This document shows, piece after piece, positions 1 to 64,000 of a stretch of 64,000 bases of DNA. A model generated the notes under the pieces. That model did not search any database. It was not told the DNA's origin and saw nothing but the letters and a program-made list of their open reading frames with translations. The translations under genes were made by a program, and so were the position numbers. This stretch comes from an uncultured Thermoleophilia bacterium (GTDB lineage: Bacteria; Actinomycetota; Thermoleophilia; UBA2241). The number at the start of each line of letters is the position of its first letter. Positions within the stretch are counted from its first letter, which is position 1. The stretch is taken from the NCBI GenBank assembly GCA_963696935.1, contig CAVOMB010000056.1:3331-67330 (forward strand), given 5' to 3'.

Positions 1-627
1 CTTGGCGGCCAGCGCCTCCGGCCCGCCGCGCAGTTCCTCGGCGACGGCGCACATCACGGAGAGGTCGCCGCCGTGCTCGGACGTCATCACCATCGGCTTG
101 GTGGTGTTGGTGACCATCGCCTTGAAGCTCTCGAGGTAGGAGCGCGCCGGCTCGATGTCGCTTGGATGCGCGAACGACATGACGAAGTCGATGTTGGGCA
201 GCGCGTCGCAGAGGCGCGCGGCGCGCGCCACGTCGGCCAGCACGCTGATCCGGTGCTCGCCGGTCTCGAGGTCGTAGGTGCTCATCAGGTCGGAGCCGGT
301 CCCGAAATAGCTGTTGTGGCCGCCGAGGGACATCGCCGGCTCGCCGGCGCGGTCGAAGATGTCGACGACCGCCGGCGCCGTTGCCCGAGCCTTCTCCACG
401 AGCTCGCGCGGGATGCGCACCAGCTCGGGCTCGGTCAGCTCCGCGCCGGCCGCGACCAGCAGTTCGCGCGCGCCGGGGTGCAGGACGCGCATGCCGACGG
501 ATCCGATGATCTCGAGTGCAGCCTCGTAGATGGCCGTCTTGTCTGCCGCGGTCAGGTAGGTCAGCCGGCCGGGACGCGGCCGTACGTCTGGCGCGCTCGT
601 TTGGGGGGTCGGGTCTGAGGTAGGCAC
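1..627 (-). CDS. MttB-superfamily (trimethylamine methyltransferase family) protein, N-terminal 209 codons; 3' end runs off the window
   Basis: My own minus-strand translation. GTG at 627 is preceded by GGAGGAG. The product reads ...TYLTAADKTAIYEAALEIIGSVGMRVL...YFGTGSDLMSTYDLETGEHR...LPNIDFVMSF... and is collinear with the paralogs at 45690-47126 and 48868-50280. The listed + ORF 73-618 is its antisense shadow. Confidence 0.8.
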   Translation of the reverse strand, partial: MPTSDPTPQTSAPDVRPRPGRLTYLTAADKTAIYEAALEIIGSVGMRVLHPGARELLVAAGAELTEPELVRIPRELVEKARATAPAVVDIFDRAGEPAMSLGGHNSYFGTGSDLMSTYDLETGEHRISVLADVARAARLCDALPNIDFVMSFAHPSDIEPARSYLESFKAMVTNTTKPMVMTSEHGGDLSVMCAVAEELRGGPEALAAK

Positions 628-780
628 CGTAGGCTCCTCCGTGGTCCAGATGGGGGTCTCGCGTCGTTCACCCTGACGGCACCCTCGCACCGCCGCAAGC
701 TCCTCCTGCTGTTGTCCAGAGTATTGAACTCGTTTTCGTTGTCGTGCGGCGAGGTGACCGTTATGCTGGATTGACGGGAG

Positions 781-1659
781 GTGGAAGCGATAGCCGACGC
801 ACGCAGACCCGACGAAGAAGGCACGACCTGGGGAGCCGCACGCGTCCTCGACGTGCTCGAGTTCCTCGGCCGGCGCACGAGCCCGGCACCGGCCAGCATC
901 ATCGCGTCCTCGTGCCACATCCCGCGCTCGAGCACCTACGGTCTGCTCAACCTGCTCAAGGAGCGGCGCTTCGTGAGCTACCGCTCCGACGAGCGCGCCT
1001 GGTCGCTCGGCTCGGCGGCGTTCGAGCTCAGCGCCGACGCACCGCTGTTCGCCCACGGTCTCGCCGTGCTGCGCGCGTTCGCCACGTCGTCGCGCGGACT
1101 CACCGTGCAGCAGATCGCGTTCGGCGCCGGCATGTCGCGGGTCGCCGTCACGCGCATCCTGCCGTACCTCGTCGAAAGCGACCTGCTGCATGCGGACCCG
1201 GGCGGCACCTACTCGCTCGGCCTCGAACTGGTCAGCCTCGCCTCGCGCGTCGGCTGGGTCGACCGCCTGCGCATCACCGCCCGGGCGCACCTCGTGCGCC
1301 TGCGCGACGCCACCGCGGAGACCGCCAACCTCATCGTGCTCGACGGCGACCATGCGATCTACGTGGACCAGGTCGAGAGCTCCTACGCTCTGCGCCACAG
1401 CGGCTGGGTGGGTCGCCGCGTGCCGCTGGCGGGCACCGCGACCGGCGGCGCCTTCGGCGACCGCACCCGGTCCCACGTGGCCAAGGACGCCGTGGAGACC
1501 GGCGTGACCTCCATCGTCTGCGTCATCGACCTGCCCGGCGACGATGCCGCGGTCGGCATCACGGCGCCGAGCTGGCGCATCGAGGAGTTCGGCGTCCCGC
1601 GTGCGCAGCAGATGGTCGAGGCTGTGGCGCGGGAGATCTCCCAGAGGGTGCGCGGCTGA
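781..1659 (+). CDS. IclR-family transcriptional regulator
   Basis: 292 aa. N-terminal winged HTH (ARVLDVLEFLGRR...IIASSCHIPRSSTYGLLNLLKERRFV) followed by an IclR-type effector domain. The start codon is uncertain because GTG 781 sits directly on a GGGAG. Confidence 0.75.
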   Translation: MEAIADARRPDEEGTTWGAARVLDVLEFLGRRTSPAPASIIASSCHIPRSSTYGLLNLLKERRFVSYRSDERAWSLGSAAFELSADAPLFAHGLAVLRAFATSSRGLTVQQIAFGAGMSRVAVTRILPYLVESDLLHADPGGTYSLGLELVSLASRVGWVDRLRITARAHLVRLRDATAETANLIVLDGDHAIYVDQVESSYALRHSGWVGRRVPLAGTATGGAFGDRTRSHVAKDAVETGVTSIVCVIDLPGDDAAVGITAPSWRIEEFGVPRAQQMVEAVAREISQRVRG

Positions 1660-1859
1660 TCGATCCTCTGCGGCGCGTCCGGCCCACCAGCAGGCCTGGA
1701 ACGGCGGCGCCCATTTGCGTCCGTGATTTCGGACAACCCCCCCTGCGTCTGGGCATCCCGCTCGGCACCGCCTACATTCGCCAGTGAGTCAGCAGCGGCG
1801 CCCCCGCGGCCCTTCGGGCCGCCCGGCGCGGCGCCTACCCCGCGAGAGGAGACACCCCG

Positions 1860-3383
1860 GTGACCATCATCCTGGACGGCTCGTCGCTCACCGTAGAGAA
1901 GCTCGTCGCCATCGCCCGCCACGGCGAGCAGGTACAGCTCGACCCGGCAGCCGCCGAGCGCATCAACGTCTGCCGCGCCATGCTCGAGGAGAAGATCGCG
2001 GCGCGCGAGATCATGTACGGCACCAACACCGGCATCGGCGAGTTCAGCGAGATCGTGCTCGACGACGAACAGGTCCAGCAGTTCCAGCGCTTCCTCGTCT
2101 ACAACCACGCTGCAGGCATCGGCGAGCCTGCGCCGGCCGAGGTCGTGCGCGCCGCCATGGCGGCGCGCGCCAACGTCCACGCCCACGGCAACTCCGGCAA
2201 CCGGCTGGTGATCACGCAGACACTCATCGAGTGCCTCAACAAGGGCGTCACGCCACTGATGAGCTCCAAGGGTTCGGTCGGCGCCTGCGGCGACCTCGCC
2301 CCGATGGCCCAGATGGCGCTCGTCATGATGGGCGAGGGCGAGTCCTTCTACCAGGGTGAGCGCATGCCCAGCCGAGAGGCACTCGAGCGCGCCGGCATCC
2401 CGGTGCCCGGGCTGGAGGCGCGCGACGGCCTGGCCACGATCAACGGCTCCAACGTCCTCACCGGCATGAGCGCGCTCCTCTGCTACGACGCCGAGCGCTG
2501 GTTCAAGCAGGCGGAGATCGCCGCGGCGATGAGCCTCGAGGCGCTGCTCGCCAACCTCAAGCCGTACAACAGCAAGCTGCACGAACTGCGCGGCTTCTCC
2601 GGCGCCGTGCGCAGCGCCGCCGCCATCCGCGCCTGCATCGCCGAGAGCGACCTCGCCACCGGCAAGATCAAGACCAAGGTGCAGGACGCGTACTCCATGC
2701 GCTCCACGCCTCAGGTCATCGGCGCCGCACACGACGCGCTCAAGTGGGCGAAGAGCCAGGTCGAGATCGAGCTGAACGGCGTCGGCGACAACCCGATCTT
2801 CGTGCCCGAGGACAAGCTGACGCTGACCGGCGCCAACTTCCAGGGCACGCCGGTCAGCCTCCCCATGGAGATGGTCGGGCAGGCCATCACCATGGTCTGC
2901 GTACTCAGCGAGCGCCGGCTCAACCGCATGGAGAACACGGCGACCAGCCAGGGTCTGCCCGACTTTCTCACGCCGAACCCCGGCTTCTACAGCGGACTGA
3001 TGCTCAGCCAGTACACGGCCGACATGCTGATCACCGAGCAGCGTATCCTCGCGGCGCCGGCGGCGACCATGAGCATCCCCGCCGCCGCCGACCAGGAAGA
3101 TTTCGTCTCCATGGGCATGAACACGGCCCTCAAGAACCGGCAGATCCTCGAGAACGCCTGCGGGATTCTCGGCATCGAGTTCATGGCCGCGGCTCAGGCC
3201 CTGGACTTCCGTGACTTCACGCCGGGCAAGGGCGTGCGGAAGGCCAAGGAGGTCATCCGCACGCATGTCGACCACCTCGACGTCGACCGTCCGCTCTTCC
3301 CCGACCACAACGCGATGGCCGCCCTGGTCAAGTCGGGTGAGATCCTCGACGCCGTCGAGGCGGAGGTCGGCTCGCTCGGCTGA
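1860..3383 (+). CDS. Histidine/aromatic amino-acid ammonia-lyase family (HAL/PAL) enzyme with an Ala-Cys-Gly triad
   Basis: 507 aa. RBS AGAGGAG lies 8 nt before the GTG. HAL-family blocks present: YGTNTGIGEF, YNHAAGIG, GSVGACGDLAPM, GLATINGSN, QDAYSMRSTPQVIGA, GANFQGTP, DQEDFVSMG. Confidence 0.85.
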   Translation: MTIILDGSSLTVEKLVAIARHGEQVQLDPAAAERINVCRAMLEEKIAAREIMYGTNTGIGEFSEIVLDDEQVQQFQRFLVYNHAAGIGEPAPAEVVRAAMAARANVHAHGNSGNRLVITQTLIECLNKGVTPLMSSKGSVGACGDLAPMAQMALVMMGEGESFYQGERMPSREALERAGIPVPGLEARDGLATINGSNVLTGMSALLCYDAERWFKQAEIAAAMSLEALLANLKPYNSKLHELRGFSGAVRSAAAIRACIAESDLATGKIKTKVQDAYSMRSTPQVIGAAHDALKWAKSQVEIELNGVGDNPIFVPEDKLTLTGANFQGTPVSLPMEMVGQAITMVCVLSERRLNRMENTATSQGLPDFLTPNPGFYSGLMLSQYTADMLITEQRILAAPAATMSIPAAADQEDFVSMGMNTALKNRQILENACGILGIEFMAAAQALDFRDFTPGKGVRKAKEVIRTHVDHLDVDRPLFPDHNAMAALVKSGEILDAVEAEVGSLG

Positions 3384-3420
3384 GTCCGTCCCCGACCGGG
3401 GAGCGCCGGCGGCGTCAGGT

Positions 3421-3463
3421 CGGCCCAGGTGCGCGGGTCCTAGACACCCGCGCACCTGGGCCG
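3421..3463. terminator. Perfect 18-bp stem / 7-nt loop hairpin downstream of the lyase gene
   Basis: cggcccaggtgcgcgggt-cctagac-acccgcgcacctgggccg. No clear U-tract follows, so terminator function is inferred from position only. Confidence 0.4.
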
Positions 3464-3563
3464 ATGTCCCTCTCAAGCAGAGGACGCCGCAGGCCGAAAC
3501 CATAAGAGAGGAGCGCACCCCCCAGGGGTGGCGCTCGCCCCACTACCCGGGAGACGACGGACG

Positions 3564-3803
3564 ATGACAGAACCGCAGGACAACTTCACGCGGCGCGAGG
3601 TGACCGCGCGCGGGTTCGAGGCACAGTGCGTCGCCGACGAGTCGGTCGTCTACCTCTGGCACCTCGGCTGTGGACTGCGCGCGGACAAGCGGGACGGCTC
3701 CACCATCCTCATCACCGACCCGGCCACGCTACCGGAGGGTCCGTGGATGGCGACGGAGCTGGGACGCGAGGAGCTGCGTGACCCGACGCTGCTGGAGCTC
3801 TGA
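3564..3803 (+). CDS. Hypothetical small protein (79 aa)
   Basis: ATG at 3564 follows GGGAGA. Strong GC3 bias supports coding. I recognise no motif. Confidence 0.45.
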   Translation: MTEPQDNFTRREVTARGFEAQCVADESVVYLWHLGCGLRADKRDGSTILITDPATLPEGPWMATELGREELRDPTLLEL

Positions 3804-3848
3804 GTCCGACGGGCAGCCCACGGAGCGGCCACTGAGGATGGGGGTGGG

Positions 3849-3893
<45 letters not shown>

Positions 3894-4139
3894 TTCGCCT
3901 CTGCGCGCGCCGCACGCTGCCGATGGGTGCCATTCGAGCCTGAGCTGAGAAAGCACGACCTGAACTCATCTCGCGGCATCGGGCTGGGACCGGTCGCTGC
4001 CGCTGCCGTGCGTTCGCCCTCCACACCCCGGCCGGCGGGCACCCCGGGCGCTCAGCTGCGTCGTCAGGCTCTCGGCAAGCAGGTCGCGTGCAGGTCCTTC
4101 TGGCGTCGGGCAGGCCGCGTGACTTCCAGCTGCTTGCGC

Positions 4140-4376
4140 CTAGCGCCTCGGTCGCCGGCCCCCTGGTCGCAACGGCAGATGGTCACCGCTCCTGTAGCTG
4201 ATGACGAGGGCGACCGTTGCGCCAAGCAGCGAAAGGAAGAGCGTGAGAAGGAACCCGAGGGCGAAGCCGCCGCCGATCGACCTGCCTTTGCGACGAGAGA
4301 TGGTCATGCACCAGAAGCCGACGCAGACAGGAAGCACAACGCAGGAGAGCCAAAGCACGAGTTCTTCGCGTCCCAT
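4140..4376 (-). CDS. Small membrane protein (78 aa, two predicted TM helices)
   Basis: Two hydrophobic stretches (LVLWLSCVVLPVCVGFWCM and GFALGFLLTLFLSLLGATVALVI). GC3 is lower than in the flanking core genes. The RBS is weak. Confidence 0.4.
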   Translation of the reverse strand: MGREELVLWLSCVVLPVCVGFWCMTISRRKGRSIGGGFALGFLLTLFLSLLGATVALVISYRSGDHLPLRPGGRRPRR

Positions 4377-4595
4377 GGTGAACGCGCCTCAGGTCGCGCT
4401 TCGCGGCGATGCTCCCCTGGGAAAGACACGGCCCTCTGCCAGTCCTTCGCCAAGGCGAGTGACCCGCGGAGCTTGACGCGGCGTCAACGAACAGCCCTGG
4501 CAGGAACAACTTGGAACGTCGCCGCTCTTCCTCTGCCCATGCAGTTGGAGATGTCCGTGCAGCGGTGGACCTCACCCTCTCCAGGTCGCGACCGG

Positions 4596-6386
4596 TCAAT
4601 TGCACGCCTCATCTTCGACTGGCTCCCCGAGAGGGGGATGGGCTTGCCCCGGTATGCCGCGTCCGTGAACCACGTGTGCTTCCTCATGCACGAACTTGCC
4701 GCCGCGCATCCACGAGGCGAACGCCGCGATCAGGCACATCGCCGCCGCGAAGACGAGCACGTAGACGATGCCGTCCTTGAACGGATGGGCGATGAGTGAG
4801 GGGAAGAACTCCTTACCCACGAGCGTGTGCACGTTGATCGTGGGCAGCGCGCCCAAGACGTGCGCGCCGAGGAGTTCCCTCAGCGGGTTGAAGCCGAGAA
4901 AGGCGGCAAACAGGTAGCCCGTGGGCGGCATGTGCGAGAGCTGCGTAGCGACCTGCGCCGGCACGTGTTGGCCGGTGAGGCCGGCAAACATGGCTGCCGG
5001 AACGTGAGTCGTGAGGCCGACCACCATGAGCGAGAAGAAGATGCCGATGGAGAGCGGCATGCCGAGCGTCTGGGCGGTGGCGCGCATGCCCGAGGCGACG
5101 CCGCGGTTACGCGCCGGCACGCTGTTCATGATGGCCGCCGTGTTGGGGGCGGCGAACATGCCGAAGGCGATGCCGTTGAGGAAGAGTATGCAGCCGAAGG
5201 TCCAGTAGGCGAAGTCCGCGGGCAGGGTCATGAGCAGCAGGAAGCTGAGCGCCGCCAGCAGCATGCCGGTGGTGGCGAAGGGGCGGGCCCCGTAGCGGTC
5301 GGAGAGGATACCAGACACGGGCCCGGCGACGAGGAAGCCCAGGGTCATGGGAAGCATGTAGATGCCGGCCCAGAGCGGCGTCTGCTCGAAGCTGTAGCCG
5401 TGCAACGGCAGCCAGATGCCCTGGAGCCACATGATGAGCATGAACTGCAAGCCGCCGTTGGCGATCGAAGAGAGCAGCACGGCGAGGTTGCCGGCAGCGA
5501 AGGCGCGGATGCGGAAAAGTCCGAGGTCGAACATCGGCTCGTCGACGTGGCGCTCGATCACGACGAAGGCGATGAGAAGCGCGACGCCGCCTCCGATCAT
5601 GGCCACGACAAAGGGGTTCGACCAGCCCATGTCGGAGGCGCCGTGAGGCCTGATGCCGTAGGTGATGCCGGTGAGCAGGACGGCGAGGCCGGCGGCGAAG
5701 GTGAGGTTGCCGAGCCAGTCGATGCGGGCCCGGTGACGCTCACCGACCTCGCGCAGCTGCCAGAAGGACCAGAGGACGCCGAGGATGCCAAGCGGCACGT
5801 TGACGAGGAACACGAGCCGCCAGTCGACGGCGGCAAGCACGCCGCCCAGGATGAGGCCGATGAACGATCCCGCGAGCACAGAGACGCCGTTGATGCCGAG
5901 CGCCATGCCGCGCTGATCGGCGGGGAAGACGTCGGTGAGGATGGCCGCCGAGTTGGCCATCATCAGGGCGCCGCCCGCCGCCTGGACCATGCGAAAGGCG
6001 ATGATCTCGATGGCGCCGGTCGAGCCGGTGCTCCACACCAGCGTGAGGCCGAGGGCGGCTGCCGTGAAGACGACGAAGCCGATCTTGAATATACGCACGC
6101 GGCCGAACATGTCGCCGATGCGGCCCGCGGTGACGACGAGCGCGGCCGAGACCAGGCCGTAGCCCATGAGGATCCAGAGCAGGTAGGTGAAGTTGCCGGC
6201 GTCGAGCGGGCTCAGATGGATGCCGCGAAAGATGTCGGGCAGGGCGATCAGGAGGCTCGAGGCGTTGATCATGGCCATGAGCACGCCGAGAGTCGTGCAG
6301 GAGAGTGCAACCCACTTGTAGGGGATGCGGTGGCCCGTGGGCGCTCCCGGCTCGAGTGCGAGCCCCGCTGGTTCAGATGGTGTCAT
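4596..6386 (-). CDS. MFS transporter, DHA2 (EmrB/QacA-like, 14-TM) drug:H+ antiporter type
   Basis: 596 aa and highly hydrophobic. MFS motifs include GRIGDMFGRVRIF. The start overlaps the marR stop (ATGA). Confidence 0.85.
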   Translation of the reverse strand: MTPSEPAGLALEPGAPTGHRIPYKWVALSCTTLGVLMAMINASSLLIALPDIFRGIHLSPLDAGNFTYLLWILMGYGLVSAALVVTAGRIGDMFGRVRIFKIGFVVFTAAALGLTLVWSTGSTGAIEIIAFRMVQAAGGALMMANSAAILTDVFPADQRGMALGINGVSVLAGSFIGLILGGVLAAVDWRLVFLVNVPLGILGVLWSFWQLREVGERHRARIDWLGNLTFAAGLAVLLTGITYGIRPHGASDMGWSNPFVVAMIGGGVALLIAFVVIERHVDEPMFDLGLFRIRAFAAGNLAVLLSSIANGGLQFMLIMWLQGIWLPLHGYSFEQTPLWAGIYMLPMTLGFLVAGPVSGILSDRYGARPFATTGMLLAALSFLLLMTLPADFAYWTFGCILFLNGIAFGMFAAPNTAAIMNSVPARNRGVASGMRATAQTLGMPLSIGIFFSLMVVGLTTHVPAAMFAGLTGQHVPAQVATQLSHMPPTGYLFAAFLGFNPLRELLGAHVLGALPTINVHTLVGKEFFPSLIAHPFKDGIVYVLVFAAAMCLIAAFASWMRGGKFVHEEAHVVHGRGIPGQAHPPLGEPVEDEACN

Positions 6387-6868
6387 GTTTGTGGGCTCCT
6401 CACTGCTGCAGCATCGTCGGTGGCATGGATCTTGTCGGGGCTCAGCGCCCCGGCGAGCGCCCCCAGCCCCTTCGCAAGGGCGTCGAGAGCGTCGTCGCTC
6501 AAGTGGCCGAGCCCTTCCTTCAGGCTCTGATCACTCCCGTGGCGAAGCTCGCCCAGGAGCTTCGCGCCCCGCGGCGTGGCCGCCAGAAGCACACGCCGAC
6601 GGTCGCTCGCATCGGCTCCGCGCTCTACATAGCCGCGACGCACGAGCTGGTCGACGAGCAGGCTGGTCGCCGACTCGCCGATGCGTAGCTCGCGGCCGAG
6701 CCTGCAGACTGGGATGCCCGCGTTCTGCTCTACGGCGATGAGAGCCTTGAACTGCGCCATCGTCAGATCGAGTTGCAGCCACACGGGGACGCTCAGCCGA
6801 TGCAGGCCGGCGTAGACGGTCCGCAGGTCAGCGGTGATGGTCTGGGCGCGCGGGTCGTGACGGTTCAT
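6383..6868 (-). CDS. MarR-family transcriptional regulator
   Basis: 161 aa. Winged helix LTMAQFKALIAVEQNAGIPVCRLGRELRIGESATSLLVDQLVRRGYVERGADASDRRRVLL. Translationally coupled to the MFS gene. Confidence 0.85.
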   Translation of the reverse strand: MNRHDPRAQTITADLRTVYAGLHRLSVPVWLQLDLTMAQFKALIAVEQNAGIPVCRLGRELRIGESATSLLVDQLVRRGYVERGADASDRRRVLLAATPRGAKLLGELRHGSDQSLKEGLGHLSDDALDALAKGLGALAGALSPDKIHATDDAAAVRSPQT

Positions 6869-6942
6869 CTTTGCCTCGCGGGGTCAAGGAGGGCCGAAGG
6901 CGCAGAGGCCTCAGGCCGAACGCGGCAGGAAGGACAACGTCG

Positions 6943-6982
6943 AGTGTAGCAAAAGCCCATCTCGAAAGCCAATCAAATTGGC
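6943..6982 (-). promoter_or_regulatory. Candidate marR-MFS promoter with an overlapping palindromic operator
   Basis: On the minus strand: TTGGCT, 18 nt, TACACT (-10 at 6948-6943). The inverted repeat GCCAAT-nnn-ATTGGC at 6968-6982 overlaps the -35. It lies about 75 nt upstream of the marR ATG. Confidence 0.35.
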
Positions 6983-7358
6983 GACGCCAAAGTATCTAGC
7001 GTGATGTTGCGCAAGAGCTCCGTGACCATGTGTGCTCGCGGCTCTCATTCCGTCGGCGACGTCTGACGCGCCTAGTACGCAAACGCACTCAGGACACTAG
7101 GTGCCGCGATCGCCGAGCCTCTCTGAACCCTGCGGCTCGGCTCGCAGGGCGCCCTCGGCAGTGCACTGGTCGCCGGTCACCGTGGAGCGCGGGGGCTGGC
7201 GGGAACGTTCCTTGCACCCCATCCCGTACCTTGATGCGCGTCGATTGGCTCGTCGCTGCCAGTCAAGACCACTTGCGGCTCGCGCATCCCTTGAAGTAGG
7301 CGCGAACTCGGCGAGGCTGCGCGCGAACGAGGCGAACGAGGCTCCCCCGCGCGGGGCC

Positions 7359-8300
7359 TCAGGACGACTGGGCGACCAACTGCGGCGGCCGCTGCTCCAG
7401 GAGGTCGCGGGGCCAGCCCCCGCGCTCGGCCACGGCTTCATAGGTGCTGCGCAGGAACGTCAGCAGTGCCTCGCGTGGGTCCTCCGCCGTGCGCACCGCG
7501 TCGTAGGGCAGCATGAAGCCGCCCGGCATGCCGGGGGCCTGCACCCACTGCGCGGCTGCCGGCTGCACGCTGGCCGTCTCCAGGCCGCTCGGCGGGGGGA
7601 ATGCCATGACGAAGAAGGACGCCGCAGGTGCTGCCTCACTGCCGAAGCTAAGCGTCGAGCTCACGCCCTCCGCGTCGAGATTTCCGGACATGATCTTGGA
7701 CAAGCCCTCGGGCGCCTGGGCTGGCCGGCCCGAATGCCGCGTCGTGCCGAAGTCGCCGCCGCCCCAGTAGTAGCTCGGCGGCGTGTGCTTGCCCCAGTAG
7801 CCGCTGGCGTACTGCTCGTACACCGAGCCGACGCGGATCATCGCCTGCCAGAGCAGGTTCGCCTGCTCGGGGTCGTAGAGGTGGTGTGTCGCGTCCTCGT
7901 GGAACGGAATCGGCTCGGCGACCTCCTGCGGCAGCGGATTGATGGCGGCCGGGACCTCGAGCTCGGTGAGGGCGGCGAGCACCTCGCGGTAGAACTCCGC
8001 CACGGACGCACCGAGCTTCACGGCCACGCTCCGCCCGTCGCTGCGCTCGAAGCGCGCCTCGTGGCGGATCAGGTCGAGGTCGACGGCCATGGTGCCGTCA
8101 CCCGCCCACAGGGGAGTGGTCGTAAACCCGTCCTGTGAGAGGCGCAGCGGCGCGTGGCCCCACTGCGCCAGAGGCGGGGTGAGGGCGAGCCGGATCTTCC
8201 CGACGATCTGCGAGTACATGTGGAGCGTCTCGCGCGTGTCCTTGTAGGCCTCGTAGCGGAGCTCGGGCCACGTATCCGTCTTGCTAGTCATTTCGGTCAC
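7359..8300 (-). CDS. Conserved hypothetical protein (DUF5996-like)
   Basis: 313 aa. The N-terminus WPELRYEAYKDTRETLHMYSQIVGKIRLALTPP matches my recollection of the DUF5996 family. Function unknown. Confidence 0.5.
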   Translation of the reverse strand: MTEMTSKTDTWPELRYEAYKDTRETLHMYSQIVGKIRLALTPPLAQWGHAPLRLSQDGFTTTPLWAGDGTMAVDLDLIRHEARFERSDGRSVAVKLGASVAEFYREVLAALTELEVPAAINPLPQEVAEPIPFHEDATHHLYDPEQANLLWQAMIRVGSVYEQYASGYWGKHTPPSYYWGGGDFGTTRHSGRPAQAPEGLSKIMSGNLDAEGVSSTLSFGSEAAPAASFFVMAFPPPSGLETASVQPAAAQWVQAPGMPGGFMLPYDAVRTAEDPREALLTFLRSTYEAVAERGGWPRDLLEQRPPQLVAQSS

Positions 8301-8408
8301 CTCAGATGTCGATGCCAGTTTCGAGCCGGCGAGCGGCGTGGATACTACTTGTGGATGCAGTTACCCTCACCTACATGGTCGAAGGCAAAACAAAAAGGGG
8401 CGGATGCG

Positions 8409-8640
8409 ATGGCAAGGGTCACCGAGCGGCGCGAGCCGGGAGCGGCCCCAGCGACCGCCGCGTCGTGTACGCGGGGCTCACTTCCGACGGCCAGCGGATG
8501 CTCGAAGAAGCCGCCCCGCTGCTGTGCACCGGGCACATCGAGCACCTCGGTGCGCGAGAGGCCGACGTCGTGACCGCCGTGACCGTCGCCATGCGCAAGG
8601 TCCTCGAGGCCGAGGGCGTCGCGCCCTCATCTTCGGGGCC
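8409..8640 (+). pseudogene. MarR-family remnant (C-terminal half only, frameshifted)
   Basis: ARVTERREPG in one frame continues as SGPSDRRVVYAGLTSDGQRMLEEAAPLL in another. This is the wing/dimerisation part of a MarR protein. The N-terminal HTH is absent. Confidence 0.3.
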
Positions 8641-8745
8641 GACCATGAAGACTCGACTCGACCCCGCATCCGGACTCGCCGCCGCCGGCTCTGCGACCGG
8701 ATGGGCGCCTGACAGTGCCGCTGCTCCCCTCCCGAAGGAGGCAAG

Positions 8746-9243
8746 ATGCCACAAGTATCCCTGAACCAGATCGCTCCGGAGTTCAGCCTGCACGACTTCT
8801 CGGGCGCCCCGGTCAGCCTGTCGGACTACCGGGGCCGCAAGAACGTCCTACTGGTGTTCAACCGCGGCTTTACCTGACCGTTCTGCCGCCGGCATATGGC
8901 GCAGTTGCGCCATGACTACTCCGAGTTCGTGGCCCGCGACACGGAAGTCGTGGTGGTCGGCCCCGAGGATGCGTCGGCCTTTGCCACCTATTGGCAGAAG
9001 GAGTCCCTGCCGTTCGTCGGTCTGCCCGATGCCAAGCACACCGTGCTCAAGCTCTACGGGCAGGAGGTGAAGCTGTTCAGATTCGGACGGATGCCGGCCC
9101 AGGTGCTCATCGACAAGGCCGGCGTCGCGCGCTTCGTCCACTACGGGCACAGCATGAGCGACATCCCCGAGAACGAAGAGGTCCTGGCCCTGGTCGACGA
9201 GATCAACGCCTCAGCGGACCCGCCTGGGCCAGGGCGCGGCTGA
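8746..9243 (+). CDS. AhpC/TSA (peroxiredoxin/redoxin-like) protein with an in-frame TGA at the CxxC position; candidate selenoprotein (UxxC)
   Basis: RBS GAAGGAGG lies 5 nt before ATG 8746. A single in-frame TGA occupies 8875-8877 (codon 44) in ...NVLLVFNRGFT-TGA-PFCRRH..., which matches the redoxin motif F.RG.WCPFC. The frame continues uninterrupted into the listed ORF 8896-9243. A hairpin lies 18 nt after the TGA. Confidence 0.6.
8896..8913 (+). promoter_or_regulatory. SECIS-like hairpin downstream of the in-frame TGA
   Basis: AUGGCGC-AGUU-GCGCCAU: a 7-bp GC-rich stem with a GU-containing apical loop about 27 nt from the UGA, within the spacing described for bacterial SECIS elements. Confidence 0.4.
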
Positions 9244-9299
9244 CCGGCGATGTGCAGTCGGTCTGACCACTCTGACCACTGTCGCAGGGGCGGCCTCGA

Positions 9300-10108
9300 T
9301 CATTGTCTGCATCTCCTTCGCCGGCGCTGCCTATGCCGCGCCTGCCGCGTCATCGTCGATCTGCAGCGGGTGAGCTTCATCGAGGCTGCCGAGGAATAGC
9401 CCTGCGCTATCAGCCTGCCCGGCGGTGACTGCCCTCGATGGCGCCACTTCTGTCCCTCCTCCTTGCGCAGCGCCTGGCGCACGTGGATCCGTGAGCGCAC
9501 AAGGTCGACGTCGGTGACGCGCAGACCGAGCAGCTCGCCGCGGCGCAGTCCGGTGGCGGGGTCGAGCGCGACCGGTACAAAGCGCCCCCTCGCTGCGACC
9601 CTTGTGGTTGCCCTTCGGTCACCGTCTCCCGGCGCAGCCGCCGAGAGCAGCGCCGCCTGCTCGCTCGGCGCGTAGACGTGGAAGGGCGGCGGCTCCTCAT
9701 CGGGCAGCTCGACGTAGGTGAGGGGGTTCTCGGCGATCAGCCGCCAGGCGACCGCCAGGTTCATGGCGGCGCCGACGAAGATGAGGTGCTTGCGGACGGT
9801 GCTCGACGAGAGTTCGCCACTCTCCAGCTGCTTCTTCTTCCAGCTGGCGGCGACCTTGGGCGTGAAGCGCGCGAGAGTGACTGAAGCAAGGTCGCAGCGC
9901 ATGTGCTTGAGGTGGCCCGCGTCGCGGGCCCGCGTCGCCGGCGCCAGCTTGTCGCGGCCGTCCAGGTAGCGCTGGCAAGAAGTCGGGGACCGACTCGCCG
10001 GAGGGCTTCACGTGGCGGCCTTCGTAGCCGTCGTTCTGCAGCTTGGCGTCGAGCCGCTTGGCCTCTTCCTCGCTGACTATCGTGCGGCGGGGGCGGGAGA
10101 GAAAGTCC
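9300..10108 (-). pseudogene. Tyrosine recombinase/integrase remnant (frameshifted, catalytic C-terminus lost)
   Basis: ...TIVSEEEAKRLDAKLQNDGYEGRHVKPSGESVPDFL shifts frame near 9975 to ...QRYLDGRDKLAPATRARDAGHLKHM...TPKVAASWKKKQLESGELSSSTVRKHLIFVGAAMNLAVAW...GLRRGELLGLRVTDVDL. No HxxR or catalytic Tyr region follows, and there is no N-terminal Met. Confidence 0.7.
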
Positions 10109-10119
10109 CTGCAAATGAG

Positions 10120-10196
<77 letters not shown>

Positions 10197-10353
10197 GCGA
10201 GAGTACGCTGACGGCCGGTCAACCCACGACCGGCCGTTGTGCAGCGAATGCGGAGTCTAACACACGCGAAACGGCGCAGCAAAGCGAGGCGGAGCCCCTC
10301 CGGGAGCGGTCACGACAGCGGCCAGGGGACGCGTGGGGCGGCCTTGGGCGGCG

Positions 10354-11625
10354 TCAGCCCGGCGCAGCGCCGTCGGTCTTGGCGGCGTGCCGGGCCGAGT
10401 AGCCGCTGCGGCGCGCCCAGACCACGTACTCGAAGAGCGCGCGGTAGGCGACGGGCCTTCCGGGCAGCCCGTGCAGGCCGCGCACGCGCGGAGCCGCAAG
10501 CGCATCCTCATAGGCCTCGACGATGCGGTCGGTGATCTGCGCCCACGAGAGATCCGCGGCGGCGGCGATGCCGGCGGCCGCGAGCCGCCGCCGCTCCGCC
10601 TCGTCCTGCAGCAGATCGTAGAGTGCGTCGGCGAGCGCGACGGGATCTCCGGGTGGCACCAGGCGGCCGGCCTCGCCGTCGCGCAGCACCGCGCGATAGC
10701 CGGGCAGGTTGGAGGCGACGACCGGCACCCCGGCGGCCATGCCCTCCGCCAGCACGATGCCGAAGCTCTCCGCCGCGCGGGACGGCGCGCATAGGACCTC
10801 GGCCTCCCCCAGTTGCGCGACCTTCACCGCGTCGTCCACCCAGCCGAGCGCCTCCAGCCCCGTGAGGTCGACCGGGAGGTCACTGCCGGCGCGCTCCGTC
10901 TCGAGCACCTGGCGACGCGTGGCCCCGGCGACTACGAGCGTCGCGTCGGGCATACGCTTGCGCAGGAGCGCGAAAGCCTGCAGAAGCACGCCGAGGCCCT
11001 TGCGAGGCTCGGGGCGCCCAACGAAGAGGATGCGCCCCGGCACCTTGGCGGCGCCGACCGCCGGGGCGTACATCTCCACCGGGACACCGTTCGGGATGAT
11101 CCGGAACGGGCCGGGAAAGCGGCTCTGCGGGAAGGACCGCGCCGCCTCACTGACGGCGATGCGCACGTCGATCCGCTTCATCACGGCGCCGGCGACCAGC
11201 CGCCCGCGGTCGTAGAAGGCCGAGGACTCCAGCGCGGCATGGAACGTCCCCACCACGGGCGACGCAGCCATGACCACCGCCATCATCGAGACCGCCGGTG
11301 TACAGGGCTCGTGCACGTGCAGGATGTCGAAGCGGCCGTATCTGACGGCGCGGTCCATGCGCGGCGCGATCTGCGGGGAGAAGTTGACGTATGCGAGTGA
11401 CCCGTTGGTGGGGACGGGGAGGGCGTTGCCCATGGGGATGAAGCGTTCCGTCACGGTCTGCCGGCGGCTGTCCACGTGCCGGCGGGCGGGCGTCATGGCT
11501 CCCACCGGCGCGATGATCCACGGTTCGTGACCGCGCACCTCCAGTTCCGCGGCAAGGTGTTCGATGTGGTGGTTGACCCCACCGGGGACGGTCCAGGAAT
11601 AGGGGGTGACGAGACCTACGCGCAC
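10354..11625 (-). CDS. GT4 glycosyltransferase (PimA-like mannosyltransferase type)
   Basis: I chose the start at GTG 11625 (VRVGLVTPYSWTVPGGVNHHIEHLA...) after GGGGGTG. A GT-B fold EX7E-type C-terminal half is present (ESFGIVLAEGMAAGVPVVAS). The longer listed ORF N-terminus is Arg/Ser-rich non-coding-like sequence. Confidence 0.8.
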   Translation of the reverse strand: MRVGLVTPYSWTVPGGVNHHIEHLAAELEVRGHEPWIIAPVGAMTPARRHVDSRRQTVTERFIPMGNALPVPTNGSLAYVNFSPQIAPRMDRAVRYGRFDILHVHEPCTPAVSMMAVVMAASPVVGTFHAALESSAFYDRGRLVAGAVMKRIDVRIAVSEAARSFPQSRFPGPFRIIPNGVPVEMYAPAVGAAKVPGRILFVGRPEPRKGLGVLLQAFALLRKRMPDATLVVAGATRRQVLETERAGSDLPVDLTGLEALGWVDDAVKVAQLGEAEVLCAPSRAAESFGIVLAEGMAAGVPVVASNLPGYRAVLRDGEAGRLVPPGDPVALADALYDLLQDEAERRRLAAAGIAAAADLSWAQITDRIVEAYEDALAAPRVRGLHGLPGRPVAYRALFEYVVWARRSGYSARHAAKTDGAAPG

Positions 11626-11638
11626 CGGGACACCCCCG

Positions 11639-12271
11639 TCAGCGTTCGTCTCTGTCGAGCAGGAAGCGGTTCCGGTACACCTCGGGCGATCTGGGCAGCG
11701 GGCTGCCGAGCGGCCCGCGGAGGCGCGCCGCGAAGAAGACGGTGATGAGCGCGAGCGGCCCGAGCGCCCGGCGCGGGCTGCGGTGCAAGGCGAGACTGAT
11801 GAACGGCAGCGCGAGCGCCGTGACGCTGACTGCCTGGGCATGCCGATGCAGCAGGCTGCCGCCGACCAGCGGGACACACCCGACGGCCATCATGGCGGGG
11901 TCCATGGCGAACGCGGCCCCGAGGGCACAGGCCGCACCGCGTCCCTTGACCACGGCGATGTGCCCGCCCATGGCCGAGATGCCGACCGCCGCCACCGCGT
12001 TGTTGGCGGCTCCGTCCAGACGAGCCGCCGTCGCGGGCGCGTAAGCCTTGAGCGCATCGAGCGCGAGCACCAGGGCCCCGGGCTTCCAGCCGATGCTGCG
12101 GGCCACGTTGGACGAGCCCACCTTGCCGTCGCCGAGATCCTCCAGCCGCTGGCCTGTGAGTGCCTTGGTGACCAGCTTGCCCGTCGGGATGGTGCCGGCC
12201 GCGAAGCCGCCGGCCATGCCCGCGAGCGTGTGGAGCGCTCTGAGGCGCCTGCGACGGTCCGCGGCGCTCAC
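11639..12271 (-). CDS. plsY: PlsY-family (glycerol-3-phosphate acyltransferase-like) membrane protein
   Basis: GTG 12271 overlaps the upstream stop (GTGA). Motifs: GTIPTGKLVTK...GDGKVGSSNVARSIGWKPGALVLALDALKA, matching the PlsY signature GSxP...GSGNxGxTNxxR...D..K. Confidence 0.65.
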   Translation of the reverse strand: MSAADRRRRLRALHTLAGMAGGFAAGTIPTGKLVTKALTGQRLEDLGDGKVGSSNVARSIGWKPGALVLALDALKAYAPATAARLDGAANNAVAAVGISAMGGHIAVVKGRGAACALGAAFAMDPAMMAVGCVPLVGGSLLHRHAQAVSVTALALPFISLALHRSPRRALGPLALITVFFAARLRGPLGSPLPRSPEVYRNRFLLDRDER

Positions 12272-13470
12272 TTGGCCGCCGCCCGCCGCAGGAGCTCGCG
12301 ATAGCGCTCGCCGACCACGGCCGGCGTGTGACGCGCCAAGGCCAGCTCGCGACCCTTGGCGCCCATGGTCCGCCGCTGCTCGGGCGTGCGGCGCAGCAGC
12401 GACGCCAAAGCGGCGGCCACCTGCTGTACCGAGTGGCCGTCGACGACCAGGCCGGTGTCGCCGTGCACGACGGCCTCCGGGGCGCCGCCGGAGGCGCCGG
12501 CGATGACCGGCAGACCGGCGAGCGCGGCCTCGGCGAACACGATGCCGAAGCCCTCGACCTCGAGGCCGCCCCAGCGGCTGCGGCAGGGAGAGGCGAACAG
12601 GTCGGCGGCGCGCAGCCACTCCTTCATGGTCGTGTCGGCGAGCGCGCCGGTGAGGTGCACGCGCTCGCCTACCCCGCGCTTCTGGGCGCGGTCGAACAGA
12701 CCCGTCGTCAGCCGGCCCTCCCCGATGATCACCAGGTGCAGCCTCGGGAACTCCTGGCGCAGCAGGCACAGCGCATCGATGAGCTTGTCCTGGCCCTTGC
12801 GCGGCACGAGACGGCCGACGCACACGACAAGCTCCCCGTCGATGCCGAGCCGTTCGCGCAGGCGCACGGCCTCGTCGCCTTCGGCCGGCACGAACGCGTC
12901 CACGTTGAGCGGTGGGCGAAGGACCTCCGCGGCGACCTTGCCGTCCGTCTGCTTGCGCGCGATCCCGGCCGTGTACTCGCTGACGGTGAGGAGCATGGAG
13001 GCATTACCGAGTACGTGCCTCAGGGCATTGTTGACTCCCGGCACGACACCGGGCAGCGTGACCTCGGCGCCGCCGAGAAAGACAACGTAGGGGATGCCGT
13101 GACGCTCCCGGATCCGGGGGCCGAGCAAGCCCGCCGGCAGAGGATGGCCGAGCTGGATGAGCTCCGCTCCCTCGCGCTCGGCCATCTGCTCCACCGTGTG
13201 GAGCATCGCGCTGGTCGGCCAGAGCACGGAGCTCGATGCGCGCACGACGGTGTAGGGGTGGGTGGCGTCGAACGCAGCGCCGTCGATATGCGCCGGCGCC
13301 AGGATCGCGACCTCAGAAGGGTCGAGCGTCTGGATGACGCCCCAGTAGTACGACTGAGCGCCACCGATACGCGGCGGGAAGTCGTTGGTGACGAAGAGCG
13401 TGCGCGGCGCTCTGTCGGCTGACGTGCTGGTAGTCAGGGTGTTCCCTCCACTGTCGTCGGCACGGAACAT
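12268..13470 (-). CDS. GT4 glycosyltransferase (PimB-like)
   Basis: 400 aa. The N-terminus LFVTNDFPPRIGGAQSY is typical of actinobacterial PimB'-like enzymes. The C-terminal GT-B motif is EGFGIVFAEAALAGLPVIAG. Confidence 0.8.
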   Translation of the reverse strand: MFRADDSGGNTLTTSTSADRAPRTLFVTNDFPPRIGGAQSYYWGVIQTLDPSEVAILAPAHIDGAAFDATHPYTVVRASSSVLWPTSAMLHTVEQMAEREGAELIQLGHPLPAGLLGPRIRERHGIPYVVFLGGAEVTLPGVVPGVNNALRHVLGNASMLLTVSEYTAGIARKQTDGKVAAEVLRPPLNVDAFVPAEGDEAVRLRERLGIDGELVVCVGRLVPRKGQDKLIDALCLLRQEFPRLHLVIIGEGRLTTGLFDRAQKRGVGERVHLTGALADTTMKEWLRAADLFASPCRSRWGGLEVEGFGIVFAEAALAGLPVIAGASGGAPEAVVHGDTGLVVDGHSVQQVAAALASLLRRTPEQRRTMGAKGRELALARHTPAVVGERYRELLRRAAAK

Positions 13471-13542
13471 GCGTCGGCGCGCGGCCCCTGCTGAATCGGC
13501 TGGGCTTCACTCTACCATGACGTTTACGGGCGGCGGCCCCGG

Positions 13543-14113
13543 TCAGGTGCCGGAGGTGTGGAGCAGCGCCTCGGTCACCGCGGCGTTGAGCGCCTCCGGC
13601 GTCACGGGCTTGGCGAAGTACGCCACGGCGCCGGCGGCGAGGCGATCTGCTCCTCGGTCACAAGGCCCATGTCCTTGAGGATGTCGCCGAGGCGGCCGCC
13701 GCCGGCTGCGCCCGCGGCCGCTTCCGCAGCCGTCCCCACTTCTTCTCCCATGGCCACGCGCAGCGCCAAGACCAGGGCGTCCGGCTCGACCGGTTAGTGA
13801 GGTACGCGGACGCACCCTCCGCAAGTGCCTCGGTGCGATACTTCTCGGGGTCGCGACCGCTCATCATCACGACCGGCACGCCGGCGAGCTGCGGCAGGGC
13901 GTGCATGCGCTTCATGACGACGGTGGCCTCCCCGCCGGGGAGACCGACGTCGAGCACCACCACCTGCGGGCGGAGCTTCACCGCGGCGCCCATGGCGGCC
14001 ACTGCGTCCTGTGCCACGCCGACGTCGTAGCCGCGCTGCTTGAGCGTGGCGGACAGCACCATGAGCAGGTCCTGGTCATCGTCCACGAGCAGCACGAGGC
14101 GCGGCGCGGTCAC
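13543..14113 (-). pseudogene. Response regulator (receiver domain) with a frameshifted, mosaic C-terminus
   Basis: GTG 14113 overlaps the kinase stop (GTGA). An intact REC domain is present (LVLLVDDDQDLL...VLDVGLPGG...GASAYLT). The frame breaks near 13793. Downstream frames encode KPVEPDALVLALRVAMG...RLGDILKDMGLVTEEQIA and then a second REC tail, AVAYFAKPVTPEALNAAVTEALL. Confidence 0.6.
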
Positions 14114-14874
14114 GACTGCTCGCCTTCCACCGCGGGCAGCGTGAGCGTCGCCACCACGCCGGAGCCAGGCTCGCTCGCCAGAGCGAGGCTGCCGCCGTTG
14201 CGCTCCGCAAGGCGACGGCAGACCCACAGTCCGACGCCGAGGCCGGGCACCTTCCTCGAACGTGCGAGCTCACCGCGAAAACCGAACTCGAAGACCCGGC
14301 TCAGCTCCTCCGGAGGGATGCCGGGTCCGGTGTCCACGACCTCCAGCACGACCGTGTCGTCGCCGTCGCGCCGCGCCCGGACGGTCACGCGCCCGCCGGC
14401 CGGCGTGTACGCCGCGGCGTTGCCCACCAGATCCGCCAGAATCTGGCGCACGTCGTCGCGGTCCGCCCAAGCCCTCGGGGTGGGCGGCGGGCCGGCGTCA
14501 ACGACGATCGCAGCGCCCTCGAGGCCCTCCATCCGGCGCAGCGAGGACAACTCCTCGGCGACATCGCCCAGCACGACCGCCTCCGGCACGGCGGGCGCGA
14601 CGGAGCAGTCCGCCCAGCCGCTGGCCACAGTGCCGGAGACGAGCGTCTCCATCCGCACGACGTTGCGCTCAAGCACCTCCAGGTACTCCTCCTGCCGGGG
14701 CGTAAGCTCTCCGGCGCCGCCGCCGCGGAGCAGGGAGAGGAGCGGGTAGATGACGGCGAGCGGCGCCCTGAGCTCGTGACGCACGTGAGACTGGCGCTCA
14801 CGCGCCGCATCTCTGGCCGCTCTCTCGGCGGCGTCCTCGGCCTGGGCCTCGGCGCCGGGGGTGGTCTCGGTCAT
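14110..14874 (-). CDS. Soluble sensor histidine kinase (HisKA + HATPase_c, no TM or sensor domain)
   Basis: 254 aa. H-box SHVRHELRAPL. N/G boxes ADLVGNAAAYTP, VVDTGPGIPPEE, GLGVGLWVCRRLAERNGG. Confidence 0.85.
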   Translation of the reverse strand: MTETTPGAEAQAEDAAERAARDAARERQSHVRHELRAPLAVIYPLLSLLRGGGAGELTPRQEEYLEVLERNVVRMETLVSGTVASGWADCSVAPAVPEAVVLGDVAEELSSLRRMEGLEGAAIVVDAGPPPTPRAWADRDDVRQILADLVGNAAAYTPAGGRVTVRARRDGDDTVVLEVVDTGPGIPPEELSRVFEFGFRGELARSRKVPGLGVGLWVCRRLAERNGGSLALASEPGSGVVATLTLPAVEGEQS

Positions 14875-15051
14875 GCCGGTACTCTACTCCAGCCGGGCGC
14901 GCGCACCTGCACCGCGGTCACGGAGCCGGTGACGCCTGGGTGCACGAGGAGCTGAGCGAGCCGTTACCTTGGGCGTCCGAGAGCGTCAGGGTGTCGCCCT
15001 CGACCCTGAACTTCTTGGCTGCGGCGAGCAGTTCGAGGTATGTCCGCAGAG

Positions 15052-15126
15052 TGGTGGGCGATGCTGGATTTGAACCAGCGACTCCCTGCTTGTAAGGCAG
15101 GTGCTCTACCCCTGAGCTAATCGCCC
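15052..15126 (-). tRNA. tRNA-Val (anticodon TAC), CCA encoded
   Basis: 75 nt, GGGCGATTAGCTCAGGGGTAGAGCACCTGCCTTACAAGCAGGGAGTCGCTGGTTCAAATCCAGCATCGCCCACCA. Cloverleaf folded by hand. Confidence 0.9.
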
Positions 15127-15242
15127 GCGCGCGGCCAAGTATACGACGGGGCCGCACATCGGCGTCGCGCCGGTCGTGGACACACGCATCCGAGGTACGG
15201 CGCCGCGCGCGCCTCGAGGCGCGGCACCCTCGTAGGCAAGAA

Positions 15243-15273
15243 GGGGCGGGAGGCACTCCCGGCCTCCCGCCTC
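15243..15273 (-). terminator. Hairpin terminator candidate after pseudopilin cassette A
   Basis: GGCGGGAGGC / GCCTCCCGCC forms a 10-12 bp stem about 30 nt after the stop at 15302. On the minus strand it is followed by CCUUCUUGCC. Confidence 0.45.
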
Positions 15274-15301
15274 TCGCCGCTTCGTGCGACATGCAGCCTG
15301 T

Positions 15302-16480
15302 CTACTGCGGCTGCACCTCGCGCCATGTGTTCTTGATACGCCGCACCATCGACGGGAAGCGCTGGTCCAGGTTCGCGATGCAGTTGTCGTTGTAGAGGAT
15401 GTTAGGCGTTCCCTTCATGTCCTCGTTGGTGTTGGTCACCACCATTCCGTGGATGTCGCCGGTACCGTGTGACGTGTCCATCGGGCCCTCGGAGTAGATC
15501 ACACCCCAGAACTGGGCCGTGCCGCCCCAGCTCAGCGTGCTGCCTCCGAGAATCAGGAAGATGCCCGGCTGCGCCTCGGTGTTGAGGTTCGTGTTGCCCT
15601 GGATCTTGATTTCGGTCGGCGTCGGCGGGTCGATCACACACAGTCCGCTGCAGCCGCCCGTCGGCGCCCAGATGGGGTCTCTCGGGCTTGCCTCAGCGGC
15701 GCCCAGCGAGGTGAAGTACCGGCCATTCGACTGCGCGGTTGAGACAAGCGAGTCGACCAGCGCCTGCGGGAAGACGTCTTCGAGTGGGCTGATGTTGCTC
15801 CCGGTGATCTGTGCGATGCCGGACTGCGTGACGCTGGACGTCTCGATGGTGCCGCCCACCTGCACCGACGTCGTGGTCCCCGTCGGCGGTGCCACTTCGA
15901 TGCGGATCTTGGGGTTGTTGCCTTGGCCGTTGCTGGTCAGGTTGCCGCCGGCCCAGAGAGGGATACCTCGCGGAAGCGACATCGTCATGTACGACCGCTC
16001 GACCTCACTGACCACCCGCGTCTTGCGCTTGCCGACACCCGCCTGCGCGACCATCCACATGATCCCGTCGGGCTGGTTGGGATTGGTAGGGCCGCCCTTG
16101 TCGTAGTGGACCAAGGTGTCAATCGGGTCCAGGTTGTCATACCACTCCACGGTGATGAACTGGCCACTGGTGGGGTTCGGGTACTCGCTGGCGCTGAAAC
16201 GGTTGCGGAATGCGGTGGCGTTGAACGTCGGGACGGCGGCGGACGATGTCGGCCAACTGCTGCCCAGCAAGGCCATCCCGGCATCCAGCCCCGCCTCGGT
16301 CACCGTGAACGACTTGACGTGCTGATGTGTGTCGCTGGTCCCGCCTTGGACGTTGGCCGTGAGAGCCACCAGCGCCGCGGCGGAGATCGCGAGCGCCGCG
16401 ACCACTCCGATGATCAGCACGAGGCCGGCGCCACGCTCACGCTCGCGTGTGTCGCTCCCCATGAGACGTGCCCACCCCAT
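15302..16480 (-). CDS. PilX-N-domain pseudopilin-like protein (cassette A, 392 aa)
   Basis: RBS GAGGTGA. N-terminus ...RERERGAGLVLIIGVVAALAISAAALVAL (PilX_N type hydrophobic helix). The C-terminus ends ...NTWREVQPQ, like its paralogs. Confidence 0.7.
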   Translation of the reverse strand: MGWARLMGSDTRERERGAGLVLIIGVVAALAISAAALVALTANVQGGTSDTHQHVKSFTVTEAGLDAGMALLGSSWPTSSAAVPTFNATAFRNRFSASEYPNPTSGQFITVEWYDNLDPIDTLVHYDKGGPTNPNQPDGIMWMVAQAGVGKRKTRVVSEVERSYMTMSLPRGIPLWAGGNLTSNGQGNNPKIRIEVAPPTGTTTSVQVGGTIETSSVTQSGIAQITGSNISPLEDVFPQALVDSLVSTAQSNGRYFTSLGAAEASPRDPIWAPTGGCSGLCVIDPPTPTEIKIQGNTNLNTEAQPGIFLILGGSTLSWGGTAQFWGVIYSEGPMDTSHGTGDIHGMVVTNTNEDMKGTPNILYNDNCIANLDQRFPSMVRRIKNTWREVQPQ

Positions 16481-16484
16481 AACA

Positions 16485-17216
16485 TCACCTCGTGTTCCGC
16501 AGCTGCGCGGTGGTGCGCAGATGAGTGTAGGTGGGCGACTTGCCCGGGTTCAGGTCGACCAGCAGGTTGAGCTCGACGGCGCGGATCTGAGCGCGGTCGT
16601 CCGTGCCGCGTACGTCGCTCTCGTGCGCCAGAGTGCCGTCGCTGTTGTAGTAGATGTACGTGAAGACCGGAGTCGGGTTGGTGCTGCTGGGTGTCGTCAG
16701 GTTGATGACGTTGGACGCCAGCAGTTGCCCGCCCTCGCCGTTTGTCTGCTCGGACAGGTCAAAGCCCGACTCGGCAGTCTCATCGACACCGGAGATGGAA
16801 TTGCCGGTGCCGAGGTCCTGGAAACGCCAGAGCTGCCCGTTGGAATACAGGCGGTACATGACGAGGCGCGGAGTCACGTTGGCGAACTGGTTCCCGGTCT
16901 TGTTGAAGGTGGTGTACAGCTCGATGTAGAACGGTCGCGCGCGGACAATGCCGACCTCACTGATCGTGGCCGGGGGCTGCTCGACATCGCGGGTCTCCCG
17001 CTCCATTCGCGCCAGAGCCAGCCGCACGGTGTCGACCGTCTCATCACGCTTGGCCGTGGTCGCATACGAGCGCGAGAGAGCGAACCAGCTTAGCAAGATC
17101 ATCCCCGTCAGGAGCACGCTGATGCTCGCCGCCACGACGAGCTCGACCATCGTCATGCCGCCCTGGTCTCTCGCCTGCCTGGTCAGGGCCTCGTACGCCC
17201 TCCATCTGCAGTTCAT
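16485..17216 (-). CDS. Prepilin-type N-terminal methylation-domain protein, PilW-like (cassette A)
   Basis: Leader ...ARDQGG|MTMVELVVAASISVLL. Paralogous to 21050-21742 and 25758-26546 (shared motifs ...VFTY.Y...G...IR.V.L.L.VD.N...P....L.T....RN). The start could be ATG 17216 or the ATG at 17258. Confidence 0.7.
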   Translation of the reverse strand: MNCRWRAYEALTRQARDQGGMTMVELVVAASISVLLTGMILLSWFALSRSYATTAKRDETVDTVRLALARMERETRDVEQPPATISEVGIVRARPFYIELYTTFNKTGNQFANVTPRLVMYRLYSNGQLWRFQDLGTGNSISGVDETAESGFDLSEQTNGEGGQLLASNVINLTTPSSTNPTPVFTYIYYNSDGTLAHESDVRGTDDRAQIRAVELNLLVDLNPGKSPTYTHLRTTAQLRNTR

Positions 17217-17235
17217 CGCCGCACCACCAAGCCGA

Positions 17236-18972
17236 TCATGGATAGGTCGCGGTCCCATTACCGCTGCCGGTGTCGACGACCTCGGTCTTCAGTTGGTTCG
17301 CATGGCTGAAGGTCGTCGACTTCATGAAGAACACGTTGTACTGACCGGCGGGGAGGCTGGACCAGGTGATGCTGTTGCCGTTCTTCTTGACCCAGGTTCC
17401 CGAGGGCGGGGTGGTCGAGGCGGTGCCGGTCGTGGTGTACCACTTGGACGTGGCGACGTTCTGCACCCAAACGTAGGCCTGGGTCGTGCTGTTGTTCGTG
17501 ACTTTGATCTGGCGCAAGACGAGCGGGCCTGTCGTGACGGGGCCCGCACTGGCATAGGCCGAGGAGTTACCGGCCACGTCGACCGCGCAGACCCTGTAAG
17601 TATAGGTGGTCGCCCAGTTCGCCGTAGTGTCATCGTAGACGACGCCTTGATACAGGACCTGCAACTGCTGCCATGTGGAGTTGCCGCTCTGCTGGCGCTC
17701 GAGTGTGTATCCCGCGAGCCCGCTTGTAGGGGTGCCGGAGTCCGTGGACGTCGCCCATGTCAGATGCACGACCGCCTGTCCAGAGACGGGACTTGCCGTG
17801 AGCGGCGACGGGACGCTTGGCGGGTCCTTGTCTGAGGCCGGGTTGGGAAGCGCGGTCACCGCGGCAGTGAATGGGCCGACGAGATTGTTCGTATCGACCG
17901 TGCGCACCTTGTAGTAGTAGGTCGTCCCGTTCGTGACGCTGTTGTCCGGGTACGAGGTCGTCGTCGCCGCCTCGCCGATCTTCGCGTAGCTGACACCGTT
18001 CGTCGAGCGATACACCTCGTACTTCAGCACGCTGCCGGAGGCGGCCGTGGTCCACGTGAGGACCACCTGGCCGTCGTAGCTGTTTGCCACGAGGTCGGTC
18101 GGCGCGGGCGGCGCCAGGTTCTGGTAGTACATGGCGATGCTCCACGGCATGCCCTGACTGCGTGAGCCGAAGCCGGCAACAGCGACCGCCTGGATGATGT
18201 ACGTCCCGTTGGGCGCGTTCGAGTCATCCCACGAGTACTGATAGTGACCGGTATCTGTGGTGCTGACCGGCAGGTCGACCTTCTGCGAGGCGACCGCCGT
18301 TCCGTTGGCGGGCGTGATGGTGAAGAGCACGTATCCACGGTCCGTCGCCGTCGCACTCTGGTTCATGCTGGCGATGTCCTCGGGTGCGAGGTAGGCATCG
18401 ATGACAAGCGGCCCGCTGACGATCTTCGTAGTGTTCGTCGCGGCATCCGTCTGCAGCACACCGTCCGGGCCGAGGTCCACCCGAAGGATCTGCGGTCCGG
18501 CATACTGCTTGGAGATCATCGTACTGAGCTCGACCGGCTTCACCGGCTTTGGGGGAGCCGTCCATCGCGCCGTCACCGTGACTTGCTTGTACTTCTCCGT
18601 GCCGGGAGTGGCGCCGGCGTTGCCGGCGGAGTCGATGTAGTCGACACGGTAGGAGACGACGAACGTGCGATTCCCACCCCCGCCAGTCGTCCAGCCGACA
18701 GTGGTGCCGAACTGGCCGTTGGGGATCGTGTTGTTCGTGAGGGCGGTCTGTTCGATCTGGTCGTAGTCCAGCCCGCGGATCTTCTCGAGCTTGTCCTGCG
18801 CCAGTTGCAGTGCCGCATTTCGCACGACATCGCCCGAGGAGGCCTCGGATGCGCTCACGAACACTGGCACCAGCGCCGTGAACGCAAGTCCTGCGATAAT
18901 AATAGTGACCAGCAACTCCACGAAGCTGAAGCCAGCTCCGCGGTCACAGGCCCGCCAGAAGTGCCTGTTCAT
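17236..18972 (-). CDS. Prepilin-type protein, PilV-like N-domain fused to two fibronectin-III-like repeats (cassette A, 578 aa)
   Basis: ATG 18972 follows GGAGG. Leader MNRHFWRACDRGAG|FSFVELLVTIIIAGLAF. The module AQDKLEKIRGLDYDQI is PilV-like. FN3-like segments are PPAPTDLVANSYDGQVVLTWT...YEVYRS...YYYKVRTVD and PPSVPSPLTASPVSGQAVVHLTW...YTLERQ...YTYRVCAVD. Confidence 0.75.
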   Translation of the reverse strand: MNRHFWRACDRGAGFSFVELLVTIIIAGLAFTALVPVFVSASEASSGDVVRNAALQLAQDKLEKIRGLDYDQIEQTALTNNTIPNGQFGTTVGWTTGGGGNRTFVVSYRVDYIDSAGNAGATPGTEKYKQVTVTARWTAPPKPVKPVELSTMISKQYAGPQILRVDLGPDGVLQTDAATNTTKIVSGPLVIDAYLAPEDIASMNQSATATDRGYVLFTITPANGTAVASQKVDLPVSTTDTGHYQYSWDDSNAPNGTYIIQAVAVAGFGSRSQGMPWSIAMYYQNLAPPAPTDLVANSYDGQVVLTWTTAASGSVLKYEVYRSTNGVSYAKIGEAATTTSYPDNSVTNGTTYYYKVRTVDTNNLVGPFTAAVTALPNPASDKDPPSVPSPLTASPVSGQAVVHLTWATSTDSGTPTSGLAGYTLERQQSGNSTWQQLQVLYQGVVYDDTTANWATTYTYRVCAVDVAGNSSAYASAGPVTTGPLVLRQIKVTNNSTTQAYVWVQNVATSKWYTTTGTASTTPPSGTWVKKNGNSITWSSLPAGQYNVFFMKSTTFSHANQLKTEVVDTGSGNGTATYP

Positions 18973-19254
18973 ATGCCCCTGCCTCCGGATAGACGGGGAG
19001 TTCTCTATTCGCTCTATCGGCGGGGAGGGAAAAAGCATGAGCCCTCTCCGGCTCATCCGTTGCCCCACCGGGCGCATGTCCTAGTAGGTTCGCCCGCCTC
19101 GCTTGTCCACCTTCGCCGCGGTCCTTTGCCAGTATCCCCGGGAAGGTGTACAGACGACCATTGTGACACTACTTCCCGGGCGACGAAAGGTGCGACGCGC
19201 TGGTTCGCCCCCCGGAACGACTACGTCGCCGGCGGAGACAACGCGGAAAGAAGA

Positions 19255-19343
19255 GACGGGGCGCCGGGCGGCTCTGGCGACCACCCGGCGCCCCTGGGAT
19301 CCTCACAGTCGCCTGTTCCGGAGGCAGAGAGAGGTGTGAGGAC
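19255..19343 (-). repeat. Conserved ~90-nt post-PilX element, copy 1 (two hairpins, the distal one terminator-like)
   Basis: Near-identical to 23302-23392. The hairpin GGGGCGCCGGG(15 nt)CCCGGCGCCCC at 19258-19294 is followed on the minus strand by UCUCUUCUUUCC. A second hairpin, CCTCACA...TGTGAGG, spans 19301-19341. Confidence 0.7.
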
Positions 19344-19376
19344 CGTGCTCAGCAGGGTTGCGCCCCGTGTCGGACC

Positions 19377-21038
19377 TCAGTTGACGTTGGGCGAAAGCTC
19401 CTGCCAGGTGCCGGGCACCATGTTCGTCGCCGTTGTGGCCGCGGTGATCTGCAGGTTGGCTAGCGCCCGGGGATCGTACCCGACGTTGCCGTTGTTGGTG
19501 AAGCGGACGTCGCCCTTGGACATGACGGCACCGCGGACGAAGAACGTGCCGTCGCCGTCGTTGTCCAGGTTCACGCCGCCGTCCATGTTGACCACCAGCC
19601 CGGTGAACACGGCATCGGCGCTCAGTTGGATGGCTCGCGTGGCCGAGGTCCCGTCGTCGATGCCCAGCAGCACCATCGGGTCGTTCACGGTGCCGAACCC
19701 GCCGCTGCCCGATGTGGTGATCTGCCCGGGTGAGACGAGGATCGGGCAGAGGATCTGCGCGTTATTACCCGAGAAGGTAACCGCTCCCTGGACATACGTC
19801 GGCCCGAAGACGTGACTGAACGGGCCGCCCGACGACGTGAAGCTCCCGCCCACGTACAGAGGGCCCGGATCCTTGGACGCGTCGGTGTAGTCGGTCGTCT
19901 TGACCGTCAGAGCGCCGCCCCAATTGACGGTCCCTCCGACGTAGATCGGCCCGAACTGGCTGGTGCCCGAAGGTCCGGAGATGGTGAAGTTGCCACCCAC
20001 ATACAGGGCGGTGGCGTTGGTGTGGGTATTACCGCCCAGCGTGAGATTGCCGGTCACGTACAGCGACCGGAAGTTGAACGTGCTCTCGCCGCCGCCCAGC
20101 GTGAGGTTGCCGTTGACGACCAGGTCGGTGCTCGCGTTGTACGTTTGCGGGCTGGTCTTCTGCAGTTGGGTGATCAGCGCTGCGTCCGCCACGGTCCCCG
20201 CCGCGTTCGCCTTGGTCGGCGTCCCCTGTTTGGCCTGCGCGGTCATGGTGTCGATGGTGGCCTGAGGAAGAACGGTGCTCAGCGGCGGTACGCCGCCGGT
20301 CCCGGCCACTGCGGGGTTGATGCCGACTTTCGGATTGTAGACCGTACCGTTGGTCTTGACCTGGAGCGTGGTGGGACCACCGCTCGGCGAGAGATCCGTG
20401 TTCCAGTTGCCGGCGAAGTTGCCACCGGCGTAGATGGCCGCGTTCTTGTCTGTGTCAGCCACCCACGACGTGCTATTGGGGTCCGGGTACTTGATGCCGA
20501 AGGCGTCGCCGCCGCCGCCCGTGAACGCGACGTTACCGTCGCTGTAGATAGCGGCGGCGGGCAGGCTCAGAGAGCCGGTCGAGTTCACCTGGCCGACCAG
20601 CGTCCTAATCCGCGCGGTCTTGCCGTTGTAGGTGGCCGCGGCCTCGACCCACAGCTTGCCGTCGGGCGTGCTGGGCGCGGTCGGTCCGCCCTTGTCCCAG
20701 GTGATCGCCTCGTTCACCGTCGCCTGGTTGTCGTACACCTTGACCGTGAGAGGCGGTCGACTGCCCGACGGGTACGTGGCGTCGTAGGCCGAATTCAGGG
20801 TGCTCTGGGCGAACGCGGCGTTGGCTGCCGGCCAGGTCGTGGTGCGCACGGCCATCACTGCGCTGTCAAGACCGGCCTCGGCGTAGTTGAAGGCTTCGTC
20901 ATGATGCCGCTCGGCCGCCGTCGCCCCCTGCTGGTTGGCGAGCACGAACACTGCCGTGCCCGCGAGGATGGCAAGCGTGGCGGTGATGCCGAGCAGCAGG
21001 ATCAGCGCCGCTCCCGACTCAGAGGTGTGTCTCGGCAT
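19377..21038 (-). CDS. PilX-N-domain pseudopilin-like protein with a Gly/Thr/Asn-rich beta-solenoid-like repeat region (cassette B, 553 aa)
   Basis: ATG 21038 follows GAGGAGGAG. N-terminus MPRHTSESGAALILLLGITATLAILAG. Repeats such as LYVTGNLTLGGNTHTNATALYVGGNFTISGPSGTSQFGPIYVGGTVNWGG. Ends ...GTWQELSPNVN. Confidence 0.7.
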   Translation of the reverse strand: MPRHTSESGAALILLLGITATLAILAGTAVFVLANQQGATAAERHHDEAFNYAEAGLDSAVMAVRTTTWPAANAAFAQSTLNSAYDATYPSGSRPPLTVKVYDNQATVNEAITWDKGGPTAPSTPDGKLWVEAAATYNGKTARIRTLVGQVNSTGSLSLPAAAIYSDGNVAFTGGGGDAFGIKYPDPNSTSWVADTDKNAAIYAGGNFAGNWNTDLSPSGGPTTLQVKTNGTVYNPKVGINPAVAGTGGVPPLSTVLPQATIDTMTAQAKQGTPTKANAAGTVADAALITQLQKTSPQTYNASTDLVVNGNLTLGGGESTFNFRSLYVTGNLTLGGNTHTNATALYVGGNFTISGPSGTSQFGPIYVGGTVNWGGALTVKTTDYTDASKDPGPLYVGGSFTSSGGPFSHVFGPTYVQGAVTFSGNNAQILCPILVSPGQITTSGSGGFGTVNDPMVLLGIDDGTSATRAIQLSADAVFTGLVVNMDGGVNLDNDGDGTFFVRGAVMSKGDVRFTNNGNVGYDPRALANLQITAATTATNMVPGTWQELSPNVN

Positions 21039-21049
21039 GGTGCTCCTCC

Positions 21050-21742
21050 TCAATGCTGGGGGGCGTTGCGCGGCCGCACCGTAGTCTGGAGGCCCGCGTA
21101 GCTCGGCGTATGAGACAGGTTCGCGTCCACGATCAGGTGGATCTGGACGGAGATGATCTTGGAGAGCTCGGCGGTGGCCATGCTCGTGGCCGTCGTGAAG
21201 TTGCCCGAGCCGTCGCGGTAGCCGTAGGTGAACACGGGCGTCGGCGACTCCGTGCTTGGGACGCTGGTGTTCACCACGTTGCGGGCGAGGACCATCTTGC
21301 GGTCGGCGCTGTCGAAGCCTCCGCTCGCGTTGGTGTCGCGCTGCCAGTACAGCGTCTTCTGGACAGCGGCGCCGCTCGTGTCCAGGTAGATGCGCGTGAG
21401 ACGGAGCGCGCCGGTCCCGCTCCCGTCCGACCGTTGGAGCGGGTCGTTGAATGCAGAGCGATAGTCAATCTCGGTGGACGTGGCCACCGTGAACGGCGAG
21501 CTCGCCGGAGTGGTGATCGCCGCAGGCTGGGCGTCGCGGATCTCGCGGGCGGCGCGGGAGATCGCGTCCCTCGCCTCGCCGTTCGCATTGTCGGTCCGCA
21601 CGCCGTTGGCGTAGGACCGCTGGAGCGAAGTCCACCCCATGATCAGCATCGTGGTCACTACGCCCAGGATGATCATGGAGACGAGTAGTTCGATCAGGCT
21701 GATGCCGCGCTGACGACGGCGCGTGTCTGTGAGGCGGCGCAT
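21050..21742 (-). CDS. Prepilin-type methylation-domain protein, PilW-like (cassette B, 230 aa)
   Basis: MRRLTDTRRRQRG|ISLIELLVSMIILGVV. ATG 21742 overlaps the upstream stop by 1 nt. Confidence 0.75.
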   Translation of the reverse strand: MRRLTDTRRRQRGISLIELLVSMIILGVVTTMLIMGWTSLQRSYANGVRTDNANGEARDAISRAAREIRDAQPAAITTPASSPFTVATSTEIDYRSAFNDPLQRSDGSGTGALRLTRIYLDTSGAAVQKTLYWQRDTNASGGFDSADRKMVLARNVVNTSVPSTESPTPVFTYGYRDGSGNFTTATSMATAELSKIISVQIHLIVDANLSHTPSYAGLQTTVRPRNAPQH

Positions 21743-22644
21743 CACAGGGTGAACGTGTAGCTCTGGTTGCTGGTCGTGACGTACACGGTCTGCGTGAGCG
21801 TCTTCTGGTTCCCCGTGTTGCCGTTCTTGTAGTAGTTGCAGGTGACCAAATACGTGCCGGGGGCCAGACCGCTCCAGACAGAGGGCACAGACGTGGTCGG
21901 CACCAGCATCGACGGCGTCGCGGGCGCGTTCGGAGTGACGTCGATGCGCACCACGGTCACGCCCGACGACGAGTTCACGTAGTTGTTCGTAACCAGGATG
22001 GTGAGACTGTAGGTGGACGCCGACGTGGGACTCGGCGAAGGCGAGGGGCTGGCGCTCGGAGACGGTGACGGAGAGGCGGAGGAGCTCGCGCTCGTGCCTT
22101 GCGGGTTCATGACGATCGTCGTCAGGCTCACAGGCCGCACCGGCGACGGCGGAGCGGTCCACGACACCGTCACACTCACCCGCTTGTAGTTGACGGCTCC
22201 GGTGCTGGGCACGTTCTCGACCGAGTAGACGACCGAGTACGGCTTGGCCGAGCCCGCCGGCGTGAAGGTGCTGCCGAACTGCCCGCCGGCGAACGTGCCC
22301 GACTGCAGGTGCGACGCGTCGTTGACGATCTGGTCGAAGGCGAGCAGGCGGATCTTCTCGATGCGGTCCTGGGCGATGTTGTTCGCGACATTGCGCGCCC
22401 TGTCCCCCGAAGACGCCTTCTGGGCGCTTACGAACACCGGGACGAGCGCGGCGAAGACGATGCCGGCGAGGACGATGGTAACGAGGAGCTCCACGAGGCT
22501 GAAGCCCGCCGAAGATGAGCGAAGCGACTCGGAACGCAGGTGCGCCGGGTGCACCGCAAGAGCGCGCGGCGCGCGACGATGGGTGAATGTACCGGCGCGC
22601 TCTCCCGCGGGCGACGCGCCGCCTCTCTCTGCCAGGCTGTTCAC
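21742..22644 (-). CDS. Prepilin-type methylation-domain protein, PilV-like (cassette B, 300 aa)
   Basis: GTG 22644 follows GGGGAG. ...SSSAG|FSLVELLVTIVLAGIVF. AQDRIEKIRLLAFDQI. An SPSPSPSASPSPSPSP linker is followed by a beta-rich C-domain. The leader is unusually long, so the start is uncertain. Confidence 0.7.
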   Translation of the reverse strand: MNSLAERGGASPAGERAGTFTHRRAPRALAVHPAHLRSESLRSSSAGFSLVELLVTIVLAGIVFAALVPVFVSAQKASSGDRARNVANNIAQDRIEKIRLLAFDQIVNDASHLQSGTFAGGQFGSTFTPAGSAKPYSVVYSVENVPSTGAVNYKRVSVTVSWTAPPSPVRPVSLTTIVMNPQGTSASSSASPSPSPSASPSPSPSPTSASTYSLTILVTNNYVNSSSGVTVVRIDVTPNAPATPSMLVPTTSVPSVWSGLAPGTYLVTCNYYKNGNTGNQKTLTQTVYVTTSNQSYTFTL

Positions 22645-22935
22645 ATGGTCTCCCCAATTGCTTCAGGGGGAGCTCTGTGCGCGGGGTGCCAGCCCCGCAC
22701 TGCTCCACATAGAATGCTATCGGCAAGGAGAGGCGCGTCCATGAGGCCTGTCGAACCTCAGACTCGCCACTGGTTCACACGAGCCGCGCCTGCCCCGCCG
22801 GGCTTTGCCCTCCCATCTTCTCCTTGGGGGTCGGCTCTCCTACCATCACCGGACTCAGGCGATTCGAAGCTGGAACATCCGTTTGGGCGCTCTGGGGGAG
22901 AAGTTCGGAAGAGCGCCGATCGGCGTGTTCGCGCG

Positions 22936-23259
22936 TCAGGGCAGCACGTGGACCAGGTGCCCCGCGACCACCAGGAGGACGAGGTTGAGTGCCAGCAGGG
23001 CGATGATAGCCACGACCAAGGCCCTTTTGACCCCCGCCCTGCGCTCAACATCCGGCGAGCCCGTCGCGCTGCTCGCCGCCCTCGAACCCACCCACGCACG
23101 CGTGCCCTCGTCCGCCCAGACGAGGTGGCCCTGCCGGTCGTACTCCATGACGTCCGCGGCGGTCACCGCCCCATGGCCTTCGAGAATGAACGCGCCGTCC
23201 GCCCAGGTGATCCGCGTTCCCTGCCAAGCCGTTGTGGGTCCGAATGTCGCTATCAGCAT
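22936..23259 (-). CDS. Hypothetical protein with a C-terminal TM anchor (107 aa)
   Basis: High GC3. C-terminal helix ALVVAIIALLALNLVLLVVAG. No recognisable motif. Confidence 0.4.
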   Translation of the reverse strand: MLIATFGPTTAWQGTRITWADGAFILEGHGAVTAADVMEYDRQGHLVWADEGTRAWVGSRAASSATGSPDVERRAGVKRALVVAIIALLALNLVLLVVAGHLVHVLP

Positions 23260-23301
23260 GGGTCGTGTCGGGTGGGATGTCGGGTGGGCGGCGAGAGAGT
23301 G

Positions 23302-23392
23302 GACGGGGCGCCGGGCGGCTCTGGCGACCGCCCCGGCGCCCCTGGATCCTCACAAGTTGCCTGTTCCGGAGGCAGAGAGAGGGATGTGAGGA
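23302..23392 (-). repeat. Conserved ~90-nt post-PilX element, copy 2
   Basis: gacggggcgccgggcggctctggcgacc...cctgttccggaggcagagagag..tgtgagga aligns with 19255-19343 with only a few substitutions or indels. It starts 31 nt after the stop at 23423. Confidence 0.7.
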
Positions 23393-23422
23393 TCGTCTCC
23401 TGCGGACTCTACCCGCATCTTC

Positions 23423-25747
23423 TCAGTTCACCGGCAACTGTTGCCAGGAGCCGGGAAGTGTCTGGGTCACGGTCGTCTTGGTCTTGAGCGACGAGGTTGC
23501 GATGTTGCCGACCACCGTCATGTTGTAGGCGATGGAGTCGGAGTTGCTCAGGACGATGTCGCTCATCGACATGCCGCTGGTGTGACTCGGGTCGTAGGGG
23601 CAGCCTGCGAACACGGCGCCCTCCACCGTCGGCGTCGAAGCGTCGGTGTCGCCGGAGAAGTCGATGGTGGATTCGTTGATGACCATGAGGCCGAAGTACG
23701 TACCGATGTTGGTCCAGTCGACCACCTGCGGGTAGATGCCATTGTTGTCGCACACGAAGAAGTACACCATCGGAACGAGCCGCGAGCCGAACCTGATGTT
23801 CCCGCCGACCTGAGTCTTCTCCGTGGTCGCTAACAGCGGACACATGACGGTCGAGGCCGCGTCGCTGTCGAACACCACACTGGTGCTGGAGTTGCCCGGC
23901 ACCCAGATGTTGCCGTACTTGTCGCTGAACGTGCCGTCCCGTTTGAAGTAACGGCCGAGCCACATCGGCTTCGGCTGGGCCTCGTCTGAGGCAGGATTCG
24001 CGTTGTAGGCCACGGGATCGATCGACCACACGGAGGCCTTGCCGCCCCAGTTGACGTCCCCGTGGTTCGCGGAGGGGTTGGAGCTGCTGCTGTACGCCGC
24101 CACGTACACGGCGCCGAGCATGTCCGTGACCGCTGTCGAGGAGCCACTGATGGTGAAGTCGCCGTTGGCCGTCACGCCCGTCGCCTTCACGACGACGTTG
24201 CCGCTGAACGTCAGCGTCTTGGTGGTGCCGCTGGTGTAAATCAGCCCGAAGGTGTCGGTGTAGGTGGTGCTCCCTGATGTGGGTCCGTTCAGCCTGACGT
24301 TGCCGGCGCCGCAGAGAGAGGTCGCGGCGTTCAGCGCCACGGGCCCCGACACGCTGAAGTCGCTCAGGCAGTAGATCTGGCTGATGGCGTCGGCGACGCT
24401 CGTGGTCTGCGTGTTGTTGATGGTGAGCGCCCCGGCGCAGTACAGGGCGGCGGCACTCAGTTCGACCCGGTCCTTGACGGTGCTGGCCGACGAGCCGGCA
24501 ACGTACAGCGTCCCGGAGAGGGTCTGCGATACCGTCGCGCTGGTGGGTCCGGTGATCGTCAGCTTGCCGCCCACGTGGATGGACCGGGCGTTCAGCGTGA
24601 TGGGGCCGGTGATCGCCAGGTCGCCCGTCACGTACAGGTCGCGGAAGGTGAAGGAGCGGCCGGTGGTGCCGTTGCGCTGGAGCGTCAGGCTGCCGTTCAC
24701 CTTGTAGTCGGTGCCTGACACGTTCACCGCCGTGGTCGAAGAAGTGCTCGTCCAGCTCGAGAGGGTGGTCGCGTCGGGCGTCGACGTGGGGACCGGCGTC
24801 ATGTCCGCAGGCGCCGTCGGCGCCGTGGCGGGCGTGCCGCCCTCCTGCGCTTCGTTGACGAGGCTCGCCTGGGCGGCCTGGTCGAAGTAGTCGCTCAGGA
24901 ACCCGACCGTGCCGGCCCCGATGAAGACGTTGGTGAACTTGGGGCTGGCGGTGTCGGGGACCTTGTGGTTGGGTGCGCTGGTGTAGAGCGTGCCCGTGGT
25001 GCCGAGCCTGACGGAGCCGTTCACCTTGATGCCCAGGGTTTGCTTGGTGGCGCCGGGCCCGGCCATGTTGGCGGTGGTGTTGACAGTGAGCCGGCCGACC
25101 TCACCCCAACTGCTGGACATCGACGGCGTCCACGTGCCGCCGGCGGACATGTAGGTGGGCATCGACCCATCCGTGATGGGGCTGCCGTCGGCGTTGACCG
25201 CGTAGATGTCGCTGCTGCCGCCCATGTAGATGCCGGTGTCGCTGTAGGTGACGGCCTTGGGCAGCGCCGCGGCGAACGGCAGGGTGACCTGCTGGATGAG
25301 CACTCGCTCGCGCGTCTTGGTCGCCCTGCTGTCCGGCGCGGTGGCGGTGGCGTCGACCCACATGCGGTGATCGCCGTTGGAGTCGTAGCCGATCAGGTTG
25401 GCCCCGTCGCTGCTGAAGTCGATGGTCGCCACGTTGTCGTAGATCTTGTACGCGACCGTCGAGCCGGGCGGGAACTGGTTGTTGAACGCCGCCGCGAGGT
25501 CGGCCTGGGTGAGCCAGGTCTGGCCTGAGGCGGTCGGCATGGGGCGGGCGATCTTGAGCCTCTGGACGGCCGAGTCGAGGGCCGCCTCGCCGCCGTAGAA
25601 GGACTGCGTGCGGGCGCGCGTGATCGCAGTGGCCTTGCTCTGGTTGGCGATGACGAAGACGAGGGTGGCCGCCAGAATGGCGAGCGCCGCCGTCATGCCG
25701 ATGAGCATGATCAGCGCGGCGCCTCTCTCGTTGGAGTACCTGCGCAT
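23423..25747 (-). CDS. PilX-N-domain pseudopilin-like protein, very large (cassette C, 774 aa), beta-solenoid-like repeats
   Basis: ATG 25747 follows AGGAGGAAGG. N-terminus MRRYSNERGAALIMLIGMTAALAILAA. Repeats such as DLYVTGDLAITGPITLNARSIHVGGKLTITGPTSATVSQTLSGTLYVAGSS. Ends ...GSWQQLPVN. Confidence 0.7.
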   Translation of the reverse strand: MRRYSNERGAALIMLIGMTAALAILAATLVFVIANQSKATAITRARTQSFYGGEAALDSAVQRLKIARPMPTASGQTWLTQADLAAAFNNQFPPGSTVAYKIYDNVATIDFSSDGANLIGYDSNGDHRMWVDATATAPDSRATKTRERVLIQQVTLPFAAALPKAVTYSDTGIYMGGSSDIYAVNADGSPITDGSMPTYMSAGGTWTPSMSSSWGEVGRLTVNTTANMAGPGATKQTLGIKVNGSVRLGTTGTLYTSAPNHKVPDTASPKFTNVFIGAGTVGFLSDYFDQAAQASLVNEAQEGGTPATAPTAPADMTPVPTSTPDATTLSSWTSTSSTTAVNVSGTDYKVNGSLTLQRNGTTGRSFTFRDLYVTGDLAITGPITLNARSIHVGGKLTITGPTSATVSQTLSGTLYVAGSSASTVKDRVELSAAALYCAGALTINNTQTTSVADAISQIYCLSDFSVSGPVALNAATSLCGAGNVRLNGPTSGSTTYTDTFGLIYTSGTTKTLTFSGNVVVKATGVTANGDFTISGSSTAVTDMLGAVYVAAYSSSSNPSANHGDVNWGGKASVWSIDPVAYNANPASDEAQPKPMWLGRYFKRDGTFSDKYGNIWVPGNSSTSVVFDSDAASTVMCPLLATTEKTQVGGNIRFGSRLVPMVYFFVCDNNGIYPQVVDWTNIGTYFGLMVINESTIDFSGDTDASTPTVEGAVFAGCPYDPSHTSGMSMSDIVLSNSDSIAYNMTVVGNIATSSLKTKTTVTQTLPGSWQQLPVN

Positions 25748-25757
25748 GACCTTCCTC

Positions 25758-26546
25758 CTAGCTGCCACTCGCGTTGCGAAGGAGCACGGTGGTCGTCGTG
25801 TCGATGTACTTGGGTGCGTGGTAGATGTTGGCGTCGATGATGACCCGTGCACGGACACCTACGATGGTGCTCAGCGTGATCGCGCCCTCTGTGTCATTGT
25901 CGCCCCACTGAAGTGGGCTGGTCGCGGCGGTGCGCCAGGCGTACCGGAACAACTGGTACGCGAGTTTCTCAGGGCCACTGGGAGTGTCGTCGTAGTAGGA
26001 CCTGCTGACGACGTTGCGCGCCAGGACGACCTGCTTGTCGCCGCTGTCGGTGAACCCCGCCGGACCGGCTGCTGAGCTGGACGCGTTGCCGTTCATGTCG
26101 CGCTGCAGGTAGAGCGTCTTCTGCGGCGAGGTCCCCGTCGTGTAGTCGAGGTAGATGCGCGTGAGGTGCACCGCGCCGATGCCGGTGCCGTCGGTCGTGA
26201 TGTTGGTCGAGCCCAAAGACGAGTAGAACTTGATCTCCCACGGGCCGGCGAAGGTGATCGGCGGCTGCCCCACGGGCATCGCGGTCGTCGTGGCGGTCGG
26301 TGTGGGCGTGGGCGGCAGGACGTTGGGCTGGGCGGCACGCAACTCGGTACCGATGCGCGCCGACGCGTCGCGTGCCACGGAGGTGGCTCTGTCCGCCTGC
26401 ATGGCGAACACCGCGCTGCGCTGCAGGTTGACCCACACCATGACCAGCATGGTGGTGATGATGCCGAGGATGATCATCGAGATGAGCACCTCGATGAGCG
26501 TCAGGCCGGCCTCGCGGCCTCCACGGGAGTGAGGTGGGATCCGCAT
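25758..26546 (-). CDS. Prepilin-type methylation-domain protein, PilW-like (cassette C, 262 aa)
   Basis: MRIPPHSRGGREAG|LTLIEVLISMIILGII. The C-terminus parallels the other PilW-like paralogs. Confidence 0.75.
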   Translation of the reverse strand: MRIPPHSRGGREAGLTLIEVLISMIILGIITTMLVMVWVNLQRSAVFAMQADRATSVARDASARIGTELRAAQPNVLPPTPTPTATTTAMPVGQPPITFAGPWEIKFYSSLGSTNITTDGTGIGAVHLTRIYLDYTTGTSPQKTLYLQRDMNGNASSSAAGPAGFTDSGDKQVVLARNVVSRSYYDDTPSGPEKLAYQLFRYAWRTAATSPLQWGDNDTEGAITLSTIVGVRARVIIDANIYHAPKYIDTTTTVLLRNASGS

Positions 26547-26556
26547 CGCCGAGGTC

Positions 26557-27373
26557 TCAGTCGCCGCCGGGGTACGTGTCGAACTTGATCTTGCCGCTGC
26601 TCCACAGGCGGAACGGTGGCGCGGCCATGACGTAGGTAGCCTTGCTGCTCTTGCAGAACACCGAGTACGTGTAGTTGGGGCCGCCGACCAGGTTGGAGAA
26701 CTTGACAGTCGGATACGTGGCGTTGGGGATCGCCCCCGGCGGTGAGTCGGGCAGCGGCGACGTGGTGGCGTTGGGGGTCACGTTGGTCTGCACGCGCCGG
26801 AGCGTGACCCCGGGCGACACCACGTACGAGTGGGTGTCGAAGTAGACGGTGAGCGTCAGGTTGGTCGGCTCCCCATCGGTGACCGAGTTGGTCGTGGCCG
26901 ACGGATCGCGGACGATTGGTGTGGGCGGACATGATGAACGCCGTGTCCGCCCTGCCGACCGTCACCTTGACGTACTTCTGCAGCGAAGTGGGCTCGGGCG
27001 TCGGGGTGACGTAGTAGTGCACGTTGTACGCCCCCGACTCACCGACCAAAGTGTAAGTGGGGCCGAACCGCCCGTCCCCGAACGGGTTGGCCGTCGGGCT
27101 TGGCGAGTAGTTGAGATTCTCCTCCGTGATGTCCGTGTAAGGGAGCAGACGGATCTGCTCGATGCGGTCCTGGGCGATGGTGTTGGAGTCCACACGTACC
27201 TCGTCCTCTGAGGTGCGGGAGAGCGCGTTCGCGAAGAACGGGACCATCGCGGTGAATACCACACCGGCGATGATGACCGTGACCAGAAGCTCGATGAGGC
27301 TGAAGCCGCGCGTCGACCCGGTGAGGGATGCCAAACGTTTTGCCGTCAGGAGACGGCTGTGTGGGGAGCGCAT
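26557..27373 (-). pseudogene. PilV-like prepilin (cassette C) interrupted by a 1-nt frameshift near 26915-26920
   Basis: ATG 27373 follows GGAGGT. ...GSTRG|FSLIELLVTVIIAGVVF...AQDRIEQIRLL... stays in frame up to ...FIMSAHT. The paralog-like C-domain (IVRDPSATTNSVTDGEPTNLTLTVYFD...KFDTYPGGD*) continues in another frame, ending at 26557. Confidence 0.65.
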
Positions 27374-27476
27374 GCGCTCACCTCCGCTGCCAGGCTATGG
27401 AGGCCCCCCTGAACACGTCCCCGTACCGGTGAAACGCGGCTCCACCCGCTGCCGGCGAGCCCGAGGCGTCAGGACC

Positions 27477-27494
27477 ATTGTAAAGATGAGTATA
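27477..27494 (-). promoter_or_regulatory. AT-rich -10-like hexamers (TATACT, TACAAT) in the 320-nt intergenic region upstream of cassette C
   Basis: These are the only AT-rich hexamers in an otherwise GC-rich spacer, about 100-120 nt upstream of ATG 27373. The -35 elements are poor, so this is tentative. Confidence 0.25.
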
Positions 27495-27692
27495 CCGCCC
27501 TATTCGGACGGGGCATGGTTCTTCATGAGCAACAGGTATTGCCTCGTCCGACAACGATACGTACTACATTAGACGGACGTTCCTTTCAGAACGCCCGGCC
27601 TGAGGCTGGGAACAGCAAATCGATAAGAAGCAACGCCCGGCGACAGCCACTCGAGCTTCGTCCCGGAACATCCGTCTAGAAGGGGTTGACGG

Positions 27693-30647
27693 CTATTTCT
27701 CCTGGAGGCGCTGCAGGTCCGTGAGGGCCCGCTGCAGCGCCTTGATGTGGTCGCCGTAGCCGGCGAAGTCGCCCGCCTTCAGGGCGGCCTGAGCCGCGTT
27801 GAACTCGGTGTTGGCGCGCGCGATGAGCGCGGCCGCCTGGGCGCTGACCGTGCCCGTGGCTCCGCCGGTCGTCCCGCCCGTGCCGGTGCCCCCGCCGCTC
27901 GTGCCGGTCCCGCCGCCGACGCCGGCCTGGCCCGGAAGGACCGCCTGACCGAACGCGGCCGTGAGCGCCTGCGCGAGCGTCGGCTCCATGGCCACGTACT
28001 GGTTGGCGTTGTTGCCGCTCTCGGCGGTGGCCGGCGCGCGGTAGAAGACGATCACGCGCTGGAGCTGCGGGATCTGGGTCTGGGTGGACTGCAGGTACAG
28101 GGGCTGCACGTACAGCAGTGAGTCTTCGATGGGGACCACGAGCAGGTTGCCCATGATCACCTGCGACCCCTGCTGGCCCCACAGCGTCCGCTGGGCACTG
28201 ATGTCCGGGTTCTGGTTGATGGCGGCTTCGACCTGGCTCGGCCCGTACACCAGCGAGCTCTTGGAGAAGAGATAGTTGAGCGACTTGCCGTACTGGGGTT
28301 CGTCGGAGCGAGCGCCCAACCAGCTGATCATGTTCTGTCGCGTGTTCGGTACGAACGGGAGGATCAGGACGAACTCCTCCTTGGGCGAGCCGGGCAGCTT
28401 CATCATCACGTAGTAGGGCGCCATGGGCCCGGAACCCGAGAGCGAGACGTTGGTCGGGATCGACCACTGGTCACCCTTGTTGTAGAGCACGTCCGGGTTG
28501 TCGACGTGGTACGTCGCGAAGACCTGGGTCTGGATGGTGAAGAGGTCCTCGGGGTAGCGCACGTGCGCGAGCAGCGCCTGCGGGACCTGGCTCTTGGGAG
28601 TGAACAGCGACGGGTAGGCGGCCTCGTAGGTCTTGAGGATGGGGTCGGTGGGGTCGAAAACGTAGAACTTCATCGTGCCGTTGTAGGCGTCGACGACGAC
28701 CTTGACCGAGTTGCGGATGTAGTTCACGCCGTCCTGCGGCGTCGAGTACGGGTAGCGGTCCGTGGTGGTGTAGGCGTCCTGCACCCACCACAGGCGACCG
28801 TCGGCGACGACCATGTAGGGATCCTGATCGAGCTGGAGGAACGGCGCCGCGGCGTGGATCCTCGTCGAGATGTCGTTGCGGATGATGATCCGGCTCTGGC
28901 TCTCGATCGCCGAGGTGAAGAAGAACTTGAGCGTGCCGTACTTCGCGGAAAATGCCAGGCGGTTGAGCAGCGGCGAGATGGGGATGCCGCCGCTGCCGGT
29001 GTACGTCGTGTACACGTCCGTGTTGTTGGCGCCCGGGTAGTCGAACTCCTTGTTGTTCGTCTTGACGAGGCTGTAGCCGGTGCCGCGCTCGCCGTAGTAG
29101 ATGCGCGGCTGCTTGATCTCCAGGCCCGGCGCGGTCACCGGCGGGATGTCCTGGATGAGGAAGTCCGGGGAGCCGTCCTTGGTCACCTGGTTCACGGCCG
29201 ACATCGCCACGCCGAAGCCGTGGGTGTAGGTGATGTGCTGGTTGACCCAGCTCTGGGACGACGTCGGGAGCCCCGCGATGTTGAGCTCGCGAGCCGAGAG
29301 CATCGTCTGCGTATACACGCCGTTGACCGTGTAGCGGTCCACGTCGGCGTCCAGGAACGCATAGTACGGCTGGAGCTCCTGTTGCTGCTTGTAGTTGGCG
29401 ACCAGCGTCTGGGGGTCCCACAGGCGGATGTTGTTCAGCGTCGCCTGGTTCGCGAGGAGCTTCTGCGGGGTGAGCGGCGTTTTGGGGTTCAGCGGGGTCT
29501 GGGTGATCTGGTCCAGGTTGTAGGCCAGTCTCGTCGCCGCGAGGTTGTTGGTGATGTAGGTGCGTTCCTTGGTGAGCTGGTTCGGGTTGACGATGATCGA
29601 CTGGTAGATCGCCGGCACGATGCCGCGCAGCAGGATGAGCGCGACGATCCAGACGGCGATGGTGACGGGCCACCACTGGTGTCGCCGCCAGATGTTCCAG
29701 ACCAGCACCGCGGCAAGCAGGAAGGCGATCGCCATGGTGACGTACATGAGCGGCAGCCGGATGTGCACGTCGGTGTAGCCGGCGCCGAAGACCGCGCCGG
29801 CGGTGGAATAGAGCAGCCTCCAGCCGCGGAAAAGCTGCCCGATGCCCACGACGAGGAAGATCGCCGCAAGGATGGCCGAGAGGTGAGCGACTGCGCGGCC
29901 GCCGAGTTTGATGTCGAACTGCGGCAACTGCGGCGCGGCGGCTTGCTGGGCGCGGGCGAAGGGCGAGGCCGGCCCGGCCTCGTCGTCTCCTGCGCCGCCG
30001 GCGCCCGCCGGCTTGCGTGCGTTCTGGGTGAGCTCGATGCCGCCCATCACCACGTGCATGATCGCGGCCAGCACGAGCGAGGCGATGAGGGCGGCGAGAA
30101 CGAAGCTCTGCAGTGACTGCCACATGGGCAGCGAGAACACGTAGAAGCCGACGTCGTGACCGAAGACCGCATCCTTCTCTCCGAACGGGGACTGCTTGAG
30201 GTAGAGCAGGAAGGTCTGCCACTGCGCGGAGCCCGAGACCCCGGCGAAGAAGGCGACCACGAGGCTCACGCCCAGGGCGCCCCAGCCCACCCAGCGGCGA
30301 ACGAGGTCGCTGCGCGGCTCGAGCAGGTCGCCGGTGGCGGTCACGCGGTAGCTCGGCGCGAGCCGGCGCGCGAGTTCCAAGTTGAACTCGACGATGACGA
30401 AGAAGAGCGCAAAGGCGACCACGCCCACCAGCACCTGCCACCAGAGGCGCGTCCAGAAGACGCCGCGGAAGCCGACCTCGCCGAACCACAGCCAGTCGAC
30501 GTAGAAGCCGAGGATGCGGCTGCCGAAGGCGAGCACGACGACCACTATCGCGATAATGATCGCGGTGATGATGCGGCGCCGCGACCGGCGGTCTCGCCGC
30601 GGCTTGGGTGGCTGCTTCTTAGGGCGGATCGGGCGCACGTTGTCCAT
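27693..30647 (-). CDS. UPF0182-family large polytopic membrane protein (985 aa)
   Basis: ATG 30647. N-terminal TM bundle with the family signature FYVDWLWFGEVGFRGVFWTRLW, a large extracytoplasmic domain, and a Gly/Thr-rich tail plus terminal helix. Confidence 0.8.
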   Translation of the reverse strand: MDNVRPIRPKKQPPKPRRDRRSRRRIITAIIIAIVVVVLAFGSRILGFYVDWLWFGEVGFRGVFWTRLWWQVLVGVVAFALFFVIVEFNLELARRLAPSYRVTATGDLLEPRSDLVRRWVGWGALGVSLVVAFFAGVSGSAQWQTFLLYLKQSPFGEKDAVFGHDVGFYVFSLPMWQSLQSFVLAALIASLVLAAIMHVVMGGIELTQNARKPAGAGGAGDDEAGPASPFARAQQAAAPQLPQFDIKLGGRAVAHLSAILAAIFLVVGIGQLFRGWRLLYSTAGAVFGAGYTDVHIRLPLMYVTMAIAFLLAAVLVWNIWRRHQWWPVTIAVWIVALILLRGIVPAIYQSIIVNPNQLTKERTYITNNLAATRLAYNLDQITQTPLNPKTPLTPQKLLANQATLNNIRLWDPQTLVANYKQQQELQPYYAFLDADVDRYTVNGVYTQTMLSARELNIAGLPTSSQSWVNQHITYTHGFGVAMSAVNQVTKDGSPDFLIQDIPPVTAPGLEIKQPRIYYGERGTGYSLVKTNNKEFDYPGANNTDVYTTYTGSGGIPISPLLNRLAFSAKYGTLKFFFTSAIESQSRIIIRNDISTRIHAAAPFLQLDQDPYMVVADGRLWWVQDAYTTTDRYPYSTPQDGVNYIRNSVKVVVDAYNGTMKFYVFDPTDPILKTYEAAYPSLFTPKSQVPQALLAHVRYPEDLFTIQTQVFATYHVDNPDVLYNKGDQWSIPTNVSLSGSGPMAPYYVMMKLPGSPKEEFVLILPFVPNTRQNMISWLGARSDEPQYGKSLNYLFSKSSLVYGPSQVEAAINQNPDISAQRTLWGQQGSQVIMGNLLVVPIEDSLLYVQPLYLQSTQTQIPQLQRVIVFYRAPATAESGNNANQYVAMEPTLAQALTAAFGQAVLPGQAGVGGGTGTSGGGTGTGGTTGGATGTVSAQAAALIARANTEFNAAQAALKAGDFAGYGDHIKALQRALTDLQRLQEK

Positions 30648-30708
30648 ACGCAGAGTATGGCAGATTTGCGCGCTCTCGCGGGCGATGACCGCAACGCCGG
30701 CGCAGAAG

Positions 30709-33700
30709 CTAGTTGTGGACCGCCTTGTCCGCGCGCAGCATCGCCGTGAAGCGCTGGACCATGCGCGGATCCAGCTCGTGCGAGGCGCGCCCGCGGAGAT
30801 CGGCGACGCTGTCGCCGTTGCGCGCGCCGGGGTCCCAGGCACGGCACACGGCGAAGGCGCGGGCCACGCGAGGTATGTCCGCCCCGCGCCGGCCCTCCGG
30901 GTAGCCTCCGCCGTCCCAGCGCTCGTTGCCGTACACGAGCGCCGCCACGGCGTTCTGGCGCACCTCGTTCGCAGCCGCGGCGGCGCTGCCGCCGCTGCCG
31001 AGGACCGCCTGGATACCGTCCTGGACCGCCGCGCCGGTCTCGTGCACGGCGAGGGCGGTGACGAGGCCGGCCGTCTCCGGCTCGCTCAACCCGATGAAGG
31101 CTGCGAACCGGCGGCCGGCGGCCGCCAGCTCACCCTCGAAGGAGGCCGTCGCGGTCGCGATGACGTCGCTGTAGAGACACACACGGTTGCGGCCGCCGGT
31201 CTTGGCGCGCAGCAGCGCGGCGTCGGCGGCCCCCAGCACCCCGTCCGCATCCTTCGCCGACTGGGGGTAGGCGGAGACGCCGATCGACATGGTCACGTGC
31301 AGGTCCGGGTGGCCCGGGTCCAGCCGCGCCACGGAGGCGCGGATGCGCTCGGCCAGCGTGGTGGCCTCCTCGAGCGTCGTCCGCGGCAGGATCATCGCGA
31401 ACTCCTCGCCGCCGTAGCGAGCGAGGTAGTCGGACTCGCGTGAGCAGCTGCGCAGCACGCCGGAGACCGCGCGCAGAACGTCGTCGCCCTTCTGGTGGCC
31501 GATGGTGTCGTTGACCGCCTTGAAGTGGTCGAGGTCCATCATCAACAGGCAGAAGTGCTCGCCGTACCGCCCGGCACGGCTGACCTCGGACTTGAGCGAC
31601 TCGTGGAAGTGCTTGTAGTTGTGGATGCCGGTGAGGCCGTCGCTGATGGCCTGCCGCTCCATCTCCTCGTACGTGCGCGCGTTCTGGATGGCGATGGCGG
31701 CCAGATTGGCGAACAGTGCGACCGGCTCGAGGTCTTCGGCGGAGAAGGTGCGACCACCAAGGCGGTCGAGGCACAGCACGCCGGTCACCTTGCCGAGGAC
31801 GCGCAGGGGCACGACGATACTGGCCTGCGGCACGTCCTCACTGGTGCCCGGGATGTGCACACCTCGAGGGTCGCGCGCCATGTCGTTGACCAGTTGCGCC
31901 TCGTCGTGGCGGACGACCCAGCCGGCGAGGCCCTCGTCTATGGAGATGCGGAACAGCTCGTTGAGCTCCGCGTTCTGGTCGCGCGAGTAGATGCACACCA
32001 GCTCGCGCGTCCCCTCGTCCAGTAGACGGATGTCCATGGCGTCGTAGTCGACGATCACCTTGAGCATCTCGGTGATCCGCACGAACACCTCGCGCTGGTC
32101 GAGCGTGCTGAGCAGCAGCGTGCTGACGGTCATGAGCTCGTGCTGGATGCCCAGCTGGCTCTCGAGCCTCGCCGATGTGGTCTCGAGCGCGTCGTACTGG
32201 CGTGCGTTGCGGATGGCCAGCGCCGCCAGGTTCGCGAACAGGCGCGCGGGCTCCAGCTCGCGCGCCTCGAACGTGCGGCCGCCCAGCCGGTCCATGGTCA
32301 TGATGCCGATGACCTCGTCCCCCACCGAGAGCGGCACCAGGATGCAGGCCTGCACCTCGTCCTGCTCCGTGCCGGGGATGTGGACCGCCCGCGGATCCGC
32401 AGCCATGTCGTTGATGAGCTGCGCCTCGTTGTGGCGCACCACCCAGCCGCTGATGCCGACGTCCATGGGGATGGCGAAGTCGATGATCTCCTGACCGTCG
32501 TTCTCGTCGCGAGCGTAGAGAGCGACGAGCTGCTCGTGCGCCTCGTCCACGAGGCGCACGTCCATGGCGTCGTAGTCGACGATCTGCTTGAGCGTGTCGG
32601 CGATGTGCTCCAGCACCTCCGTCTGCTCGAGCGAGGAGAGCACGGCCCCGCTGGCGCTCAGCAGCTCATGGCTCAGCGCGAGCTGCTCCGCCAGCTGACG
32701 GGATGCCTTGTCGGCATCCTCGTACTGGCGGGCGTTGTGGATCGCGATCGCCGCCAGGTTGGCGAACAGCGTGACCGGCTCCAGCTCGTGCTCGGCGAAG
32801 GTGCGCTCGCCCAGCCGGGCGAGCGCGAGCACCCCGAGCACCGTGTCGCCGAGGGCCAGCGGCGCGACGATGCTGGCCTGGGACTCCCACTCCGTGCCGG
32901 GCACCAGCGCCCCGCGCTCGTCGCGGAGCATGTCGTTGACCAGCTGTGCCTCGTTGTGCTGGACGACCCAGCCGCTGACCCCGACGTCCAGCGGGCTGCG
33001 CCAGGACCGCATCTGCTCGGCATCCTCATCCGCGGCGAAGCCGCAGTAGAGCTCCTGGGCCTCCTCGTCGACGAGCCTGACCTCCAACGCGTCGTAGTCG
33101 ACGATCTCCTTGAGCAGCGTCGCGATGCGGGCGAAGACCTCGCGCGGCTCGAGGGTCGCGAGGAGCGCGCCGCTGACATCGAGGATCGCGTGCTGTAGGG
33201 CCAGCTGGGCCTCGAGCGCCGCGGTGGCCTCCTCCAGCGCCTCGTACTGGCGCGCGTTCTCGATGGCGACGGCCGCATGCGTGGCGAAGACCTCGAGTGA
33301 CTTGACCAGCTCGAGCGTAGGCAATTGCCTGTCCGCGGGATCGAAGAGGTCCAGCACGCCCATGAGCTGGCGGTCCTTGTCGTAGAGCGGCACGAACAGG
33401 TCGTCGTTGCTGCTCCACTCGTCGGGCCCGCGCGGGCCGAGGTCCAGCTCCGGCAGGTAGTGGAGCTCCTCGTCCGTCCAGTCGTGGCGGCGATGGTCAA
33501 CGAAGAACGACGAACCAATCTGATGCTTCTCGAGGAAGAGCTGGTCCCAGATGCGCTTCGGCACCGGCCGCTCGAAGAGGAGGCTGTCGTACTCCGGGAA
33601 CTCACCGACGGTGGCATGGACGGCAAACAAGCCTGAGGGCTCGCGCAGGTACACGCTCGCCTCGCGGAACCCGAACGTCTCGCTCAGCGCCGTGGCGATG

Positions 33701-33819
33701 ACGTGGACGATGGCGTCGAGCGTGAGGCTCGACTGCAGCTGATTGGCCAGCCTGATGAGGCCACGCAGAAGCTCCACCTCACCGTGCTCGGCCTTGCGAT
33801 TCCTGGTGCGAAACGCCAT
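30709..33819 (-). CDS. Four-GAF-domain diguanylate cyclase (GGDEF, GGEEF active site with RxxD I-site) carrying a degenerate C-terminal HD-GYP-like region
   Basis: ATG 33819 follows GGGGGA. There is one divergent GAF and three closely related GAFs (repeated ...IVDYDA.D.RL.DE...GWVV.H.EAQL.NDM..DPR...PGT...). GGDEF motifs: LTGIHNYKHF, RESDYLARYGGEEF. The tail contains NERWDGGGYPEG, but the HD is replaced by HE and the HHE by GNE. Confidence 0.8.
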   Translation of the reverse strand: MAFRTRNRKAEHGEVELLRGLIRLANQLQSSLTLDAIVHVIATALSETFGFREASVYLREPSGLFAVHATVGEFPEYDSLLFERPVPKRIWDQLFLEKHQIGSSFFVDHRRHDWTDEELHYLPELDLGPRGPDEWSSNDDLFVPLYDKDRQLMGVLDLFDPADRQLPTLELVKSLEVFATHAAVAIENARQYEALEEATAALEAQLALQHAILDVSGALLATLEPREVFARIATLLKEIVDYDALEVRLVDEEAQELYCGFAADEDAEQMRSWRSPLDVGVSGWVVQHNEAQLVNDMLRDERGALVPGTEWESQASIVAPLALGDTVLGVLALARLGERTFAEHELEPVTLFANLAAIAIHNARQYEDADKASRQLAEQLALSHELLSASGAVLSSLEQTEVLEHIADTLKQIVDYDAMDVRLVDEAHEQLVALYARDENDGQEIIDFAIPMDVGISGWVVRHNEAQLINDMAADPRAVHIPGTEQDEVQACILVPLSVGDEVIGIMTMDRLGGRTFEARELEPARLFANLAALAIRNARQYDALETTSARLESQLGIQHELMTVSTLLLSTLDQREVFVRITEMLKVIVDYDAMDIRLLDEGTRELVCIYSRDQNAELNELFRISIDEGLAGWVVRHDEAQLVNDMARDPRGVHIPGTSEDVPQASIVVPLRVLGKVTGVLCLDRLGGRTFSAEDLEPVALFANLAAIAIQNARTYEEMERQAISDGLTGIHNYKHFHESLKSEVSRAGRYGEHFCLLMMDLDHFKAVNDTIGHQKGDDVLRAVSGVLRSCSRESDYLARYGGEEFAMILPRTTLEEATTLAERIRASVARLDPGHPDLHVTMSIGVSAYPQSAKDADGVLGAADAALLRAKTGGRNRVCLYSDVIATATASFEGELAAAGRRFAAFIGLSEPETAGLVTALAVHETGAAVQDGIQAVLGSGGSAAAAANEVRQNAVAALVYGNERWDGGGYPEGRRGADIPRVARAFAVCRAWDPGARNGDSVADLRGRASHELDPRMVQRFTAMLRADKAVHN

Positions 33820-33966
33820 CGTTCCCCCGCTGGCTTTCGGCCGGATCGAAGGGCGCCCACTAGTGTACGCCCCGTAACATGCCCGCGACACGGCCGACGC
33901 TCGCCTTGCCTACGTCACCCGTTTCGGCAGTCCCGGCGGATTGCTTGAGGGGAACAAGCGCCTATG

Positions 33967-34797
33967 TCAGCCCTCAGCGGACTCCCCGAGCTTGAGGATC
34001 TGCCGCGCCTCGTCCGGCGTCGCGCAGGGACGGTCCCACTCCTGCGCCACGCGCGCGACACGGCCGACGAGCTCCGCGTTCTCCTTCGCGAGCACGCCCT
34101 TGTGCAGGAAGATGTTGTCCTCGAAGCCGAGGCGGACGTTCCCGCCCAACGCGAGGGCCGTCATCGTCACCGGCATGTGCCAGCGGCCGATGCCGGTGCA
34201 GGTCCAAGTGGACCCCTCGGGGATGCGGTCCACCAGGAACATCAGGTTGCGCGGCTCGCCGCTCATGCTGCCCGGCACGCCCAGCACGAAGTCCCAGTGC
34301 AGCAGCGGGCCGGCCGGGCCGTACTTCTTGACCAGCTTGAGCGCGTTGTCGATCTGGCCAGCCTCGAAGATCTCGAACTCAGGCCGGACGCCCTTCTTCT
34401 GCATGCGCTGGTAGAACTCGCTCATCAGCGCCGAGTCGTTGAAGAAGACATCGTCGCCGAAGTTGGCCGTGCCCGTCGTGAGCGACGCCATCTCCGGGCC
34501 GAGCTCGAGCGGCTGCAGCCGCTCGTCGGCGGTCATGCCCATGGCGCCGCCGGTGCTCGTCTGGACGATGATGTCCGTGCGCTCGCGGATCGCCTCGATG
34601 GCCGCCGTGAAGACCTCGCGAGCCTGCGTCGGGTTCGCCTCGGCGTCGCGCACGTGCAGGTGGTACATCGCGGCGCCGGCCTCGCGGCAGCGCGCCGCGT
34701 CGGCGCCGATCTCGGCGGCCGTCACCGGCAGGCCGGGCTGCGCGTCCTTGGTGGTCTCGGCGCCGACGCCGGCCACCGTGATGATGAGCTTGTCCAT
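33967..34797 (-). CDS. kce: BKACE-family beta-keto acid cleavage enzyme (3-keto-5-aminohexanoate cleavage enzyme-like, DUF849)
   Basis: 276 aa. MDKLIITVAGVGAETTKD...YHLHVRD...IIVQTSTGG...EIFEAGQI...NVRLGFEDNIF, the TIM-barrel Zn-site pattern of Kce/BKACE. True substrate specificity is not determinable from the sequence. Confidence 0.75.
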   Translation of the reverse strand: MDKLIITVAGVGAETTKDAQPGLPVTAAEIGADAARCREAGAAMYHLHVRDAEANPTQAREVFTAAIEAIRERTDIIVQTSTGGAMGMTADERLQPLELGPEMASLTTGTANFGDDVFFNDSALMSEFYQRMQKKGVRPEFEIFEAGQIDNALKLVKKYGPAGPLLHWDFVLGVPGSMSGEPRNLMFLVDRIPEGSTWTCTGIGRWHMPVTMTALALGGNVRLGFEDNIFLHKGVLAKENAELVGRVARVAQEWDRPCATPDEARQILKLGESAEG

Positions 34798-34800
34798 CGT

Positions 34801-36069
34801 CTACCCCTCGTACGGGAACTGCTGGTGCACGAACGCCAGGCTCTCCTCCACGACCTCGAGCGCCCGGTCCAGATCGGCCTCGGTGTGGCGGTAGCAGATG
34901 TACCAGTGGTGGTACGGCTGCACGAAGAGCCCGCGGCGGATGCACTGCGTGTAGAACTCCGTCCGCCGCTCCTTGTACTTGTCGTCGGCGTGGTCGAAGG
35001 TCAGGAAGGGCATCGGCGGGATGCCGCTCTTCGTCACCGGCACGCCGGAGGCGTCGACGATCGCGCCGAGCTTGTCCAGGAACCGCGTGCCGCGCTCCCA
35101 GATCGTGTCCTGCACCTTCTCGCGCTCGAGGATCTCGAGGCACTTCATGCTGGCCGCCATCTCAAGGCTGTTGGGGAAGTAGGTGGAGCTGAGGAAGGCG
35201 TCCTTGACGTAGACGCTGAGGATCTCGCGCCTGCCCACCAGCGCGGCGATCGAGTAGCCGTTGGCCATCGCCTTGCCGACCGTGGTGATGTCGGGGGTGA
35301 CGCCGTAGCGCTCACTGGCGCCGCCCATGGCAACGCGGAAGCCGGTGCGGATCTCGTCGAAGCACACCGGCGTGTCGTTCTTGTGACAGAGGTCGACTAC
35401 CGCCTGCAGATAGCCGTCCGGCGGCGCGATGATGGGCAGGGCCATCGGGTGGCCGACCGGCGTGATGACGACGCCGCCGATCTCGCCCGGGTTCTCGGCG
35501 AACACGCGCTCGAGATGAGCGATGTCGCCGTACTCAAACTCCTTGGTCAGCTCGTACACGGCCTGCGGCACGCCGCCGTGGTGCTCCACGCACCAGTCGC
35601 CCCAGCCGTGGTAGCCGCAGCGGGCGATCTTGTCGCGACCGGTGTAGGCGCGCATGGCGCGGACGGCCGCGTTGGTCGCGTCCGAGCCGGTCTTGACCAG
35701 GATGGTCTGCTCGCCGCACGGCATGATGTCGGCAAGCCGCTCCTCGAGCTCGTTCTGGAGCGGCTGCACGAGGCTGAAACAGAAGCCCTTGTCCATCTGC
35801 GCCTTGGCGGCGTCGTTGATCTCGTCCTCGACGTAGCCGAGGATGATCGGCCCGTAGGCGCAGAGCATGTCGATGTACTCGTTGCCGTCCACGTCGACGA
35901 TGTGGCCGCCGTGGCCGTGGTCGATGAAGACGGGGTACTCGCCGACGACGAAGTTGTAGGGCCGGCGGATGCCGCCGACGCCGCCGGGTGTGAGCCGCTG
36001 GGCGTCCTCGAGCATGGCCATGGACTGGGTCAGGTTCAGCTTGGGGGCGCTATCGAGAGGCTTCGTCAT
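34801..36069 (-). CDS. Class-III PLP aminotransferase / GSA-aminomutase-like enzyme
   Basis: ATG 36069 follows AAAGGAG. Motifs: GPIILGY, TGSDATNAAVRAMRAYTG, CFDEIRTGFR, and the PLP lysine in TTVGKAMANGYSIAAL. Confidence 0.8.
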   Translation of the reverse strand: MTKPLDSAPKLNLTQSMAMLEDAQRLTPGGVGGIRRPYNFVVGEYPVFIDHGHGGHIVDVDGNEYIDMLCAYGPIILGYVEDEINDAAKAQMDKGFCFSLVQPLQNELEERLADIMPCGEQTILVKTGSDATNAAVRAMRAYTGRDKIARCGYHGWGDWCVEHHGGVPQAVYELTKEFEYGDIAHLERVFAENPGEIGGVVITPVGHPMALPIIAPPDGYLQAVVDLCHKNDTPVCFDEIRTGFRVAMGGASERYGVTPDITTVGKAMANGYSIAALVGRREILSVYVKDAFLSSTYFPNSLEMAASMKCLEILEREKVQDTIWERGTRFLDKLGAIVDASGVPVTKSGIPPMPFLTFDHADDKYKERRTEFYTQCIRRGLFVQPYHHWYICYRHTEADLDRALEVVEESLAFVHQQFPYEG

Positions 36070-36406
36070 GTGGGCTCCTTTCGGACCGAGAGGCGAGGTG
36101 GGCGGCGGCATGATTGGTGTGCGGTCCGCCCTCCTTGAAGTTCTGGCTGAGCGGTGACCGGCTCAGGGACAGGCAGTGACGGCCGGGCCTCACCCGGGGT
36201 CTGGCCAGAGGCGACTGTACATGAGAAGGATGGTCACGCGGAGGCTCCCTCCCGAGACTGCGGCCGGCGGCGAGGACCGCCTCCGGCCGATCCTGCGAGC
36301 GTATCGGATTCGCCGTGTCTTGGCATCCCACGCGCGTGCACGCGAGGGAGAGCGGCGCGGCCGTCGTCCGCCGGGATGTCCAGCAACGCGAGTCGTGACG
36401 GCGCCG

Positions 36407-37318
36407 TCAGGGCGCCGGCTCCAATGACTCGGCGCCCTCCTCCTCGTGCTCGCCGAGCAGCACCACGAGCAGGCCGGCGACCACGATGAGCGCGCCGCCG
36501 ATGACGGTCCACAGGGAGATGGCCTGGCCCAGCAACAGCAACGCGTAGACCGGCGCCGACACCGGCTCCAGGTACCCGAGAATGGCGCTGTGCTGCACCT
36601 TTATCATGCCCATCCCGTACGTCCACATCAGGTACGCGAGGGCGGTGCAGACCACGCCGAGGATCAGGCCGGCCACCAGGTCGCGCGTCGTCAGCCGGTA
36701 GCCGGCCCCCACCGTCTGCCAGAGCGCGAGCGGCAGCAGGATGAGCGCGTCGAGCCAGGCCTCGGTGAAGACGATGGTGACGGCCGAGATGCGCTTGGTC
36801 AGGTCCTTGACCAGGAGCTGGAAGGCGGCGTAGCCCACACCGGCGAGCAGACCCGCCGTCACGCCCCACGGCGAGAGCTCTATGCCCTCGCCGAGCAGTG
36901 ACGGCGCGAGGATGACCGCGAGGCCGGCGAGCGCGATCGCCAGTGCGGGGTAGACGATGCCCTCGGTCCGGGCGCGGAACACCCGCGGCGCGATGAGCGC
37001 CACCCACACCGGAGCCAGGAACTGCAGGAACATGCCAATGGCGACACTCGTGCCGCGGATGGCGACGAAGAAGAGCAGCAGGGTGAATGCGTCGATCACG
37101 GCCATGAGCAGCAGGCGCGGCCAGACGGTGCGGGCGGCCGCGCCGGCGAGCGGGCGGCGGCGGGCGAACACGATGCCGAGCGCGATGCCCGCCGTGGCGA
37201 AGCGGAGCACCAGCAGGGCGCTCTCGGGGGCGGTCGCCCATTCCACGAGGGCGCCGATCACCCCCATGATGAGGAACGAGCCGGCGACCAGCAGGTAGCC
37301 GCGCGCCGCCCGGCTCAC
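36407..37318 (-). CDS. EamA/DMT-family permease, paralog 1 of 5
   Basis: GTG 37318 overlaps the upstream stop (GTGA). About 10 TM helices. Conserved blocks shared with paralogs: FF.A.R.T.VA...FL....PV.VA..AP, LPLALWQ. Confidence 0.8.
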   Translation of the reverse strand: MSRAARGYLLVAGSFLIMGVIGALVEWATAPESALLVLRFATAGIALGIVFARRRPLAGAAARTVWPRLLLMAVIDAFTLLLFFVAIRGTSVAIGMFLQFLAPVWVALIAPRVFRARTEGIVYPALAIALAGLAVILAPSLLGEGIELSPWGVTAGLLAGVGYAAFQLLVKDLTKRISAVTIVFTEAWLDALILLPLALWQTVGAGYRLTTRDLVAGLILGVVCTALAYLMWTYGMGMIKVQHSAILGYLEPVSAPVYALLLLGQAISLWTVIGGALIVVAGLLVVLLGEHEEEGAESLEPAP

Positions 37319-38247
37319 AGCGGCTCCGGCTCCGTCAGCGCGGCGGCGGACTCCTCGCCCTCGCCGCGCCCGAAGACCACGATCAGCAGCCCGGACGCCA
37401 GGATCATCGCCCCCCCGACGACCGTCCAGAGCGTCAGCGGCTGGCCCACCAGGAAGACGGCGTACAACGGGCCGGCCACCGGCTCGATGTAGCCGAGGAC
37501 CGTCACGTGCTCCACGCGCACGCGCTTGGTCCCCATGATCCAGAGCGTGTAGGGGATGGCGGTGCAGAACACGCCCATGACCACCGCCGCGACCCATGCC
37601 TTGCCGTCCAGCTCGTAGCTCGTGCTGTGGAACTGCCAGAGCGCGAGAGGGAGGACAAAAACGGCGTCGAGCGTCGCCTCGGCCATGGAGATGGTCGAAG
37701 AGTTGACGATCTTGGTCAGGCCCTTGACCGAGACGGTGTACGTCGCGTAGCCGAACCCGGTGAACAGCGCCGCCAGCATGCCGAGCATGGAGATCTTGAC
37801 GCCCTCCCCGAGGAGGTCGGGAACCAGGATGACCGCGAGGCCGGCCAGAGCGAGGCCGAGGGCCGGCCACACCACCGGCTCGCGCGGCGACTTGAAGAGG
37901 CGCGGCGCGGCCAGGGCCACCCACACCGGCATGAGGAACAGCATGAACATGGCGATGGCGACACTGGTGGTGCGCACCGCGTAGAAGAAGAGCAGCAGCG
38001 TGAGAGACGACATCGCCGCCATGAGGAGGAGCCGCCAGGCGGCGCCCGGGCGGCGCCAGTCGGCGAGCATCGGGCGCCGCAGGAACACGGCGCCGAGCGC
38101 CAGCGCGGCGAAGGCCATCCGCAACGAGAGGATGATCGCCTCGGGCGCGTCGGCCCAGGCGACCAGCGGGGCGCTGCCGGCCATGCCGAGGTACGAAAGG
38201 ATGACGATGAAGTAGCCGAACGGGTCGCGGCGGCGCGGCGAGGTCAC
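37315..38247 (-). CDS. EamA/DMT-family permease, paralog 2 of 5
   Basis: 310 aa. GTGA overlap with paralog 3. Same TM architecture. Confidence 0.8.
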   Translation of the reverse strand: MTSPRRRDPFGYFIVILSYLGMAGSAPLVAWADAPEAIILSLRMAFAALALGAVFLRRPMLADWRRPGAAWRLLLMAAMSSLTLLLFFYAVRTTSVAIAMFMLFLMPVWVALAAPRLFKSPREPVVWPALGLALAGLAVILVPDLLGEGVKISMLGMLAALFTGFGYATYTVSVKGLTKIVNSSTISMAEATLDAVFVLPLALWQFHSTSYELDGKAWVAAVVMGVFCTAIPYTLWIMGTKRVRVEHVTVLGYIEPVAGPLYAVFLVGQPLTLWTVVGGAMILASGLLIVVFGRGEGEESAAALTEPEPL

Positions 38248-39158
38248 AGCGGCTCCATCTCCTCTTCCGCCCTGCCGAACACGACCACCAGGATGCCGGC
38301 GAGAAGGACGAGGGCTCCGCCAGCGGCGGTCGCCAGCGTTATCCCCTCACCGAGGAACACCCAGGCGACTATCGGAGCGACGACGGGGGTGAGAAAGCCG
38401 AGGATCGCGCTGTGCTGCACCCGGATCCGGCCCACGCCCTCCACCCACAGGGTGTACGCGACAGCCGTGCACACAAGGCCGAGGATGGCGGCCGCGACCA
38501 GGTCGTGCGCCGTGACCGACAGTCCGGATGCCGCGACCTGCCAGAGCGCCAGCGGGAGGATCACGATGGCGTCCATGGTGACCTCGACGGTGACGATTGT
38601 CGTGCTCTCCAGCTTCTCGTCCGTCAGGGTCTTGACCAACAGCTGGAAGAACGCGTAGAGCCACCCGCTGACCAGTCCCACAGCCATGCCGACGACTGAG
38701 AGCGTGGCGCCTGAGCCCAGCAGTGACGGCAGGATGATGACGGCGAGGCCGCCGACCGCGACCCCGAGCGACAGATAGACGAGCTTCTCGGTGCGCGAAC
38801 CGAGGAAGCGCGGCGCGAGCACCGCAACCCACACCGGCTGCATGAAGAGCAGGAAGGTCGCGACGGCGACCCCGGTCAGCCGGACGGCGAAGAAGTAGGC
38901 CAGCAAGGAGCCGCCGTCCAAGGGGCCGATCAGCAGGAGCTTGAACCAGAGGCCGCGGCGCAGGAAGACGGCGAACGGCCGGCGGCGCCAGAACACGATG
39001 ACGAGGGCGGCGGCGGCGAAGGACATGCGCAGGACGACCAGGACGCTGGACGGCGCGTCCGCCCAGCTCACCAGCGCGCCGCTGAAGCCCACGAGGATGA
39101 AGCAGGCCGCGACCAGGCCGTAGCCGGTCAGGTCGCGCCCTGATGCTGCTGTTCTCAA
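38244..39158 (-). CDS. EamA/DMT-family permease, paralog 3 of 5
   Basis: 304 aa. TTG start follows GGGGGAG. Same TM architecture. Confidence 0.75.
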   Translation of the reverse strand: MRTAASGRDLTGYGLVAACFILVGFSGALVSWADAPSSVLVVLRMSFAAAALVIVFWRRRPFAVFLRRGLWFKLLLIGPLDGGSLLAYFFAVRLTGVAVATFLLFMQPVWVAVLAPRFLGSRTEKLVYLSLGVAVGGLAVIILPSLLGSGATLSVVGMAVGLVSGWLYAFFQLLVKTLTDEKLESTTIVTVEVTMDAIVILPLALWQVAASGLSVTAHDLVAAAILGLVCTAVAYTLWVEGVGRIRVQHSAILGFLTPVVAPIVAWVFLGEGITLATAAGGALVLLAGILVVVFGRAEEEMEPL

Positions 39159-39176
39159 CTCACTCCCCCGACCGGA

Positions 39177-40118
39177 CTATCCCAGCGGCTCCAACTCCGG
39201 CTCCCCCCGAGCGTACAGCACCATGAGGATGCCGGCAGCCACGATCAGCGCCCCGCCGGCGACCGTCCAGCCGCTTGGCACTTGGCCGAGGAAGAGGAGA
39301 GCGTAGAACGGGGCGCTCACCGGCTCGACGTAGGCGATGATGCTGGCGTGCTGCACGCGGATGTAGCGCAGACCGTCCATGAAGAGGCTGAAGCTGAAGG
39401 CGGTGGTGACGAGCCCGAGCAGCGCCGCCATCAGGAGGTCGACGCCCGTAGAGCTGTAGTGCGCGGCGCCCACCGCCAGCAGACCCGGGACGAGCATCAC
39501 CGCGGCGGTGAAGGCGCTCTGCGCGAACACCACCGGCGTGCTGCGCACGTGCAGGCCGCGCAGGCTCTTGGCGAACAGCAGGTACACGGCGTACATCACG
39601 CCTGCGGCCAAACCGCAGAGCAGCCCAGGGGCGGACAGCTTGACGCCCTCGAGCACCAGGCCCGGCACCAGGATCAGCGCCATGCCGGCCAGTCCCACCG
39701 CGAGGGCCACGTACACCACCGGCTCCGTCTTCTCCTTGAGGACGCGCGGCGCGACAAACGCGAGGTACACCGGCGCGAGGTAGCTGAGGAAGATGGCGAC
39801 CGCGACCCCGGTGTAGCGGATGGCGAGGAAGTACAGGATCAGGTTGAGCGACAGCGCGATGCTGATGCCGACGATGCGCAGCGGAGCGCCGGGGGTGCGG
39901 AGGTCGCGCCAGCTGCCGGTGGCCGCGACGACGAGGCCGAGCGCGGCCGCCGCGAACGCCATGCGCAGGCACAGAAGCATGGTCGCCGGCATGTCCGCGT
40001 AGGTGACCATGACGCCGATGGCGCCGTTGGCCAGGCTGGCAAGGCCGACCTCGAAGTAGCCGCGCAGCCGCTCCGGTGACTGCCCGCCCGCCGTCCGAGG
40101 CTCCGCGGCGGCGCTCAC
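39177..40118 (-). CDS. EamA/DMT-family permease, paralog 4 of 5
   Basis: 313 aa. GTG 40118 overlaps the upstream stop (GTGA). Confidence 0.8.
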   Translation of the reverse strand: MSAAAEPRTAGGQSPERLRGYFEVGLASLANGAIGVMVTYADMPATMLLCLRMAFAAAALGLVVAATGSWRDLRTPGAPLRIVGISIALSLNLILYFLAIRYTGVAVAIFLSYLAPVYLAFVAPRVLKEKTEPVVYVALAVGLAGMALILVPGLVLEGVKLSAPGLLCGLAAGVMYAVYLLFAKSLRGLHVRSTPVVFAQSAFTAAVMLVPGLLAVGAAHYSSTGVDLLMAALLGLVTTAFSFSLFMDGLRYIRVQHASIIAYVEPVSAPFYALLFLGQVPSGWTVAGGALIVAAGILMVLYARGEPELEPLG

Positions 40119-40888
40119 GTGAGCGGCTCCAGCAGCGACTCCGACTCGCCCCTGGCGAACACGATGACGAGGATGCCGGCGTGCTCCACGCGAACGTAGC
40201 GCAGGCCGTCGGTGAGGAGGCTGAAGCAGAGCGCCGTGTACACGAGGCCGCTGATGATGACGATCCAGACGTCAGGCCAGGTGAGCAAGTACCCGCTGGC
40301 GACCGTCTGCCAGACGGCCAGCGGGGGAACAGGATGACGGACCCTGCGCAGTAGAGAAGCGCGAAGGTGGAGCCACGCACGCCGGCATCGCTCATGCTGC
40401 CGACGAGCATGATCGCCGTGGCGAACATGAGGCCGGCCAGCAGGCCGAAGACGGCGCCGGGGACGGGGACGGGGACGGCGCCGCGTGCGCAGCGCCCACG
40501 GCGCCAGCACCGCGACCCACACCGGCGCCATGTACTCGAGCGACACGCCGACGGTGACGTTCGAGGTCCGGATGGAGGCGAAGTAGAAGATCATCTCCAG
40601 TGCGACGACGAACCCGAGCACGACCATGCGGCGGATGCGGCCCGACCGGCGGACCTCATCGACACCGCCGGTAAGGAAGAAGAGCGCCGCAAGCGCGATG
40701 CCGGCCAGCCCCATCCTCAAAACGAGGAACAGGCTGGCCGGCATGGTCGAGATCTGGGTGAGCGTCGCCGAGGTGCCGAGGATCAGCGACGACGCGCCGA
40801 TCTCCGCGTACCCGCGGAGGCGGTGATCGGCTCCCGTGAGGGCCGCGTCCCCCGGCGCGGCTCTCGTTGACTCGCCGTCACCCGTCAA
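40115..40888 (-). pseudogene. EamA/DMT-family permease, paralog 5, disrupted (two frame changes plus internal deletions)
   Basis: The N-terminal half is intact up to ...YMAPVWVAVLAPWAL. The frame is lost at the GGGGAC x3 hexamer repeat (about 40461-40480). The middle helices (GAVFGLLAGLMFATAIMLVG...CAGSVILFP) read in another frame. The frame is regained at a C5 run (about 40330). About 35 aa before the C-terminus are missing relative to the paralogs. Confidence 0.7.
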
Positions 40889-42672
40889 TCGCTTGCGAAG
40901 CCCATCCGGCCCGAGAACACCTCGAGGAAGCGCTTGTCGGTGGCGAGGTCCAAGAACTCGATACGGTCCCGCACCTTGGCCATCCTGTCTCTGGCTTTCA
41001 CGTCGATGAGCGCCATCTGCGCGCCCACGCCGGCGGCGTTGCCCACGAACGCGACGCGCTCGGTCTCTACGGGCGGGAACAGGCCGAGGTACTGCGCCGC
41101 GGCCAGGTCGAGGTAGTTGCCGAACGCCCCGGCGATGTACACGGTGTCGAGCTCTTCGAGAGGGACGTCGAGGCTCTGCATGAGCAGCTCCCAGCCCGCG
41201 TGGATGGCGCCCTTGGCGAGCTGCAGACTGCGCACGTCGTGCTGGGTGAAGACGATGTCGCCGTGCGGGCCCTCGGTGAGCAGGTACTCCCAGCCCTCCT
41301 CGCCCTTGCGCACGCGCGGGTGCTTGGAGTTCATGCGGCCGCTCTTCTCGACCACGCCGGCGTGCACGAGACCGGCGAGCAGGTCGACGACACCCGAGCC
41401 GCAGATGCCGATGGGCTCTTCGCCGGCGATAGTGACGATGTCGGTGGCTTCGCCATCGGGAGTGATCTTGACGCGCTCGATGGCGCCGGCGACGGCCTTC
41501 ATGCCGTTGCGGATCTGGTAGCCCTCGAACGCGGGGCCGGACGCGCAGCTCGTCACGGTGACGCGGCCGTCGTGCGCCAGCGCGATCTCCGTGTTGGTAC
41601 CGATGTCGATGGCCATGCTCGGCTTCTTCTTGTCGGCGAGGTGCGTGGCCGCGACCACGGCGAGAGCGTCCGAGCCGACGAACCCGGCGATGGGCGGGGG
41701 GAAGTGCACGCCGCCGTCGGGGTTCATGTGGATGCCGAGCTCGCTCGCCTTGAACGTGAGGGGCTCGGCGGCGGCAGGCGCGAACGGGGCCTGGCCGAGG
41801 CCGACGGGAGACAGGCCAAGCGCCAGGTGATGCATGGCGGTGTTGCCGACCACGGTCATGTCGTAGACGTGATTGACGTGGATGTCCTGACGCTCGTACA
41901 GCGCCTTGAGGTTGGTGTTGACGCCCTCGCGGACGGCCGAGGCCAGCAGAGCCGTCTCGTTGTGCTGGGAGGCGTGAGCGATGCGGCTGATGACGTCCTC
42001 ACCGTAGCGCATCTGCGGGTTCTCGATGGCCTCCTGGTCGATGAGGGCGCCACGGCGCAGATCGAACAGGTAGGCGATGACCTTGGAGGTGCCGATGTCG
42101 ACGGCCACCCCGTAGCACTCGCAATCTCGCTGGCCCGGATGGACGTCGATGACGCGCTTGCCGTAGGTGGTCGCGGTGACCCGCCACTTACCGTCGCGCA
42201 GCGTCGACGGCAGCTCCTTGAGCACGTGCAGCGGGACCTCGACGCCGCCGAGGGCCTGGTCGAACCGCTCCAGGTCCGAGCGCTTGTCGGCCAGCGTCGG
42301 CGGCTCGAGCTGGATCGACCTCGTGGCAACGACCGGGTGTGCGGCGCCGTGCGTGAGCTGCGACGTCGTCAGGATCCGTCGCTGACCGGCGGTGCCGCGC
42401 ACCTCGATGCTGACGCGCGCGGAGCGCGGGTGGGCCTGGCACGCGAGACGCCAGCCCTCGTCGCGCAGCTTCTCCGGGATGCGCTTGAGCTCGCGCTCGG
42501 TGGGTGCCGTCAGCTCTCCGGAGCCCAGACGGACAAGGCACTTGCCGCAGGTACCGCGGCCGGCGCAGTCGGTGGGGATATCGATCTGGGCACGGATGAG
42601 ACCCTTGAGCAGGTTGTCCTGCTCCTCGACGGTCAGGGTCAATCCGATGGGCTCGACAAAGACTTTCGGCAC
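40885..42672 (-). CDS. RamA/RACo-like corrinoid reductive activase (N-terminal 2Fe-2S ferredoxin + ASKHA ATPase domain)
   Basis: GTG 42672 follows AAGGAG. Plant-type ferredoxin Cys motif CAGRGTCGKCLV...C. ASKHA blocks: GVAVDIGTSKV, MAIDIGTNTEIAL, GICGSGVVD, YIAGAFGNY. Confidence 0.8.
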   Translation of the reverse strand: MPKVFVEPIGLTLTVEEQDNLLKGLIRAQIDIPTDCAGRGTCGKCLVRLGSGELTAPTERELKRIPEKLRDEGWRLACQAHPRSARVSIEVRGTAGQRRILTTSQLTHGAAHPVVATRSIQLEPPTLADKRSDLERFDQALGGVEVPLHVLKELPSTLRDGKWRVTATTYGKRVIDVHPGQRDCECYGVAVDIGTSKVIAYLFDLRRGALIDQEAIENPQMRYGEDVISRIAHASQHNETALLASAVREGVNTNLKALYERQDIHVNHVYDMTVVGNTAMHHLALGLSPVGLGQAPFAPAAAEPLTFKASELGIHMNPDGGVHFPPPIAGFVGSDALAVVAATHLADKKKPSMAIDIGTNTEIALAHDGRVTVTSCASGPAFEGYQIRNGMKAVAGAIERVKITPDGEATDIVTIAGEEPIGICGSGVVDLLAGLVHAGVVEKSGRMNSKHPRVRKGEEGWEYLLTEGPHGDIVFTQHDVRSLQLAKGAIHAGWELLMQSLDVPLEELDTVYIAGAFGNYLDLAAAQYLGLFPPVETERVAFVGNAAGVGAQMALIDVKARDRMAKVRDRIEFLDLATDKRFLEVFSGRMGFASD

Positions 42673-42803
42673 GTTTGCTCCTTGCGTTCCGTGAGGACGG
42701 GCGGGCGGCTCTTCCGGCCGCCCGCCCCACCGGCGCACTCTGCCGCGCCGGAGGTCCCCCCGGTCCTACCCCACAGGCTCCGCAGTCAGACCCCGGGGGG
42801 CCC

Positions 42804-44099
42804 TCAGGCCCTGGTCGCCTCGCCGAACACGTCGGCCATGCGGTTCTTCCTGTCGACGACTTTCTGCATGCGCGCGTCCCAGACCTCGCTCAGCGTCGGG
42901 CCGCGGCCGGGGTCGAACATACCGGCGACACCGGAGCGCGGCTTCTCTTCGCAGCCCTCGCAGTGGCACTTGCCCGGGACGTAGTCCTCGGGCTCGGTGT
43001 ACAGGCTGATGACGCCCTCGTAGTTGCGCAGCACGACCTTGCCCGGCGCCTGGCTGATGACGTAGTTGGGAAACACCGGCGTCTTCCCGCCGCCGCCGAT
43101 GGCGTCGATGATGTAGGTCGGCACGCCGAAGCCCGTGGTGTGGCCGCGCAGGCTCTCGTAGATCTCGATGCCCTTGGAGACACTGGTGCGGAAGTGCGCC
43201 GTGCCCTGCGCGAGGTCGCACTGGTAGTAGTAGTAGGGCTTGACCCGGTACTGCAGCAGCTTGTGGGAGAGCTTCATCATGACGCGCGCGTCGTCGTTGA
43301 TGCCGCGCATGAGCACAGTCTGGTTGCCCATCGGGATGCCGGCGTCGTTGATCCGGTCGCAGGCGAGCTTGCTCTCGGCGGTGAACTCCTGCGGGTGGTT
43401 GAAGTGCGTGTTCAGATAGATCGGCTGGTACTTCTTGAGCATGGCGACCAGCTCGGGGGTGATGCGCTGCGGGCAGACCACCGGCATGCGCGAGCCGATG
43501 CGGATGATCTCCACGTGGTCGATGGCGCGCACGCGCTGGATGATGTTCTCAAGTTGCCCGTCACTCAGCACCAGCGGGTCGCCGCCGCTGATGAGCACGT
43601 CGCGGACCTCGGTGGCCCGCTCGATGTACTTGATGGCGTTGTCGATCTCGGTCTTGGCGACGATGTCCTCGCTGCCGCCGACGAGGCGACGCCGCGTGCA
43701 GTGGCGGCAGTACATGCTGCACATCTCGGTGACGACGAAGAGCACGCGGTCCGGATAGCGGTGCGTGATGCGCGGCGTCGGGGAGTCGAAGTCCTCGGAG
43801 ACGGCGTCCTCGATGTCCTCGGAGTGGATGACGAGCTCGGCCGGCGTCGGCACGCCCTGCATACGCACGGGGTCGGTCGAGTCGTCCGGGTCCATGAGCG
43901 ACGCGTAGTACGGCGTCACGCTGACGCGGAACTTGCCCATACACGCCTCGAGGTCCTTGCGCTGTGCGTCTGTGAGGTTCAGCACGCTCTCGAAATCCTC
44001 GGTGGTGGTGAGACGGTTGCGCAACTGCCACTTGTAGTCGTTCCAGTCGGCGTCGCTGACGTCCATGAAGCGCGGGATGCTCTTGCGGTCTCTGATCAT
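42804..44099 (-). CDS. kamA: Lysine 2,3-aminomutase (KamA/AblA family radical-SAM, PLP enzyme)
   Basis: 431 aa. CSMYCRHCTRRR cluster motif, GGDPL, PVVCPQRITPEL, NTHFNHP, YYYQCDLAQG, IIDAIGGGGKTPV. Both acidic residues that I recall binding the lysine epsilon-amino group in the clostridial enzyme are present. C-terminal Zn Cys motif. Confidence 0.85.
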   Translation of the reverse strand: MIRDRKSIPRFMDVSDADWNDYKWQLRNRLTTTEDFESVLNLTDAQRKDLEACMGKFRVSVTPYYASLMDPDDSTDPVRMQGVPTPAELVIHSEDIEDAVSEDFDSPTPRITHRYPDRVLFVVTEMCSMYCRHCTRRRLVGGSEDIVAKTEIDNAIKYIERATEVRDVLISGGDPLVLSDGQLENIIQRVRAIDHVEIIRIGSRMPVVCPQRITPELVAMLKKYQPIYLNTHFNHPQEFTAESKLACDRINDAGIPMGNQTVLMRGINDDARVMMKLSHKLLQYRVKPYYYYQCDLAQGTAHFRTSVSKGIEIYESLRGHTTGFGVPTYIIDAIGGGGKTPVFPNYVISQAPGKVVLRNYEGVISLYTEPEDYVPGKCHCEGCEEKPRSGVAGMFDPGRGPTLSEVWDARMQKVVDRKNRMADVFGEATRA

Positions 44100-44280
44100 C
44101 TTGGCGTCTCCTCCTCCGCGGGTCCATGACCTCCGCGGCAGCTGAATCCGGTGACGCCCCGGCCTCCACGTGGCGGGGCGTGATGCACTCGTGTATACGG
44201 AGCTTACAGCGTCGGCGGGAGCGCCGTCGCTGTCGTCCGGGAGGGCGCGGCGGGCGTGCCGCAGCCGCGCCCGCGGGCTG

Positions 44281-45693
44281 CTACAGGCCGGGGCCCGCGG
44301 CGATGCGCTCGATGACCCCGCGGGCCTCGGCGCCGAGCGGCACGGGAGTGTGCTCGGCGAGCAGTTGCCGCGCGATGACGGTCGCCTTCTCGTAAGCGCC
44401 CTCGCGGCCGGAGGCGACCCAGGCGTCCCACATGGTGCGGTCGAGCAGGCGGGGACGCCACACCTCCTTCATGTGCCGGCGAGTGTGGCGCTGGCCGAGA
44501 TAGTTGCCGCCGATGCCGACTTGCTTGATCGCGTCGGCGGCGATGGTCTCTTCGTCCACCCGGATGCCGGCGGCGATGAAGGCGTTCCAGCTGAAGATCT
44601 CCGTGTCCATCACGAGCTGCTGCGGGCTGAAGGCCGCGGCGGCGCCCAGCAGACCGGCTCCGCCGGTCACACCGGCGCCCGAGGCCGTGGTCGTCATCGA
44701 GGCGAAGGCGTCCTGCTGGCACGCCTGCCAGTCCGGTTCGTGACTGGTGGTACGCAGGCCGCCGGCGACGAGCGGCAGCCCCACGCGGGCTGCAAGCTGC
44801 GCGGCGGCAAGCTGGAACAGCGACGCCTGGGGGCCGGCCGCGGGCAGGCCGGCCGCCGCGGGGTCGGCGACGTAGAAGAACGGCGCGCCGGGAGCAGCAG
44901 CCTGGACGGCCGCGCAGCCGGCGAGCACGCCGGCGTGATGACGGACCAGAGCGGAGCCGAGGTCGACGGCCGCGGGCGGAGCACTGTCGGCCGTCGCAGC
45001 CGGCGGCGAGGGCGGAGCGGTCACGCCCGATGCCGCATCCGCCGGCGCGAGCACCAGCCCGACGGGCAGGCCGGCGCGGGCGAAGACGAGCGCCGCGTCC
45101 AGAGCGGCGGAGCCGCCGCAGAGCGAGAGCGGCGGGCGCCGGCGGGCCTCTTCGGCGGAGCCGGCTATGGCCGCGGCCGCCTCGACGACGCCCTCGGCGT
45201 CGGGAGCGGACGTCAACAGACCGGCCATCACGTGCTTGCTGGTGCCGGCCAGGCAGCGTGCGACTCCAGCGACCACGGGCACGCCGGCCGCACGCAGCGG
45301 CGGGCCGGCGAGCACGGCCACCTCGGGCAGCGCGTCTGCGAGCTTGACGGCGTCGTCCAGATCAGCGGCCGTCGCCGGCACGGAGTCCCCGTCGGCGAGG
45401 CGGCGGACCCGCTCAGGCACGCCGGCCGGTCCGGCGGTCGCGGCGCCGGCGGCCAGCCACACGTGGCCGGCGCCCAGCACGACGTCATGCTCCGGCACGC
45501 GTCCGGCGAGGACGAAGCTTGAGGGCGCCGACTGGGCCGCGGCCTCAGCCGCGGCTGCCCCGACGCCCAGTAGTCCGAGCGCGGCTGCGTGCACGCGCGC
45601 CACGTCGTCGTCGCTCAGTACGCGCAGCGCAAGACGAGCCTGCGTAGTCAGGATGGGCCGCGCCTGCGGCGTCTGCGGAGTCGGATCGGTCAC
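44281..45693 (-). CDS. Divergent, Ala-rich MttB-superfamily protein (N-terminal and central motifs degenerate)
   Basis: GTG 45693 overlaps the upstream stop (GTGA), with AGAGGAG inside the upstream gene. The C-terminal third is clearly MttB-like (QQLVMDTEIFSW...VDEETIAADAIKQVGIGGNYLGQRHTRRHMKEVWRPRLLDR). The substrate-side blocks (GTGSD/SNDG) are absent. Confidence 0.65.
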   Translation of the reverse strand: MTDPTPQTPQARPILTTQARLALRVLSDDDVARVHAAALGLLGVGAAAAEAAAQSAPSSFVLAGRVPEHDVVLGAGHVWLAAGAATAGPAGVPERVRRLADGDSVPATAADLDDAVKLADALPEVAVLAGPPLRAAGVPVVAGVARCLAGTSKHVMAGLLTSAPDAEGVVEAAAAIAGSAEEARRRPPLSLCGGSAALDAALVFARAGLPVGLVLAPADAASGVTAPPSPPAATADSAPPAAVDLGSALVRHHAGVLAGCAAVQAAAPGAPFFYVADPAAAGLPAAGPQASLFQLAAAQLAARVGLPLVAGGLRTTSHEPDWQACQQDAFASMTTTASGAGVTGGAGLLGAAAAFSPQQLVMDTEIFSWNAFIAAGIRVDEETIAADAIKQVGIGGNYLGQRHTRRHMKEVWRPRLLDRTMWDAWVASGREGAYEKATVIARQLLAEHTPVPLGAEARGVIERIAAGPGL

Positions 45694-47126
45694 CGGCTGC
45701 TCCTCTCTGCCTCGGCGAGCACGGCCTGTAGCCGGTCGCGGATCGTCTGGTCCAGCGCGAACGCGCGCGGCTCCTCGCGCAGCTCCTGCGCGCGTGCGGC
45801 CACTCGTTCCTTGAGCGTCGTCGCGCCCGCGGCCGCCCAGCGGTCGTGCGTGGCGCGGTCGAGCAACCGCGGCTGCCAGGTCTCGCGGTGGTGCTTGCGC
45901 GTGTAGCCTCGGCCCAGGTGACTGCCGCCGGGGCCGACCGCGTCGATCTCGTTCAGCGCCAGCGCCTCGTCATCGACACCCACCTCGACCAGCAGCGCTC
46001 GCGCGAACCCCACGAGCTCGTCGCCGAGGACGATGGTCTCGTAGCTGCTCTGCAGACCGCTCTCCAGATAACCGACGTCGTGCAGCAGCGTGGCGCGGCT
46101 GAGCGCGCCGAGCACCGCCGTCATCCCGGCCTCGGCAGCCCACTGCTCGTCGAAGTTCTTGGCGTCCGCGACCGCTGCGTAGGCGAAGCTCGGAAGCCCG
46201 TAGAAGCGCGCCAGGTCGGTGGCCGCGGCGTTGCCGAGGAAGTGCTCGGGCGCGCCGTACACGTCGACAGCCGTGCGCATGTCGAACGCCCCGCAGCCGA
46301 CACCGTAGACGAACGGCGCGCCGGTCCGGCGGAGCTGGTGCACGACGAGGCCGCTCAGCGTCTCGGCGTTGCCGACGACGATGGTCGCCGTCATGGAGGC
46401 CGGCGCCGTGGTGCCCATGGCCGGCGCCGGCGCGTAGATCAGCGGGATGTCCAGGTCGGCGCAGGCGAGGACCTTGTCCAGCGCCTCCTCGCTGTGGATG
46501 AGCGGCGGATTGGGCATGGCATAGCAGCCGAAGCTCCGCGCCTCGCCGCACATGGCCGCCATGTCCTTCATGCGGCGCAGAGCGACTCCGTCATGCGCCG
46601 TGGTCAGCAGCGGCTTGCGCGTGCCGGCCAGCATGGCCGCGAACTGGGCGAGGTCGCCGATCTCCGCCGGGACGTCGTCCGGCAGGCCCATGCTCATCAC
46701 GAAGTCGAGGTTGGGCAGCTTCTCGGCCAAGGCGGCCATGCCCTCGACGTCGGTGGTGGTGCTCCGGCGGCGCTCGCCGGTGTCGGGGTCGGTGACGAAC
46801 ACACAGTCCGATCCCGTGCCGAAGTAGTTGCGACCGTCCGCCAGCTCGAGCCCGCCGAGCTCGCCGCGGCGTGCGTGGCCCTCGCCGCCCGTGGCGCCGC
46901 GCTCCTTGAGCTTGAAGTGGCGCGGCGCGCCCTGCAGGGCGGCGTCCACCAAGGCCGCCGGGATGCGGGCGCGCGTCCCTTCGACGCGCGCGCCCGCCTC
47001 CGCCAGCAGCTCGCGACTGCCGGCGTGGCGGACCTCCACGCCGGTCTCCTCGAGCAGCGCGAGCGTCGCCTGGTGCACGCGCCAGCAGGCGGCGTCGTCC
47101 CAGACGATGAGGCGAGCGGCGGGCAT
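45690..47126 (-). CDS. MttB-superfamily methyltransferase, non-Pyl (type with YFGTGSD / LPNLDFVMSMGLP)
   Basis: 478 aa, full-length family architecture. Val at the position aligned with the TAG of 51799-53268 (...SFAYAAVADAKNFDEQ...). Confidence 0.85.
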   Translation of the reverse strand: MPAARLIVWDDAACWRVHQATLALLEETGVEVRHAGSRELLAEAGARVEGTRARIPAALVDAALQGAPRHFKLKERGATGGEGHARRGELGGLELADGRNYFGTGSDCVFVTDPDTGERRRSTTTDVEGMAALAEKLPNLDFVMSMGLPDDVPAEIGDLAQFAAMLAGTRKPLLTTAHDGVALRRMKDMAAMCGEARSFGCYAMPNPPLIHSEEALDKVLACADLDIPLIYAPAPAMGTTAPASMTATIVVGNAETLSGLVVHQLRRTGAPFVYGVGCGAFDMRTAVDVYGAPEHFLGNAAATDLARFYGLPSFAYAAVADAKNFDEQWAAEAGMTAVLGALSRATLLHDVGYLESGLQSSYETIVLGDELVGFARALLVEVGVDDEALALNEIDAVGPGGSHLGRGYTRKHHRETWQPRLLDRATHDRWAAAGATTLKERVAARAQELREEPRAFALDQTIRDRLQAVLAEAERSSR

Positions 47127-47148
47127 GGGCGGGTCCGGCGGCAGGCCC

Positions 47149-48615
47149 TCAGGCCCCCGCCATCTCCTTGTCGGCGCGCTCGACGATCGCGCGCAGCTCC
47201 GCGACGACGTCGTCCGGCAGCGGCTCGGGCTTGTAGTTCGCCAGGATGTCGTCGGCGATCTCCGTCGCCTTCTCCAGGGCGCCCTTCTTACCCTCGCGCA
47301 GCCAGATGTCGTAGGGGGTGCGGTCCCAGACGCTCGGGCGCCAGATCTCCTTCATGTGCCGGCGCGTGTGCTTCTGCGACAGGTACGTGCCGTTCGGACC
47401 GACGCTCTTGATCACGTCGAGCGCTAGCGTCTCGTCGTCCACTTCGATGCCGCCGGCGACCTTCTGGACGATGCCGTAGATCTCGGTCTCCATGACCATG
47501 TGCGGGTAGCTGAGGATCTTGGAGCCGTTCAGCAGCCCGGCGCCGTTCATCATGTCCGCGTTGGTCATCACGCTGGCGAAGGTGCTGAGCGAATCGTCGA
47601 TAGCCGCCTGCCAGTCGGGCTCCTTGGCGCCGGTGGCCATGGTGCCCATCGCCATCGGCACGCCGTAGAAATGGGCCAGCTGGGTGGACGCGCCGGCGAG
47701 CAGGTAATCCTCGGGCGAGCCGCCGGTGTAGCCGCCGGTCTTGAGGTCGATGACGCTCGGAGCGCCGGCGAAGAAGGCCGGCACGCCGGGAAAAGCCAGC
47801 TCGAGAAGCACGACGCCACTGAGGGCCTCGGCGTTCTGGACGACAAGGTTGCCGGCGAGCGTCGCCGGGCCGGTGCCGGCCGCGAGCGGCATGGGCATGA
47901 AGCCGCTCGCGAGCCCGTGCTCGGCGGCCACGAGGTTGGCCTCGAGGTTCGGGCCGTCGTGCGCGAGCGGGTCCACGGCGCACTGCATGAAGCTGAGGAT
48001 CGGCCGCTCGCGCAGCTTCTCCGCACCGCCGACGATGGCGGCCGCCATCTCGACGAGATAGCGTGCGGGCTTCTCGCCGACGGTGGTCACCGTCTGGAAG
48101 TGCTTGCTGGTGTTGGTGAACACTGCCTCGGCGTCGTGCAGCGCCTTGGTGGCCGACGGCACGTCCTGGCTGGTGACCACCGGGCCCCAGTAGTAGCTGA
48201 TGCTGGGCAGCGCGTCGACGAAGCGGGCGCTGGTCGCCGCGTCGGCCTTGGTGCTCGGCCGCTTCTCGCCCGTCTTGTGGTCGAAGACGAACACGCCGGA
48301 GCCGTCATTGCTCAGATAGCAGTGCTTGCCGTCGATGAGCATGTCGCAGGCGGGGTCGCGGCCGGCAAGCACGTAGCTGTCCGGCACCTGGGAGACGGCC
48401 TCCATGACGATCGCCCGCGGCATCCTGGCGGCCTGCGTGGCGCGGTCGACCTCGCAACCGCTCTTCTCGAGCACCTCGAGGGCGCGCGCACTGGGGAAGC
48501 GCACGCCGACCGTCTCCAGCACGTCGAGGGTGGCCTCGTGGATGCGCTCGAGCTCGCTGGCGCTCAGTACGTCCCACCAGAGCTTGGGGGCGATGGGATT
48601 GATTCGGGATGTCAT
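47149..48615 (-). CDS. MttB-superfamily methyltransferase, non-Pyl (type with YLSNDGSGV)
   Basis: 488 aa. ...GTMATGAKEPDWQA... at the Pyl-aligned block. C-terminal YLSQKHTRRHMKEIWRPSVWDR. Confidence 0.85.
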   Translation of the reverse strand: MTSRINPIAPKLWWDVLSASELERIHEATLDVLETVGVRFPSARALEVLEKSGCEVDRATQAARMPRAIVMEAVSQVPDSYVLAGRDPACDMLIDGKHCYLSNDGSGVFVFDHKTGEKRPSTKADAATSARFVDALPSISYYWGPVVTSQDVPSATKALHDAEAVFTNTSKHFQTVTTVGEKPARYLVEMAAAIVGGAEKLRERPILSFMQCAVDPLAHDGPNLEANLVAAEHGLASGFMPMPLAAGTGPATLAGNLVVQNAEALSGVVLLELAFPGVPAFFAGAPSVIDLKTGGYTGGSPEDYLLAGASTQLAHFYGVPMAMGTMATGAKEPDWQAAIDDSLSTFASVMTNADMMNGAGLLNGSKILSYPHMVMETEIYGIVQKVAGGIEVDDETLALDVIKSVGPNGTYLSQKHTRRHMKEIWRPSVWDRTPYDIWLREGKKGALEKATEIADDILANYKPEPLPDDVVAELRAIVERADKEMAGA

Positions 48616-48799
48616 TGCGGCAACCTCGCAGGGGTCCGTCGACGACAGGTCAGGTGAAGTCGGGCAACGGGCGGGCGGGCGCGGTGATGCTCAGAGAGAG
48701 CCCGTCCGCGGGGAGCGGAAGGGCTTACAGGCCGCAGGAGCGGTTGATGGTGCTGATGCTGATTTTCGCTGCGTCCGGCACGGGCCGAATCCTATCACC

Positions 48800-48866
48800 G
48801 GCCTCGCGCGCGGAAAACCGCAGCGAGGCCGGCGGAGTGCGGCACGTGCAGCGGTTTTTGCCGCAC
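48800..48866 (-). other. Two adjacent 8-bp hairpins whose loops are complementary over 8 nt
   Basis: Hairpin 48800-48830 (GGCCTCGC/GCGAGGCC) and hairpin 48837-48866 (GTGCGGCA/TGCCGCAC). Loop segment 48814-48821 (AAAACCGC) is the exact complement of loop segment 48851-48858 (GCGGTTTT). Confidence 0.4.
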
Positions 48867-48867
48867 C

Positions 48868-50280
48868 TCACGTACCGGGACGGTGGGCCTCGACGTCCGC
48901 GAGGATAGCGTCGAGGCCCGTGCCCACGGCATCCGGCAGCTCGAAGGCGCGCGGCTCGGAGCGCAGCTCCGCGACCCGCGCCTGGAGCCGGTCGAGCAGC
49001 GTCTGCGCCCCGTCCGCCTGCCACGCGTCGTGGCGGGTCGTGTCGAAGAAGTCGCTCTGCCAGATGCTGCGGAAGTGCTTGCGTGTGTAGGGCCGGGCCA
49101 AGTGGTTGCCGCCCGGCCCCGCCGCCTTGATCTCGTCCAGGGCCAGCGCCTCGTCGTCCACGGGCAGCGGCGCCATGAACGCCTTGGCCCAGCCGAGCAG
49201 GTGGTCGCCGAACACGATCGACTCGTAGCTGCTCTGCAGGCCGCACTCGAGGTAGCCCACGTCGTGCAGCAGCGTGCCGCGGCTGAGCTTGCCGAGCATG
49301 GCGGTCAGCGCCGCCTCCGCACTCCACTGCTGGTCGAGCATCTTGCTGTCGGTGTGCGCCGCATAGGCGAAGCTGGGCAGGTCGTACCAGCGCGCGAGAT
49401 CGGTCTGGGCCTGGTGGCCGCGGAAGACGTCCGCCGACGAGTAGACCTCGTTCATCGTCTTCATGTTCATCGCGCCGACACCGACGCCCCAGACGAACGG
49501 CGCACCCGGCTTGACCGCCTGGCTCAGGACGAGGCCGGCGAGGACCTCGGCGTTGGCGACCACGATCACGGCGGCGACGCTGGCCGGCGCCGTGCTGCCC
49601 GCGTTCGGCGCCGGCGCCCAGACCACGGGGATGCCGAGCTCGGCGCAGGCGATCACCTTGCTGGCGCCGTCCTCGTCGAAGAGCAGCGGCGGCACGGGCA
49701 TCGCGTAGATGGCGAAGCTGTCGCGCTCGCCGGCCAGCGCCGCCATCTCCTGCAGCTTCGGCAGGATGTGGCCGTCGCGCGGCGCGACGATCAGCGGCTT
49801 GCGCGTGCCGCGCAGCATGGCGTCGACCTGGACGAGGTCGTCGACGGCCTGCGGCGCGTCCTCGGGCAGGCCCATGCTCATCACGAAATCAATGTTGGGC
49901 AGCTTCTCGCAGAGCGCCGCCATGCCCTCCACGTCGGCCCGCCGGACCCGGCGGCGCTGCCGGGTGTCAGGGTCGCGGACGTAGAGAACGTCCGACCCGG
50001 TGCCACAGTACGTGTGGCCGGCGTCGAGGACGATAGGCTCCGTGTCGCCGCCGCGCGGCTTGATCGTCCAGTCGCGCGGCGCGCTCTTGAGGGCCACCTC
50101 GACGAGGTCCGCCGGGATGCGCACACGCGTCCCGTCGATTTGCGCGCCGGCTGCGGAGAAGATCTCGACCGCCGGCGCGTAGTGCACGTCGATACCCGTC
50201 TCGACGAGCACCTCGAGCGTCGCCTCGTGCACGCGCCGGCAGGCGACGTCGTCCCAGATGGTCAGGCGAGCAGCGTCCAC
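48868..50280 (-). CDS. MttB-superfamily methyltransferase, non-Pyl (paralog of 45690-47126)
   Basis: 470 aa. GTG follows AAGGAG. YCGTGSD, LPNIDFVMSMGLP, ...SFAYAAHTDSKMLDQQ... Confidence 0.85.
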   Translation of the reverse strand: MDAARLTIWDDVACRRVHEATLEVLVETGIDVHYAPAVEIFSAAGAQIDGTRVRIPADLVEVALKSAPRDWTIKPRGGDTEPIVLDAGHTYCGTGSDVLYVRDPDTRQRRRVRRADVEGMAALCEKLPNIDFVMSMGLPEDAPQAVDDLVQVDAMLRGTRKPLIVAPRDGHILPKLQEMAALAGERDSFAIYAMPVPPLLFDEDGASKVIACAELGIPVVWAPAPNAGSTAPASVAAVIVVANAEVLAGLVLSQAVKPGAPFVWGVGVGAMNMKTMNEVYSSADVFRGHQAQTDLARWYDLPSFAYAAHTDSKMLDQQWSAEAALTAMLGKLSRGTLLHDVGYLECGLQSSYESIVFGDHLLGWAKAFMAPLPVDDEALALDEIKAAGPGGNHLARPYTRKHFRSIWQSDFFDTTRHDAWQADGAQTLLDRLQARVAELRSEPRAFELPDAVGTGLDAILADVEAHRPGT

Positions 50281-50398
50281 GAGCTTCTCCTTCGTTCGGC
50301 GCCGACGGAAGGCCGCTCGCCGGGCGCGTGATCGTCAACGGCCACCGTCGCCGCTGGCGACGGGTCTTTCGGGTCTTTCTTTGACGTCACGGGTACCG

Positions 50399-50770
50399 CT
50401 ATTCGTCGTCGCCCCCGGGGCCGCACACCGCTTCGGGTGCCTGCGGCGCCATCCCGACCTTGGCGCCGCGAAGCATGCCCACGAGCTCTACCCGGTTCAG
50501 CCCCTTGAACATCCAGCCGAGCCACCGGAACAGGTCCATCTCCGCGATGATGGCCCCCTGGATGGCCATCAACTGGGCGTCGTCGGAATGCCGCCATGTC
50601 GCCGGCAGGACCAGGGCCTCTTCCTGGGGCAGGTGCTGGAAGTACAGTGCGACCAGTTCGTTGAACCGGCAGTTCGCGTTTGCGCCCGCCTGGATGCGAA
50701 CCTCCCCATCCGCGACGCGCACCTGCCGGCGCGCGTCGTCCGCGACGTCCAGCAGCCCCACCGGTCCCAC
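50399..50770 (-). CDS. Hypothetical protein (about 120 aa)
   Basis: A GGAGGTG RBS is followed by alternative GTG starts at 50770/50761. High GC3. No confident motif. Confidence 0.4.
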   Translation of the reverse strand: MGPVGLLDVADDARRQVRVADGEVRIQAGANANCRFNELVALYFQHLPQEEALVLPATWRHSDDAQLMAIQGAIIAEMDLFRWLGWMFKGLNRVELVGMLRGAKVGMAPQAPEAVCGPGGDDE

Positions 50771-50863
50771 CTCCGTGTCGAGTCCCCCTTTTGAAGGGTT
50801 GTTCCTCGACGAAGGGCGGATCGGCGCGTCGTCGTTGCCGCCCCGGCCCGGGCGGGGGCGCGC

Positions 50864-51517
50864 TCAGATCCAGAAGCCCGGCGGCTCCGCGAGGTCCGGA
50901 TGCTCGCGCTCGAATGCGAGTGCGTCATCGAGTGTGCGCACCCAGTCGTAGTAGACGCCCTTGCAGTGGACGAGCTCGACGCCGAGGTCGCGGAGGCGGG
51001 CGAGGCCGTAGGCCTGTGCGCCCGCCGGAGAGTACACGGCATCCGCGGCCACGACGACGCGATAGCCGGCCTCGGCGAGGCCGACCGCCGAGTGGGTCAC
51101 GCACACATCGGTCTCGAAGCCGCAGAGCACGGCCGTCCTGCGGCCGGTCGCCGCGATCGCCGCCATGATGTCCGGGCAGGCGGCGGCGCCGAACACCGGC
51201 TTGGTGAAGATGGGCGCTCTCCGGTCGACGGCCAGCAGCACTCCCACCGCCGTCGGCCCGTTCCGCTCCGGGCTCTCCTCGGTGAGCACGACGGGCACGT
51301 CGAGAGCCATGGCCGCGCCGGCCAGCCAGGCGGCTCGCGCCACTGCTCTGCTCACCTCGGCGGCGTCGTCCTTGTCGAGCCTGTCGCTCCAGAACTTGGG
51401 CTGCAGGTCGATCACGACCAGAAGCGAGTCGTCACGGTCGATGAGGGGCACGGTCGCCTCCACGGCGTCGACGGGTTGCCGGGCGGCGGCCGCTGCGATG
51501 CGACCGCTGCCCGGCAC
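50864..51517 (-). CDS. Isochorismatase-family cysteine hydrolase (amidase type)
   Basis: D-K-C triad context: LLVVIDLQ, IFTKPVFGA, VLCGFETDVCVTHSA. The start is uncertain (GTG 51517 or 51463). The upstream part of the listed ORF looks non-coding. Confidence 0.7.
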   Translation of the reverse strand: MPGSGRIAAAAARQPVDAVEATVPLIDRDDSLLVVIDLQPKFWSDRLDKDDAAEVSRAVARAAWLAGAAMALDVPVVLTEESPERNGPTAVGVLLAVDRRAPIFTKPVFGAAACPDIMAAIAATGRRTAVLCGFETDVCVTHSAVGLAEAGYRVVVAADAVYSPAGAQAYGLARLRDLGVELVHCKGVYYDWVRTLDDALAFEREHPDLAEPPGFWI

Positions 51518-51798
51518 GATATCACCGCCGCCGTCCGGGCCGGCGTGTGGCCCCGAGACCCGCCAACTTGGGCGAACTTCGCAGATGCATCGGACCGCCC
51601 GCGACGGACTGCTCGGCGAAGTTGGACGCTCGAGCCGGCCACGCTTTACTCGCGCGCGCCCCGCCGATACCCTCGGTCTCTGCGAGCGGCGGGGCGCTCC
51701 CCGCGACCACGCCTGTGAGGCCGGGCGGCTCTTGACGGCTTCGCCTCGCCCGTCGTCTCGCCGGCCGTGACTCATCGCGTGGCAGCGGAGGTGCTCCA

Positions 51799-53268
51799 GT
51801 GAAGCGAAACCTGCACGCCGGGCGGCCCAGCTCGGGCGGGCTCAGCCTGAACGTGTTCACGGAGGCTGAGCTCAACGACGTCCACCTCGGCTCGCTCGAG
51901 ATCCTCGAACGCACCGGGATGTGGGTCGAGGCCGACGATGCGCTCGACATCTTCAGCGATGGTGGCTGCATCGTGGACCGCGAGACGCGCATGGTCCGCA
52001 TCCCGCCACACCTGGTGGAGGAGGCAATCCGATCCGCTCCACCCAAGAGCTTCCTGAACGGGCGAGACCCCGACCAGGACATCGTGCTCGAGGCCGGGCG
52101 CGTCTACGTCTCCAACTTCGACGAGGGCATCATGATCGTCGACGCGCGTACCGGCGAGTACCGCCACCCCGTGCTGGAGGATGTGCACGAGGCGGCTCGC
52201 CTGGTCGACGCCCTCAGCGACATCGACACCTACGAGTCGGCGGTGCACCCGGGCGACGTCCCCGAGGAGACGGCGAGCCTCCGCAAGTGGTGGGCGGCGA
52301 CCCAGAACACGGGCAAGCCAGTCGGCACCGAGGCGACGAGCGCCTACGACTGTCGCAGACTGATCGAGATGGCCACGGTGGTCGCGGGCGGCGAGGATGA
52401 GTTCCGCCGCCGCCCGCTCATCGGCTTCGGCGTCTGCCCGGTGAGCCCGCTCAAGCTGCCGCGCGACGCCACCGAGGTGATCATCGAGTCGGCGCGCGCC
52501 TGGTGCCCGGACACGATCCTCAGCATGGCGATGTCCGGAGGATCCTCCCCAGTCACTCTCGCCGGCACGCTGGTGCTGCACAACGCCGAGGTGCTCAGCG
52601 GCATCGTGCTGGCGCAGCTCGTCGAGCGCGGCTGCCCCTGCACCTACGGGTCGTCCACGACGGCCATGGACCTGAAGCTGGCGGCGGCGTGTGTGGGCTC
52701 GCCGGAGCTCGCCCTCTTCTCCGCCGCCTGCGCCCAGATCGCCCGTCACTACCTGCTGCCAAGCTTCGTGGCCGGGTTGTAGAGCGATTCCAAGCTCGGT
52801 GACGCGCAGACCGGTCACGAGAAGACCCTCACCGGACTCCTTCCTGCGTTGGCAGGCGCCAACCAGATCTACGGTGCGGGGATGATCGAATCGGGCGTCA
52901 CCTTCGACCTTGGCCAGCTGGTCATGGACAACGAGATCGCGCGGATGATCAAGTTCGCCGTCGGCGGCATCGCGGTCACCGACGAGACCATGGCGATCGA
53001 CGACATCGCCAAGGTGGGCGCGTTCGGCGACTTCCTCTCGCTGGACGCCACGCTCAAGCACATGCGCGAGCTCAGTCAGCCGGCAGTGCTCGACCGCCGC
53101 GTGCGTGAGGACTGGGAGAGCAGAGGGGCGACCGACCTCGCCTCCCGCTCGCGCGCCCGGGCGCTGGAGCTTGTAGAGTCTCATCAGCCGGCGCCCGTCG
53201 ACCCCGACGTGGCCGAAGAGGTTCGCCACATCATTGCAGCGGCAGACCGTGAGAAAGGCGTGGCATGA
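51799..53268 (+). CDS. mttB: Trimethylamine:corrinoid methyltransferase MttB with an in-frame TAG (52780-52782) at the pyrrolysine position
   Basis: GTG 51799 follows GGAGGT. Listed ORFs 51799-52782 and 52849-53268 are in the same frame and separated only by one TAG. The merged product is 489 aa, with context ...HYLLPSFVAGL-TAG-SDSKLGDAQTGHEKT... The stop overlaps the mttC start (ATGA). Confidence 0.7.
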
Positions 53269-53891
53269 AAGACCAGCTCAAGCAGTCCATCATCGACGGC
53301 AACGAGGGCGTGGCCACGGCCATGACGTCCGCGCTGCTCGCTACCGGGGCCAGCCCCCGTGAGATCCTCGACGAGGGCCTGCTCCCCGGCATGGAGGTGG
53401 TGGGCGCGCGCATGCGCGAGGGCGAGTGCTTCATCCCCGAGGTGCTGCTCTCCGCCCGCGTCATGCAGGCCTGCCTCGACCTGCTGCGCCCGCACATGGC
53501 GGCCGGCGACTCGGCCGGCATGGGCACCGTCGTGATCGGCACCGTCGAGGGCGACCTGCACGACATCGGCAAGAACCTCGTGGGCATGCTCCTGCAGGGC
53601 GCCGGCTTCACGGTCGTCAACCTCGGCACCGGGGTGACCAGCGCCGACTTCGTCGCCGCGGTCAGAGAGCACTCCCCGCAGATCATCGGCATGAGCGCCC
53701 TGCTCACCACCACCCTGCCGCACATGAGCGAGACCATCGCCCTGCTCAAGGGCGCGGGCCTGCGGGACTCGGTCAAGGTGATGGTCGGCGGCGCCCCCGT
53801 GACCGCCGCCTACGCCGAGGAGATCGGCGCCGACGGCTACGGCGCCAACGCCGGCATGGCGGTGGAGCGGGCGAAGGAGTTGGTGGGGTAG
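53265..53891 (+). CDS. mttC: Corrinoid (cobalamin-binding) methyltransferase partner protein, MttC-like
   Basis: 208 aa. An N-terminal helical cap is followed by a B12-binding Rossmann domain with the DxHxxG motif (GDLHDIGKNLV) and ...IGMSALLTTT... It ends with tandem TAG TAG. Confidence 0.85.
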   Translation: MKDQLKQSIIDGNEGVATAMTSALLATGASPREILDEGLLPGMEVVGARMREGECFIPEVLLSARVMQACLDLLRPHMAAGDSAGMGTVVIGTVEGDLHDIGKNLVGMLLQGAGFTVVNLGTGVTSADFVAAVREHSPQIIGMSALLTTTLPHMSETIALLKGAGLRDSVKVMVGGAPVTAAYAEEIGADGYGANAGMAVERAKELVG

Positions 53892-53923
53892 TAGGCTCAC
53901 ACCGTCCAGTCCCGGGAGGGCTC

Positions 53924-55285
53924 ATGACGGCGACCATCGACCGCAAGCGGCTCGCGGCGCTCAAGGCGCGCGAAGACGAGGCCTTCGTCGCAAGCCATCG
54001 GCGCTCGCGCGAGCTCTTCGAGCGGGCGCAGGCGCACATGCTCGACGGCGTCCCCATGAATTGGATGACGCGCTGGGCGAGCCCGTTCCCGCCGTATGTC
54101 GCCGAGGCGCACGGCGCCCGGTTCACCTGCGTCGACGGGCACGAGTACATCGACTTCTGCCTCGGCGACACCGGCGCCATGACCGGCCACTCCCCGGAGG
54201 GACCAGTCGCCGCCGTCGCCGCCCAAGCCAGCCGCGGCATCACCACGATGCTGCCGACTGAGGATTCTCTTTGGGTGGCCGCAGAGCTCGCGGACCGCTT
54301 CGGCCTGCAGTACTGGCAGCTCGCCCTGACGGCTACCGATGCCAATCGCTTCGCCGTCCGCCTGGCCCGCCATGTCACCCGGCGGCCCAAGATCCTCGTC
54401 TACAACTACTGCTATCACGGCTCGGTCGACGAGACGATCATCACTATCAGCGACGGCGTGCCGGGACCGAAGCCGGGCAATGCCGGACCGCCGGTCGACC
54501 CCGCCGTCACCACCAAGGTGATCGAGTGGAACGACCTCGCGGCGCTGGAGAGTGCGCTCGCGCCCGGCGACGTGGCCTGCGTCCTCGCCGAGCCCGCCCT
54601 CACCAACATCGGCATCGTCCTTCCGGACGACGGCTACCACGACGCTCTGCGCCGCCTGACGCGAGAGACGGGGACGCTGCTCATCATCGACGAGACGCAC
54701 ACGATCTGCGCCGGCCCAGGCGGATGCACCCTGGCCTGGGCGCTCGAGCCGGACATGGTCACGCTCGGCAAGCCCATCGGGAGCGGCGTGCCCGCCGCCG
54801 TCTACGGCTTCGGCCCGGCGGTGGCCGACCTCATCCACGCGAACTGGGACTACCACGCCGCCGACGAGTGCGGCATCGGCGGCACGCTGGCCGGCAACGC
54901 CCTCAGCGTCGCGGCGGTCCGCGCGACGCTCAGCGAGGTCCTCACAGAGGAGGCCTACGAGCGGATGATCCCGCTGGCCGGCCGCTGGGCCGACGGCGTG
55001 CAAGGCGTCATCGACGAGTTCGCCCTGCCGTGGGTGGTCAAGCGCCTCGGCTGCCGTGCGGAGTACTGGCCGCGCCCTGTGCCACCGCACAATGGCGGCG
55101 AGGCGGCCGCGGCTGAGGATGAAGAGCTCGATCGCTACCTGCACCTGTTCATGCTCAACCGTGGCATCCTCATGACGCCGTTCCACAACATGGCGCTCAT
55201 GTCGCCGCAAACCGCGGCGGCCGACGTTGATCGTCACACCGAGGTGTTGCGCGAGGCCGCGCGGACGCTCACTGCCACAACCTAG
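53924..55285 (+). CDS. Class-III PLP aminotransferase / GSA-aminomutase-like enzyme (second copy)
   Basis: ATG 53924 follows GGGAGGG. Motifs: TATDANRFAVRLAR, LIIDETHT, and the PLP lysine in VTLGKPIGSGVPAAVYG. Confidence 0.75.
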   Translation: MTATIDRKRLAALKAREDEAFVASHRRSRELFERAQAHMLDGVPMNWMTRWASPFPPYVAEAHGARFTCVDGHEYIDFCLGDTGAMTGHSPEGPVAAVAAQASRGITTMLPTEDSLWVAAELADRFGLQYWQLALTATDANRFAVRLARHVTRRPKILVYNYCYHGSVDETIITISDGVPGPKPGNAGPPVDPAVTTKVIEWNDLAALESALAPGDVACVLAEPALTNIGIVLPDDGYHDALRRLTRETGTLLIIDETHTICAGPGGCTLAWALEPDMVTLGKPIGSGVPAAVYGFGPAVADLIHANWDYHAADECGIGGTLAGNALSVAAVRATLSEVLTEEAYERMIPLAGRWADGVQGVIDEFALPWVVKRLGCRAEYWPRPVPPHNGGEAAAAEDEELDRYLHLFMLNRGILMTPFHNMALMSPQTAAADVDRHTEVLREAARTLTATT

Positions 55286-55343
55286 GTGAGATGCGGCGGC
55301 GGCCGGCCGCGAATCCGCTACCGTCTCCGTGCGCACGGCCCGT

Positions 55344-55786
55344 TCAGTCTCGGCGCAGCGGCTCCCAGCCCTTCGGGTCCGTGCCTGAGTCGGTACCGGA
55401 CCGGGCGCGGCCCTGGAGCACTGCGCCGGCAGATGCCCGAGAGGCCTCGACATCGATCGTGCCATGCAGCGACCCCTCGTACCTGGCAGGCGGCAGCGCG
55501 TAGTTACGGCCCGTCATGTCGTCGACAAGATCGATGCCGCTGACTCCGACCTTCTCGTCGTCGCTCACGACGACGATCACGGTCTTGCCTGCGTCGACGG
55601 TCGGGATCAGCGCATGCCCTCCGCCATTCCGCTGGTCCAGGCTGAGCCCTCCTAACGGCACCGTCCCGGTGTTGCGCACCATCACGGTCAAGTGCAGCGC
55701 CGGCACGCCGCCAGCAGGAGCGCGCCGGTGAGGGCCCAGAAGCGCCGCCTGCGGCGACGCCGGCTGCTGAGGCCCTCCGACGACAT
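55344..55786 (-). pseudogene. Putative secreted/lipoprotein, frameshifted after the signal peptide
   Basis: ATG 55786 encodes MSSEGLSSRRRRRRRFWALTGALLLAAC (twin-Arg-like, lipobox-like). The mature part (VPALHLTVMVRNTGTVPLGG...) continues in another frame from about 55705. Confidence 0.4.
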
Positions 55787-55844
55787 CGCGGTCAAAGCTC
55801 CACGGGCCGCCGGTGCCGGTGTCCCACCGGGTCGCGCTCGCCGC

Positions 55845-57326
55845 TCACGCCGTGACCCCGGCGAGTTCCAAGTCGGCAGCCGCGACGAGCCGCCGCAACT
55901 CCAGGCTCACGTCGTCGGGGAGGGGAGCGGGCGCGTGCGTCCGCAAGATCTCACGCGCCCGCTCCTCAGCGTTCTCGAGCGCTCCCTTCTTGCCCCCGAC
56001 GAACCAGGCGTCGTAGGGCGTCCGGTCCCACACCCCCGGCCGCCAGATCTCTCCCATGTGCCGGCGTGTGTGCTTCTCCGCCAGGTACGCGCCCTTCGAT
56101 CCGACCTTCTTGATCACGTCGAGTGCCAGCGTCTCGTCGTCCACCACGATGCCGCCGGCGACCTCCTGCATGATGCCGTAGATCTCGGTCTCCATGACCA
56201 GGTGCGCGTAGCTCAGGGTCTTCGATCCGTCGAGCAGACCGCAGCCGCTCATCATCTCTGCACCCGCGCCCACGCCGGCGAGCGTCGAGAGCGCATCGTC
56301 AACGGCGGCCTGCCAGCCCGGCTCCTTGGCGCCGCTCGCCATGGTGCCTATGTTCATGGCGAAGCCGAAGTGGTGCGCGAGCTCGGTGGCGGCGGCAGCC
56401 AGGACGTAGTCCTCAGGGCTGCCGCCGGTGTAGCCGCCCGTCTTGAGGTCCATCACGGAGGGCGCGCCGGCCAGGAAAACGGGCGCGCCTGGATGCGCGA
56501 GTTGCACGAGGACCATGCCCGCGAGGACGGCGGCCATGTTGACGACGAGGTTGCCGGCCAGCGTCGCAGGCGCGGACGCACATGCGAGCGTCAGCGAGAG
56601 GAAGCCGACGGGGACGCCGGCCTCGGCACAGACCAGCGCCGCCTCGAGGCTCACCGCCTCGTTGCCCAGCGGGTCGATCGGGCAGGCGATCAGGCTCATG
56701 ATGGGCCGGCGGCGGAGCTCTTCGTCCCCGCCGGCCACGACGCGCGCCATCTCGACCACGCGGCGGGTCATGTCCTCGCCCACCACGTCCACCGCCTGGA
56801 AGTGCTTCGTGGTGTTGGCGAAGATCGCCGCGGCCTCGTGCACGGGCCGCGCGGCGACGGGCACGTCCTCGGCCGTCACGACCGGGCCCCAGTAGAAGCT
56901 CACCTGCGGGAGGGCGTCGACGAAGCGGGCAGACTCTGCCACGTCGGCGATCCCGCTCGCGCGCAGCTCACCGCTGTGCGGGTCGATGACACGGACGCCG
57001 CAGCCGTCGTTGCTCAAGTGGCAGGCGGAGCCGTCCAGCCGGATGTCGCAGCGGGGGTCGCGGGCGGCGAGAAGCGGCACCTTGTGCGCCGCCTGCAGCG
57101 CCGCCCGGACGACGTCCCGCGGCAGGAGCGCGATCTGCGATGCGCGGTCGACGCGGCAGCCGCCTCGTTCGAGCGCGTCGAGCGCGCGCTCCAGCGGGAA
57201 GCGCACGCCGACCTCGGCCAAGGTCTCGAGGATCGCCTCCTCGAGCCGCTCCACGTCCGCTGCGCTGAGCACGTCCCAGCGCAAGCGCGGCCGGATGGGG
57301 TCGATCCTTGCTACCGCCTCAGCCAT
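55845..57326 (-). CDS. MttB-superfamily methyltransferase, non-Pyl (paralog of 47149-48615)
   Basis: ATG 57326 follows AGGAGGAG. 493 aa. HLSNDGCGV, ...GTMASGAKEPGWQA..., YLAEKHTRRHMGEIWRPGVWDR. Confidence 0.85.
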   Translation of the reverse strand: MAEAVARIDPIRPRLRWDVLSAADVERLEEAILETLAEVGVRFPLERALDALERGGCRVDRASQIALLPRDVVRAALQAAHKVPLLAARDPRCDIRLDGSACHLSNDGCGVRVIDPHSGELRASGIADVAESARFVDALPQVSFYWGPVVTAEDVPVAARPVHEAAAIFANTTKHFQAVDVVGEDMTRRVVEMARVVAGGDEELRRRPIMSLIACPIDPLGNEAVSLEAALVCAEAGVPVGFLSLTLACASAPATLAGNLVVNMAAVLAGMVLVQLAHPGAPVFLAGAPSVMDLKTGGYTGGSPEDYVLAAAATELAHHFGFAMNIGTMASGAKEPGWQAAVDDALSTLAGVGAGAEMMSGCGLLDGSKTLSYAHLVMETEIYGIMQEVAGGIVVDDETLALDVIKKVGSKGAYLAEKHTRRHMGEIWRPGVWDRTPYDAWFVGGKKGALENAEERAREILRTHAPAPLPDDVSLELRRLVAAADLELAGVTA

Positions 57327-57441
57327 GGCTCCTCCTGGTCGCCTCCCCGATGCTACCGGGGCTGGGCGACCGGCGTCATCCGGCCGGCGCCGTGTCTCTC
57401 CCGTGACGCCGACACACATGCCGCCTCGGCCGCGTACGCAC

Positions 57442-57477
57442 GAAGGGCGGCGAGGCACTCACGCCCCGCCGCCCTTC
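57442..57477 (-). terminator. 11-bp perfect-stem hairpin after the ABC operon
   Basis: GAAGGGCGGCG(14 nt)CGCCGCCCTTC, 25 nt downstream of the ATPase stop. No U-tract. Confidence 0.35.
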
Positions 57478-57501
57478 CGCGGTCCAGCCCAGCTGATGGA
57501 A

Positions 57502-58506
57502 CTACAGCTCCTCGTCCCCCGGAGGCAGCGGTGTCTCGCCGGCCGCACCTTGCCCGAGCGGGATCTCGGGCAGAGCCGTGTCTCTGAGGTCGTCCTCGTT
57601 GAACGCCGCGCCGGCTGCGTGCTGCAGCGACTCGCCGGAGTCCGAATCGGGCAGGTTCTCGTCAACCTCGGTCACGCTCAGCTCCTTGGCGTGCTCGGGC
57701 TCCTTCTCCGGCAGGATGTGCCGCAGGAACCGCTTGGTGCGGTCGTCCTTAGGATGGAAGAAGACGTCGCTCGGCGGGCCTTGCTCGATGAAGTAGCCGT
57801 CTTCCATGTACACGACACGGTCGGCGACGTCGCGGCTGAAGCCCATCTCGTGGCTCACCACGATCATCGTCATGCCGCCTTCAGCGAGGTCCTTCATGAC
57901 CTTGAGCACCTCGCCGATGAGCTCGGGGTCCAGCGCACTGGTCGGCTCGTCGAAGAGCATGAGCACCGGGTCCATCGCCATGGCGCGGGCGATGGCGACA
58001 CGCTGCTTCTGGCCACCGGAGAGCTGGCTCGGGAAGAAGTCCATGCGATCGGCCAAGCCCACCTTGGTGAGCAGTTCATGGGCCTCGCGAATGGCTTCTT
58101 CCTTCTTCAGGCCCTTCACCAGGATAGGACCCTCGGTGACGTTCTCAGTGGCGTCCTTGTGTGGGAAGAGGTTGAACTCCTGGAACACCATGCCGCACTT
58201 CATGCGGATCTCGTGCACGTCCTTCTTGAACTTGCCGCCGTGACTGCCGCAGGTGACGTGGACGTCCCCGACCCTGATCTCGCCCGAGGTCGGGTCCTCG
58301 AGGAAGTTCAGGCAGCGGAGGAAGGTGCTCTTGCCGGAGCCGGATGGCCCGATGAGCACCAGCACTTCACCCTTGTAAACCTCGAGGTCGATGCCCTTGA
58401 GCACGTGGTTCTTGCCGAAGTATTTCTGCAGACCCTCGACCTTGACGACGAGTTCGCGCCCCTTCTCGTCGGTGATCGTCTCATGTGCGTATGTCTTTGT
58501 GCCCAT
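57502..58506 (-). CDS. Polar amino-acid ABC transporter ATP-binding protein with an ~80-aa acidic C-terminal extension
   Basis: Walker [10 protein letters not shown], signature [14 protein letters not shown], Walker [13 protein letters not shown]. The tail is ...[15 protein letters not shown]...PPGDEEL. Confidence 0.85.
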
Positions 58507-58507
58507 G

Positions 58508-59737
58508 CTACTTCGCCTTCCCCTTTTCCTTCTCGCGGGCCTTGTCGCGCGCCATGCGCGTCTCGAGCTTGGCCTGCCAGAAGCTGAAGAAGATCGTCAA
58601 CGCCCAGTACCAGGCCGCAGCCACCAGCAGCGTGCTGAAGAAGCTGAAGGTCGCGGCGCCGGCAAGCTGCGAACGGCGCAGCAGTTCTTCGACGGTGATG
58701 ACCGATACCAGCGAGGTGTCCTTGATGAGGGCGATGAAGTCGTTGCCCACCGCCGGAATGACGATCTTTAGCGCCTGCGGCAGGATGATGCGCCGCTGCG
58801 TCTGCCAGCCGCTGAGGCCGATGGCCCACGCGGCTTCGTTCTGGCCCTTGGGGACCGCCTGGATACCGGCGCGGAACACCTCGGTGAGGTAGGCGCCGTA
58901 GTTGAGCGAGAGTGCGACGACGCCCGCCCAGAAGGCCGGCGGGTTGAGCGACTCCGGCAGACCCGCCTTCTGGATGATCTCGGGGATCACCTGGTAGATG
59001 GCGATGATCTGCAGCAGCAGTGGCGTACCTCGGAACAGTGACGTGTAGAACGTCGCGACCCAGTACGGGATGCGGCCGAGGACCATGCGCCACATGTAGC
59101 CCCAGCTCTGGTACCGGTTCCACGCTTGTCTGAAGGTCATCTTCTTGGAGAGGCGCCCCAGGGAGCCGAAGAGCGCGAGAAGGCAGGCGAAGACGATGGA
59201 GATGACGGTGAGCTCGACGGTGACCAAGCCGCCGCGAGCGATGTACCAGAACCAGTCCTTCATCACCTGGACGCTGACGAGGCTGCCGGCCTCGGCGTCG
59301 CCCGTCGAGCCGAACTTCCAGGTGTAGGTGACCTTGGTGCCCGTCTTGGTCTCGAGGGTCGTCTTGAACGCGTAGTCGCCGGAGCCGTACTTCTTCACCA
59401 AGTCGAACTGCAGCGTCGACGTAGCGCGGGAGACGGCGGGGACGATGAACGGCGGCTTGCTGAGCTTCTGCTCCACGCCGTTGATGAACACCTTGCTCTT
59501 CCCGACCGCGAGCTCGGCGCCGTTGGGTTGGAAGTTGACCTGCACGATATCGCCGGTCCACTTCTGGATGCCCTTAGGATCGAGTGGATTCGGGATCGTG
59601 CCCTTGACGACGGGAGTGCCGCTGGGCGCCGGCGATGACGATGCCGCCGCCAGAGCGATTGGCGTGAGGGATGCCACCGCCAACGCGAGCACTGCCGCGA
59701 AGAAGGCGACACTCACGAACCAGTGTCGTTTGTGCAT
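58508..59737 (-). CDS. Amino-acid ABC transporter permease (HisM/GlnP type) with a ~150-aa N-terminal extracytoplasmic domain
   Basis: Signal/anchor helix, then a beta-rich domain, then a permease core with EAA-like loop [22 protein letters not shown]. Confidence 0.8.
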
Positions 59738-59845
59738 CGGCGAAGACCTCTCGGTAGGGACCGCGGCGGGGGGCCCGTTGGGGGCACCCCCGCCGTGATC
59801 GACCCAACTATGCGGCCGCGCCCCGCGGGCGCGGCCGCAGTGTCA

Positions 59846-60728
59846 CTACTCCTTGACCGTCAAATCGAGGCCGTTGTACCACTTCTCGCTCATCGCGGTG
59901 AGCGAGCCGTCCTCGTGCATCTGCGCGATGGCGTAGTTGAGCATCGTGAGCCAGTCGCCCTCGCCCTTTTTGATAGCGAACGCGAGGTCCTCGTAGTAGA
60001 GCGGAGCGCCGGAGAAGTCGAACGGCTGACCCTGCGAGGATGGCCTGCTGGCCGGTGGGGCCGGCGGTCATCACGAAGTCGAGGTTGCCGTTGCGCAGGT
60101 CCGGGAAGGCGTCCGCGTCGGTGGTGTACGTCTTGACGTCGGCGGTGCTGTTCGTCTTGAGGTAGTCGTAATAGGTGGTCGCAGCGCCCACGCCGACCTT
60201 CTTACCGTCGAGATCCTTGACGCTGGTGATCTGCGTGCCGCCCTTCTTCACGAACACCTGGCCCGACGTGTAGTAGTACGGCTCGGTGAAGTCGAGGGCC
60301 TTTTGGCGCTCGGGCGTCACAGTCATGGAGCCGATGGACACGTCGTACTTGCCCTGGTTGAGGCCCGCCGGGATGGTCTCCCACGCCGGGTTCTCGAACT
60401 TGACCTGGAGGCCGAGGATCTCAGCCATCTTCTTGGCCACGTCGACGTCGAAGCCCACGAGATCGCCCGTGGCCTTGTCGATGGAGCTCTGCGGCGCGTA
60501 GTTGGCGTCGTTGGCGACGACCACGGTGCCTGCGGTGACGATCTTGGCCGCGAGACCCGTCGGCGCCTTGCCCAGGATCTGCTGTGCGATGTCCGCGGCC
60601 GAGGTGGCCTGCGGGCTGGGGCTGGACTCTGAATCGCTGCTGCCACCGCACGCGGCTGCGAACCCCGCGAGAGCGATGACGGCGACCAGGAGTACTGCCG
60701 CCAGAATGTAGGTCTTGCCCTTTCTCAT
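59846..60728 (-). pseudogene. Amino-acid ABC substrate-binding lipoprotein, 1-nt frameshift near 60030
   Basis: Lipobox LAGFAAAC. Family-3 SBP motifs: VVANDANYAPQS, GFDVDVAKKMAEILG. After ...GQQAILAG the true continuation (QPFDFSGAPLYYEDLAFAIKKGEGDWLTMLNYAIAQMHEDGSLTAMSEKWYNGLDLTVKE*) lies in another frame. Confidence 0.7.
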
Positions 60729-60855
60729 GCCTCAGTCCTTTCCGGCTGACTTCTCCCGACGCCGCTGAGCCACGGGTGTGGACGCGGATGGCGGCCCCCA
60801 CCGCCTGTCAGGAACGTACTGTGTCGCACTCCCCCAGCGCGACGTATCGACTTGG

Positions 60856-60884
60856 ATTTATACAGCACCACCCCCGAAAGGCAA
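60856..60884 (-). promoter_or_regulatory. Candidate sigma-70-type promoter for the ABC operon
   Basis: On the minus strand: TTGCCT (60884-60879), 16 nt, TATAAAT (60862-60856), about 125 nt upstream of the SBP ATG. This is the best consensus match I found in the window. Confidence 0.45.
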
Positions 60885-60999
60885 GCCTGCGCGAAGCTGG
60901 TGGCGAAAAGAGTCGGCCTGAGTTGTGAGTATCTGGGCATTCCTGCGCCGGGATGTCGCTCGCACGATGCGCAGACTGCGAGCCTGTCGCGCGGACGCG

Positions 61000-62379
61000 T
61001 CAGTCGATGGAGGCCAGACGACGCAGCCCCGCATCGACCGCGGGCTCGAGCGCAGGCGGGCGATGCGAGGCGGCAGTGCGCGCGACCCGCTCGTGCGCTC
61101 TGTCGATCGCGGTCTCCCGCCCGCTGGCGGTCCACTGGCGCATCGGCATGTCGACCGCGAGGGTCGGCCCGGCGGCGGGGTCGGCGTGCCCGCCGGCCGA
61201 ACCGCCGGCGGCAGTGAGGTCGACGCCCGCGGCTATCGCCCGCGCATGCGAGAGGGCCTCTACCCCTAGCGCCATCTCCTCGTAGCTGAAGATGCGGCCG
61301 CCCGAGACCATGCCGACACCGGTCAGCATGTCCACGCCGGCAGCCAGCGAGAGCCAGGTGGTGGTGGTGTCGTCCAGCGCCGACTGCCAGCTCGGCTCCT
61401 TGGCGCCGCTGGAGTTGACCCCGCACTGGGTCGGCAGGCCGTAGAAGTGGCCCACGTCGCCGACGGCGGCAGCCATGATGGTGTCCTCGGGAGCCCCGCC
61501 TGTGAAGTCGCCGCTCTTGAGATCCATCACGCTCGGGATGAAGCAGATGAACACAGGTGCACCCGGGAACGCCGCCTGGATCACGCACACGGAACTGAGG
61601 GCCTCGGCGATGCCGACCACGAGCGAGCCGGCCATGGTGATCGGCGTCGTCGAGCCGCCCATCGGCATCGTCACGAAGCCGATGGGAATGCCGGCCTCGG
61701 CGAAGACCAGGCCGGCTTCGAGCGTGCCGGCGTCGTTGCCGAGCGGCGTGACGGTGCCGAGCAGGGCGCTGATCGGCGGCTCGGCGCGGAGCTTCTCGTT
61801 CGAGCCGCTCACCGCCAGCGCCATCTTCACGGCGACCTCGGCTAGGTCGGGCTCCACGACCGTCACCGTCTGCACGTGCTTGCCGGTGTTGGCGATGGCC
61901 AGGTACAACTCGTGCAGCCCGCGGACCTCAACCGGCCGGTCCTGCGCGCTGACGGCCGGCCAGCAGAAGTCGACCTCGGGCATGGCGTCGACGACGCGGC
62001 TGATGGTCGCGACGTCTTCGGCCGTCGTGCCACGCTTCTGGCCGGTCTCGAGATCGTAGATCTCCACACAGCAACCGTCGGTGGTGAGCAGCGAGCCGGT
62101 GCCGGTGACGATGGGCGCCCCCGCGCGAGCGCCCAGCGTCATGCGCGCCGGTGCCAGGCCGACCAGCCGGCGCACGAGCTCCCGCGGCAGCGTGACGCGC
62201 GCGCCGTCGGCGGTGGCGCCCTGCGCCACCAGGGCGGCGCGCGCCCGCTCACACGGGATGGAAACGCCGGTATCGGCGAGTACGTCGAGTGCCGCCTCGT
62301 CGAGGCGCTGAAGGTCATGCTCCGAGAGGATGGCCAGTCGCCCGGCCGAGCCGATCGTGTGGGTGAGGCTCTGCGTCAT
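61000..62379 (-). CDS. MttB-superfamily methyltransferase, non-Pyl, with a divergent C-terminus
   Basis: 459 aa. LLTTDGCCV, ...QCGVNSSGAKEPSWQS... The usual C-terminal HTRRH...W.P block is replaced by unrelated sequence. Confidence 0.75.
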   Translation of the reverse strand: MTQSLTHTIGSAGRLAILSEHDLQRLDEAALDVLADTGVSIPCERARAALVAQGATADGARVTLPRELVRRLVGLAPARMTLGARAGAPIVTGTGSLLTTDGCCVEIYDLETGQKRGTTAEDVATISRVVDAMPEVDFCWPAVSAQDRPVEVRGLHELYLAIANTGKHVQTVTVVEPDLAEVAVKMALAVSGSNEKLRAEPPISALLGTVTPLGNDAGTLEAGLVFAEAGIPIGFVTMPMGGSTTPITMAGSLVVGIAEALSSVCVIQAAFPGAPVFICFIPSVMDLKSGDFTGGAPEDTIMAAAVGDVGHFYGLPTQCGVNSSGAKEPSWQSALDDTTTTWLSLAAGVDMLTGVGMVSGGRIFSYEEMALGVEALSHARAIAAGVDLTAAGGSAGGHADPAAGPTLAVDMPMRQWTASGRETAIDRAHERVARTAASHRPPALEPAVDAGLRRLASID

Positions 62380-62463
62380 CGTCGCGCTCCACTTCGTCCG
62401 CTGGTTCTCACTTGGACGGCCGGGGCGCTCCCGTCCGTCGGTACTCGGTTCTCCATCACGTCC

Positions 62464-62939
62464 TCAGGTCCGGTGCGCGATGGCCAGCCTCCGCAGCGCG
62501 AGCAACTCCTCGAGGTCGGCGATCACGGGCAGAGGCGTCGCCAATCCCATCGGTGGAACCGCGCCGGGCTTGAACCCGGTCGATTCTCGCACCTCACGCG
62601 CGCGGGCAAGCGTCACCTCGCCTGCGCCCAGCTCGCGCGCAAGCGCGTCAGTGTCCACGGTCGCGTCGCCGGGGACGAGGGCCAGTACGGGGCGTGCGGC
62701 GACGAGGAGACCAGCGACTTGACGACGTCGGTGACGGGCACGCCGAGCGCGTTCGCCGCGAGCTGCGCGGTGCGCGACGATGACGGCAGATGGATGATCT
62801 CGTGCGCCACGCCCTCGGCGGCGAGCGCTTCGTGGGCGTCGGTGAAGGATCGCACGCTGACCGGCTCCTCGCTCGGGGTGCGACAGTCTAGCACGACCCT
62901 GCGCGCCGAAGCCGTGCTCCACGGGGTACCATCAGCCAA
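62464..62939 (-). pseudogene. YbaK/ProX-type aminoacyl-tRNA trans-editing domain protein, frameshift near 62705-62712
   Basis: ...TAQLAANALGVPVTDVVKSLV in one frame continues as LLVAARPVLALVPGDATVDTDALARELGAGEVTLARAREVRESTGFKPGAVPPMG in another. Confidence 0.55.
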
Positions 62940-63703
62940 TGGACCAGCCGGACAACAGCCCGGACCCGAATGCTCCGGCCACGGACCCGGGCCAGTCTCG
63001 ACGGCGACGACGGGGGCGCTGGATGCGCCTCGCCGGCGACTTGCTGCTCATCGCCGGCGGGCTCGTGCTCGCGTACCCCTTCTGGTCGGCGGCCTACGCC
63101 CAGGTCCAGCAGTCCCGCCTCGACTCCACCTACCGCCAGCAGAGCGCGGCGTTCATCCAGGACATCAACGCGAACCAGGACACACGCCCTCACGGCGTCT
63201 CCGACGAGGAGCTCGTCCGGAGACTCGCCGTCCGGTACGGCAAGAAGCTGAGGCCGGGCGACCCGGTCGGCCGTCTGATCATCCCGCGGATCAAGCTCGA
63301 CCGGCTGGTCCAGCAGGGGGTGGGCGGCAAGATGGCGCTCGACCCGCAAGGCGACACGGCGCTCCTCCGCAACGGTCCAGTGCACTACGGGATCACGCCG
63401 CTTCCGGGGGCCGGCGAGCCGTTCGCCGTCGCCGGCCACCGCACCACCTACGGCGCACCGTTCTACAAGCTCGACAAGCTGCGCGCCGGCGACCCGATCT
63501 ATGTGGACACGCCCTATGCCAGGTTCCGCTATTCAGTCGCCAAGACGACCACGGTGGACCCGACAGACACGAGTGTCCTGCTCGACCGGGGCTACGGACT
63601 CGTGCTCACCACCTGCACACCGCCGTACAGCGCCGCACACCGTCTGGTCGTCTGGGCCACACTCGCAAAGGCGAAGCCGCTACGCGCGGCGCGCGGTCGC
63701 TGA
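62939..63703 (+). CDS. Sortase (actinobacterial class E/F-like)
   Basis: N-terminal TM anchor, catalytic His in FAVAGHRTTYG, Cys in LVLTTCTP, and Arg in HRLVVWA. Confidence 0.75.
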   Translation: MDQPDNSPDPNAPATDPGQSRRRRRGRWMRLAGDLLLIAGGLVLAYPFWSAAYAQVQQSRLDSTYRQQSAAFIQDINANQDTRPHGVSDEELVRRLAVRYGKKLRPGDPVGRLIIPRIKLDRLVQQGVGGKMALDPQGDTALLRNGPVHYGITPLPGAGEPFAVAGHRTTYGAPFYKLDKLRAGDPIYVDTPYARFRYSVAKTTTVDPTDTSVLLDRGYGLVLTTCTPPYSAAHRLVVWATLAKAKPLRAARGR

Positions 63704-63712
63704 GATTCGGAG

Positions 63713-64000
63713 TCAGCCCCCCATGGGAGGGCTCGGGTATGGCGGGCGCTCGGCCGCGCTGCCGGCCAGCAACGTGACCAGCATCTCCGTGCCGACCTCA
63801 CCGCCCGGGTACCGCGTCGGGACGAAGAAAAGTCCCTCGGCTCCAGCCATTGAGCTCAGGATGCCGGAGCCCTGGGGGCCGGTCGTCGTGTAGCGGATCG
63901 TCCCATCAGGGTCGTGCGTGAGCCGGCAGCGGCGGACCTCGGTGCGGTCCTTGGAGCGGCGCACCGGCTCGCTGGACCGAGCGTTGAACCACGGCCGCCA
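63713..64000 (-). CDS. MoeA-like molybdopterin molybdenumtransferase, C-terminal domain only (5' part outside the window)
   Basis: ...RRSKDRTEVRRCRLTHDPDGTIRYTTTGPQGSGILSSMAGAEGLFFVPTRYPGGEVGTEMLVTLL matches the MoeA domain IV pattern (..QGSg.l.sla.A.gl...P......G..V.V.ll). Confidence 0.55.
   Translation of the reverse strand, partial: WRPWFNARSSEPVRRSKDRTEVRRCRLTHDPDGTIRYTTTGPQGSGILSSMAGAEGLFFVPTRYPGGEVGTEMLVTLLAGSAAERPPYPSPPMGG

Follow-up and report, generated by a model that had tools for sequence, protein, structure and literature searches.

Eight MttB-family genes and a conserved lysine-linked operon in an uncultured Thermoleophilia bacterium

MttB-family genes of the window

The window, a 64-kb stretch from the metagenome-assembled genome (MAG) of an uncultured Thermoleophilia bacterium, a soil/sediment actinobacterium, contains eight genes of the MttB family (PF06253), all of them where a preliminary description had placed them. 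In a Pfam profile search (gathering cut-off, 25 bits) their E-values range from 1e-18 to 1e-98, and eight such genes in 64 kb is far above chance. Seven are encoded on the minus strand and are non-pyrrolysine (non-Pyl) paralogues: M1 (1-627; 67 bits), of which the N-terminal 209 aa lie within the window; M2 (44281-45693; 160 bits), which is divergent, alanine-rich, and fast-evolving; M3 (45690-47126; 251 bits); M4 (47149-48615; 330 bits), a core member of the operon described below; M5 (48868-50280; 240 bits); M7 (55845-57458; 280 bits), whose first ~45 aa probably reflect a start called too far upstream; and M8 (61000-62379; 223 bits), which matches profile positions 26-407 only, its diverged C-terminal ~70 aa falling outside the profile. 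M6 (51799-53268; 305 bits), the sole member on the plus strand, is a pyrrolysine-type MttB with an in-frame TAG at 52780-52782. All of the MttB ORFs are intact and carry a strong GC3 coding signal. Related loci come from uncultured Thermoleophilia (Gaiellales-like Actinomycetota) of peat, lake sediment, soil, and digesters.

M6 and its corrinoid protein

M6 is the only one of the eight to pass the TIGR02369 equivalog cut-off (656 bits against 525; the others score 213-464). It aligns over its full length with Methanosarcina barkeri MttB (7XCL; 383 bits), with its TAG opposite the pyrrolysine (Pyl) residue; the TAG and the frame after it are conserved in an orthologue from one relative (L083; 77% identity), and an M6-type TAG is also kept in a split gene of another (L085). 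M6 is therefore the only predicted true trimethylamine:corrinoid methyltransferase in the window. Immediately downstream, an MttC-like corrinoid protein (53265-53891, plus strand) contains B12-binding and B12-binding_2 domains, carries the DxHxxG motif as GDLHDIGKN, is 36-45% identical to MtgC, MttC, and MtqC, and ends in TAG-TAG. Since its start overlaps the stop of M6 (ATGA), which would couple their translation, it is probably M6's own partner, and the two would form a genuine pyrrolysine-dependent trimethylamine:corrinoid methyltransferase pair.

This arrangement resembles M. barkeri MttB/MttC in the TAG at the Pyl position and in the adjoining corrinoid protein. It differs in that M6 is bacterial and 42-46% identical, that no MtbA-type CoM methyltransferase or pyl genes were seen here, and that TAG is a common stop in the window. 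Among 45 genes of the window, 13 use TAG as their normal stop, so that Pyl insertion at M6 must compete with termination. No tRNA-Pyl was found in the window or in related loci; the pair presupposes pylTSBCD in the genome.

Non-Pyl paralogues

The seven non-Pyl paralogues are 23-61% identical to one another (23-39% between groups), the closest pairs being M4/M7 (61%) and M3/M5 (57%). Against eight characterized reference enzymes (three MtgB, MtcB, MtpB, MtyB, and two MttB), identity does not exceed 35%, or 32% over full-length alignments; as a yardstick, true MtgB orthologues share 69% identity. The preliminary description had considered that the paralogues might cluster with characterized betaine methyltransferases, and no such grouping was found. 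Likewise, the glycine-betaine-binding tetrad of MtgB (Y97/R312/H348/F356) (PMC13080624) is complete in none of the window paralogues. Their orthologues in other species are 62-92% identical, with gene order kept. Judged by these alignments, the seven genes are deep, old paralogues of uncharacterized clades.

M4 is the most MttB-like of them (TIGR02369, 464 bits) and retains all 30 of the 30 superfamily-conserved columns examined. M2, on the other hand, no longer has roughly a third of the residues conserved across the superfamily, and its orthologues are 83, 59, 43, and 38% identical, as against 91, 82, 82, and 79% for those of M4 in the same genomes. The M2-type protein, whose gene is always directly upstream of kamA, may be non-catalytic.

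A conserved lysine-linked operon

An 18-kb minus-strand operon has the order M5-M4-M3-M2-KamA-RamA-EamA (five copies)-AT3a-BKACE. KamA (42804-44099) is a radical SAM lysine 2,3-aminomutase of the AblA/KamA type, which passes the TIGR03820 equivalog cut-off (565 against 525 bits), matches Clostridium subterminale KamA (2A5H) with 537 bits, and conserves Asp293 and Asp330. The five tandem EamA/DMT permeases (36407-~37300, 37315-38247, 38244-39158, 39177-40118, and 40115-40888) all match PF00892. AT3a (34801-36111; PF00202), a class-III PLP enzyme, finds its best NCBIfam and PDB matches among glutamate-1-semialdehyde (GSA) aminomutases (~200-257 bits, under their cut-offs) and is the most conserved gene of the operon (orthologues 88-94% identical). 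The last gene (33967-34797) encodes a Kce-type beta-keto acid cleavage enzyme (BKACE; PF05853, 323 bits), which just reaches the Kce equivalog NF052387 (382.3 bits, cut-off 382) and matches Kce 2Y7D with 284 bits. A core of M4-type and M2-type genes, KamA (93-72% identical), RamA, three to six EamA copies, Aminotran_3, and BKACE is kept in five relatives. A literature search found no description of this combination, and the new element is the operon that joins M4/M2-type MttB, KamA, RamA, EamA, AT3a, and BKACE.

The operon suggests demethylation of an N-methylated lysine feeding lysine breakdown. Its products would import and demethylate a compound such as N-epsilon-trimethyllysine, and the lysine would then be converted to beta-lysine by KamA, to a beta-keto acid by AT3a, and through a thiolytic-type cleavage with acetyl-CoA by BKACE. 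The beta-transaminase role of AT3a is a guess, because the enzyme is only GSA-aminomutase-like. Compared with the lysine fermentation pathway (KamA, KamDE, Kdd, Kce, Kal/Kat), equivalog-level KamA and Kce stand here in one operon, and there is a class-III PLP enzyme, as Kat is found in the alternative lysine pathway; however, the operon also includes MttB paralogues, RamA, and several EamA permeases, and KamDE, Kdd, and Kal are absent from the window in Pfam/NCBIfam profile searches. By the textbook pathway the route is thus incomplete. To our knowledge, the non-Pyl MttB enzymes characterized so far remove one methyl group from quaternary amines, so that full demethylation to lysine would need chemistry unseen in the family, or further enzymes.

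Other neighboring genes

The accessory genes outside the operon that the preliminary description named (an isochorismatase-family protein, a second PLP enzyme, and an amino-acid ABC system) are also present, and further genes flank M1. Divergent from M1 lies an IclR-family regulator (781-1659, plus strand; HTH_IclR and IclR_C), followed by a histidine-ammonia-lyase (HAL)-like MIO enzyme (1860-3383, plus strand; PF00221, 525 bits) with an Ala-Cys-Gly motif; it falls slightly under the hutH cut-offs and scores 300 bits to HAL 1GKM versus 183 bits to ergothionase 6S7J. About 25 related loci share the HAL-IclR-M1 synteny. An isochorismatase-family hydrolase (50864-51775, minus strand; PF00857, 81 bits) is the first gene of the long minus-strand array. 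Downstream of mttBC, a second class-III PLP enzyme, AT3b (53894-55285, plus strand; PF00202; true start codon slightly past 53894), exceeds the cut-off of the NF005453 transaminase subfamily (656 against 425 bits) and matches PDB 5YKR with 445 bits. Between M7 and M8, profile matches identify a minus-strand polar amino-acid ABC transporter (ATPase, 57502-58506; permease, 58508-59737; SBP_bac_3, 59808-60728) whose binding protein most resembles those of the Lys/Arg/Orn type; two relatives (L084 and L086) share the M8-SBP3-M7 adjacency.

Corrinoid protein, activase, and second methyltransferase

The preliminary description reported one MttC-like protein, one RamA-like activase, and no uroporphyrinogen-decarboxylase-fold methyltransferase, and each of these statements holds. 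A MetH B12-domain query and an MtqC control both match 53265-53813 only, so the corrinoid gene is single in the window. The activase (40885-42738, minus strand) is a RACo/RamA-type ATP-dependent corrinoid reductive activase (AcsV-like, 410 bits) with an N-terminal 2Fe-2S domain (Fer2) followed by RACo_linker, Raco_middle, and RACo_C_ter; its gene lies within the largest of the non-Pyl MttB operons, a position kept in the five relatives. The only job of RamA-type activases known to us is the reduction of Co(II) corrinoid proteins.

A second methyltransferase (MT2) of any known class is absent from the window. PF01208, PF00809, and PF02007 were not found in a Pfam scan of every clearly coding ORF except a few paralogues of no-hit proteins at 21-27 kb, and MT2 seeds of the URO-D, MeTr/pterin-binding, and MtrH types, taken from distant phyla, gave no match in the window by tblastn (E<=0.1) or phmmer (E<=0.01). 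The same three families have zero matches in 84 related loci (1.4 Mb), where the same search with the MtqC control found 29-30 corrinoid genes. A survey of 80 related loci gave 201 MttB matches versus 25 MttC matches.

The preliminary description had considered that partner genes might lie just outside the window. The flanks of syntenic relatives contain more MttB genes and neither partner: in L002, a full-length M1 orthologue (498 aa, 92% identity) is followed by two more MttB genes, and this relative's counterpart of the stretch past the window's left edge has no corrinoid or MT2 gene. In L084 and L086, which have the non-Pyl operon, the nearest ~20 kb contain no corrinoid gene, which indicates that the partner of the non-Pyl enzymes is probably encoded elsewhere.

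The preliminary description took known systems to give each MttB a dedicated corrinoid protein and MT2, which is too strong a premise. In Eubacterium limosum, MtpB, MtcB, and MtyB share MtqC, MtqA, and RamQ encoded in separate clusters (PMC8604678), and in Ruegeria pomeroyi mtgB, mtgC, mtgD, and ramA are dispersed (PMC12478193). Because dispersed and shared partners are the rule in these two organisms, the seemingly missing partners are not anomalous, and their genes most likely lie at other places in the genome.

Comparison with known methyltransferase systems

E. limosum, like the present bacterium, has many divergent non-Pyl MttB paralogues; its substrate-specific enzymes are served by one corrinoid protein, one MT2, and one activase (PMC8604678), a division of labor predicted here as well. 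Identity of the window paralogues to MtpB, MtcB, and MtyB does not exceed 35%, and the host is a high-GC actinobacterium; here, moreover, the activase gene lies within the MttB operon, genes for lysine and histidine catabolism stand among the MttB genes, and a search of 1.4 Mb of related neighborhoods found no gene of the MtqA type. The glycine betaine:THF system of Desulfitobacterium hafniense (MtgB/MtgC/MtgA and RamA) is likewise bacterial and joins a non-Pyl MttB-family MT1 to a corrinoid protein and a RamA homologue, but all of its parts are clustered (PMC13080624), whereas the MT2 is missing from the window. The Alphaproteobacterium R. pomeroyi demethylates glycine betaine aerobically through MtgB/MtgC/MtgD, with split MetH modules shared between functions (PMC12478193), which shows in concrete terms where the missing MT2 might lie; that system has a single substrate, no Pyl enzyme, and no lysine-catabolic context.

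The paralogue richness recalls ‘Candidatus Formimonas warabiya’ DCMF, with 82 MttB genes, 7 of them with Pyl (PMC9768040). In peat, some Actinobacteriota MAGs express Pyl-mttB and non-Pyl mtxB genes, and the mtxB-encoding MAGs listed there include Thermoleophilia and other Actinobacteriota (PMC10805028). These studies counted or typed mtxB genes, and bacterial MAGs were screened for mtxB only, so that operon context was outside their scope.

Interpretation

On balance, the window is somewhat more probably than otherwise a section of a gene island for catabolizing N-methylated amines, kept across uncultured Thermoleophilia, that combines the Pyl pair M6/MttC, substrate-specific non-Pyl MT1 enzymes with shared partners elsewhere, and the lysine-linked operon. 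The seven other MttB genes (nine or more, should the contig continue like its syntenic relative) would be ancient MT1 enzymes, each moving one methyl group from its own N-methyl substrate to the Co(I) of a corrinoid protein, which the operon-encoded RamA would keep reduced. That corrinoid protein and a methyl-corrinoid:THF methyltransferase, whose existence is assumed, would be shared in the manner of E. limosum MtqC/MtqA/RamQ or R. pomeroyi MtgC/MtgD/RamA. The placement of paralogues inside amino-acid catabolic operons points to their substrates; further hints would be the HAL-like gene beside the M1 group and the Lys/Arg/Orn-type importer beside M7 and M8. The preliminary description had offered two readings, a shared corrinoid protein or recruitment of the MttB fold to other chemistry. 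Sharing fits best, given RamA in the operon and the published precedent, while recruitment has no positive support, though it is conceivable for the fast-evolving and partly degenerate M2-type.

It is unlikely, if still conceivable, that the MttC at 53265-53891 is itself the common methyl acceptor of all eight enzymes. No other B12-binding gene occurs in the 64 kb, RamA lies 11 kb from this one, and one corrinoid protein does serve several MttB paralogues in E. limosum (PMC8604678). However, this MttC is translationally coupled to the Pyl-type M6, the operon and RamA of L084/L086 lack a nearby corrinoid gene, L085 has a Pyl-mttB without an adjoining mttC, and other MttC paralogues (43-55% identical) adjoin other MttB genes in related genomes.

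More doubtful is that the genome truly lacks a classical MT2 and uses an unrecognized one, or direct methyl transfer from corrinoid to acceptor. In the 84 related loci, the 10 kb on either side of about 200 MttB genes yielded some 30 corrinoid genes but no member of the three known MT2 families; yet E. limosum and R. pomeroyi also lack an MT2 in these neighborhoods and encode one at another locus (PMC8604678, PMC12478193), and the search covered loci rather than whole genomes, with seeds from distant phyla.

Beta-lysine 5,6-aminomutase (KamDE) is B12-dependent, and the enzymes that RamA-type activases serve are Co(I)/methyl-Co(III) methyltransferases rather than adenosylcobalamin mutases. Some MttB-fold proteins might transfer no methyl groups; for instance, the M4-type and M2-type proteins with a corrinoid could replace KamDE, and AT3a could replace Kdd, so completing a lysine-fermentation route with Kce as its last step. 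The presence of KamA and BKACE where KamDE and Kdd are absent, the two MttB paralogues always directly upstream of KamA, and the degenerate M2-type are in keeping with this, but RamA belongs with methyltransferases, M4 keeps its MttB likeness and all conserved columns, and no adenosylcobalamin-related or PLP-binding mutase features were seen, which makes a role of this kind, other than methyl transfer, highly improbable.

That the array is mostly debris, recent duplicates decaying to pseudogenes without distinct functions, is hardly credible: the fast evolution and Ala-richness of M2, the diverged M8 C-terminus, and a 152-aa MttB fragment in L082 would fit it, but the paralogues are old, their ORFs are intact, their orthologues and gene order are conserved across species, and the 90%-identity cluster of M4 has 375 members in public data.

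Organization of the MttB Genes

The window has a GC content of 64–73% and its open reading frame lists are rich in antisense artefacts; genes were called by third-position GC together with frame plots, and the called genes were then scanned against Pfam. The eight MttB-family genes of the preliminary description are borne out, as all eight match PF06253 at 67–330 bits (gathering cut-off 25). Numbered by coordinate, seven are on the minus strand, namely M1 (1–627; cut by the window edge, with the N-terminal part and a partial match remaining), M2 (44281–45693), M3 (45690–47126), M4 (47149–48615), M5 (48868–50280), M7 (55845–57458), and M8 (61000–62379; profile positions 26–407 only), and M6 (51799–53268), which carries an in-frame TAG, is on the plus strand. 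The single corrinoid protein and the single RamA-like activase described earlier also stand: the former (53265–53891) is MttC-like and has the DxHxxG motif as GDLHDIGKN, and the latter (40885–42738) has RACo domains. The corrinoid protein and activase features of a three-component corrinoid methyltransferase system are both present. Pfam likewise agrees with the accessory genes, which include a KamA-like radical SAM enzyme (42804–44099), two class-III PLP enzymes (AT3a, 34801–36111; AT3b, approximately 53894–55285), a BKACE (33967–34797), an isochorismatase-family protein, a polar amino-acid ABC system, and EamA permeases.

In addition to the cut-off M1 gene, there are three transcription units: (i) a minus-strand unit from 51775 down to 33967, with short gaps and 4-bp overlaps at several junctions, in the order isochorismatase, small ORF, M5, M4, M3, M2, KamA, RamA, five EamA genes, AT3a, and BKACE; (ii) a plus-strand unit divergent from the first, comprising M6, MttC, and AT3b; and (iii) a minus-strand unit comprising M8, a substrate-binding protein (SBP), permease, ATPase, and M7. 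An IclR regulator and a histidine-ammonia-lyase (HAL)-like gene (1860–3383, plus strand) are oriented divergently to M1.

The five EamA/DMT permease genes (36407–40888, minus strand) are in tandem, several with 4-bp overlaps, and their products are approximately 40–55% identical to one another, which marks them as old duplicates that perhaps form hetero-oligomers. The small ORF upstream of M5 (50399–50770, minus strand) has no Pfam match; it is 52% identical to part of the product of 1881–2765 in the related locus L082, a 294-aa hemerythrin-domain protein in the equivalent position, and the ORF in the window may be a truncated gene or a wrong call. Elsewhere (15302–27373, minus strand), a module of Pfam-less proteins with unusually low GC1 occurs approximately three times (15305–16360, 16488–17177, and 17239–18972; 20229–22509; 25773–27307). 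Its last protein has a type-IV-pilin-like N-terminal methylation motif, and the module also adjoins UPF0182 in the related loci L033, L034, and L038.

A Conserved Operon Containing KamA

A search with the KamA-like protein found the operons of relatives, and five contigs were read (L082–L086), in which KamA is 93, 78, 75, 72, and 77% identical, respectively, to that of the window. All five share the same gene order: two to five MttB genes, KamA, RamA, three to six EamA genes, Aminotran_3, and BKACE. A 3-hydroxyacyl-CoA dehydrogenase gene precedes BKACE in L084 and L086, and an SBP_bac_3 gene follows KamA in L085. Two MttB genes of the operon are invariant, an M4-type and an M2-type, the latter directly upstream of KamA, and the most conserved genes are AT3a, BKACE, M4, and KamA. 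No corrinoid gene was found within about 20 kb in L084 and L086. The encoding of RamA within the operon speaks for corrinoid methyl-transfer chemistry in the non-pyrrolysine (non-Pyl) paralogues.

Several genes point to lysine. KamA passes the TIGR03820 lysine 2,3-aminomutase equivalog (565 against 525) and matches the C. subterminale enzyme (2A5H) with 537 bits; it has the radical-SAM CxxxCxxC motif as CSMYCRHC, and conserves Asp293 and Asp330, the ligands of the lysine ε-ammonium group in 2A5H. The BKACE clears the Kce equivalog by a narrow margin (382.3 against 382), with 284 bits to Kce (2Y7D), and the binding protein of the M8–M7 unit is nearest to the Lys/Arg/Orn type. AT3a is nearest to glutamate-1-semialdehyde aminomutases, far under the cut-offs of those profiles. 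In the favored reading, each MttB paralogue would serve one N-methylated amino acid or betaine, and the products of the long operon would strip methyl from an N-methyl-lysine before degrading lysine via β-lysine and a β-keto acid. Against this reading, however, the textbook lysine-fermentation pathway is incomplete, and the KamD/KamE (β-lysine 5,6-aminomutase), Kdd, and Kal families were found neither in the window nor in the five related operons. Moreover, the substrates of the non-Pyl MttB enzymes characterized so far are quaternary amines, which lose a single methyl group to the enzyme. We regard it as rather unlikely, though worth stating, that the conserved operon represents an undescribed anaerobic pathway that combines corrinoid-dependent demethylation of N-methylated lysine (e.g., protein-derived trimethyllysine) with KamDE-independent β-lysine degradation, that the MttB proteins of these Thermoleophilia have diversified for amino-acid betaines (lysine, histidine, proline, and valine types), and that the methyl group is maybe passed via a partner outside the three known families of methyl-corrinoid:THF or :CoM methyltransferases (MT2).

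If the lysine link is true, methyl groups derived from protein would have a new way into anaerobic C1 metabolism, and lysine catabolism would gain a new variant. The non-Pyl MttB enzymes number in the thousands; to our knowledge, their substrates amount to a handful, namely glycine betaine, proline betaine, carnitine, γ-butyrobetaine, and phosphocholine. Seven to nine orphan MttB clades here gain a genomic context that suggests substrates, methylated lysine and histidine derivatives. Literature searches found no description of MttB genes embedded in amino-acid catabolic operons, an arrangement that seems undescribed, and nothing relevant on MttB with aminomutase or trimethyllysine, on hercynine with corrinoid, or on PanB with corrinoid.

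Divergence of the Non-Pyrrolysine Paralogues

The closest pairs among the paralogues are M4/M7 (61% identity) and M3/M5 (57%). M8 and M2 share 37–39% of their residues with the M4 group and M1 shares 36% with M3 and M5; the remaining pairs range from 23 to 39%. The seven non-Pyl paralogues were compared with a reference set of three MtgB, MtcB, MtpB, MtyB, and two MttB proteins. Identities do not exceed 35%, or 32% over full-length alignments, the 35% value coming from the M1 fragment against MtyB, a weak match of 42 bits. Identity with the E. limosum enzymes MtcB, MtyB, and MtpB is 21–35% over the first 400 aa or so, with no similarity at the level of orthologues, and identity with MtgB is 23–32%, under the approximately 69% that true MtgB orthologues share across domains. 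A glycine-betaine-binding tetrad has been defined for MtgB (PMC13080624); the full tetrad (Y97, R312, H348, and F356, D. hafniense numbering) occurs in no window paralogue, which rejects each of them as an MtgB, and M3, M5, and the M1 orthologue of the related locus L002 retain its histidine only. The tight clustering with characterized betaine methyltransferases considered in the preliminary description is therefore not seen, at ≤35% identity to a set that covers glycine betaine, carnitine, γ-butyrobetaine, proline betaine, and trimethylamine enzymes and with no MtgB tetrad. By these comparisons, the seven non-Pyl paralogues are old and orphan.

The M2-type protein (44281–45693, minus strand; also L082 8414–9853, L083 8523–9881, L084 8515–9864, and L085 7855–9183) is rich in Ala, and its rate of evolution is two to four times that of neighboring genes. 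Its orthologues are 83, 59, 43, and 38% identical, against 91, 82, 82, and 79% for M4 in the same genomes. About a third of the superfamily-conserved positions are missing from the M2-type, e.g., the TPL proline and the SDM aspartate, while its position between an MttB gene and KamA is constant. It may be a non-catalytic partner subunit.

M6 and MttC as a Pyrrolysine-Type Pair

M6 passes the TIGR02369 equivalog for the trimethylamine methyltransferase MttB (655.9 bits, cut-off 525), whereas M2, M3, M4, M5, M7, and M8 fall below this cut-off (213–464 bits). Its alignment with M. barkeri MttB (7XCL; 383 bits) runs end-to-end and places the TAG exactly on Pyl334, with VAGL-TAG-SDSK opposite VAGS-Pyl-SDAK; in this column, the residue of the non-Pyl paralogues is A, V, H, R, or S. 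The TAG is kept in the L083 orthologue (77% identical), with a conserved frame downstream of it, and the L085 orthologue has an equivalent split into ORFs of 327 and 139 aa. M6 and mttC overlap by ATGA. From the sequence, M6 and MttC are concluded to be a Pyl-type mttBC pair. No tRNA-Pyl was found in the window or in 84 related loci, and the pyl genes would have to be located elsewhere. The KamA-like gene was rejected as a PylB, as it is a lysine 2,3-aminomutase at equivalog level.

Among 45 window genes, 13 terminate in TAG, 32 in TGA, and none in TAA, which indicates that TAG is not reassigned genome-wide. The island thus offers a clean bacterial, high-GC Pyl-type mttB, in which the TAG is conserved between species and yet is a frequent stop codon. 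In a cell that decodes Pyl, many genes would be subject to read-through if Pyl insertion were neither regulated nor inefficient, and mttC itself terminates in two successive TAG codons (53889–53894).

Search for a Second Methyltransferase and Further Corrinoid Proteins

The absence of an MT2 gene from the window is upheld, as no scanned ORF matches PF01208, PF00809, or PF02007. Eight published MT2 sequences of three types (Table S2 of Ellenbogen et al., 2023) served as seeds: MtrH-like (MtgA of D. hafniense), MeTr-like (MtqA, Dhaf_4612, and ELI_2005), and URO-D (MtaA, MV10360, and MtsA). None matches the window (tblastn E ≤ 0.1; phmmer E ≤ 0.01), where an MtqC control finds the corrinoid gene. 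Similarly, no MT2 of the three families was found in 84 related loci, where the MtqC control finds 29–30 corrinoid genes, and none of the annotated recurrent neighbor genes in related loci is MT2-like. The pterin domain of E. coli MetH and HemE gave no matches, and the sole match in the window to the MetH B12 domain is 53265–53813. In 80 related loci (1.3 Mb), tblastn labels 201 MttB segments and 25 MttC, in a sample biased by the selection of these loci for M1-like genes.

The preliminary description had also entertained that missing partners lie just outside the window; they were not found in the flanks of syntenic relatives, as far as synteny tells. L002 is syntenic with the left end (M1 92%, HAL 98%, and IclR 93% identical) and has two further MttB genes after M1, and both a corrinoid protein and an MT2 are absent from it beyond the left edge. 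On the right side, relatives have MoeA and then thiamine pyrophosphokinase. In the window and the related loci, no MT2 is encoded with the system; known systems also encode theirs elsewhere, so the mechanism is possible. [quoted passage not shown] Both organizations match the missing MT2 and scarce corrinoid genes of the window, and large MttB families have a precedent in strain DCMF, which has 82 such genes (PMC9768040). In light of these precedents, the excess of substrate-specific methyltransferases (MT1) over corrinoid proteins, with no nearby MT2, is real but expected, and will not surprise specialists. The explanations first offered for it are partly supported: the partners are likely shared or remote, and recruitment of MttB proteins to other chemistry is unsupported, with a small possibility for the M2-type.

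Other Genomic Contexts of MttB Genes

In relatives, genes adjoining MttB include HutU with HAL, ornithine-cyclodeaminase-like genes, and PanB with a class I/II aminotransferase. The HAL-like gene, which always adjoins IclR and M1, is slightly below the hutH equivalog cut-offs. It retains an MIO-type motif, in which Ala-Cys-Gly replaces the usual MIO-forming Ala-Ser-Gly. Ala-Cys-Gly is kept in 20 close orthologues, and distant ones (L018–L025 and L056) have Ala-Ser-Gly; orthologue loci are L002–L017, L029, L030, L040, L042, L013, and L060. Its candidacy as an ergothionase that feeds trimethylamine to M6 is not supported (HAL 300 bits against 183 bits for the ergothionase 6S7J). Between HAL and IclR, many relatives (L006, L010, L012–L015, L024, and L060) have an extra non-Pyl MttB and MttC pair, which is absent there from the window. 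Elsewhere (L028, L056, and L078), MttB and MttC share a cluster with HutU (urocanase) and a second paralogue of HAL, and these neighbors suggest a histidine-betaine-type substrate.

Ornithine cyclodeaminase/mu-crystallin genes are interleaved with MttB in L064, L074, L076, L077, L057, and L062, a context that may tie them to betaines derived from proline or ornithine. Approximately 30 related loci have a conserved cluster of AsnC, PanB-like, class I/II aminotransferase, MttB, MttB or MttC, and TetR genes, which also holds two aldehyde:ferredoxin oxidoreductases and a G3P-dehydrogenase-like flavoprotein (e.g., L051 7698–9847; L052 7867–9929; L067, L070, and L074–L077). The PanB-like protein (PF02548), a THF-dependent enzyme absent from the window, passes the panB equivalog and is encoded directly upstream of MttB. 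A tandem PanB pair was considered as a surrogate THF methyltransferase and rejected, as one of the two genes, the second, proved to encode a class I/II aminotransferase. In L002, the genes downstream of the M1 group (14571–20625) encode SBP_bac_5, a xylose-isomerase-like TIM barrel, an octopine/nopaline-dehydrogenase-like protein, a second HAL-like protein, and a molybdenum hydroxylase, a set that looks like one for opine-like or N-substituted amino-acid utilization.

Distribution

When the M1 fragment was scanned against GTDB species genomes, 80 loci were found, nearly all from uncultured Thermoleophilia or other Actinomycetota of soil, lake sediment, peat (palsa_647 and bog_752), and digesters; cluster mates of the window proteins are likewise MAGs named Thermoleophilia or Actinomycetota. 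The soil MFD isolates are presumably, by their names, Microflora Danica MAGs. In peat and sediments, the host organisms occur in abundance and are transcriptionally active; methylated amines there either feed methanogenesis or compete with it. The peat MAGs palsa_647 and bog_752 are among those listed as mtxB-encoding, and Actinobacteriota express Pyl-mttB as well as other methyltransferase genes (Ellenbogen et al., PMC10805028).

What the first reader, a model, noticed from the sequence alone, without database searches (positions are those of the whole stretch)
1860..3383. HAL/PAL-family lyase with a natural Ala-Cys-Gly in place of the Ala-Ser-Gly MIO triad, beside MttB-family and IclR genes
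The product keeps the full HAL active-site scaffold: Tyr in YGTNTGIGEF, NHAAG, INGSN, QDAYSMRSTPQV, DQEDFVSMG. The autocatalytic triad, however, reads GSVG-A142-C143-G144-DLAPM, with the Cys codon TGC at 2286-2288. These are the same residue numbers as the Ala142-Ser143-Gly144 of Pseudomonas HAL. I recall that an engineered Ser143Cys HAL is active, so a dehydroalanine/MIO could still form, but a native Cys looks unusual. The enzyme is also a hybrid: NFQGTP is PAL/TAL/aminomutase-like, while N-H(83) is HAL-like. The HAL family includes ergothionase, which eliminates trimethylamine from ergothioneine. An MttB-family gene lies 1.2 kb away and a Pyl-type mttB is in the window. A histidine betaine (hercynine/ergothioneine) is therefore a speculative but attractive substrate that would feed TMA to the methyltransferases.
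Basis: partly seen in the sequence, partly recalled or inferred. Interest (0 to 1): 0.6.

Follow-up and report, generated by a model that had tools for sequence, protein, structure and literature searches.

The report
Histidine ammonia-lyase with natural Ala-Cys-Gly triad
This gene most likely encodes an ordinary histidine-degrading enzyme whose self-made cofactor is built from a cysteine instead of the textbook serine; the swap is real and recurs many times in a widespread, uncharacterised branch of the family, but nothing suggests the enzyme releases trimethylamine.

Summary
ORF 1860-3383 (+, 507 aa) is a full-length HAL/PAL-family protein. GCC-TGC-GGC at 2283-2291 aligns without gaps to Ala142-Ser143-Gly144 of Pseudomonas putida HAL.

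The Cys is not an error. Four independent metagenome runs show no alternative base there. Cys also occurs in 32 of 82 orthologous loci and 44 of the 120 closest database proteins.

The gene belongs to a tightly conserved subclade (73-97% identity) that spans at least eight phyla. All HAL catalytic and imidazole-binding residues are invariant in it. Only residue 143 varies, flipping Ser<->Cys at least 15 times (codons TCN, TGY and AGY; never Thr).

The clade behaves as HutH:
- It is the only PF00221 gene in 18 of 30 genomes, all of which carry urocanase.
- hutU lies directly downstream in three loci.
- Eight of the 30 genomes have no MttB at all.

All characterised trimethylammonia-lyases lack the MIO triad, so the hercynine/ergothioneine-to-TMA idea is not supported for this gene.

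Relatives do carry a separate MIO-less, ergothionase-like paralogue beside orthologues of the same MttB genes. The MttB-IclR-HAL arrangement is conserved within Thermoleophilia, so a link to methylated-histidine catabolism stays open.

Verdict: a new natural variant of a known enzyme; moderate-low interest.

The parts
1860..3383 (+). hutH-like gene: MIO-type histidine ammonia-lyase of the 'Asn82-His83 / NFQG(T/S)P / QEDFVSMG' subclade, 507 aa
   Evidence: ORF. PF00221 525 bits. Best PDB hits are P. putida HAL, E 4.6e-88. NCBIfam hutH models score just under their cut-offs. 120 homologues at 78-97% identity with full coverage.
2283..2291 (+). Codons GCC-TGC-GGC = Ala142-Cys143-Gly144, the MIO-precursor tripeptide with Cys in place of Ser
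   Evidence: Sequence. Ungapped alignment to HAL A142-S143-G144. No alternative base in four metagenome runs. Ser/Cys interchange among orthologues.
1845..1852 (+). Shine-Dalgarno-like AGAGGAGA ahead of the GTG start
   Evidence: Read from the sequence. AGAGGAGAC is identical in the aligned close relatives L003 and L006, and diverged in L009.
1719..1734 (.). Conserved palindrome GTCCG-N6-CGGAC inside a conserved block (CATTTGCGTCCGT..CGGA); candidate operator of the adjacent IclR regulator (inferred)
   Evidence: Both arms are invariant in the alignment of the IclR-HAL spacer from the window, L003, L006 and L009, although the rest of the spacer is only 53% conserved. Sequence read.
1773..1778 (+). 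TACATT, a -10-like hexamer in the conserved motif GCCTACAnTC; candidate promoter of the HAL gene (inferred)
   Evidence: The surrounding motif is nearly invariant in the four aligned spacers; L009 has G at one position. The sigma-70 consensus scan itself found nothing, so this rests on conservation only.
781..1659 (+). IclR-family regulator with two tandem HTH_IclR domains plus an IclR_C domain; probable regulator of the divergent MttB genes and/or the HAL gene
   Evidence: Pfam: HTH_IclR with 2 stretches, plus IclR_C. Orthologues at 81-92% identity sit in the same position in L003, L006 and L009.
1..627 (-). 5' part of a non-pyrrolysine MttB-family methyltransferase gene ('MttB1'). It runs off the window's left end and is followed by a paralogue, 'MttB2'
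   Evidence: PF06253. Full genes lie at G000:C56:2464-3957 and 1063-2460 with no in-frame stop. GTG start with GGAGGAG upstream, read. Equally distant from TMA MttB (7xcl) and glycine-betaine MtgB (2qne/9yce).

Best explanation
The gene encodes a histidine ammonia-lyase (HutH isozyme; L-histidine -> trans-urocanate + NH3). It uses the usual MIO electrophile, but here MIO is made from Ala142-Cys143-Gly144.

Inferred steps:
- After folding, the Gly144 amide N attacks the Ala142 carbonyl and water is lost.
- The residue-143 side chain is then eliminated as H2S rather than H2O.
- This gives the same methylidene-imidazolone as in Ser enzymes.
- Catalysis then proceeds as in HAL. Tyr53 acts as the base. 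His83 and Glu413 hold the imidazole. Gln275, Arg281 and Asn311 hold the carboxylate.

The protein belongs to a very conserved, cross-phylum HutH subclade in which Ser and Cys at position 143 are functionally interchangeable. Cys (TGY) also lies one mutational step from each of the two serine codon sets (TCN and AGY), both of which occur at this site.

In this Thermoleophilia genome it is a second copy, beside a canonical hutU/hutH/hutI cluster on another contig. It has its own conserved upstream palindrome and an adjacent IclR-type regulator. It lies divergent to two non-Pyl MttB methyltransferase genes.
For: Shown here:
- Full HAL scaffold, with the triad in register.
- In 83 clade sequences Y53, H83, N195, Q275, Y278, R281, N311, F327, E413, A142, G144 and D145 are all invariant. 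Only position 143 varies (50 Ser / 33 Cys). No nearby position co-varies with it.
- At least 15 Ser<->Cys changes on the clade tree, at least 8 forced by well-supported branches.
- Codons are TGY 33, AGY 32, TCN 18, with no Thr.
- In 30 genomes carrying a clade member, all have urocanase. In 18 the clade member is the only PF00221 gene, and 4 of those 18 are ACG.
- A full-length urocanase gene lies directly downstream on the same strand in L014 (ACG), L030 (ACG) and L082 (ACG, sole HAL).
- TGC is supported by independent read-derived contigs.
- The own genome has a canonical ASG HutH followed by an imidazolonepropionase-like ORF and a glutamate-formiminotransferase-like start, both read by eye and not scanned. 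Urocanase lies 4 kb upstream on the same contig.

Established knowledge (my recollection; the papers are not in the searchable library):
- Langer, Reck, Reed and Retey, and Langer, Lieber and Retey, Biochemistry 1994. The P. putida HAL S143C mutant matures to fully active enzyme, whereas S143A is inactive.
Against: - No biochemical data exist for any member of the clade.
- The NCBIfam hutH models score just under their trusted cut-offs (522.7 vs 524; 499.5 vs 539).
- The clade has its own invariant substitutions next to catalytic residues: Asn82 for Ser, Gln328 for His, Phe415 for His. A shifted specificity therefore cannot be excluded.
- This genome already has a canonical HutH, so the copy is not needed for plain histidine use.
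- In a raw count, ACG is commoner where a second canonical HutH exists (Fisher p = 0.004). That could mean relaxed or altered function, but the effect is not significant on phylogenetically independent pairs.
- The conserved MttB-IclR-HAL synteny in Thermoleophilia hints at a more specific role.
Confidence: 0.8

Rival explanations
1. Specialised isozyme of a methylated-histidine pathway. The enzyme is still an MIO lyase. In Thermoleophilia it works with the neighbouring non-Pyl MttB methyltransferases, which would demethylate N-alpha-methylated histidines such as hercynine. It then acts on the product, either histidine or possibly N-alpha-methyl/dimethyl-histidine, releasing ammonia or a methylamine.
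For: - Orthologues of MttB1/MttB2 (58-85% identity) flank the clade HAL in L003, L005, L006, L009 and L010. The IclR orthologue is also present in L003, L006 and L009. In L009 the genome's only hutU directly follows the MttB.
- MttB1 orthologues in other Thermoleophilia sit next to two other HAL-family types. One is an ASG HutH-like gene immediately downstream (G040, G064). The other is an MIO-less ergothionase-like gene (G062; also G002/L003).
- An Anaerolineales genome has MttB-MttB followed by a G040-type HAL.
Against: - Clade members are the sole HAL beside hutU in many genomes, and 8 of 30 such genomes have no MttB. The clade's basic job therefore does not need MttB.
- These Thermoleophilia genomes hold 20-37 MttB hits each, and the syntenic genomes are related, so adjacency is not independent evidence.
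- No MttB family member is known to use a histidine derivative.
- As I recall, N,N-dimethyl amino acids are inhibitors rather than substrates of MIO lyases (Viergutz and Retey).
Confidence: 0.12
2. One reading: a trimethylammonia-lyase (ergothionase or histidine-betaine lyase) that releases trimethylamine for the MttB methyltransferases.
For: - It belongs to the same superfamily as ergothionase (6s7j, E 8.6e-53).
- The imidazole-binding His and Glu are retained.
- MttB genes are adjacent, and an mttB with an in-frame TAG lies in the window.
Against: - All characterised trimethylammonia-lyases (Td_ETL, Swoo_3913, SO_3057, SO_3299) lack the Ala-Ser-Gly/MIO motif. In ergothionase the segment is one residue shorter, GEGD.
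- This protein and all 82 orthologous loci keep a three-residue A-(S/C)-G.
- A quaternary amine cannot add to MIO.
- The protein is far closer to HAL than to ergothionase.
- hutU operons and MttB-free genomes argue against it.
- A distinct MIO-less paralogue fits that role better in relatives.
Confidence: 0.03
3. The Cys variant does not form MIO. It would then be a catalytically dead or regulatory paralogue, or an enzyme using the thiol itself.
For: - No experiment shows MIO in a native ACG protein.
- In the raw count, ACG is enriched in genomes with a canonical HutH back-up.
Against: - 180 of 507 columns, including every catalytic residue, are invariant across phyla, which indicates strong purifying selection.
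- ACG and ASG alternate between close sisters without any compensating change.
- ACG enzymes are the only HAL next to hutU in L082/G027 and in G021, G026 and G030.
- The engineered S143C HAL is active (recollection).
Confidence: 0.03
4. Tyrosine/phenylalanine ammonia-lyase or 2,3-aminomutase, suggested by the PAL-like NFQGTP motif.
For: - NFQGTP resembles the plant PAL motif (recollection; no paper in the library contains the string).
- Tyrosine aminomutase structures score E 2e-80.
Against: - His83 and Glu413, the imidazole ligands of HAL, are invariant.
- The TAM, PAM, TAL and PAL NCBIfam models all score far below their cut-offs (353 vs 501, 331 vs 800, 298 vs 700, 196 vs 519).
- hutU adjacency.
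Confidence: 0.02

Closest known systems
Histidine ammonia-lyase HutH (EC 4.3.1.3), e.g. Pseudomonas putida HAL (PDB 1B8F, 1GKM)
   Same: - Same fold and length, E 4.6e-88, ungapped over the MIO loop.
- Identical catalytic and substrate-binding residues.
- Orthologues sit in hutH-hutU operons and are the sole HAL in genomes that have urocanase.
   Different: - The central triad residue is Cys in about 40% of the clade, including this gene.
- Clade-invariant Asn82, Gln328 and Phe415 replace Ser, His and His.
- The clade is 73-97% identical across phyla, yet only about 39-43% identical to other HutH, with few intermediates (60, 52 and 50% representatives).
- It scores just under the NCBIfam hutH cut-offs.
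Engineered P. putida HAL S143C (Langer, Lieber, Retey 1994; recalled, not retrievable here)
   Same: Same tripeptide Ala-Cys-Gly at the same residue numbers. The mutant was reported to mature into fully active enzyme, i.e. Cys can be the dehydroalanine/MIO precursor.
   Different: That was a laboratory mutant. Here Cys is the natural state, fixed in whole subclades and gained or lost at least 15 times.
MIO-less trimethylammonia-lyases: ergothionase Td_ETL (PDB 6S7J), histidine-betaine lyase Swoo_3913, SO_3057, SO_3299
   Same: Same superfamily (PF00221). The catalytic Tyr, the imidazole-binding His and Glu, and the carboxylate ligands are shared.
   Different: - They lack the triad and MIO, whereas this gene keeps a three-residue A-C-G.
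- Similarity is much lower (E 8.6e-53).
- Relatives of this genome carry a separate paralogue (GSLGESD) that does match this family best.
MIO aminomutases and TAL/PAL (SgcC4 TAM 2OHY, AdmH 3UNV, RsTAL 2O6Y, plant PAL)
   Same: MIO scaffold. The NFQGTP string resembles PAL (recollection).
   Different: It has the HAL-type His83 and Glu413, and it scores below the cut-off on every TAM/PAM/TAL/PAL model.

Membership tests
HAL/PAL aromatic amino acid lyase superfamily (PF00221) | Full-length match to the Lyase_aromatic domain | tested here: met
   525.4 bits, model positions 1-465 of 466.
MIO-dependent ammonia-lyases | [quoted passage not shown] | tested here: not met
   The loop and register are intact, but the centre is Cys (A-C-G). 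The literature gives Ser as invariant there.
MIO-dependent ammonia-lyases | Actual formation of the MIO electrophile | not testable with these tools
   Inferred from three things: Ser/Cys interchange under strong purifying selection, ACG enzymes as the sole HAL beside hutU, and the recalled S143C precedent.
Histidine ammonia-lyase HutH (EC 4.3.1.3) | Catalytic Tyr53. Imidazole ligands His83 and Glu414. Carboxylate ligands Gln277, Arg283, Asn313. Also Asn195, Tyr280, Phe329. | tested here: met
   All present (own numbering Y53, H83, N195, Q275, Y278, R281, N311, F327, E413) and invariant in 83 clade sequences.
Histidine ammonia-lyase HutH (EC 4.3.1.3) | Score above the curated NCBIfam hutH cut-offs (TIGR01225 equivalog; NF006871) | tested here: not met
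   499.5 vs 539.15 and 522.7 vs 524: the best-scoring families, but just below cut-off.
Histidine ammonia-lyase HutH (EC 4.3.1.3) | Genomic partnership with urocanase (hutU) / the Hut pathway | tested here: met
   Met for the clade: hutU is directly downstream in L014, L030 and L082 and beside it in L009. The clade member is the sole PF00221 gene in 18 of 30 genomes, all of which have urocanase. For this gene itself, hutU lies on another contig (C59) next to the canonical hutH.
Trimethylammonia-lyases (ergothionase / histidine betaine lyase) | Absence of the MIO tripeptide (shortened GEGD-type loop) | tested here: not met
   This gene has the full GACGD loop. Ergothionase has GEGD, and the MIO-less paralogue of relatives has GESD. 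Literature.
Trimethylammonia-lyases (ergothionase / histidine betaine lyase) | Closest sequence similarity to characterised members | tested here: not met
   6s7j scores E 8.6e-53, ranked behind HAL, TAM, AdmH and TAL structures.
Trimethylammonia-lyases (ergothionase / histidine betaine lyase) | Trimethylamine release from ergothioneine or hercynine | not testable with these tools
   Needs an enzyme assay.
MIO aminomutases / TAL / PAL | Score above the NCBIfam cut-offs for TAM, PAM, FlxA TAL, BagA or PAL | tested here: not met
   353 vs 501; 331 vs 800; 298 vs 700; 210 vs 1000; 196 vs 519.

The most novel reading that the evidence does not exclude
In Thermoleophilia, and perhaps some Anaerolineales, one subfamily of non-pyrrolysine MttB methyltransferases (MttB1/MttB2 here) would form an undescribed catabolic system for N-alpha-methylated histidines such as hercynine. 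Its other parts would be an IclR regulator with two HTH domains, urocanase, and up to three kinds of HAL-family lyase: the ACG/ASG clade, a G040-type ASG HutH and an MIO-less ergothionase-like lyase. The methyltransferases would strip methyl groups, and/or the MIO-less lyase would release trimethylamine for the Pyl-MttB. The Ala-Cys-Gly lyase would be the dedicated isozyme that converts the demethylated product to urocanate.
Probability: 0.25. Interest if true: 0.7.

Novelty: new variant of a known kind. Interest (0 to 1): 0.35.

Why it matters
Reviews and papers describe the MIO precursor as X-Ser-Gly with an invariant serine. I found no paper describing a native Ala-Cys-Gly enzyme.

Here a large, environmentally widespread HutH lineage uses Cys in about 40% of its members and toggles between Ser and Cys many times. 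This has three consequences:
- It is natural evidence that the cofactor can be made by H2S elimination.
- Motif-based annotation rules (ASG) would miss or misjudge these enzymes.
- It offers a ready-made set of natural Ser/Cys pairs for studying MIO maturation.

It does not change what is known about histidine catabolism. The more consequential lead is the repeated pairing of one MttB subfamily with HAL-family lyases and urocanases. That pairing could point to an unknown route for hercynine or methylhistidine breakdown.

Tried and rejected
1. Universal conserved neighbour. I clustered all ORFs in +/-8 kb of 82 orthologous loci. No neighbour is shared by more than about a quarter of loci. The clusters found were sensor kinases, a putative LmbE-like deacetylase, a putative HDAC-like protein and ABC ATPases (labels by eye, not scanned), plus urocanase in 7 loci and MttB in 7. 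Context alone therefore does not define the function.

2. Cys as the bridge between the TCN and AGY serine codon sets. All three codon classes occur at 143, with 22 changes in three-state parsimony and never Thr. However, the control shows that some invariant serines (204, 363, 383) also switch codon sets 7-14 times with no observed intermediate. The bridge idea is compatible with the data but not specially demonstrated. What is special about 143 is that the Cys state persists.

3. ACG tolerated only with a back-up HutH. The raw Fisher test gives p = 0.004, but only 5 phylogenetically independent pairs exist (sign test p about 0.5). Four genomes have ACG as the sole HAL. Rejected as a rule; kept as an open observation.

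4. Compensating substitutions around Cys143. None found; only position 392 (T/V) loosely tracks it.

5. Riboswitch or known RNA upstream. No Rfam match in 1-4300 at E <= 0.1.

6. Sigma-70 consensus promoters. None found.

7. Literature retrieval of the S143C papers and of any native Ala-Cys-Gly report. Not in the held library. The S143C precedent therefore rests on my recollection.

8. MIO-less paralogue in the window's own genome. Not found; there are only two PF00221 hits. Contig C56 begins inside an IS3-type transposase directly upstream of MttB2, and the assembly is 83% complete, so absence is not proven.

9. MttB genes near the clade HAL in Anaerolineales (G008, G015). These are only 35-39% identical to MttB1, so they are not orthologues.
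Full report
**1. Observation**

The ORF 1860..3383 (+) starts with GTG and encodes 507 aa. GGAG lies 9-12 nt upstream of the start. Codons 2283-2291 read GCC TGC GGC.

phmmer against all PDB chains gives P. putida histidine ammonia-lyase as best hit (1gkm, E 4.6e-88). Residues 110-213 of both proteins align without a gap. GSVG-A-C-G-DLAPM therefore lies exactly on GSVG-A142-S143-G144-DLAPL.

Pfam PF00221 matches end to end at 525 bits.
- an IclR-family gene at 781-1659 (+);
- the 5' part of an MttB-family gene on the minus strand, 1-627;
- an mttB with one in-frame TAG about 48 kb further on.

The Cys codon is not an assembly slip. Contigs from four independent metagenome runs laid on 2180-2400 list variants at nine nearby positions but none at 2286-2288. 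All 23 closest database proteins (90-97% identity) read ACG.

**2. What family and clade it is**

The two best NCBIfam models are both hutH, and both score just under their trusted cut-offs (522.7 vs 524; 499.5 vs 539). The TAM, PAM, TAL and PAL models score far below theirs.

The word-indexed protein search returned 120 proteins at 78-97% identity, all about 507 aa. The genome scan returned 80 loci at 73-93% identity. These come from Thermoleophilia, Anaerolineales and other Chloroflexota, Acidobacteriota, Ignavibacteriota, Bacteroidota, Pseudomonadota, Planctomycetota, WOR-3 and Spirochaetota.

In the library clustered at 50% identity, the nearest representatives are only 60, 52 and 50% identical. 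After those, identity drops to about 43%. The gene therefore belongs to a sharply delimited, unusually conserved subclade of the HAL branch.

Within 83 clade sequences, 180 of 507 columns are invariant. These include every residue known to make up the HAL active site: Y53, H83, N195, Q275, Y278, R281, N311, F327 and E413, which correspond to HAL Y53, H83, N195, Q277, Y280, R283, N313, F329 and E414. Also invariant are A142, G144 and D145, and the clade-specific N82, Q328 and F415.

**3. The triad**

Position 143 is the only active-site position that varies.
- ACG occurs in 44 of the 120 closest proteins and in 32 of 82 orthologous loci.
- On a maximum-likelihood tree, Ser<->Cys needs at least 15 changes, at least 8 of them forced by well-supported branches.
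- The window's own subclade (window, L005, L006, L003) is ACG. Its sisters L007, L008 and L009 are ASG (TCC), L011 is ACG and L010 is ASG (AGC).
- Codon classes are TGY 33, AGY 32 and TCN 18. Thr, the other single-step neighbour of both serine codon sets, never occurs.
- No other column tracks the Ser/Cys state, apart from a loose T/V at position 392.

As a control, several invariant serines in the same proteins never change codon set. Others switch 3-14 times without an observed intermediate. So position 143 is distinguished not by codon-set switching as such, but by the long persistence of the Cys state.

Outside the clade, ACG is rare but present. Three of roughly 125 full-length representatives have it, each with ordinary HutH motifs.

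Reviews and papers describe the centre of the triad as Ser. I found no paper with a native Ala-Cys-Gly lyase. The chemical precedent is the engineered P. putida S143C enzyme, which I recall matures to full activity (Langer et al., Biochemistry 1994). It was not retrievable here.

**4. What the clade does**

I searched 30 genomes that carry a clade member.
- All have urocanase.
- In 18 the clade member is the only PF00221 gene. Four of these 18 are ACG.
- A complete urocanase gene lies directly downstream on the same strand in L014, L030 and L082, all ACG.
- Eight of the 30 genomes have no MttB-family gene at all.

ORF clustering of the flanks of 82 loci found no other widely shared neighbour. 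The simplest reading is that the clade is a HutH: histidine to urocanate plus ammonia.

**5. Why not a trimethylamine lyase**

The characterised trimethylammonia-lyases are ergothionase Td_ETL, histidine-betaine lyase Swoo_3913, SO_3057 and SO_3299. All lack the triad and MIO, because trimethylamine leaves without electrophilic assistance. In ergothionase the loop is one residue shorter, GEGD.

This gene and all its orthologues keep a three-residue A-(S/C)-G. A quaternary ammonium group cannot add to MIO. Ergothionase is also a much weaker match (E 8.6e-53) than HAL.

**6. Local context**

The window's genome is a 3.04-Mb Thermoleophilia MAG, 83% complete. It has a second, canonical HutH with GASGD, SHAVG, NFHGEP and QEDHV motifs. 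This is followed by an imidazolonepropionase-like ORF and a glutamate-formiminotransferase-like start, both identified by eye and not scanned. Urocanase lies 4 kb upstream on the same contig, C59. The gene studied here is therefore a paralogue.

The genome carries about 37 MttB-family hits, so an MttB neighbour alone says little. Even so, the arrangement MttB2-MttB1 <- IclR -> HAL is conserved.
- Orthologues of MttB1/2 (58-85% identity) flank the clade HAL in L003, L005, L006, L009 and L010.
- The IclR orthologue (81-92%) is present in L003, L006 and L009.
- In L009 the genome's only hutU directly follows the MttB gene.

The IclR-HAL spacer holds a conserved palindrome, GTCCG-N6-CGGAC (1719-1734), and a conserved GCCTACAnTC (-10-like, 1770-1779). 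This suggests a separately regulated promoter.

The cluster is bounded on both sides in this genome:
- On the left, contig C56 begins in an IS3-type transposase just upstream of MttB2.

**7.

Relatives have a third HAL-family paralogue whose loop reads GSLG-AS-D or GSLG-ES-D, one residue short with no Gly, and hence MIO-less. Its best PDB match is ergothionase, and the loop aligns to GEGD. Where ergothionase has the thiolate-binding Lys, this paralogue has no Lys, as in histidine-betaine lyase.

Its locations:
- 1.2 kb from an MttB1 orthologue in G062;
- about 4 kb from the MttB1/2/3 genes in G002/L003, beside an octopine-dehydrogenase-like gene and a solute-binding protein.

In two further Thermoleophilia (G040, G064), an MttB1 orthologue is immediately followed by yet another MIO-type (ASG) HutH-like gene, and a divergent urocanase lies nearby.

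One MttB subfamily is thus repeatedly paired with HAL-family lyases and urocanases. This supports, but does not prove, a pathway for N-alpha-methylated histidines. Within such a pathway the ACG enzyme would still be the ammonia-lyase step. The MIO-less paralogue was not found in the window's own incomplete assembly.

**8. Verdict**

- The gene is most likely a histidine ammonia-lyase that makes MIO from Ala-Cys-Gly (confidence about 0.8).
The trimethylamine hypothesis for this gene is not supported (about 0.03).
- The native Cys triad is an undescribed natural variant of a known enzyme, with a laboratory precedent. Interest is moderate-low.
- The MttB/HAL/urocanase association is the more novel lead (probability about 0.25). 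It needs biochemistry.

Noticed in passing
L089:3593-5080 (-) (G062); L086:17580-18996 (-) (G002, frameshifted); L003:1-210 (-): A third HAL-family paralogue in relatives lacks the MIO tripeptide (loop GSLG-ES-D or GSLG-AS-D, one residue short). It keeps the catalytic Tyr, Asn-His and Glu. Its best PDB match is ergothionase 6s7j, and it has no Lys at the thiolate-binding position. It lies next to orthologues of the same MttB1/2 genes, an octopine-DH-like gene and a solute-binding protein, which makes it a candidate histidine-betaine trimethylammonia-lyase. It was not found in the window's own assembly.
   Followed up: partly
L088:7662-9260 and 9279-10679 (G040; the same arrangement in G064); L091:13173-18283 (G008): An MttB1 orthologue (66% identity) is immediately followed by a different MIO-type (ASG) HutH-like gene of 533 aa with motifs SHCCG, NFHGQP and NKEDYVSMG. 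An Anaerolineales genome has two MttB genes (35-39% identical to MttB1) followed by a 50%-identical relative of that HAL. The MttB-HAL pairing therefore recurs across phyla.
   Followed up: partly
L088:1014-2615 (-); L090:2649-4310 (-): Divergent urocanase paralogues (36-42% identical to an ordinary HutU) lie within a few kb of MttB1/2 orthologues, in genomes that in some cases also have a normal hutU. They might act on a modified urocanate.
   Followed up: no
window 781-1659 (+): The IclR-family regulator has two tandem HTH_IclR domains (residues 19-67 and about 95-139) ahead of a partial IclR_C match. Gene calls for its orthologue in L003 show the same architecture.
   Followed up: partly
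window 1806-1822 (+): A perfect 7-bp GC hairpin (GCGGCCC-TTC-GGGCCGC) lies about 40 nt upstream of the HAL start codon. It is conserved in L003 and L006 but not clearly in L009. No Rfam family matches it.
   Followed up: partly
L085:1-1000 (G000:C56:1-1000, just left of the window): The contig begins inside an IS3-family transposase (OrfA/OrfB with an rve domain signature, read by eye) directly upstream of MttB2. In relatives a third MttB, a solute-binding protein, an octopine-DH-like gene and the MIO-less lyase follow at that point. The cluster is therefore truncated or broken in this assembly.
   Followed up: partly
whole genome G000; in the window about 51826-53247: There are about 37 PF06253 (MttB) hits in a 3.04-Mb genome, at least 11 of them on contig C56. 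Four have a single in-frame TAG and three a single in-frame TGA. Relatives carry 20-36 hits each.
   Followed up: no
30 genomes with clade members (G001-G030): ACG is commoner where a second, canonical HutH is present: 10 of 14 ACG genomes against 3 of 17 ASG genomes (raw Fisher p = 0.004). The effect is not significant on phylogenetically independent pairs.
   Followed up: yes
window protein residues 135 and 347 (DNA about 2262-2264 and 2898-2900): Two further positions in the clade alternate Ser/Cys: position 135 is Cys in 75 of 83 sequences and Ser in the window; position 347 is Cys in 58 and Ser in 25. Position 135 lies eight residues before the triad.
   Followed up: no

Follow-up and report, generated by a model that had tools for sequence, protein, structure and literature searches.

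Prx-like thiol:disulfide oxidoreductase selenoproteins were first predicted by Kryukov & Gladyshev (2004), with WP_010940744.1 as a reference member, and the family has been described previously (PMC1088965, PMC2398784, PMC9312934, PMC13188914). Proteins of PF00578 with a UxxC or UxxU motif are listed in two of these reports (PMC9312934, PMC13188914), and the GOS survey, which used the name 'Prx-like 1', counted 225 members with Sec as compared to 2,740 with Cys (PMC2398784). The gene analyzed here is located in a window of 64,000 nucleotides, by which we mean the whole stretch of DNA that was analyzed. It shares with the Prx-like family the PF00578 domain, a UxxC motif where the true Sec-peroxiredoxins have TxxU, the occurrence of Sec/Cys pairs and a small hairpin with a G-containing apical loop just 3' of the UGA. 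Unlike the 'Prx-like 1' group of the GOS survey, the present clade is almost all Sec in the data examined, and the gene was assigned to the family by these features, not by a sequence match to WP_010940744.1. The family is already known and routinely mis-annotated, and the gene is an ordinary member of it, less novel than an earlier note on this DNA had implied. We conclude that it is very probably intact and encodes a small selenoprotein with a thioredoxin fold, of the Prx-like thiol:disulfide oxidoreductase kind (PF00578, UxxC).

The second point of comparison is the bacterial SECIS element, of the E. coli fdhF type and as represented by the bSECISearch consensus. The hairpin of the window gene resembles these elements in its intragenic location a short distance 3' of the UGA, in its GC-rich stem and in its small loop, AGUU, which has a G and then a U. 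In E. coli fdhF the minimal SECIS element lies 11 nt from the UGA, whereas the foot of the stem is here 17 nt from the UGA and no bulged U is evident. The bSECISearch model reportedly allows the apical loop to be 16–37 nt away from the UGA; the gap is here 25 nt, with the loop starting 26 nt after the UGA.

The gene, its relatives and the predicted product

The reading frame from ATG 8746 contains only one internal stop, the TGA at codon 44, and ends at a second TGA (Table 1). The local motif is VFNRGFT-U-PFC-RRH, in which the U and the C form the UxxC pair. With U read as C, the product of 165 amino acids matched the Pfam family AhpC-TSA (PF00578) over residues 7–129 with an E-value of 6.5e-22 (78.2 bits, as compared to a cut-off of 26) and the family Redoxin with an E-value of 2.2e-18, and the two matches together span residues 7–142. 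The earlier note had proposed a ribosome binding site, a start at ATG 8746, a single TGA at codon 44, a frame continuing to position 9243 that encodes a 165-aa protein of AhpC/TSA type, and a downstream hairpin; all of these are present where it had placed them, and the assignment to AhpC/TSA agrees with the Pfam result. The G+C content of the window is 68.6%. The window was also scanned, on the basis of GC3, for further TGA codons flanked on either side by a coding signal; codon 44 was the sole one in a plausible gene, and the remaining candidates were rejected as antisense shadows.

Table 1. Positions in the window of the predicted selenoprotein gene, its sequence elements and the neighbouring features of the tRNA-Asp island
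Feature	Position	Strand	Basis or remark
Direct repeat of the 3' part of tRNA-Asp, left end of the island	3845–3902	-	88% identical to 10116–10173 over 58 nt
MFS transporter	4596–6386		Pfam
MarR regulator	6383–6868		Pfam
DUF5996 gene	7359–8300	-	Pfam PF19459, 1.6e-86; same order in L001
Remnant of a MarR-type regulator, directly 5' of the Prx-like gene	8306–8764	+	L001 has a MarR/MarR_2 gene there
Shine-Dalgarno sequence GAAGGAGG	8734–8741	+	4 nt 5' of ATG 8746; read directly in the sequence
Predicted Prx-like (AhpC/TSA, UxxC) selenoprotein CDS, complete, 165 aa	8746–9243	+	Through the Sec codon to TGA 9241–9243
Predicted UGA selenocysteine codon (codon 44)	8875–8877	+	U of the U-P-F-C redox motif
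Putative bacterial SECIS hairpin U-AUGGCGC-AGUU-GCGCCAU-G	8895–8914	+	Core 8896–8909, apical loop 8903–8906
Decayed tyrosine recombinase (integrase), abuts tRNA-Asp	9300–10007	-	Frame truncated; weak XerC/XerD-type NCBIfam matches
tRNA-Asp (GTC), integration target, right end of the island	10120–10196	-	ARAGORN; Rfam tRNA 69.5 bits

The first two relatives for which DNA was compared, located in unrelated genomic contexts, displayed the same TGA and a conserved segment of 43 codons 5' of it, and a scan with one genome per species added 80 further loci. The homologous codon is TGA in 82 of the 82 related loci. These come from at least three phyla and were found in Thermoleophilia, in Anaerolineae and other Chloroflexota and in Coriobacteriia MAGs, as well as in a small number of bins with the labels Planctomycetaceae, Eubacteriales and Saccharibacteria. 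The closest relative, L001 (GCA_040961035.1), is 94% identical in protein and approximately 91–93% identical in DNA, and has the order DUF5996, MarR and Prx in common with the window. The claim that the TGA falls on the redox-Cys column held in this alignment, in that all relatives have a TGA there and the rare Cys forms have TGY at the same position.

Both the part before and the part after the TGA showed coding constraint. None of the 81 unique sequences has a stop among the 43 upstream codons, and the start codon is ATG in 80 of these and GTG in one. The entropy at the three codon positions was 0.69, 0.45 and 1.21 in the upstream segment and 0.57, 0.38 and 1.36 in the downstream part. The dN/dS values, calculated with the Nei-Gojobori method for the window copy against seven relatives, were 0.10–0.33 for codons 1–43 and 0.13–0.28 for codons 45–150. 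A tetramer resembling a Shine-Dalgarno sequence (GGAG, GAGG or AGGA) precedes codon 1 in 78 of the 83 copies and the internal ATG in none of the 83. The window copy matches the family at 77 of the 78 columns that are conserved to at least 95%, and the sole deviation is the conservative change K112R, which is also present in L001. Both halves of the gene are thus, by these measures, under purifying selection. The proposal in the earlier note of a UxxC selenoprotein of the AhpC/TSA superfamily is supported by the invariant TGA, by the Sec/Cys pair at its column and by this constraint on both halves.

The solved structures closest in sequence are BCP/PrxQ (3drn), AhpE of M. tuberculosis and oxidoreductases of the ResA/TlpA type. 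The AlphaFold model of a Cys orthologue that is 74% identical (P0002; pLDDT 90.1, pTM 0.88) showed TM-scores of 0.8–0.87 to BCP and peroxiredoxin structures and of approximately 0.72–0.74 to ResA. In this model, residue 44 directly precedes a helix comprising residues 45–56, whose first turn contains Cys47. The modelled fold is like that of the canonical peroxiredoxins BCP/PrxQ (3drn, 3hjp) and AhpE (1xvw, 4x0x), and a further likeness is the active-site Arg, R115, which is followed by a hydrophobic strand (segment GRMPAQVLID) and does not vary among 35 homologues. When the protein is aligned to AhpE, Cys47 corresponds to the peroxidatic Cys and Sec44 to the Thr of TxxC, whereas Arg40 occupies the position of the Pro, such that the PxxxTxxC signature of the canonical peroxiredoxins is not kept. 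The active site is of the CxxC type and nearer to that of the ResA/TlpA-type oxidoreductases, which match too. Thus, based on the alignment and the fold, the protein is best described as having a thioredoxin-like U-x-x-C site on a peroxiredoxin scaffold. The best-scoring curated NCBI family was NF040769, 'SelL-related redox protein' (2.6e-20), whose match takes in the first 100 residues and, with them, the redox motif. However, the match extends over profile positions 3–99 of 173 only and scored 72.8 bits as compared to the curated cut-off of 120, and the product is therefore not a member of NF040769 by the NCBI criterion.

Based on these features, we suggest the following mode of expression and action. 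Translation would start at ATG 8746, and the ribosome would insert selenocysteine at the UGA rather than terminate there. The hairpin within the coding sequence is likely to be a bacterial SECIS element that recruits the SelB-GTP-Sec-tRNA(Sec) complex, with SelB presumed to bind to it. The second TGA, at the end of the frame, has no such hairpin and would terminate translation. In the active-site helix, Sec44 is predicted to be located at the N-terminal cap and would act as the nucleophile, with Cys47 one turn further in. By analogy with the family, Sec44 and Cys47 would most likely cycle via a selenenylsulfide that is reduced back by a thioredoxin-type partner, and the product would be a thiol-dependent reductase of disulfides or peroxides.

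The hairpin and the Cys forms

The hairpin has a stem of seven pairs at positions 8896–8913, which a U-G pair may lengthen to the 8 bp given in Table 1. Its 14-nt core, ATGGCGCAGTTGCG, is invariant in the 81 unique sequences, synonymous sites included, and does not differ between Thermoleophilia, Chloroflexota, Coriobacteriia and others. The entropy at third positions was 0.15 for codons 51–55, as compared to 1.2–1.4 in the flanks. The same restriction was evident from the codon usage within the same genes. The Ala codon of the hairpin is GCG in 79 of 79 sequences, whereas GCG makes up 25% of the Ala codons elsewhere. Likewise, the Gln codon is CAG in 81 of 81 (69% elsewhere) and the Leu codon is TTG in 81 of 81 (13% elsewhere). 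The Arg codon is either CGC or CGT, and the alternating C or T faces a G and would form either a G-C or a G-U pair. At the pair 25–36, we observed G-C, G-U and a single A-U, the latter resulting from a double, compensatory change in L036. For the 8-bp structure, 91% of the cells are paired, as compared to 18–53% when the 3' partners are slid by one to three columns.

Other analyses of the hairpin were less informative. Its folding energy was unexceptional for this G+C content when compared to shuffled sequences (z = -1.2). The covariation analysis identified the one compensatory change, with a score no better than that of the shuffles, and the RNAalifold consensus contained four pairs only. 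A search of positions 8850–8960 against Rfam at E<=10 matched no family and no curated SECIS model. Since folding energy, covariation and Rfam are unsupportive, the case for an RNA element rests on the invariance at synonymous sites and on the Cys forms as a control. The hairpin of bSECIS type that the earlier note had claimed is thus present and has an invariant core, for which the support comes from conservation, while the covariation was not significant.

A total of six unique Cys forms were identified, with TGC or TGT at codon 44 (L084/85/90, L086, L087, L088, L089 and L091), and no more than three stretches of the JGI metagenome collection were matched by a pattern specific for TGY. Changes in the hairpin core were observed in three of the six unique Cys forms, as compared to 0 of the 81 TGA forms (Fisher's exact test, p approximately 2e-4, by hand arithmetic and with relatedness ignored). 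In L089, GCG was changed to GCA, in L087 CGC was changed to CGA, and in L086 ATG, TTG and CGC were changed to CTG, TTA and CGG, respectively. The core is kept in the other three Cys forms. This fits a recent conversion from Sec to Cys, although it does not prove it, and 'fossil' SECIS elements of this sort have been described (PMC1794560). Judged from these sequences, the column of codon 44 displays a classic Sec/Cys pair. The conservation of the TGA in 82 of 82 related loci and of the 14 core nucleotides in 81 unique sequences is far beyond chance.

The tRNA-Asp island and alternative readings of the TGA

The earlier note had placed the gene inside an island at a tRNA-Asp gene, and this is borne out by the repeat of the 3' part of that tRNA at the left end (Table 1). 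The repeat corresponds to the 3' end of tRNA-Asp (approximately 48 nt), from the anticodon loop to the acceptor end, and the two copies bracket approximately 6.2 kb. The G+C content of the island is 0.66–0.70, slightly below the 0.70–0.73 of the downstream flank. Some of the genes in the island are decayed. The frame adjacent to tRNA-Asp gave XerC/XerD-type NCBIfam matches for the N-terminal part, far below the cut-off, and no Pfam match. The window has lost, relative to L001, approximately 347 bp of the MarR gene (L001 positions 3956–4303), and the remaining ORF had no match in Pfam or NCBIfam. The Prx-like gene itself is not decayed.

In the main alternative, the gene descends from genuine selenoprotein genes but is carried here as an unexpressed passenger, brought by the island into a host that never had Sec decoding or no longer has it. 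Translation would then stop at codon 44 and the gene would, like its neighbours, be heading to decay. The location in the island next to a decayed integrase and the 347-bp deletion in the adjacent MarR gene are in line with this reading, as is the lack of Sec-decoding genes nearby. Thus, neither selA, selB, selD nor tRNA-Sec was found in the 64 kb window (ARAGORN, Rfam, and Pfam on about 60 window ORFs), and ARAGORN identified no tRNA-Sec within 10 kb on either side of the gene in the 82 relatives. A tblastn search of the window and about 1.2 Mb of the relatives' loci with an E. coli SelD query gave no match, a result that is a lead only. We also found nothing relevant in the literature on the use of Sec in Thermoleophilia. 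These negative results cover the window, which is part of an 87.5 kb draft MAG contig, and the flanking regions in the relatives and are uninformative about the rest of the genome. Since sel genes are usually unlinked to selenoprotein genes, their absence from 64 kb says little. Moreover, the passenger reading does not agree with the state of the gene, in which the ORF, the ribosome binding site, the TGA and the SECIS core are all intact and a single conservative change is seen in the 78 conserved columns. The dN/dS value against the 94% identical copy in L001, although based on few substitutions, was 0.18–0.33. We therefore consider it unlikely that the gene is an unexpressed passenger, and infer that Sec is inserted in the present host.

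A second alternative has a standard amino acid (Trp, Gly or Cys) inserted at the UGA, as a result of either code reassignment or near-cognate read-through. The database entries would seem to favour Trp, in that most of the 'full-length' proteins, which are only 55–74% identical to the query, have W at the position of codon 44. However, one of these, P0016 (encoded at locus L083), has a TGA at this codon, and translating its database gene with the bacterial code does not give the deposited protein; we conclude that the W is an artefact of gene calling with code 4. TGA is also the genuine terminator of 36 of the 82 related genes, the window gene included, which argues that it has not been reassigned in the organisms that carry them. 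Furthermore, the homologues without TGA have Cys in this column, and a conserved hairpin is located 3' of the UGA. Decoding as a standard amino acid is thus very improbable, and insertion of Sec is the reading that we retain.

The idea that the gene is a nonsense pseudogene, or that a Cys-less protein of 115 amino acids is made from ATG 8896, draws on the closest database proteins (80–94% identity), all of which are called as products of 107–120 amino acids that begin with MAQLR at the Met just 3' of the TGA and span the C-terminal two thirds of the query only, but it is scarcely credible given that the stop is common to all 82 relatives across phyla rather than private to one lineage, that the upstream codons are under purifying selection with no sign of relaxed constraint (dN/dS 0.1–0.33 on both sides), that no copy has a ribosome binding site before the internal ATG and that a product starting at Met51 would, according to the model, be without the initial beta-strands of the fold and its entire active site. 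The Shine-Dalgarno counts, the open upstream codons with their coding-type variation, the dN/dS values and the match at 77 of 78 columns therefore exclude the start at ATG 8896, which the earlier note had raised against its own proposal, and a pseudogene for the family, and make both very unlikely for the window copy.

Implications and a TAG-containing mttB gene

In public protein sets, this gene is found either as a 'peroxiredoxin' truncated to 107–120 amino acids or at full length but with a false Trp in the active site, and the same applies to dozens of the relatives examined. Read correctly, the gene would give Thermoleophilia-like Actinomycetota, and many MAGs of Anaerolineae and Coriobacteriia, an additional selenoprotein, and would imply that these lineages use selenium. 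The 81 unique sequences and the six Cys revertants provide a clean natural data set for one class of bacterial SECIS elements. The current understanding of Sec decoding is unchanged by these results.

If the gene is read as a selenoprotein gene, its location in the island would be direct evidence for the horizontal travel of selenoprotein genes with a SECIS element inside the gene. About 9 of the 82 relatives have tRNA genes at a distance of up to approximately 3.5 kb from the Prx-like gene, which is roughly the chance expectation, and we therefore make no general claim of a family that is borne on islands. It is possible, though rather doubtful, that the clade represents a self-contained, nearly Sec-obligate cassette for a selenoprotein, which travels from phylum to phylum and has here been caught in a small tRNA-Asp integrative island, in a host that may also recode UAG, given the putative Pyl-type mttB on its contig.

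A separate observation concerns a cluster of eight MttB-family genes on the same contig, together with a corrinoid protein and a RACo-type activase. No pyl genes and no tRNA-Pyl were found in the window (ARAGORN, and Pfam on the window ORFs). One of the mttB genes (51799–53268, + strand) has a single in-frame TAG at positions 52780–52782, which falls between positions 334 and 340 of the Pfam MTTB profile. The TAG is the exact start of a match to the Rfam family PYLIS_3, with 73.9 bits as compared to a gathering score of 38. The close relatives (65–93% identity, more than 80 clusters) are nearly all called as proteins of 327 amino acids that end at the same codon, whereas full-length MttB proteins are only about 47–56% identical to the window protein. 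The cluster at 93% identity includes one member named as a Thermoleophilia bacterium. With its conserved in-frame TAG, this mttB gene looks like one for a trimethylamine methyltransferase of the pyrrolysine type.

An in-frame TAG in mttB and its methyltransferase neighbourhood

The trimethylamine methyltransferase gene mttB contains a single in-frame TAG, located at the canonical pyrrolysine position, between positions 334 and 340 of the Pfam MTTB profile. The first nucleotide of the Rfam PYLIS_3 match, which scored above the gathering score, is also the first nucleotide of this TAG. Close relatives of the mttB product (65–93% identity, more than 80 clusters) are nearly all calls of 327 aa that terminate at this codon, which shows conservation of the TAG; one cluster member carries a Thermoleophilia label. 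Neither pyl genes nor a tRNA-Pyl were found within the 64-kb window. Both UGA and UAG may be recoded by this organism.

The TAG-bearing mttB is part of a dense methyltransferase neighbourhood (40885-62379), which includes seven more MttB-family paralogues without an internal stop. One of these (61000-62379) may be truncated, its profile match being confined to positions 26-407 of 500. Genes adjoining the MttB cluster encode a beta-keto acid cleavage enzyme, a class-III aminotransferase and a lysine-2,3-aminomutase-like radical SAM protein, a set characteristic of the fermentation of lysine or the metabolism of beta-lysine.

Features of the window and of the Cys-form loci L084 and L085 (window coordinates unless a locus is named)
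Feature	Position	Strand	Remark
Direct repeat, 3' part of tRNA-Asp	3845-3902 and 10116-10173		58 nt, 88% identical
MarR-type regulator	8306-8764	+	Directly upstream of selenoprotein gene; compared with L001 3926-4789
Tyrosine recombinase gene of island	9300-10007	-	Truncated
Run of large ORFs	15302-27373	-	Pfam-negative ORFs and prepilin-type proteins
Genes adjoining MttB cluster	33967-36111 and 42804-44099	-	Lysine fermentation / beta-lysine metabolism type
RACo-type reductive activase	40885-42738		With MttB paralogues
MttB-family paralogues	44281-45693, 45690-47126, 47149-48615, 48868-50280, 55845-57458, 61000-62379, among others		No internal stop
mttB	51799-53268	+	Single in-frame TAG at 52780-52782
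PYLIS_3 (Rfam)	52780-52879	+	73.9 bits, gathering score 38
B12-binding corrinoid protein	53253-53891		With MttB paralogues
ABC transporter	57502-60728		With MttB paralogues
Flanks of Cys-form copy	L084 1-992, L085 373-966		C_GCAxxG_C_C protein and DsbA-like protein nearby

Database relatives of the selenoprotein

Many of the homologous public metagenome proteins (P0003-P0038 and others) are stored as full-length entries whose active site carries Trp. For the single entry whose codon was checked, at locus L083 (376-840), the stored Trp corresponds to TGA, and the gene was therefore called with genetic code 4. Other database entries of homologues are fragments of 107-120 aa. The protein entries P0012 and P0027 have R at the Sec position and P0037 has L, residues whose codons would each differ from TGA by a single base (CGA and TTA, respectively).

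Both families encoded beside the Cys-form homologue, C_GCAxxG_C_C and DsbA-like, are included in published lists of selenoprotein families. Directly upstream in this locus lies a reverse transcriptase (RVT_1) gene.

The tRNA-Asp island and a candidate pilus cluster

The repeated 3' part of tRNA-Asp bounds an integrated element of approximately 6.2 kb (about 3903-10115). Compared with the 93%-identical relative L001 (GCA_040961035.1), the MarR-type gene lacks approximately 347 bp, and a family match is no longer found for the remnant. If the regulator acted as a repressor of the selenoprotein gene, a supposed role modelled on the OhrR-type MarR regulators, expression may, speculatively, be constitutive in this organism.

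In the run of large ORFs, 15302-16480, 16485-17258, 19377-21053 and 23423-25858 gave no Pfam match, and three interspersed proteins (21050-22726, 25758-26546 and 26501-27373) carry a prepilin-type N-terminal methylation motif; their G+C at first codon positions is unusually low (0.51-0.58). The run may represent an uncharacterised pilus or pseudopilus-associated cluster.
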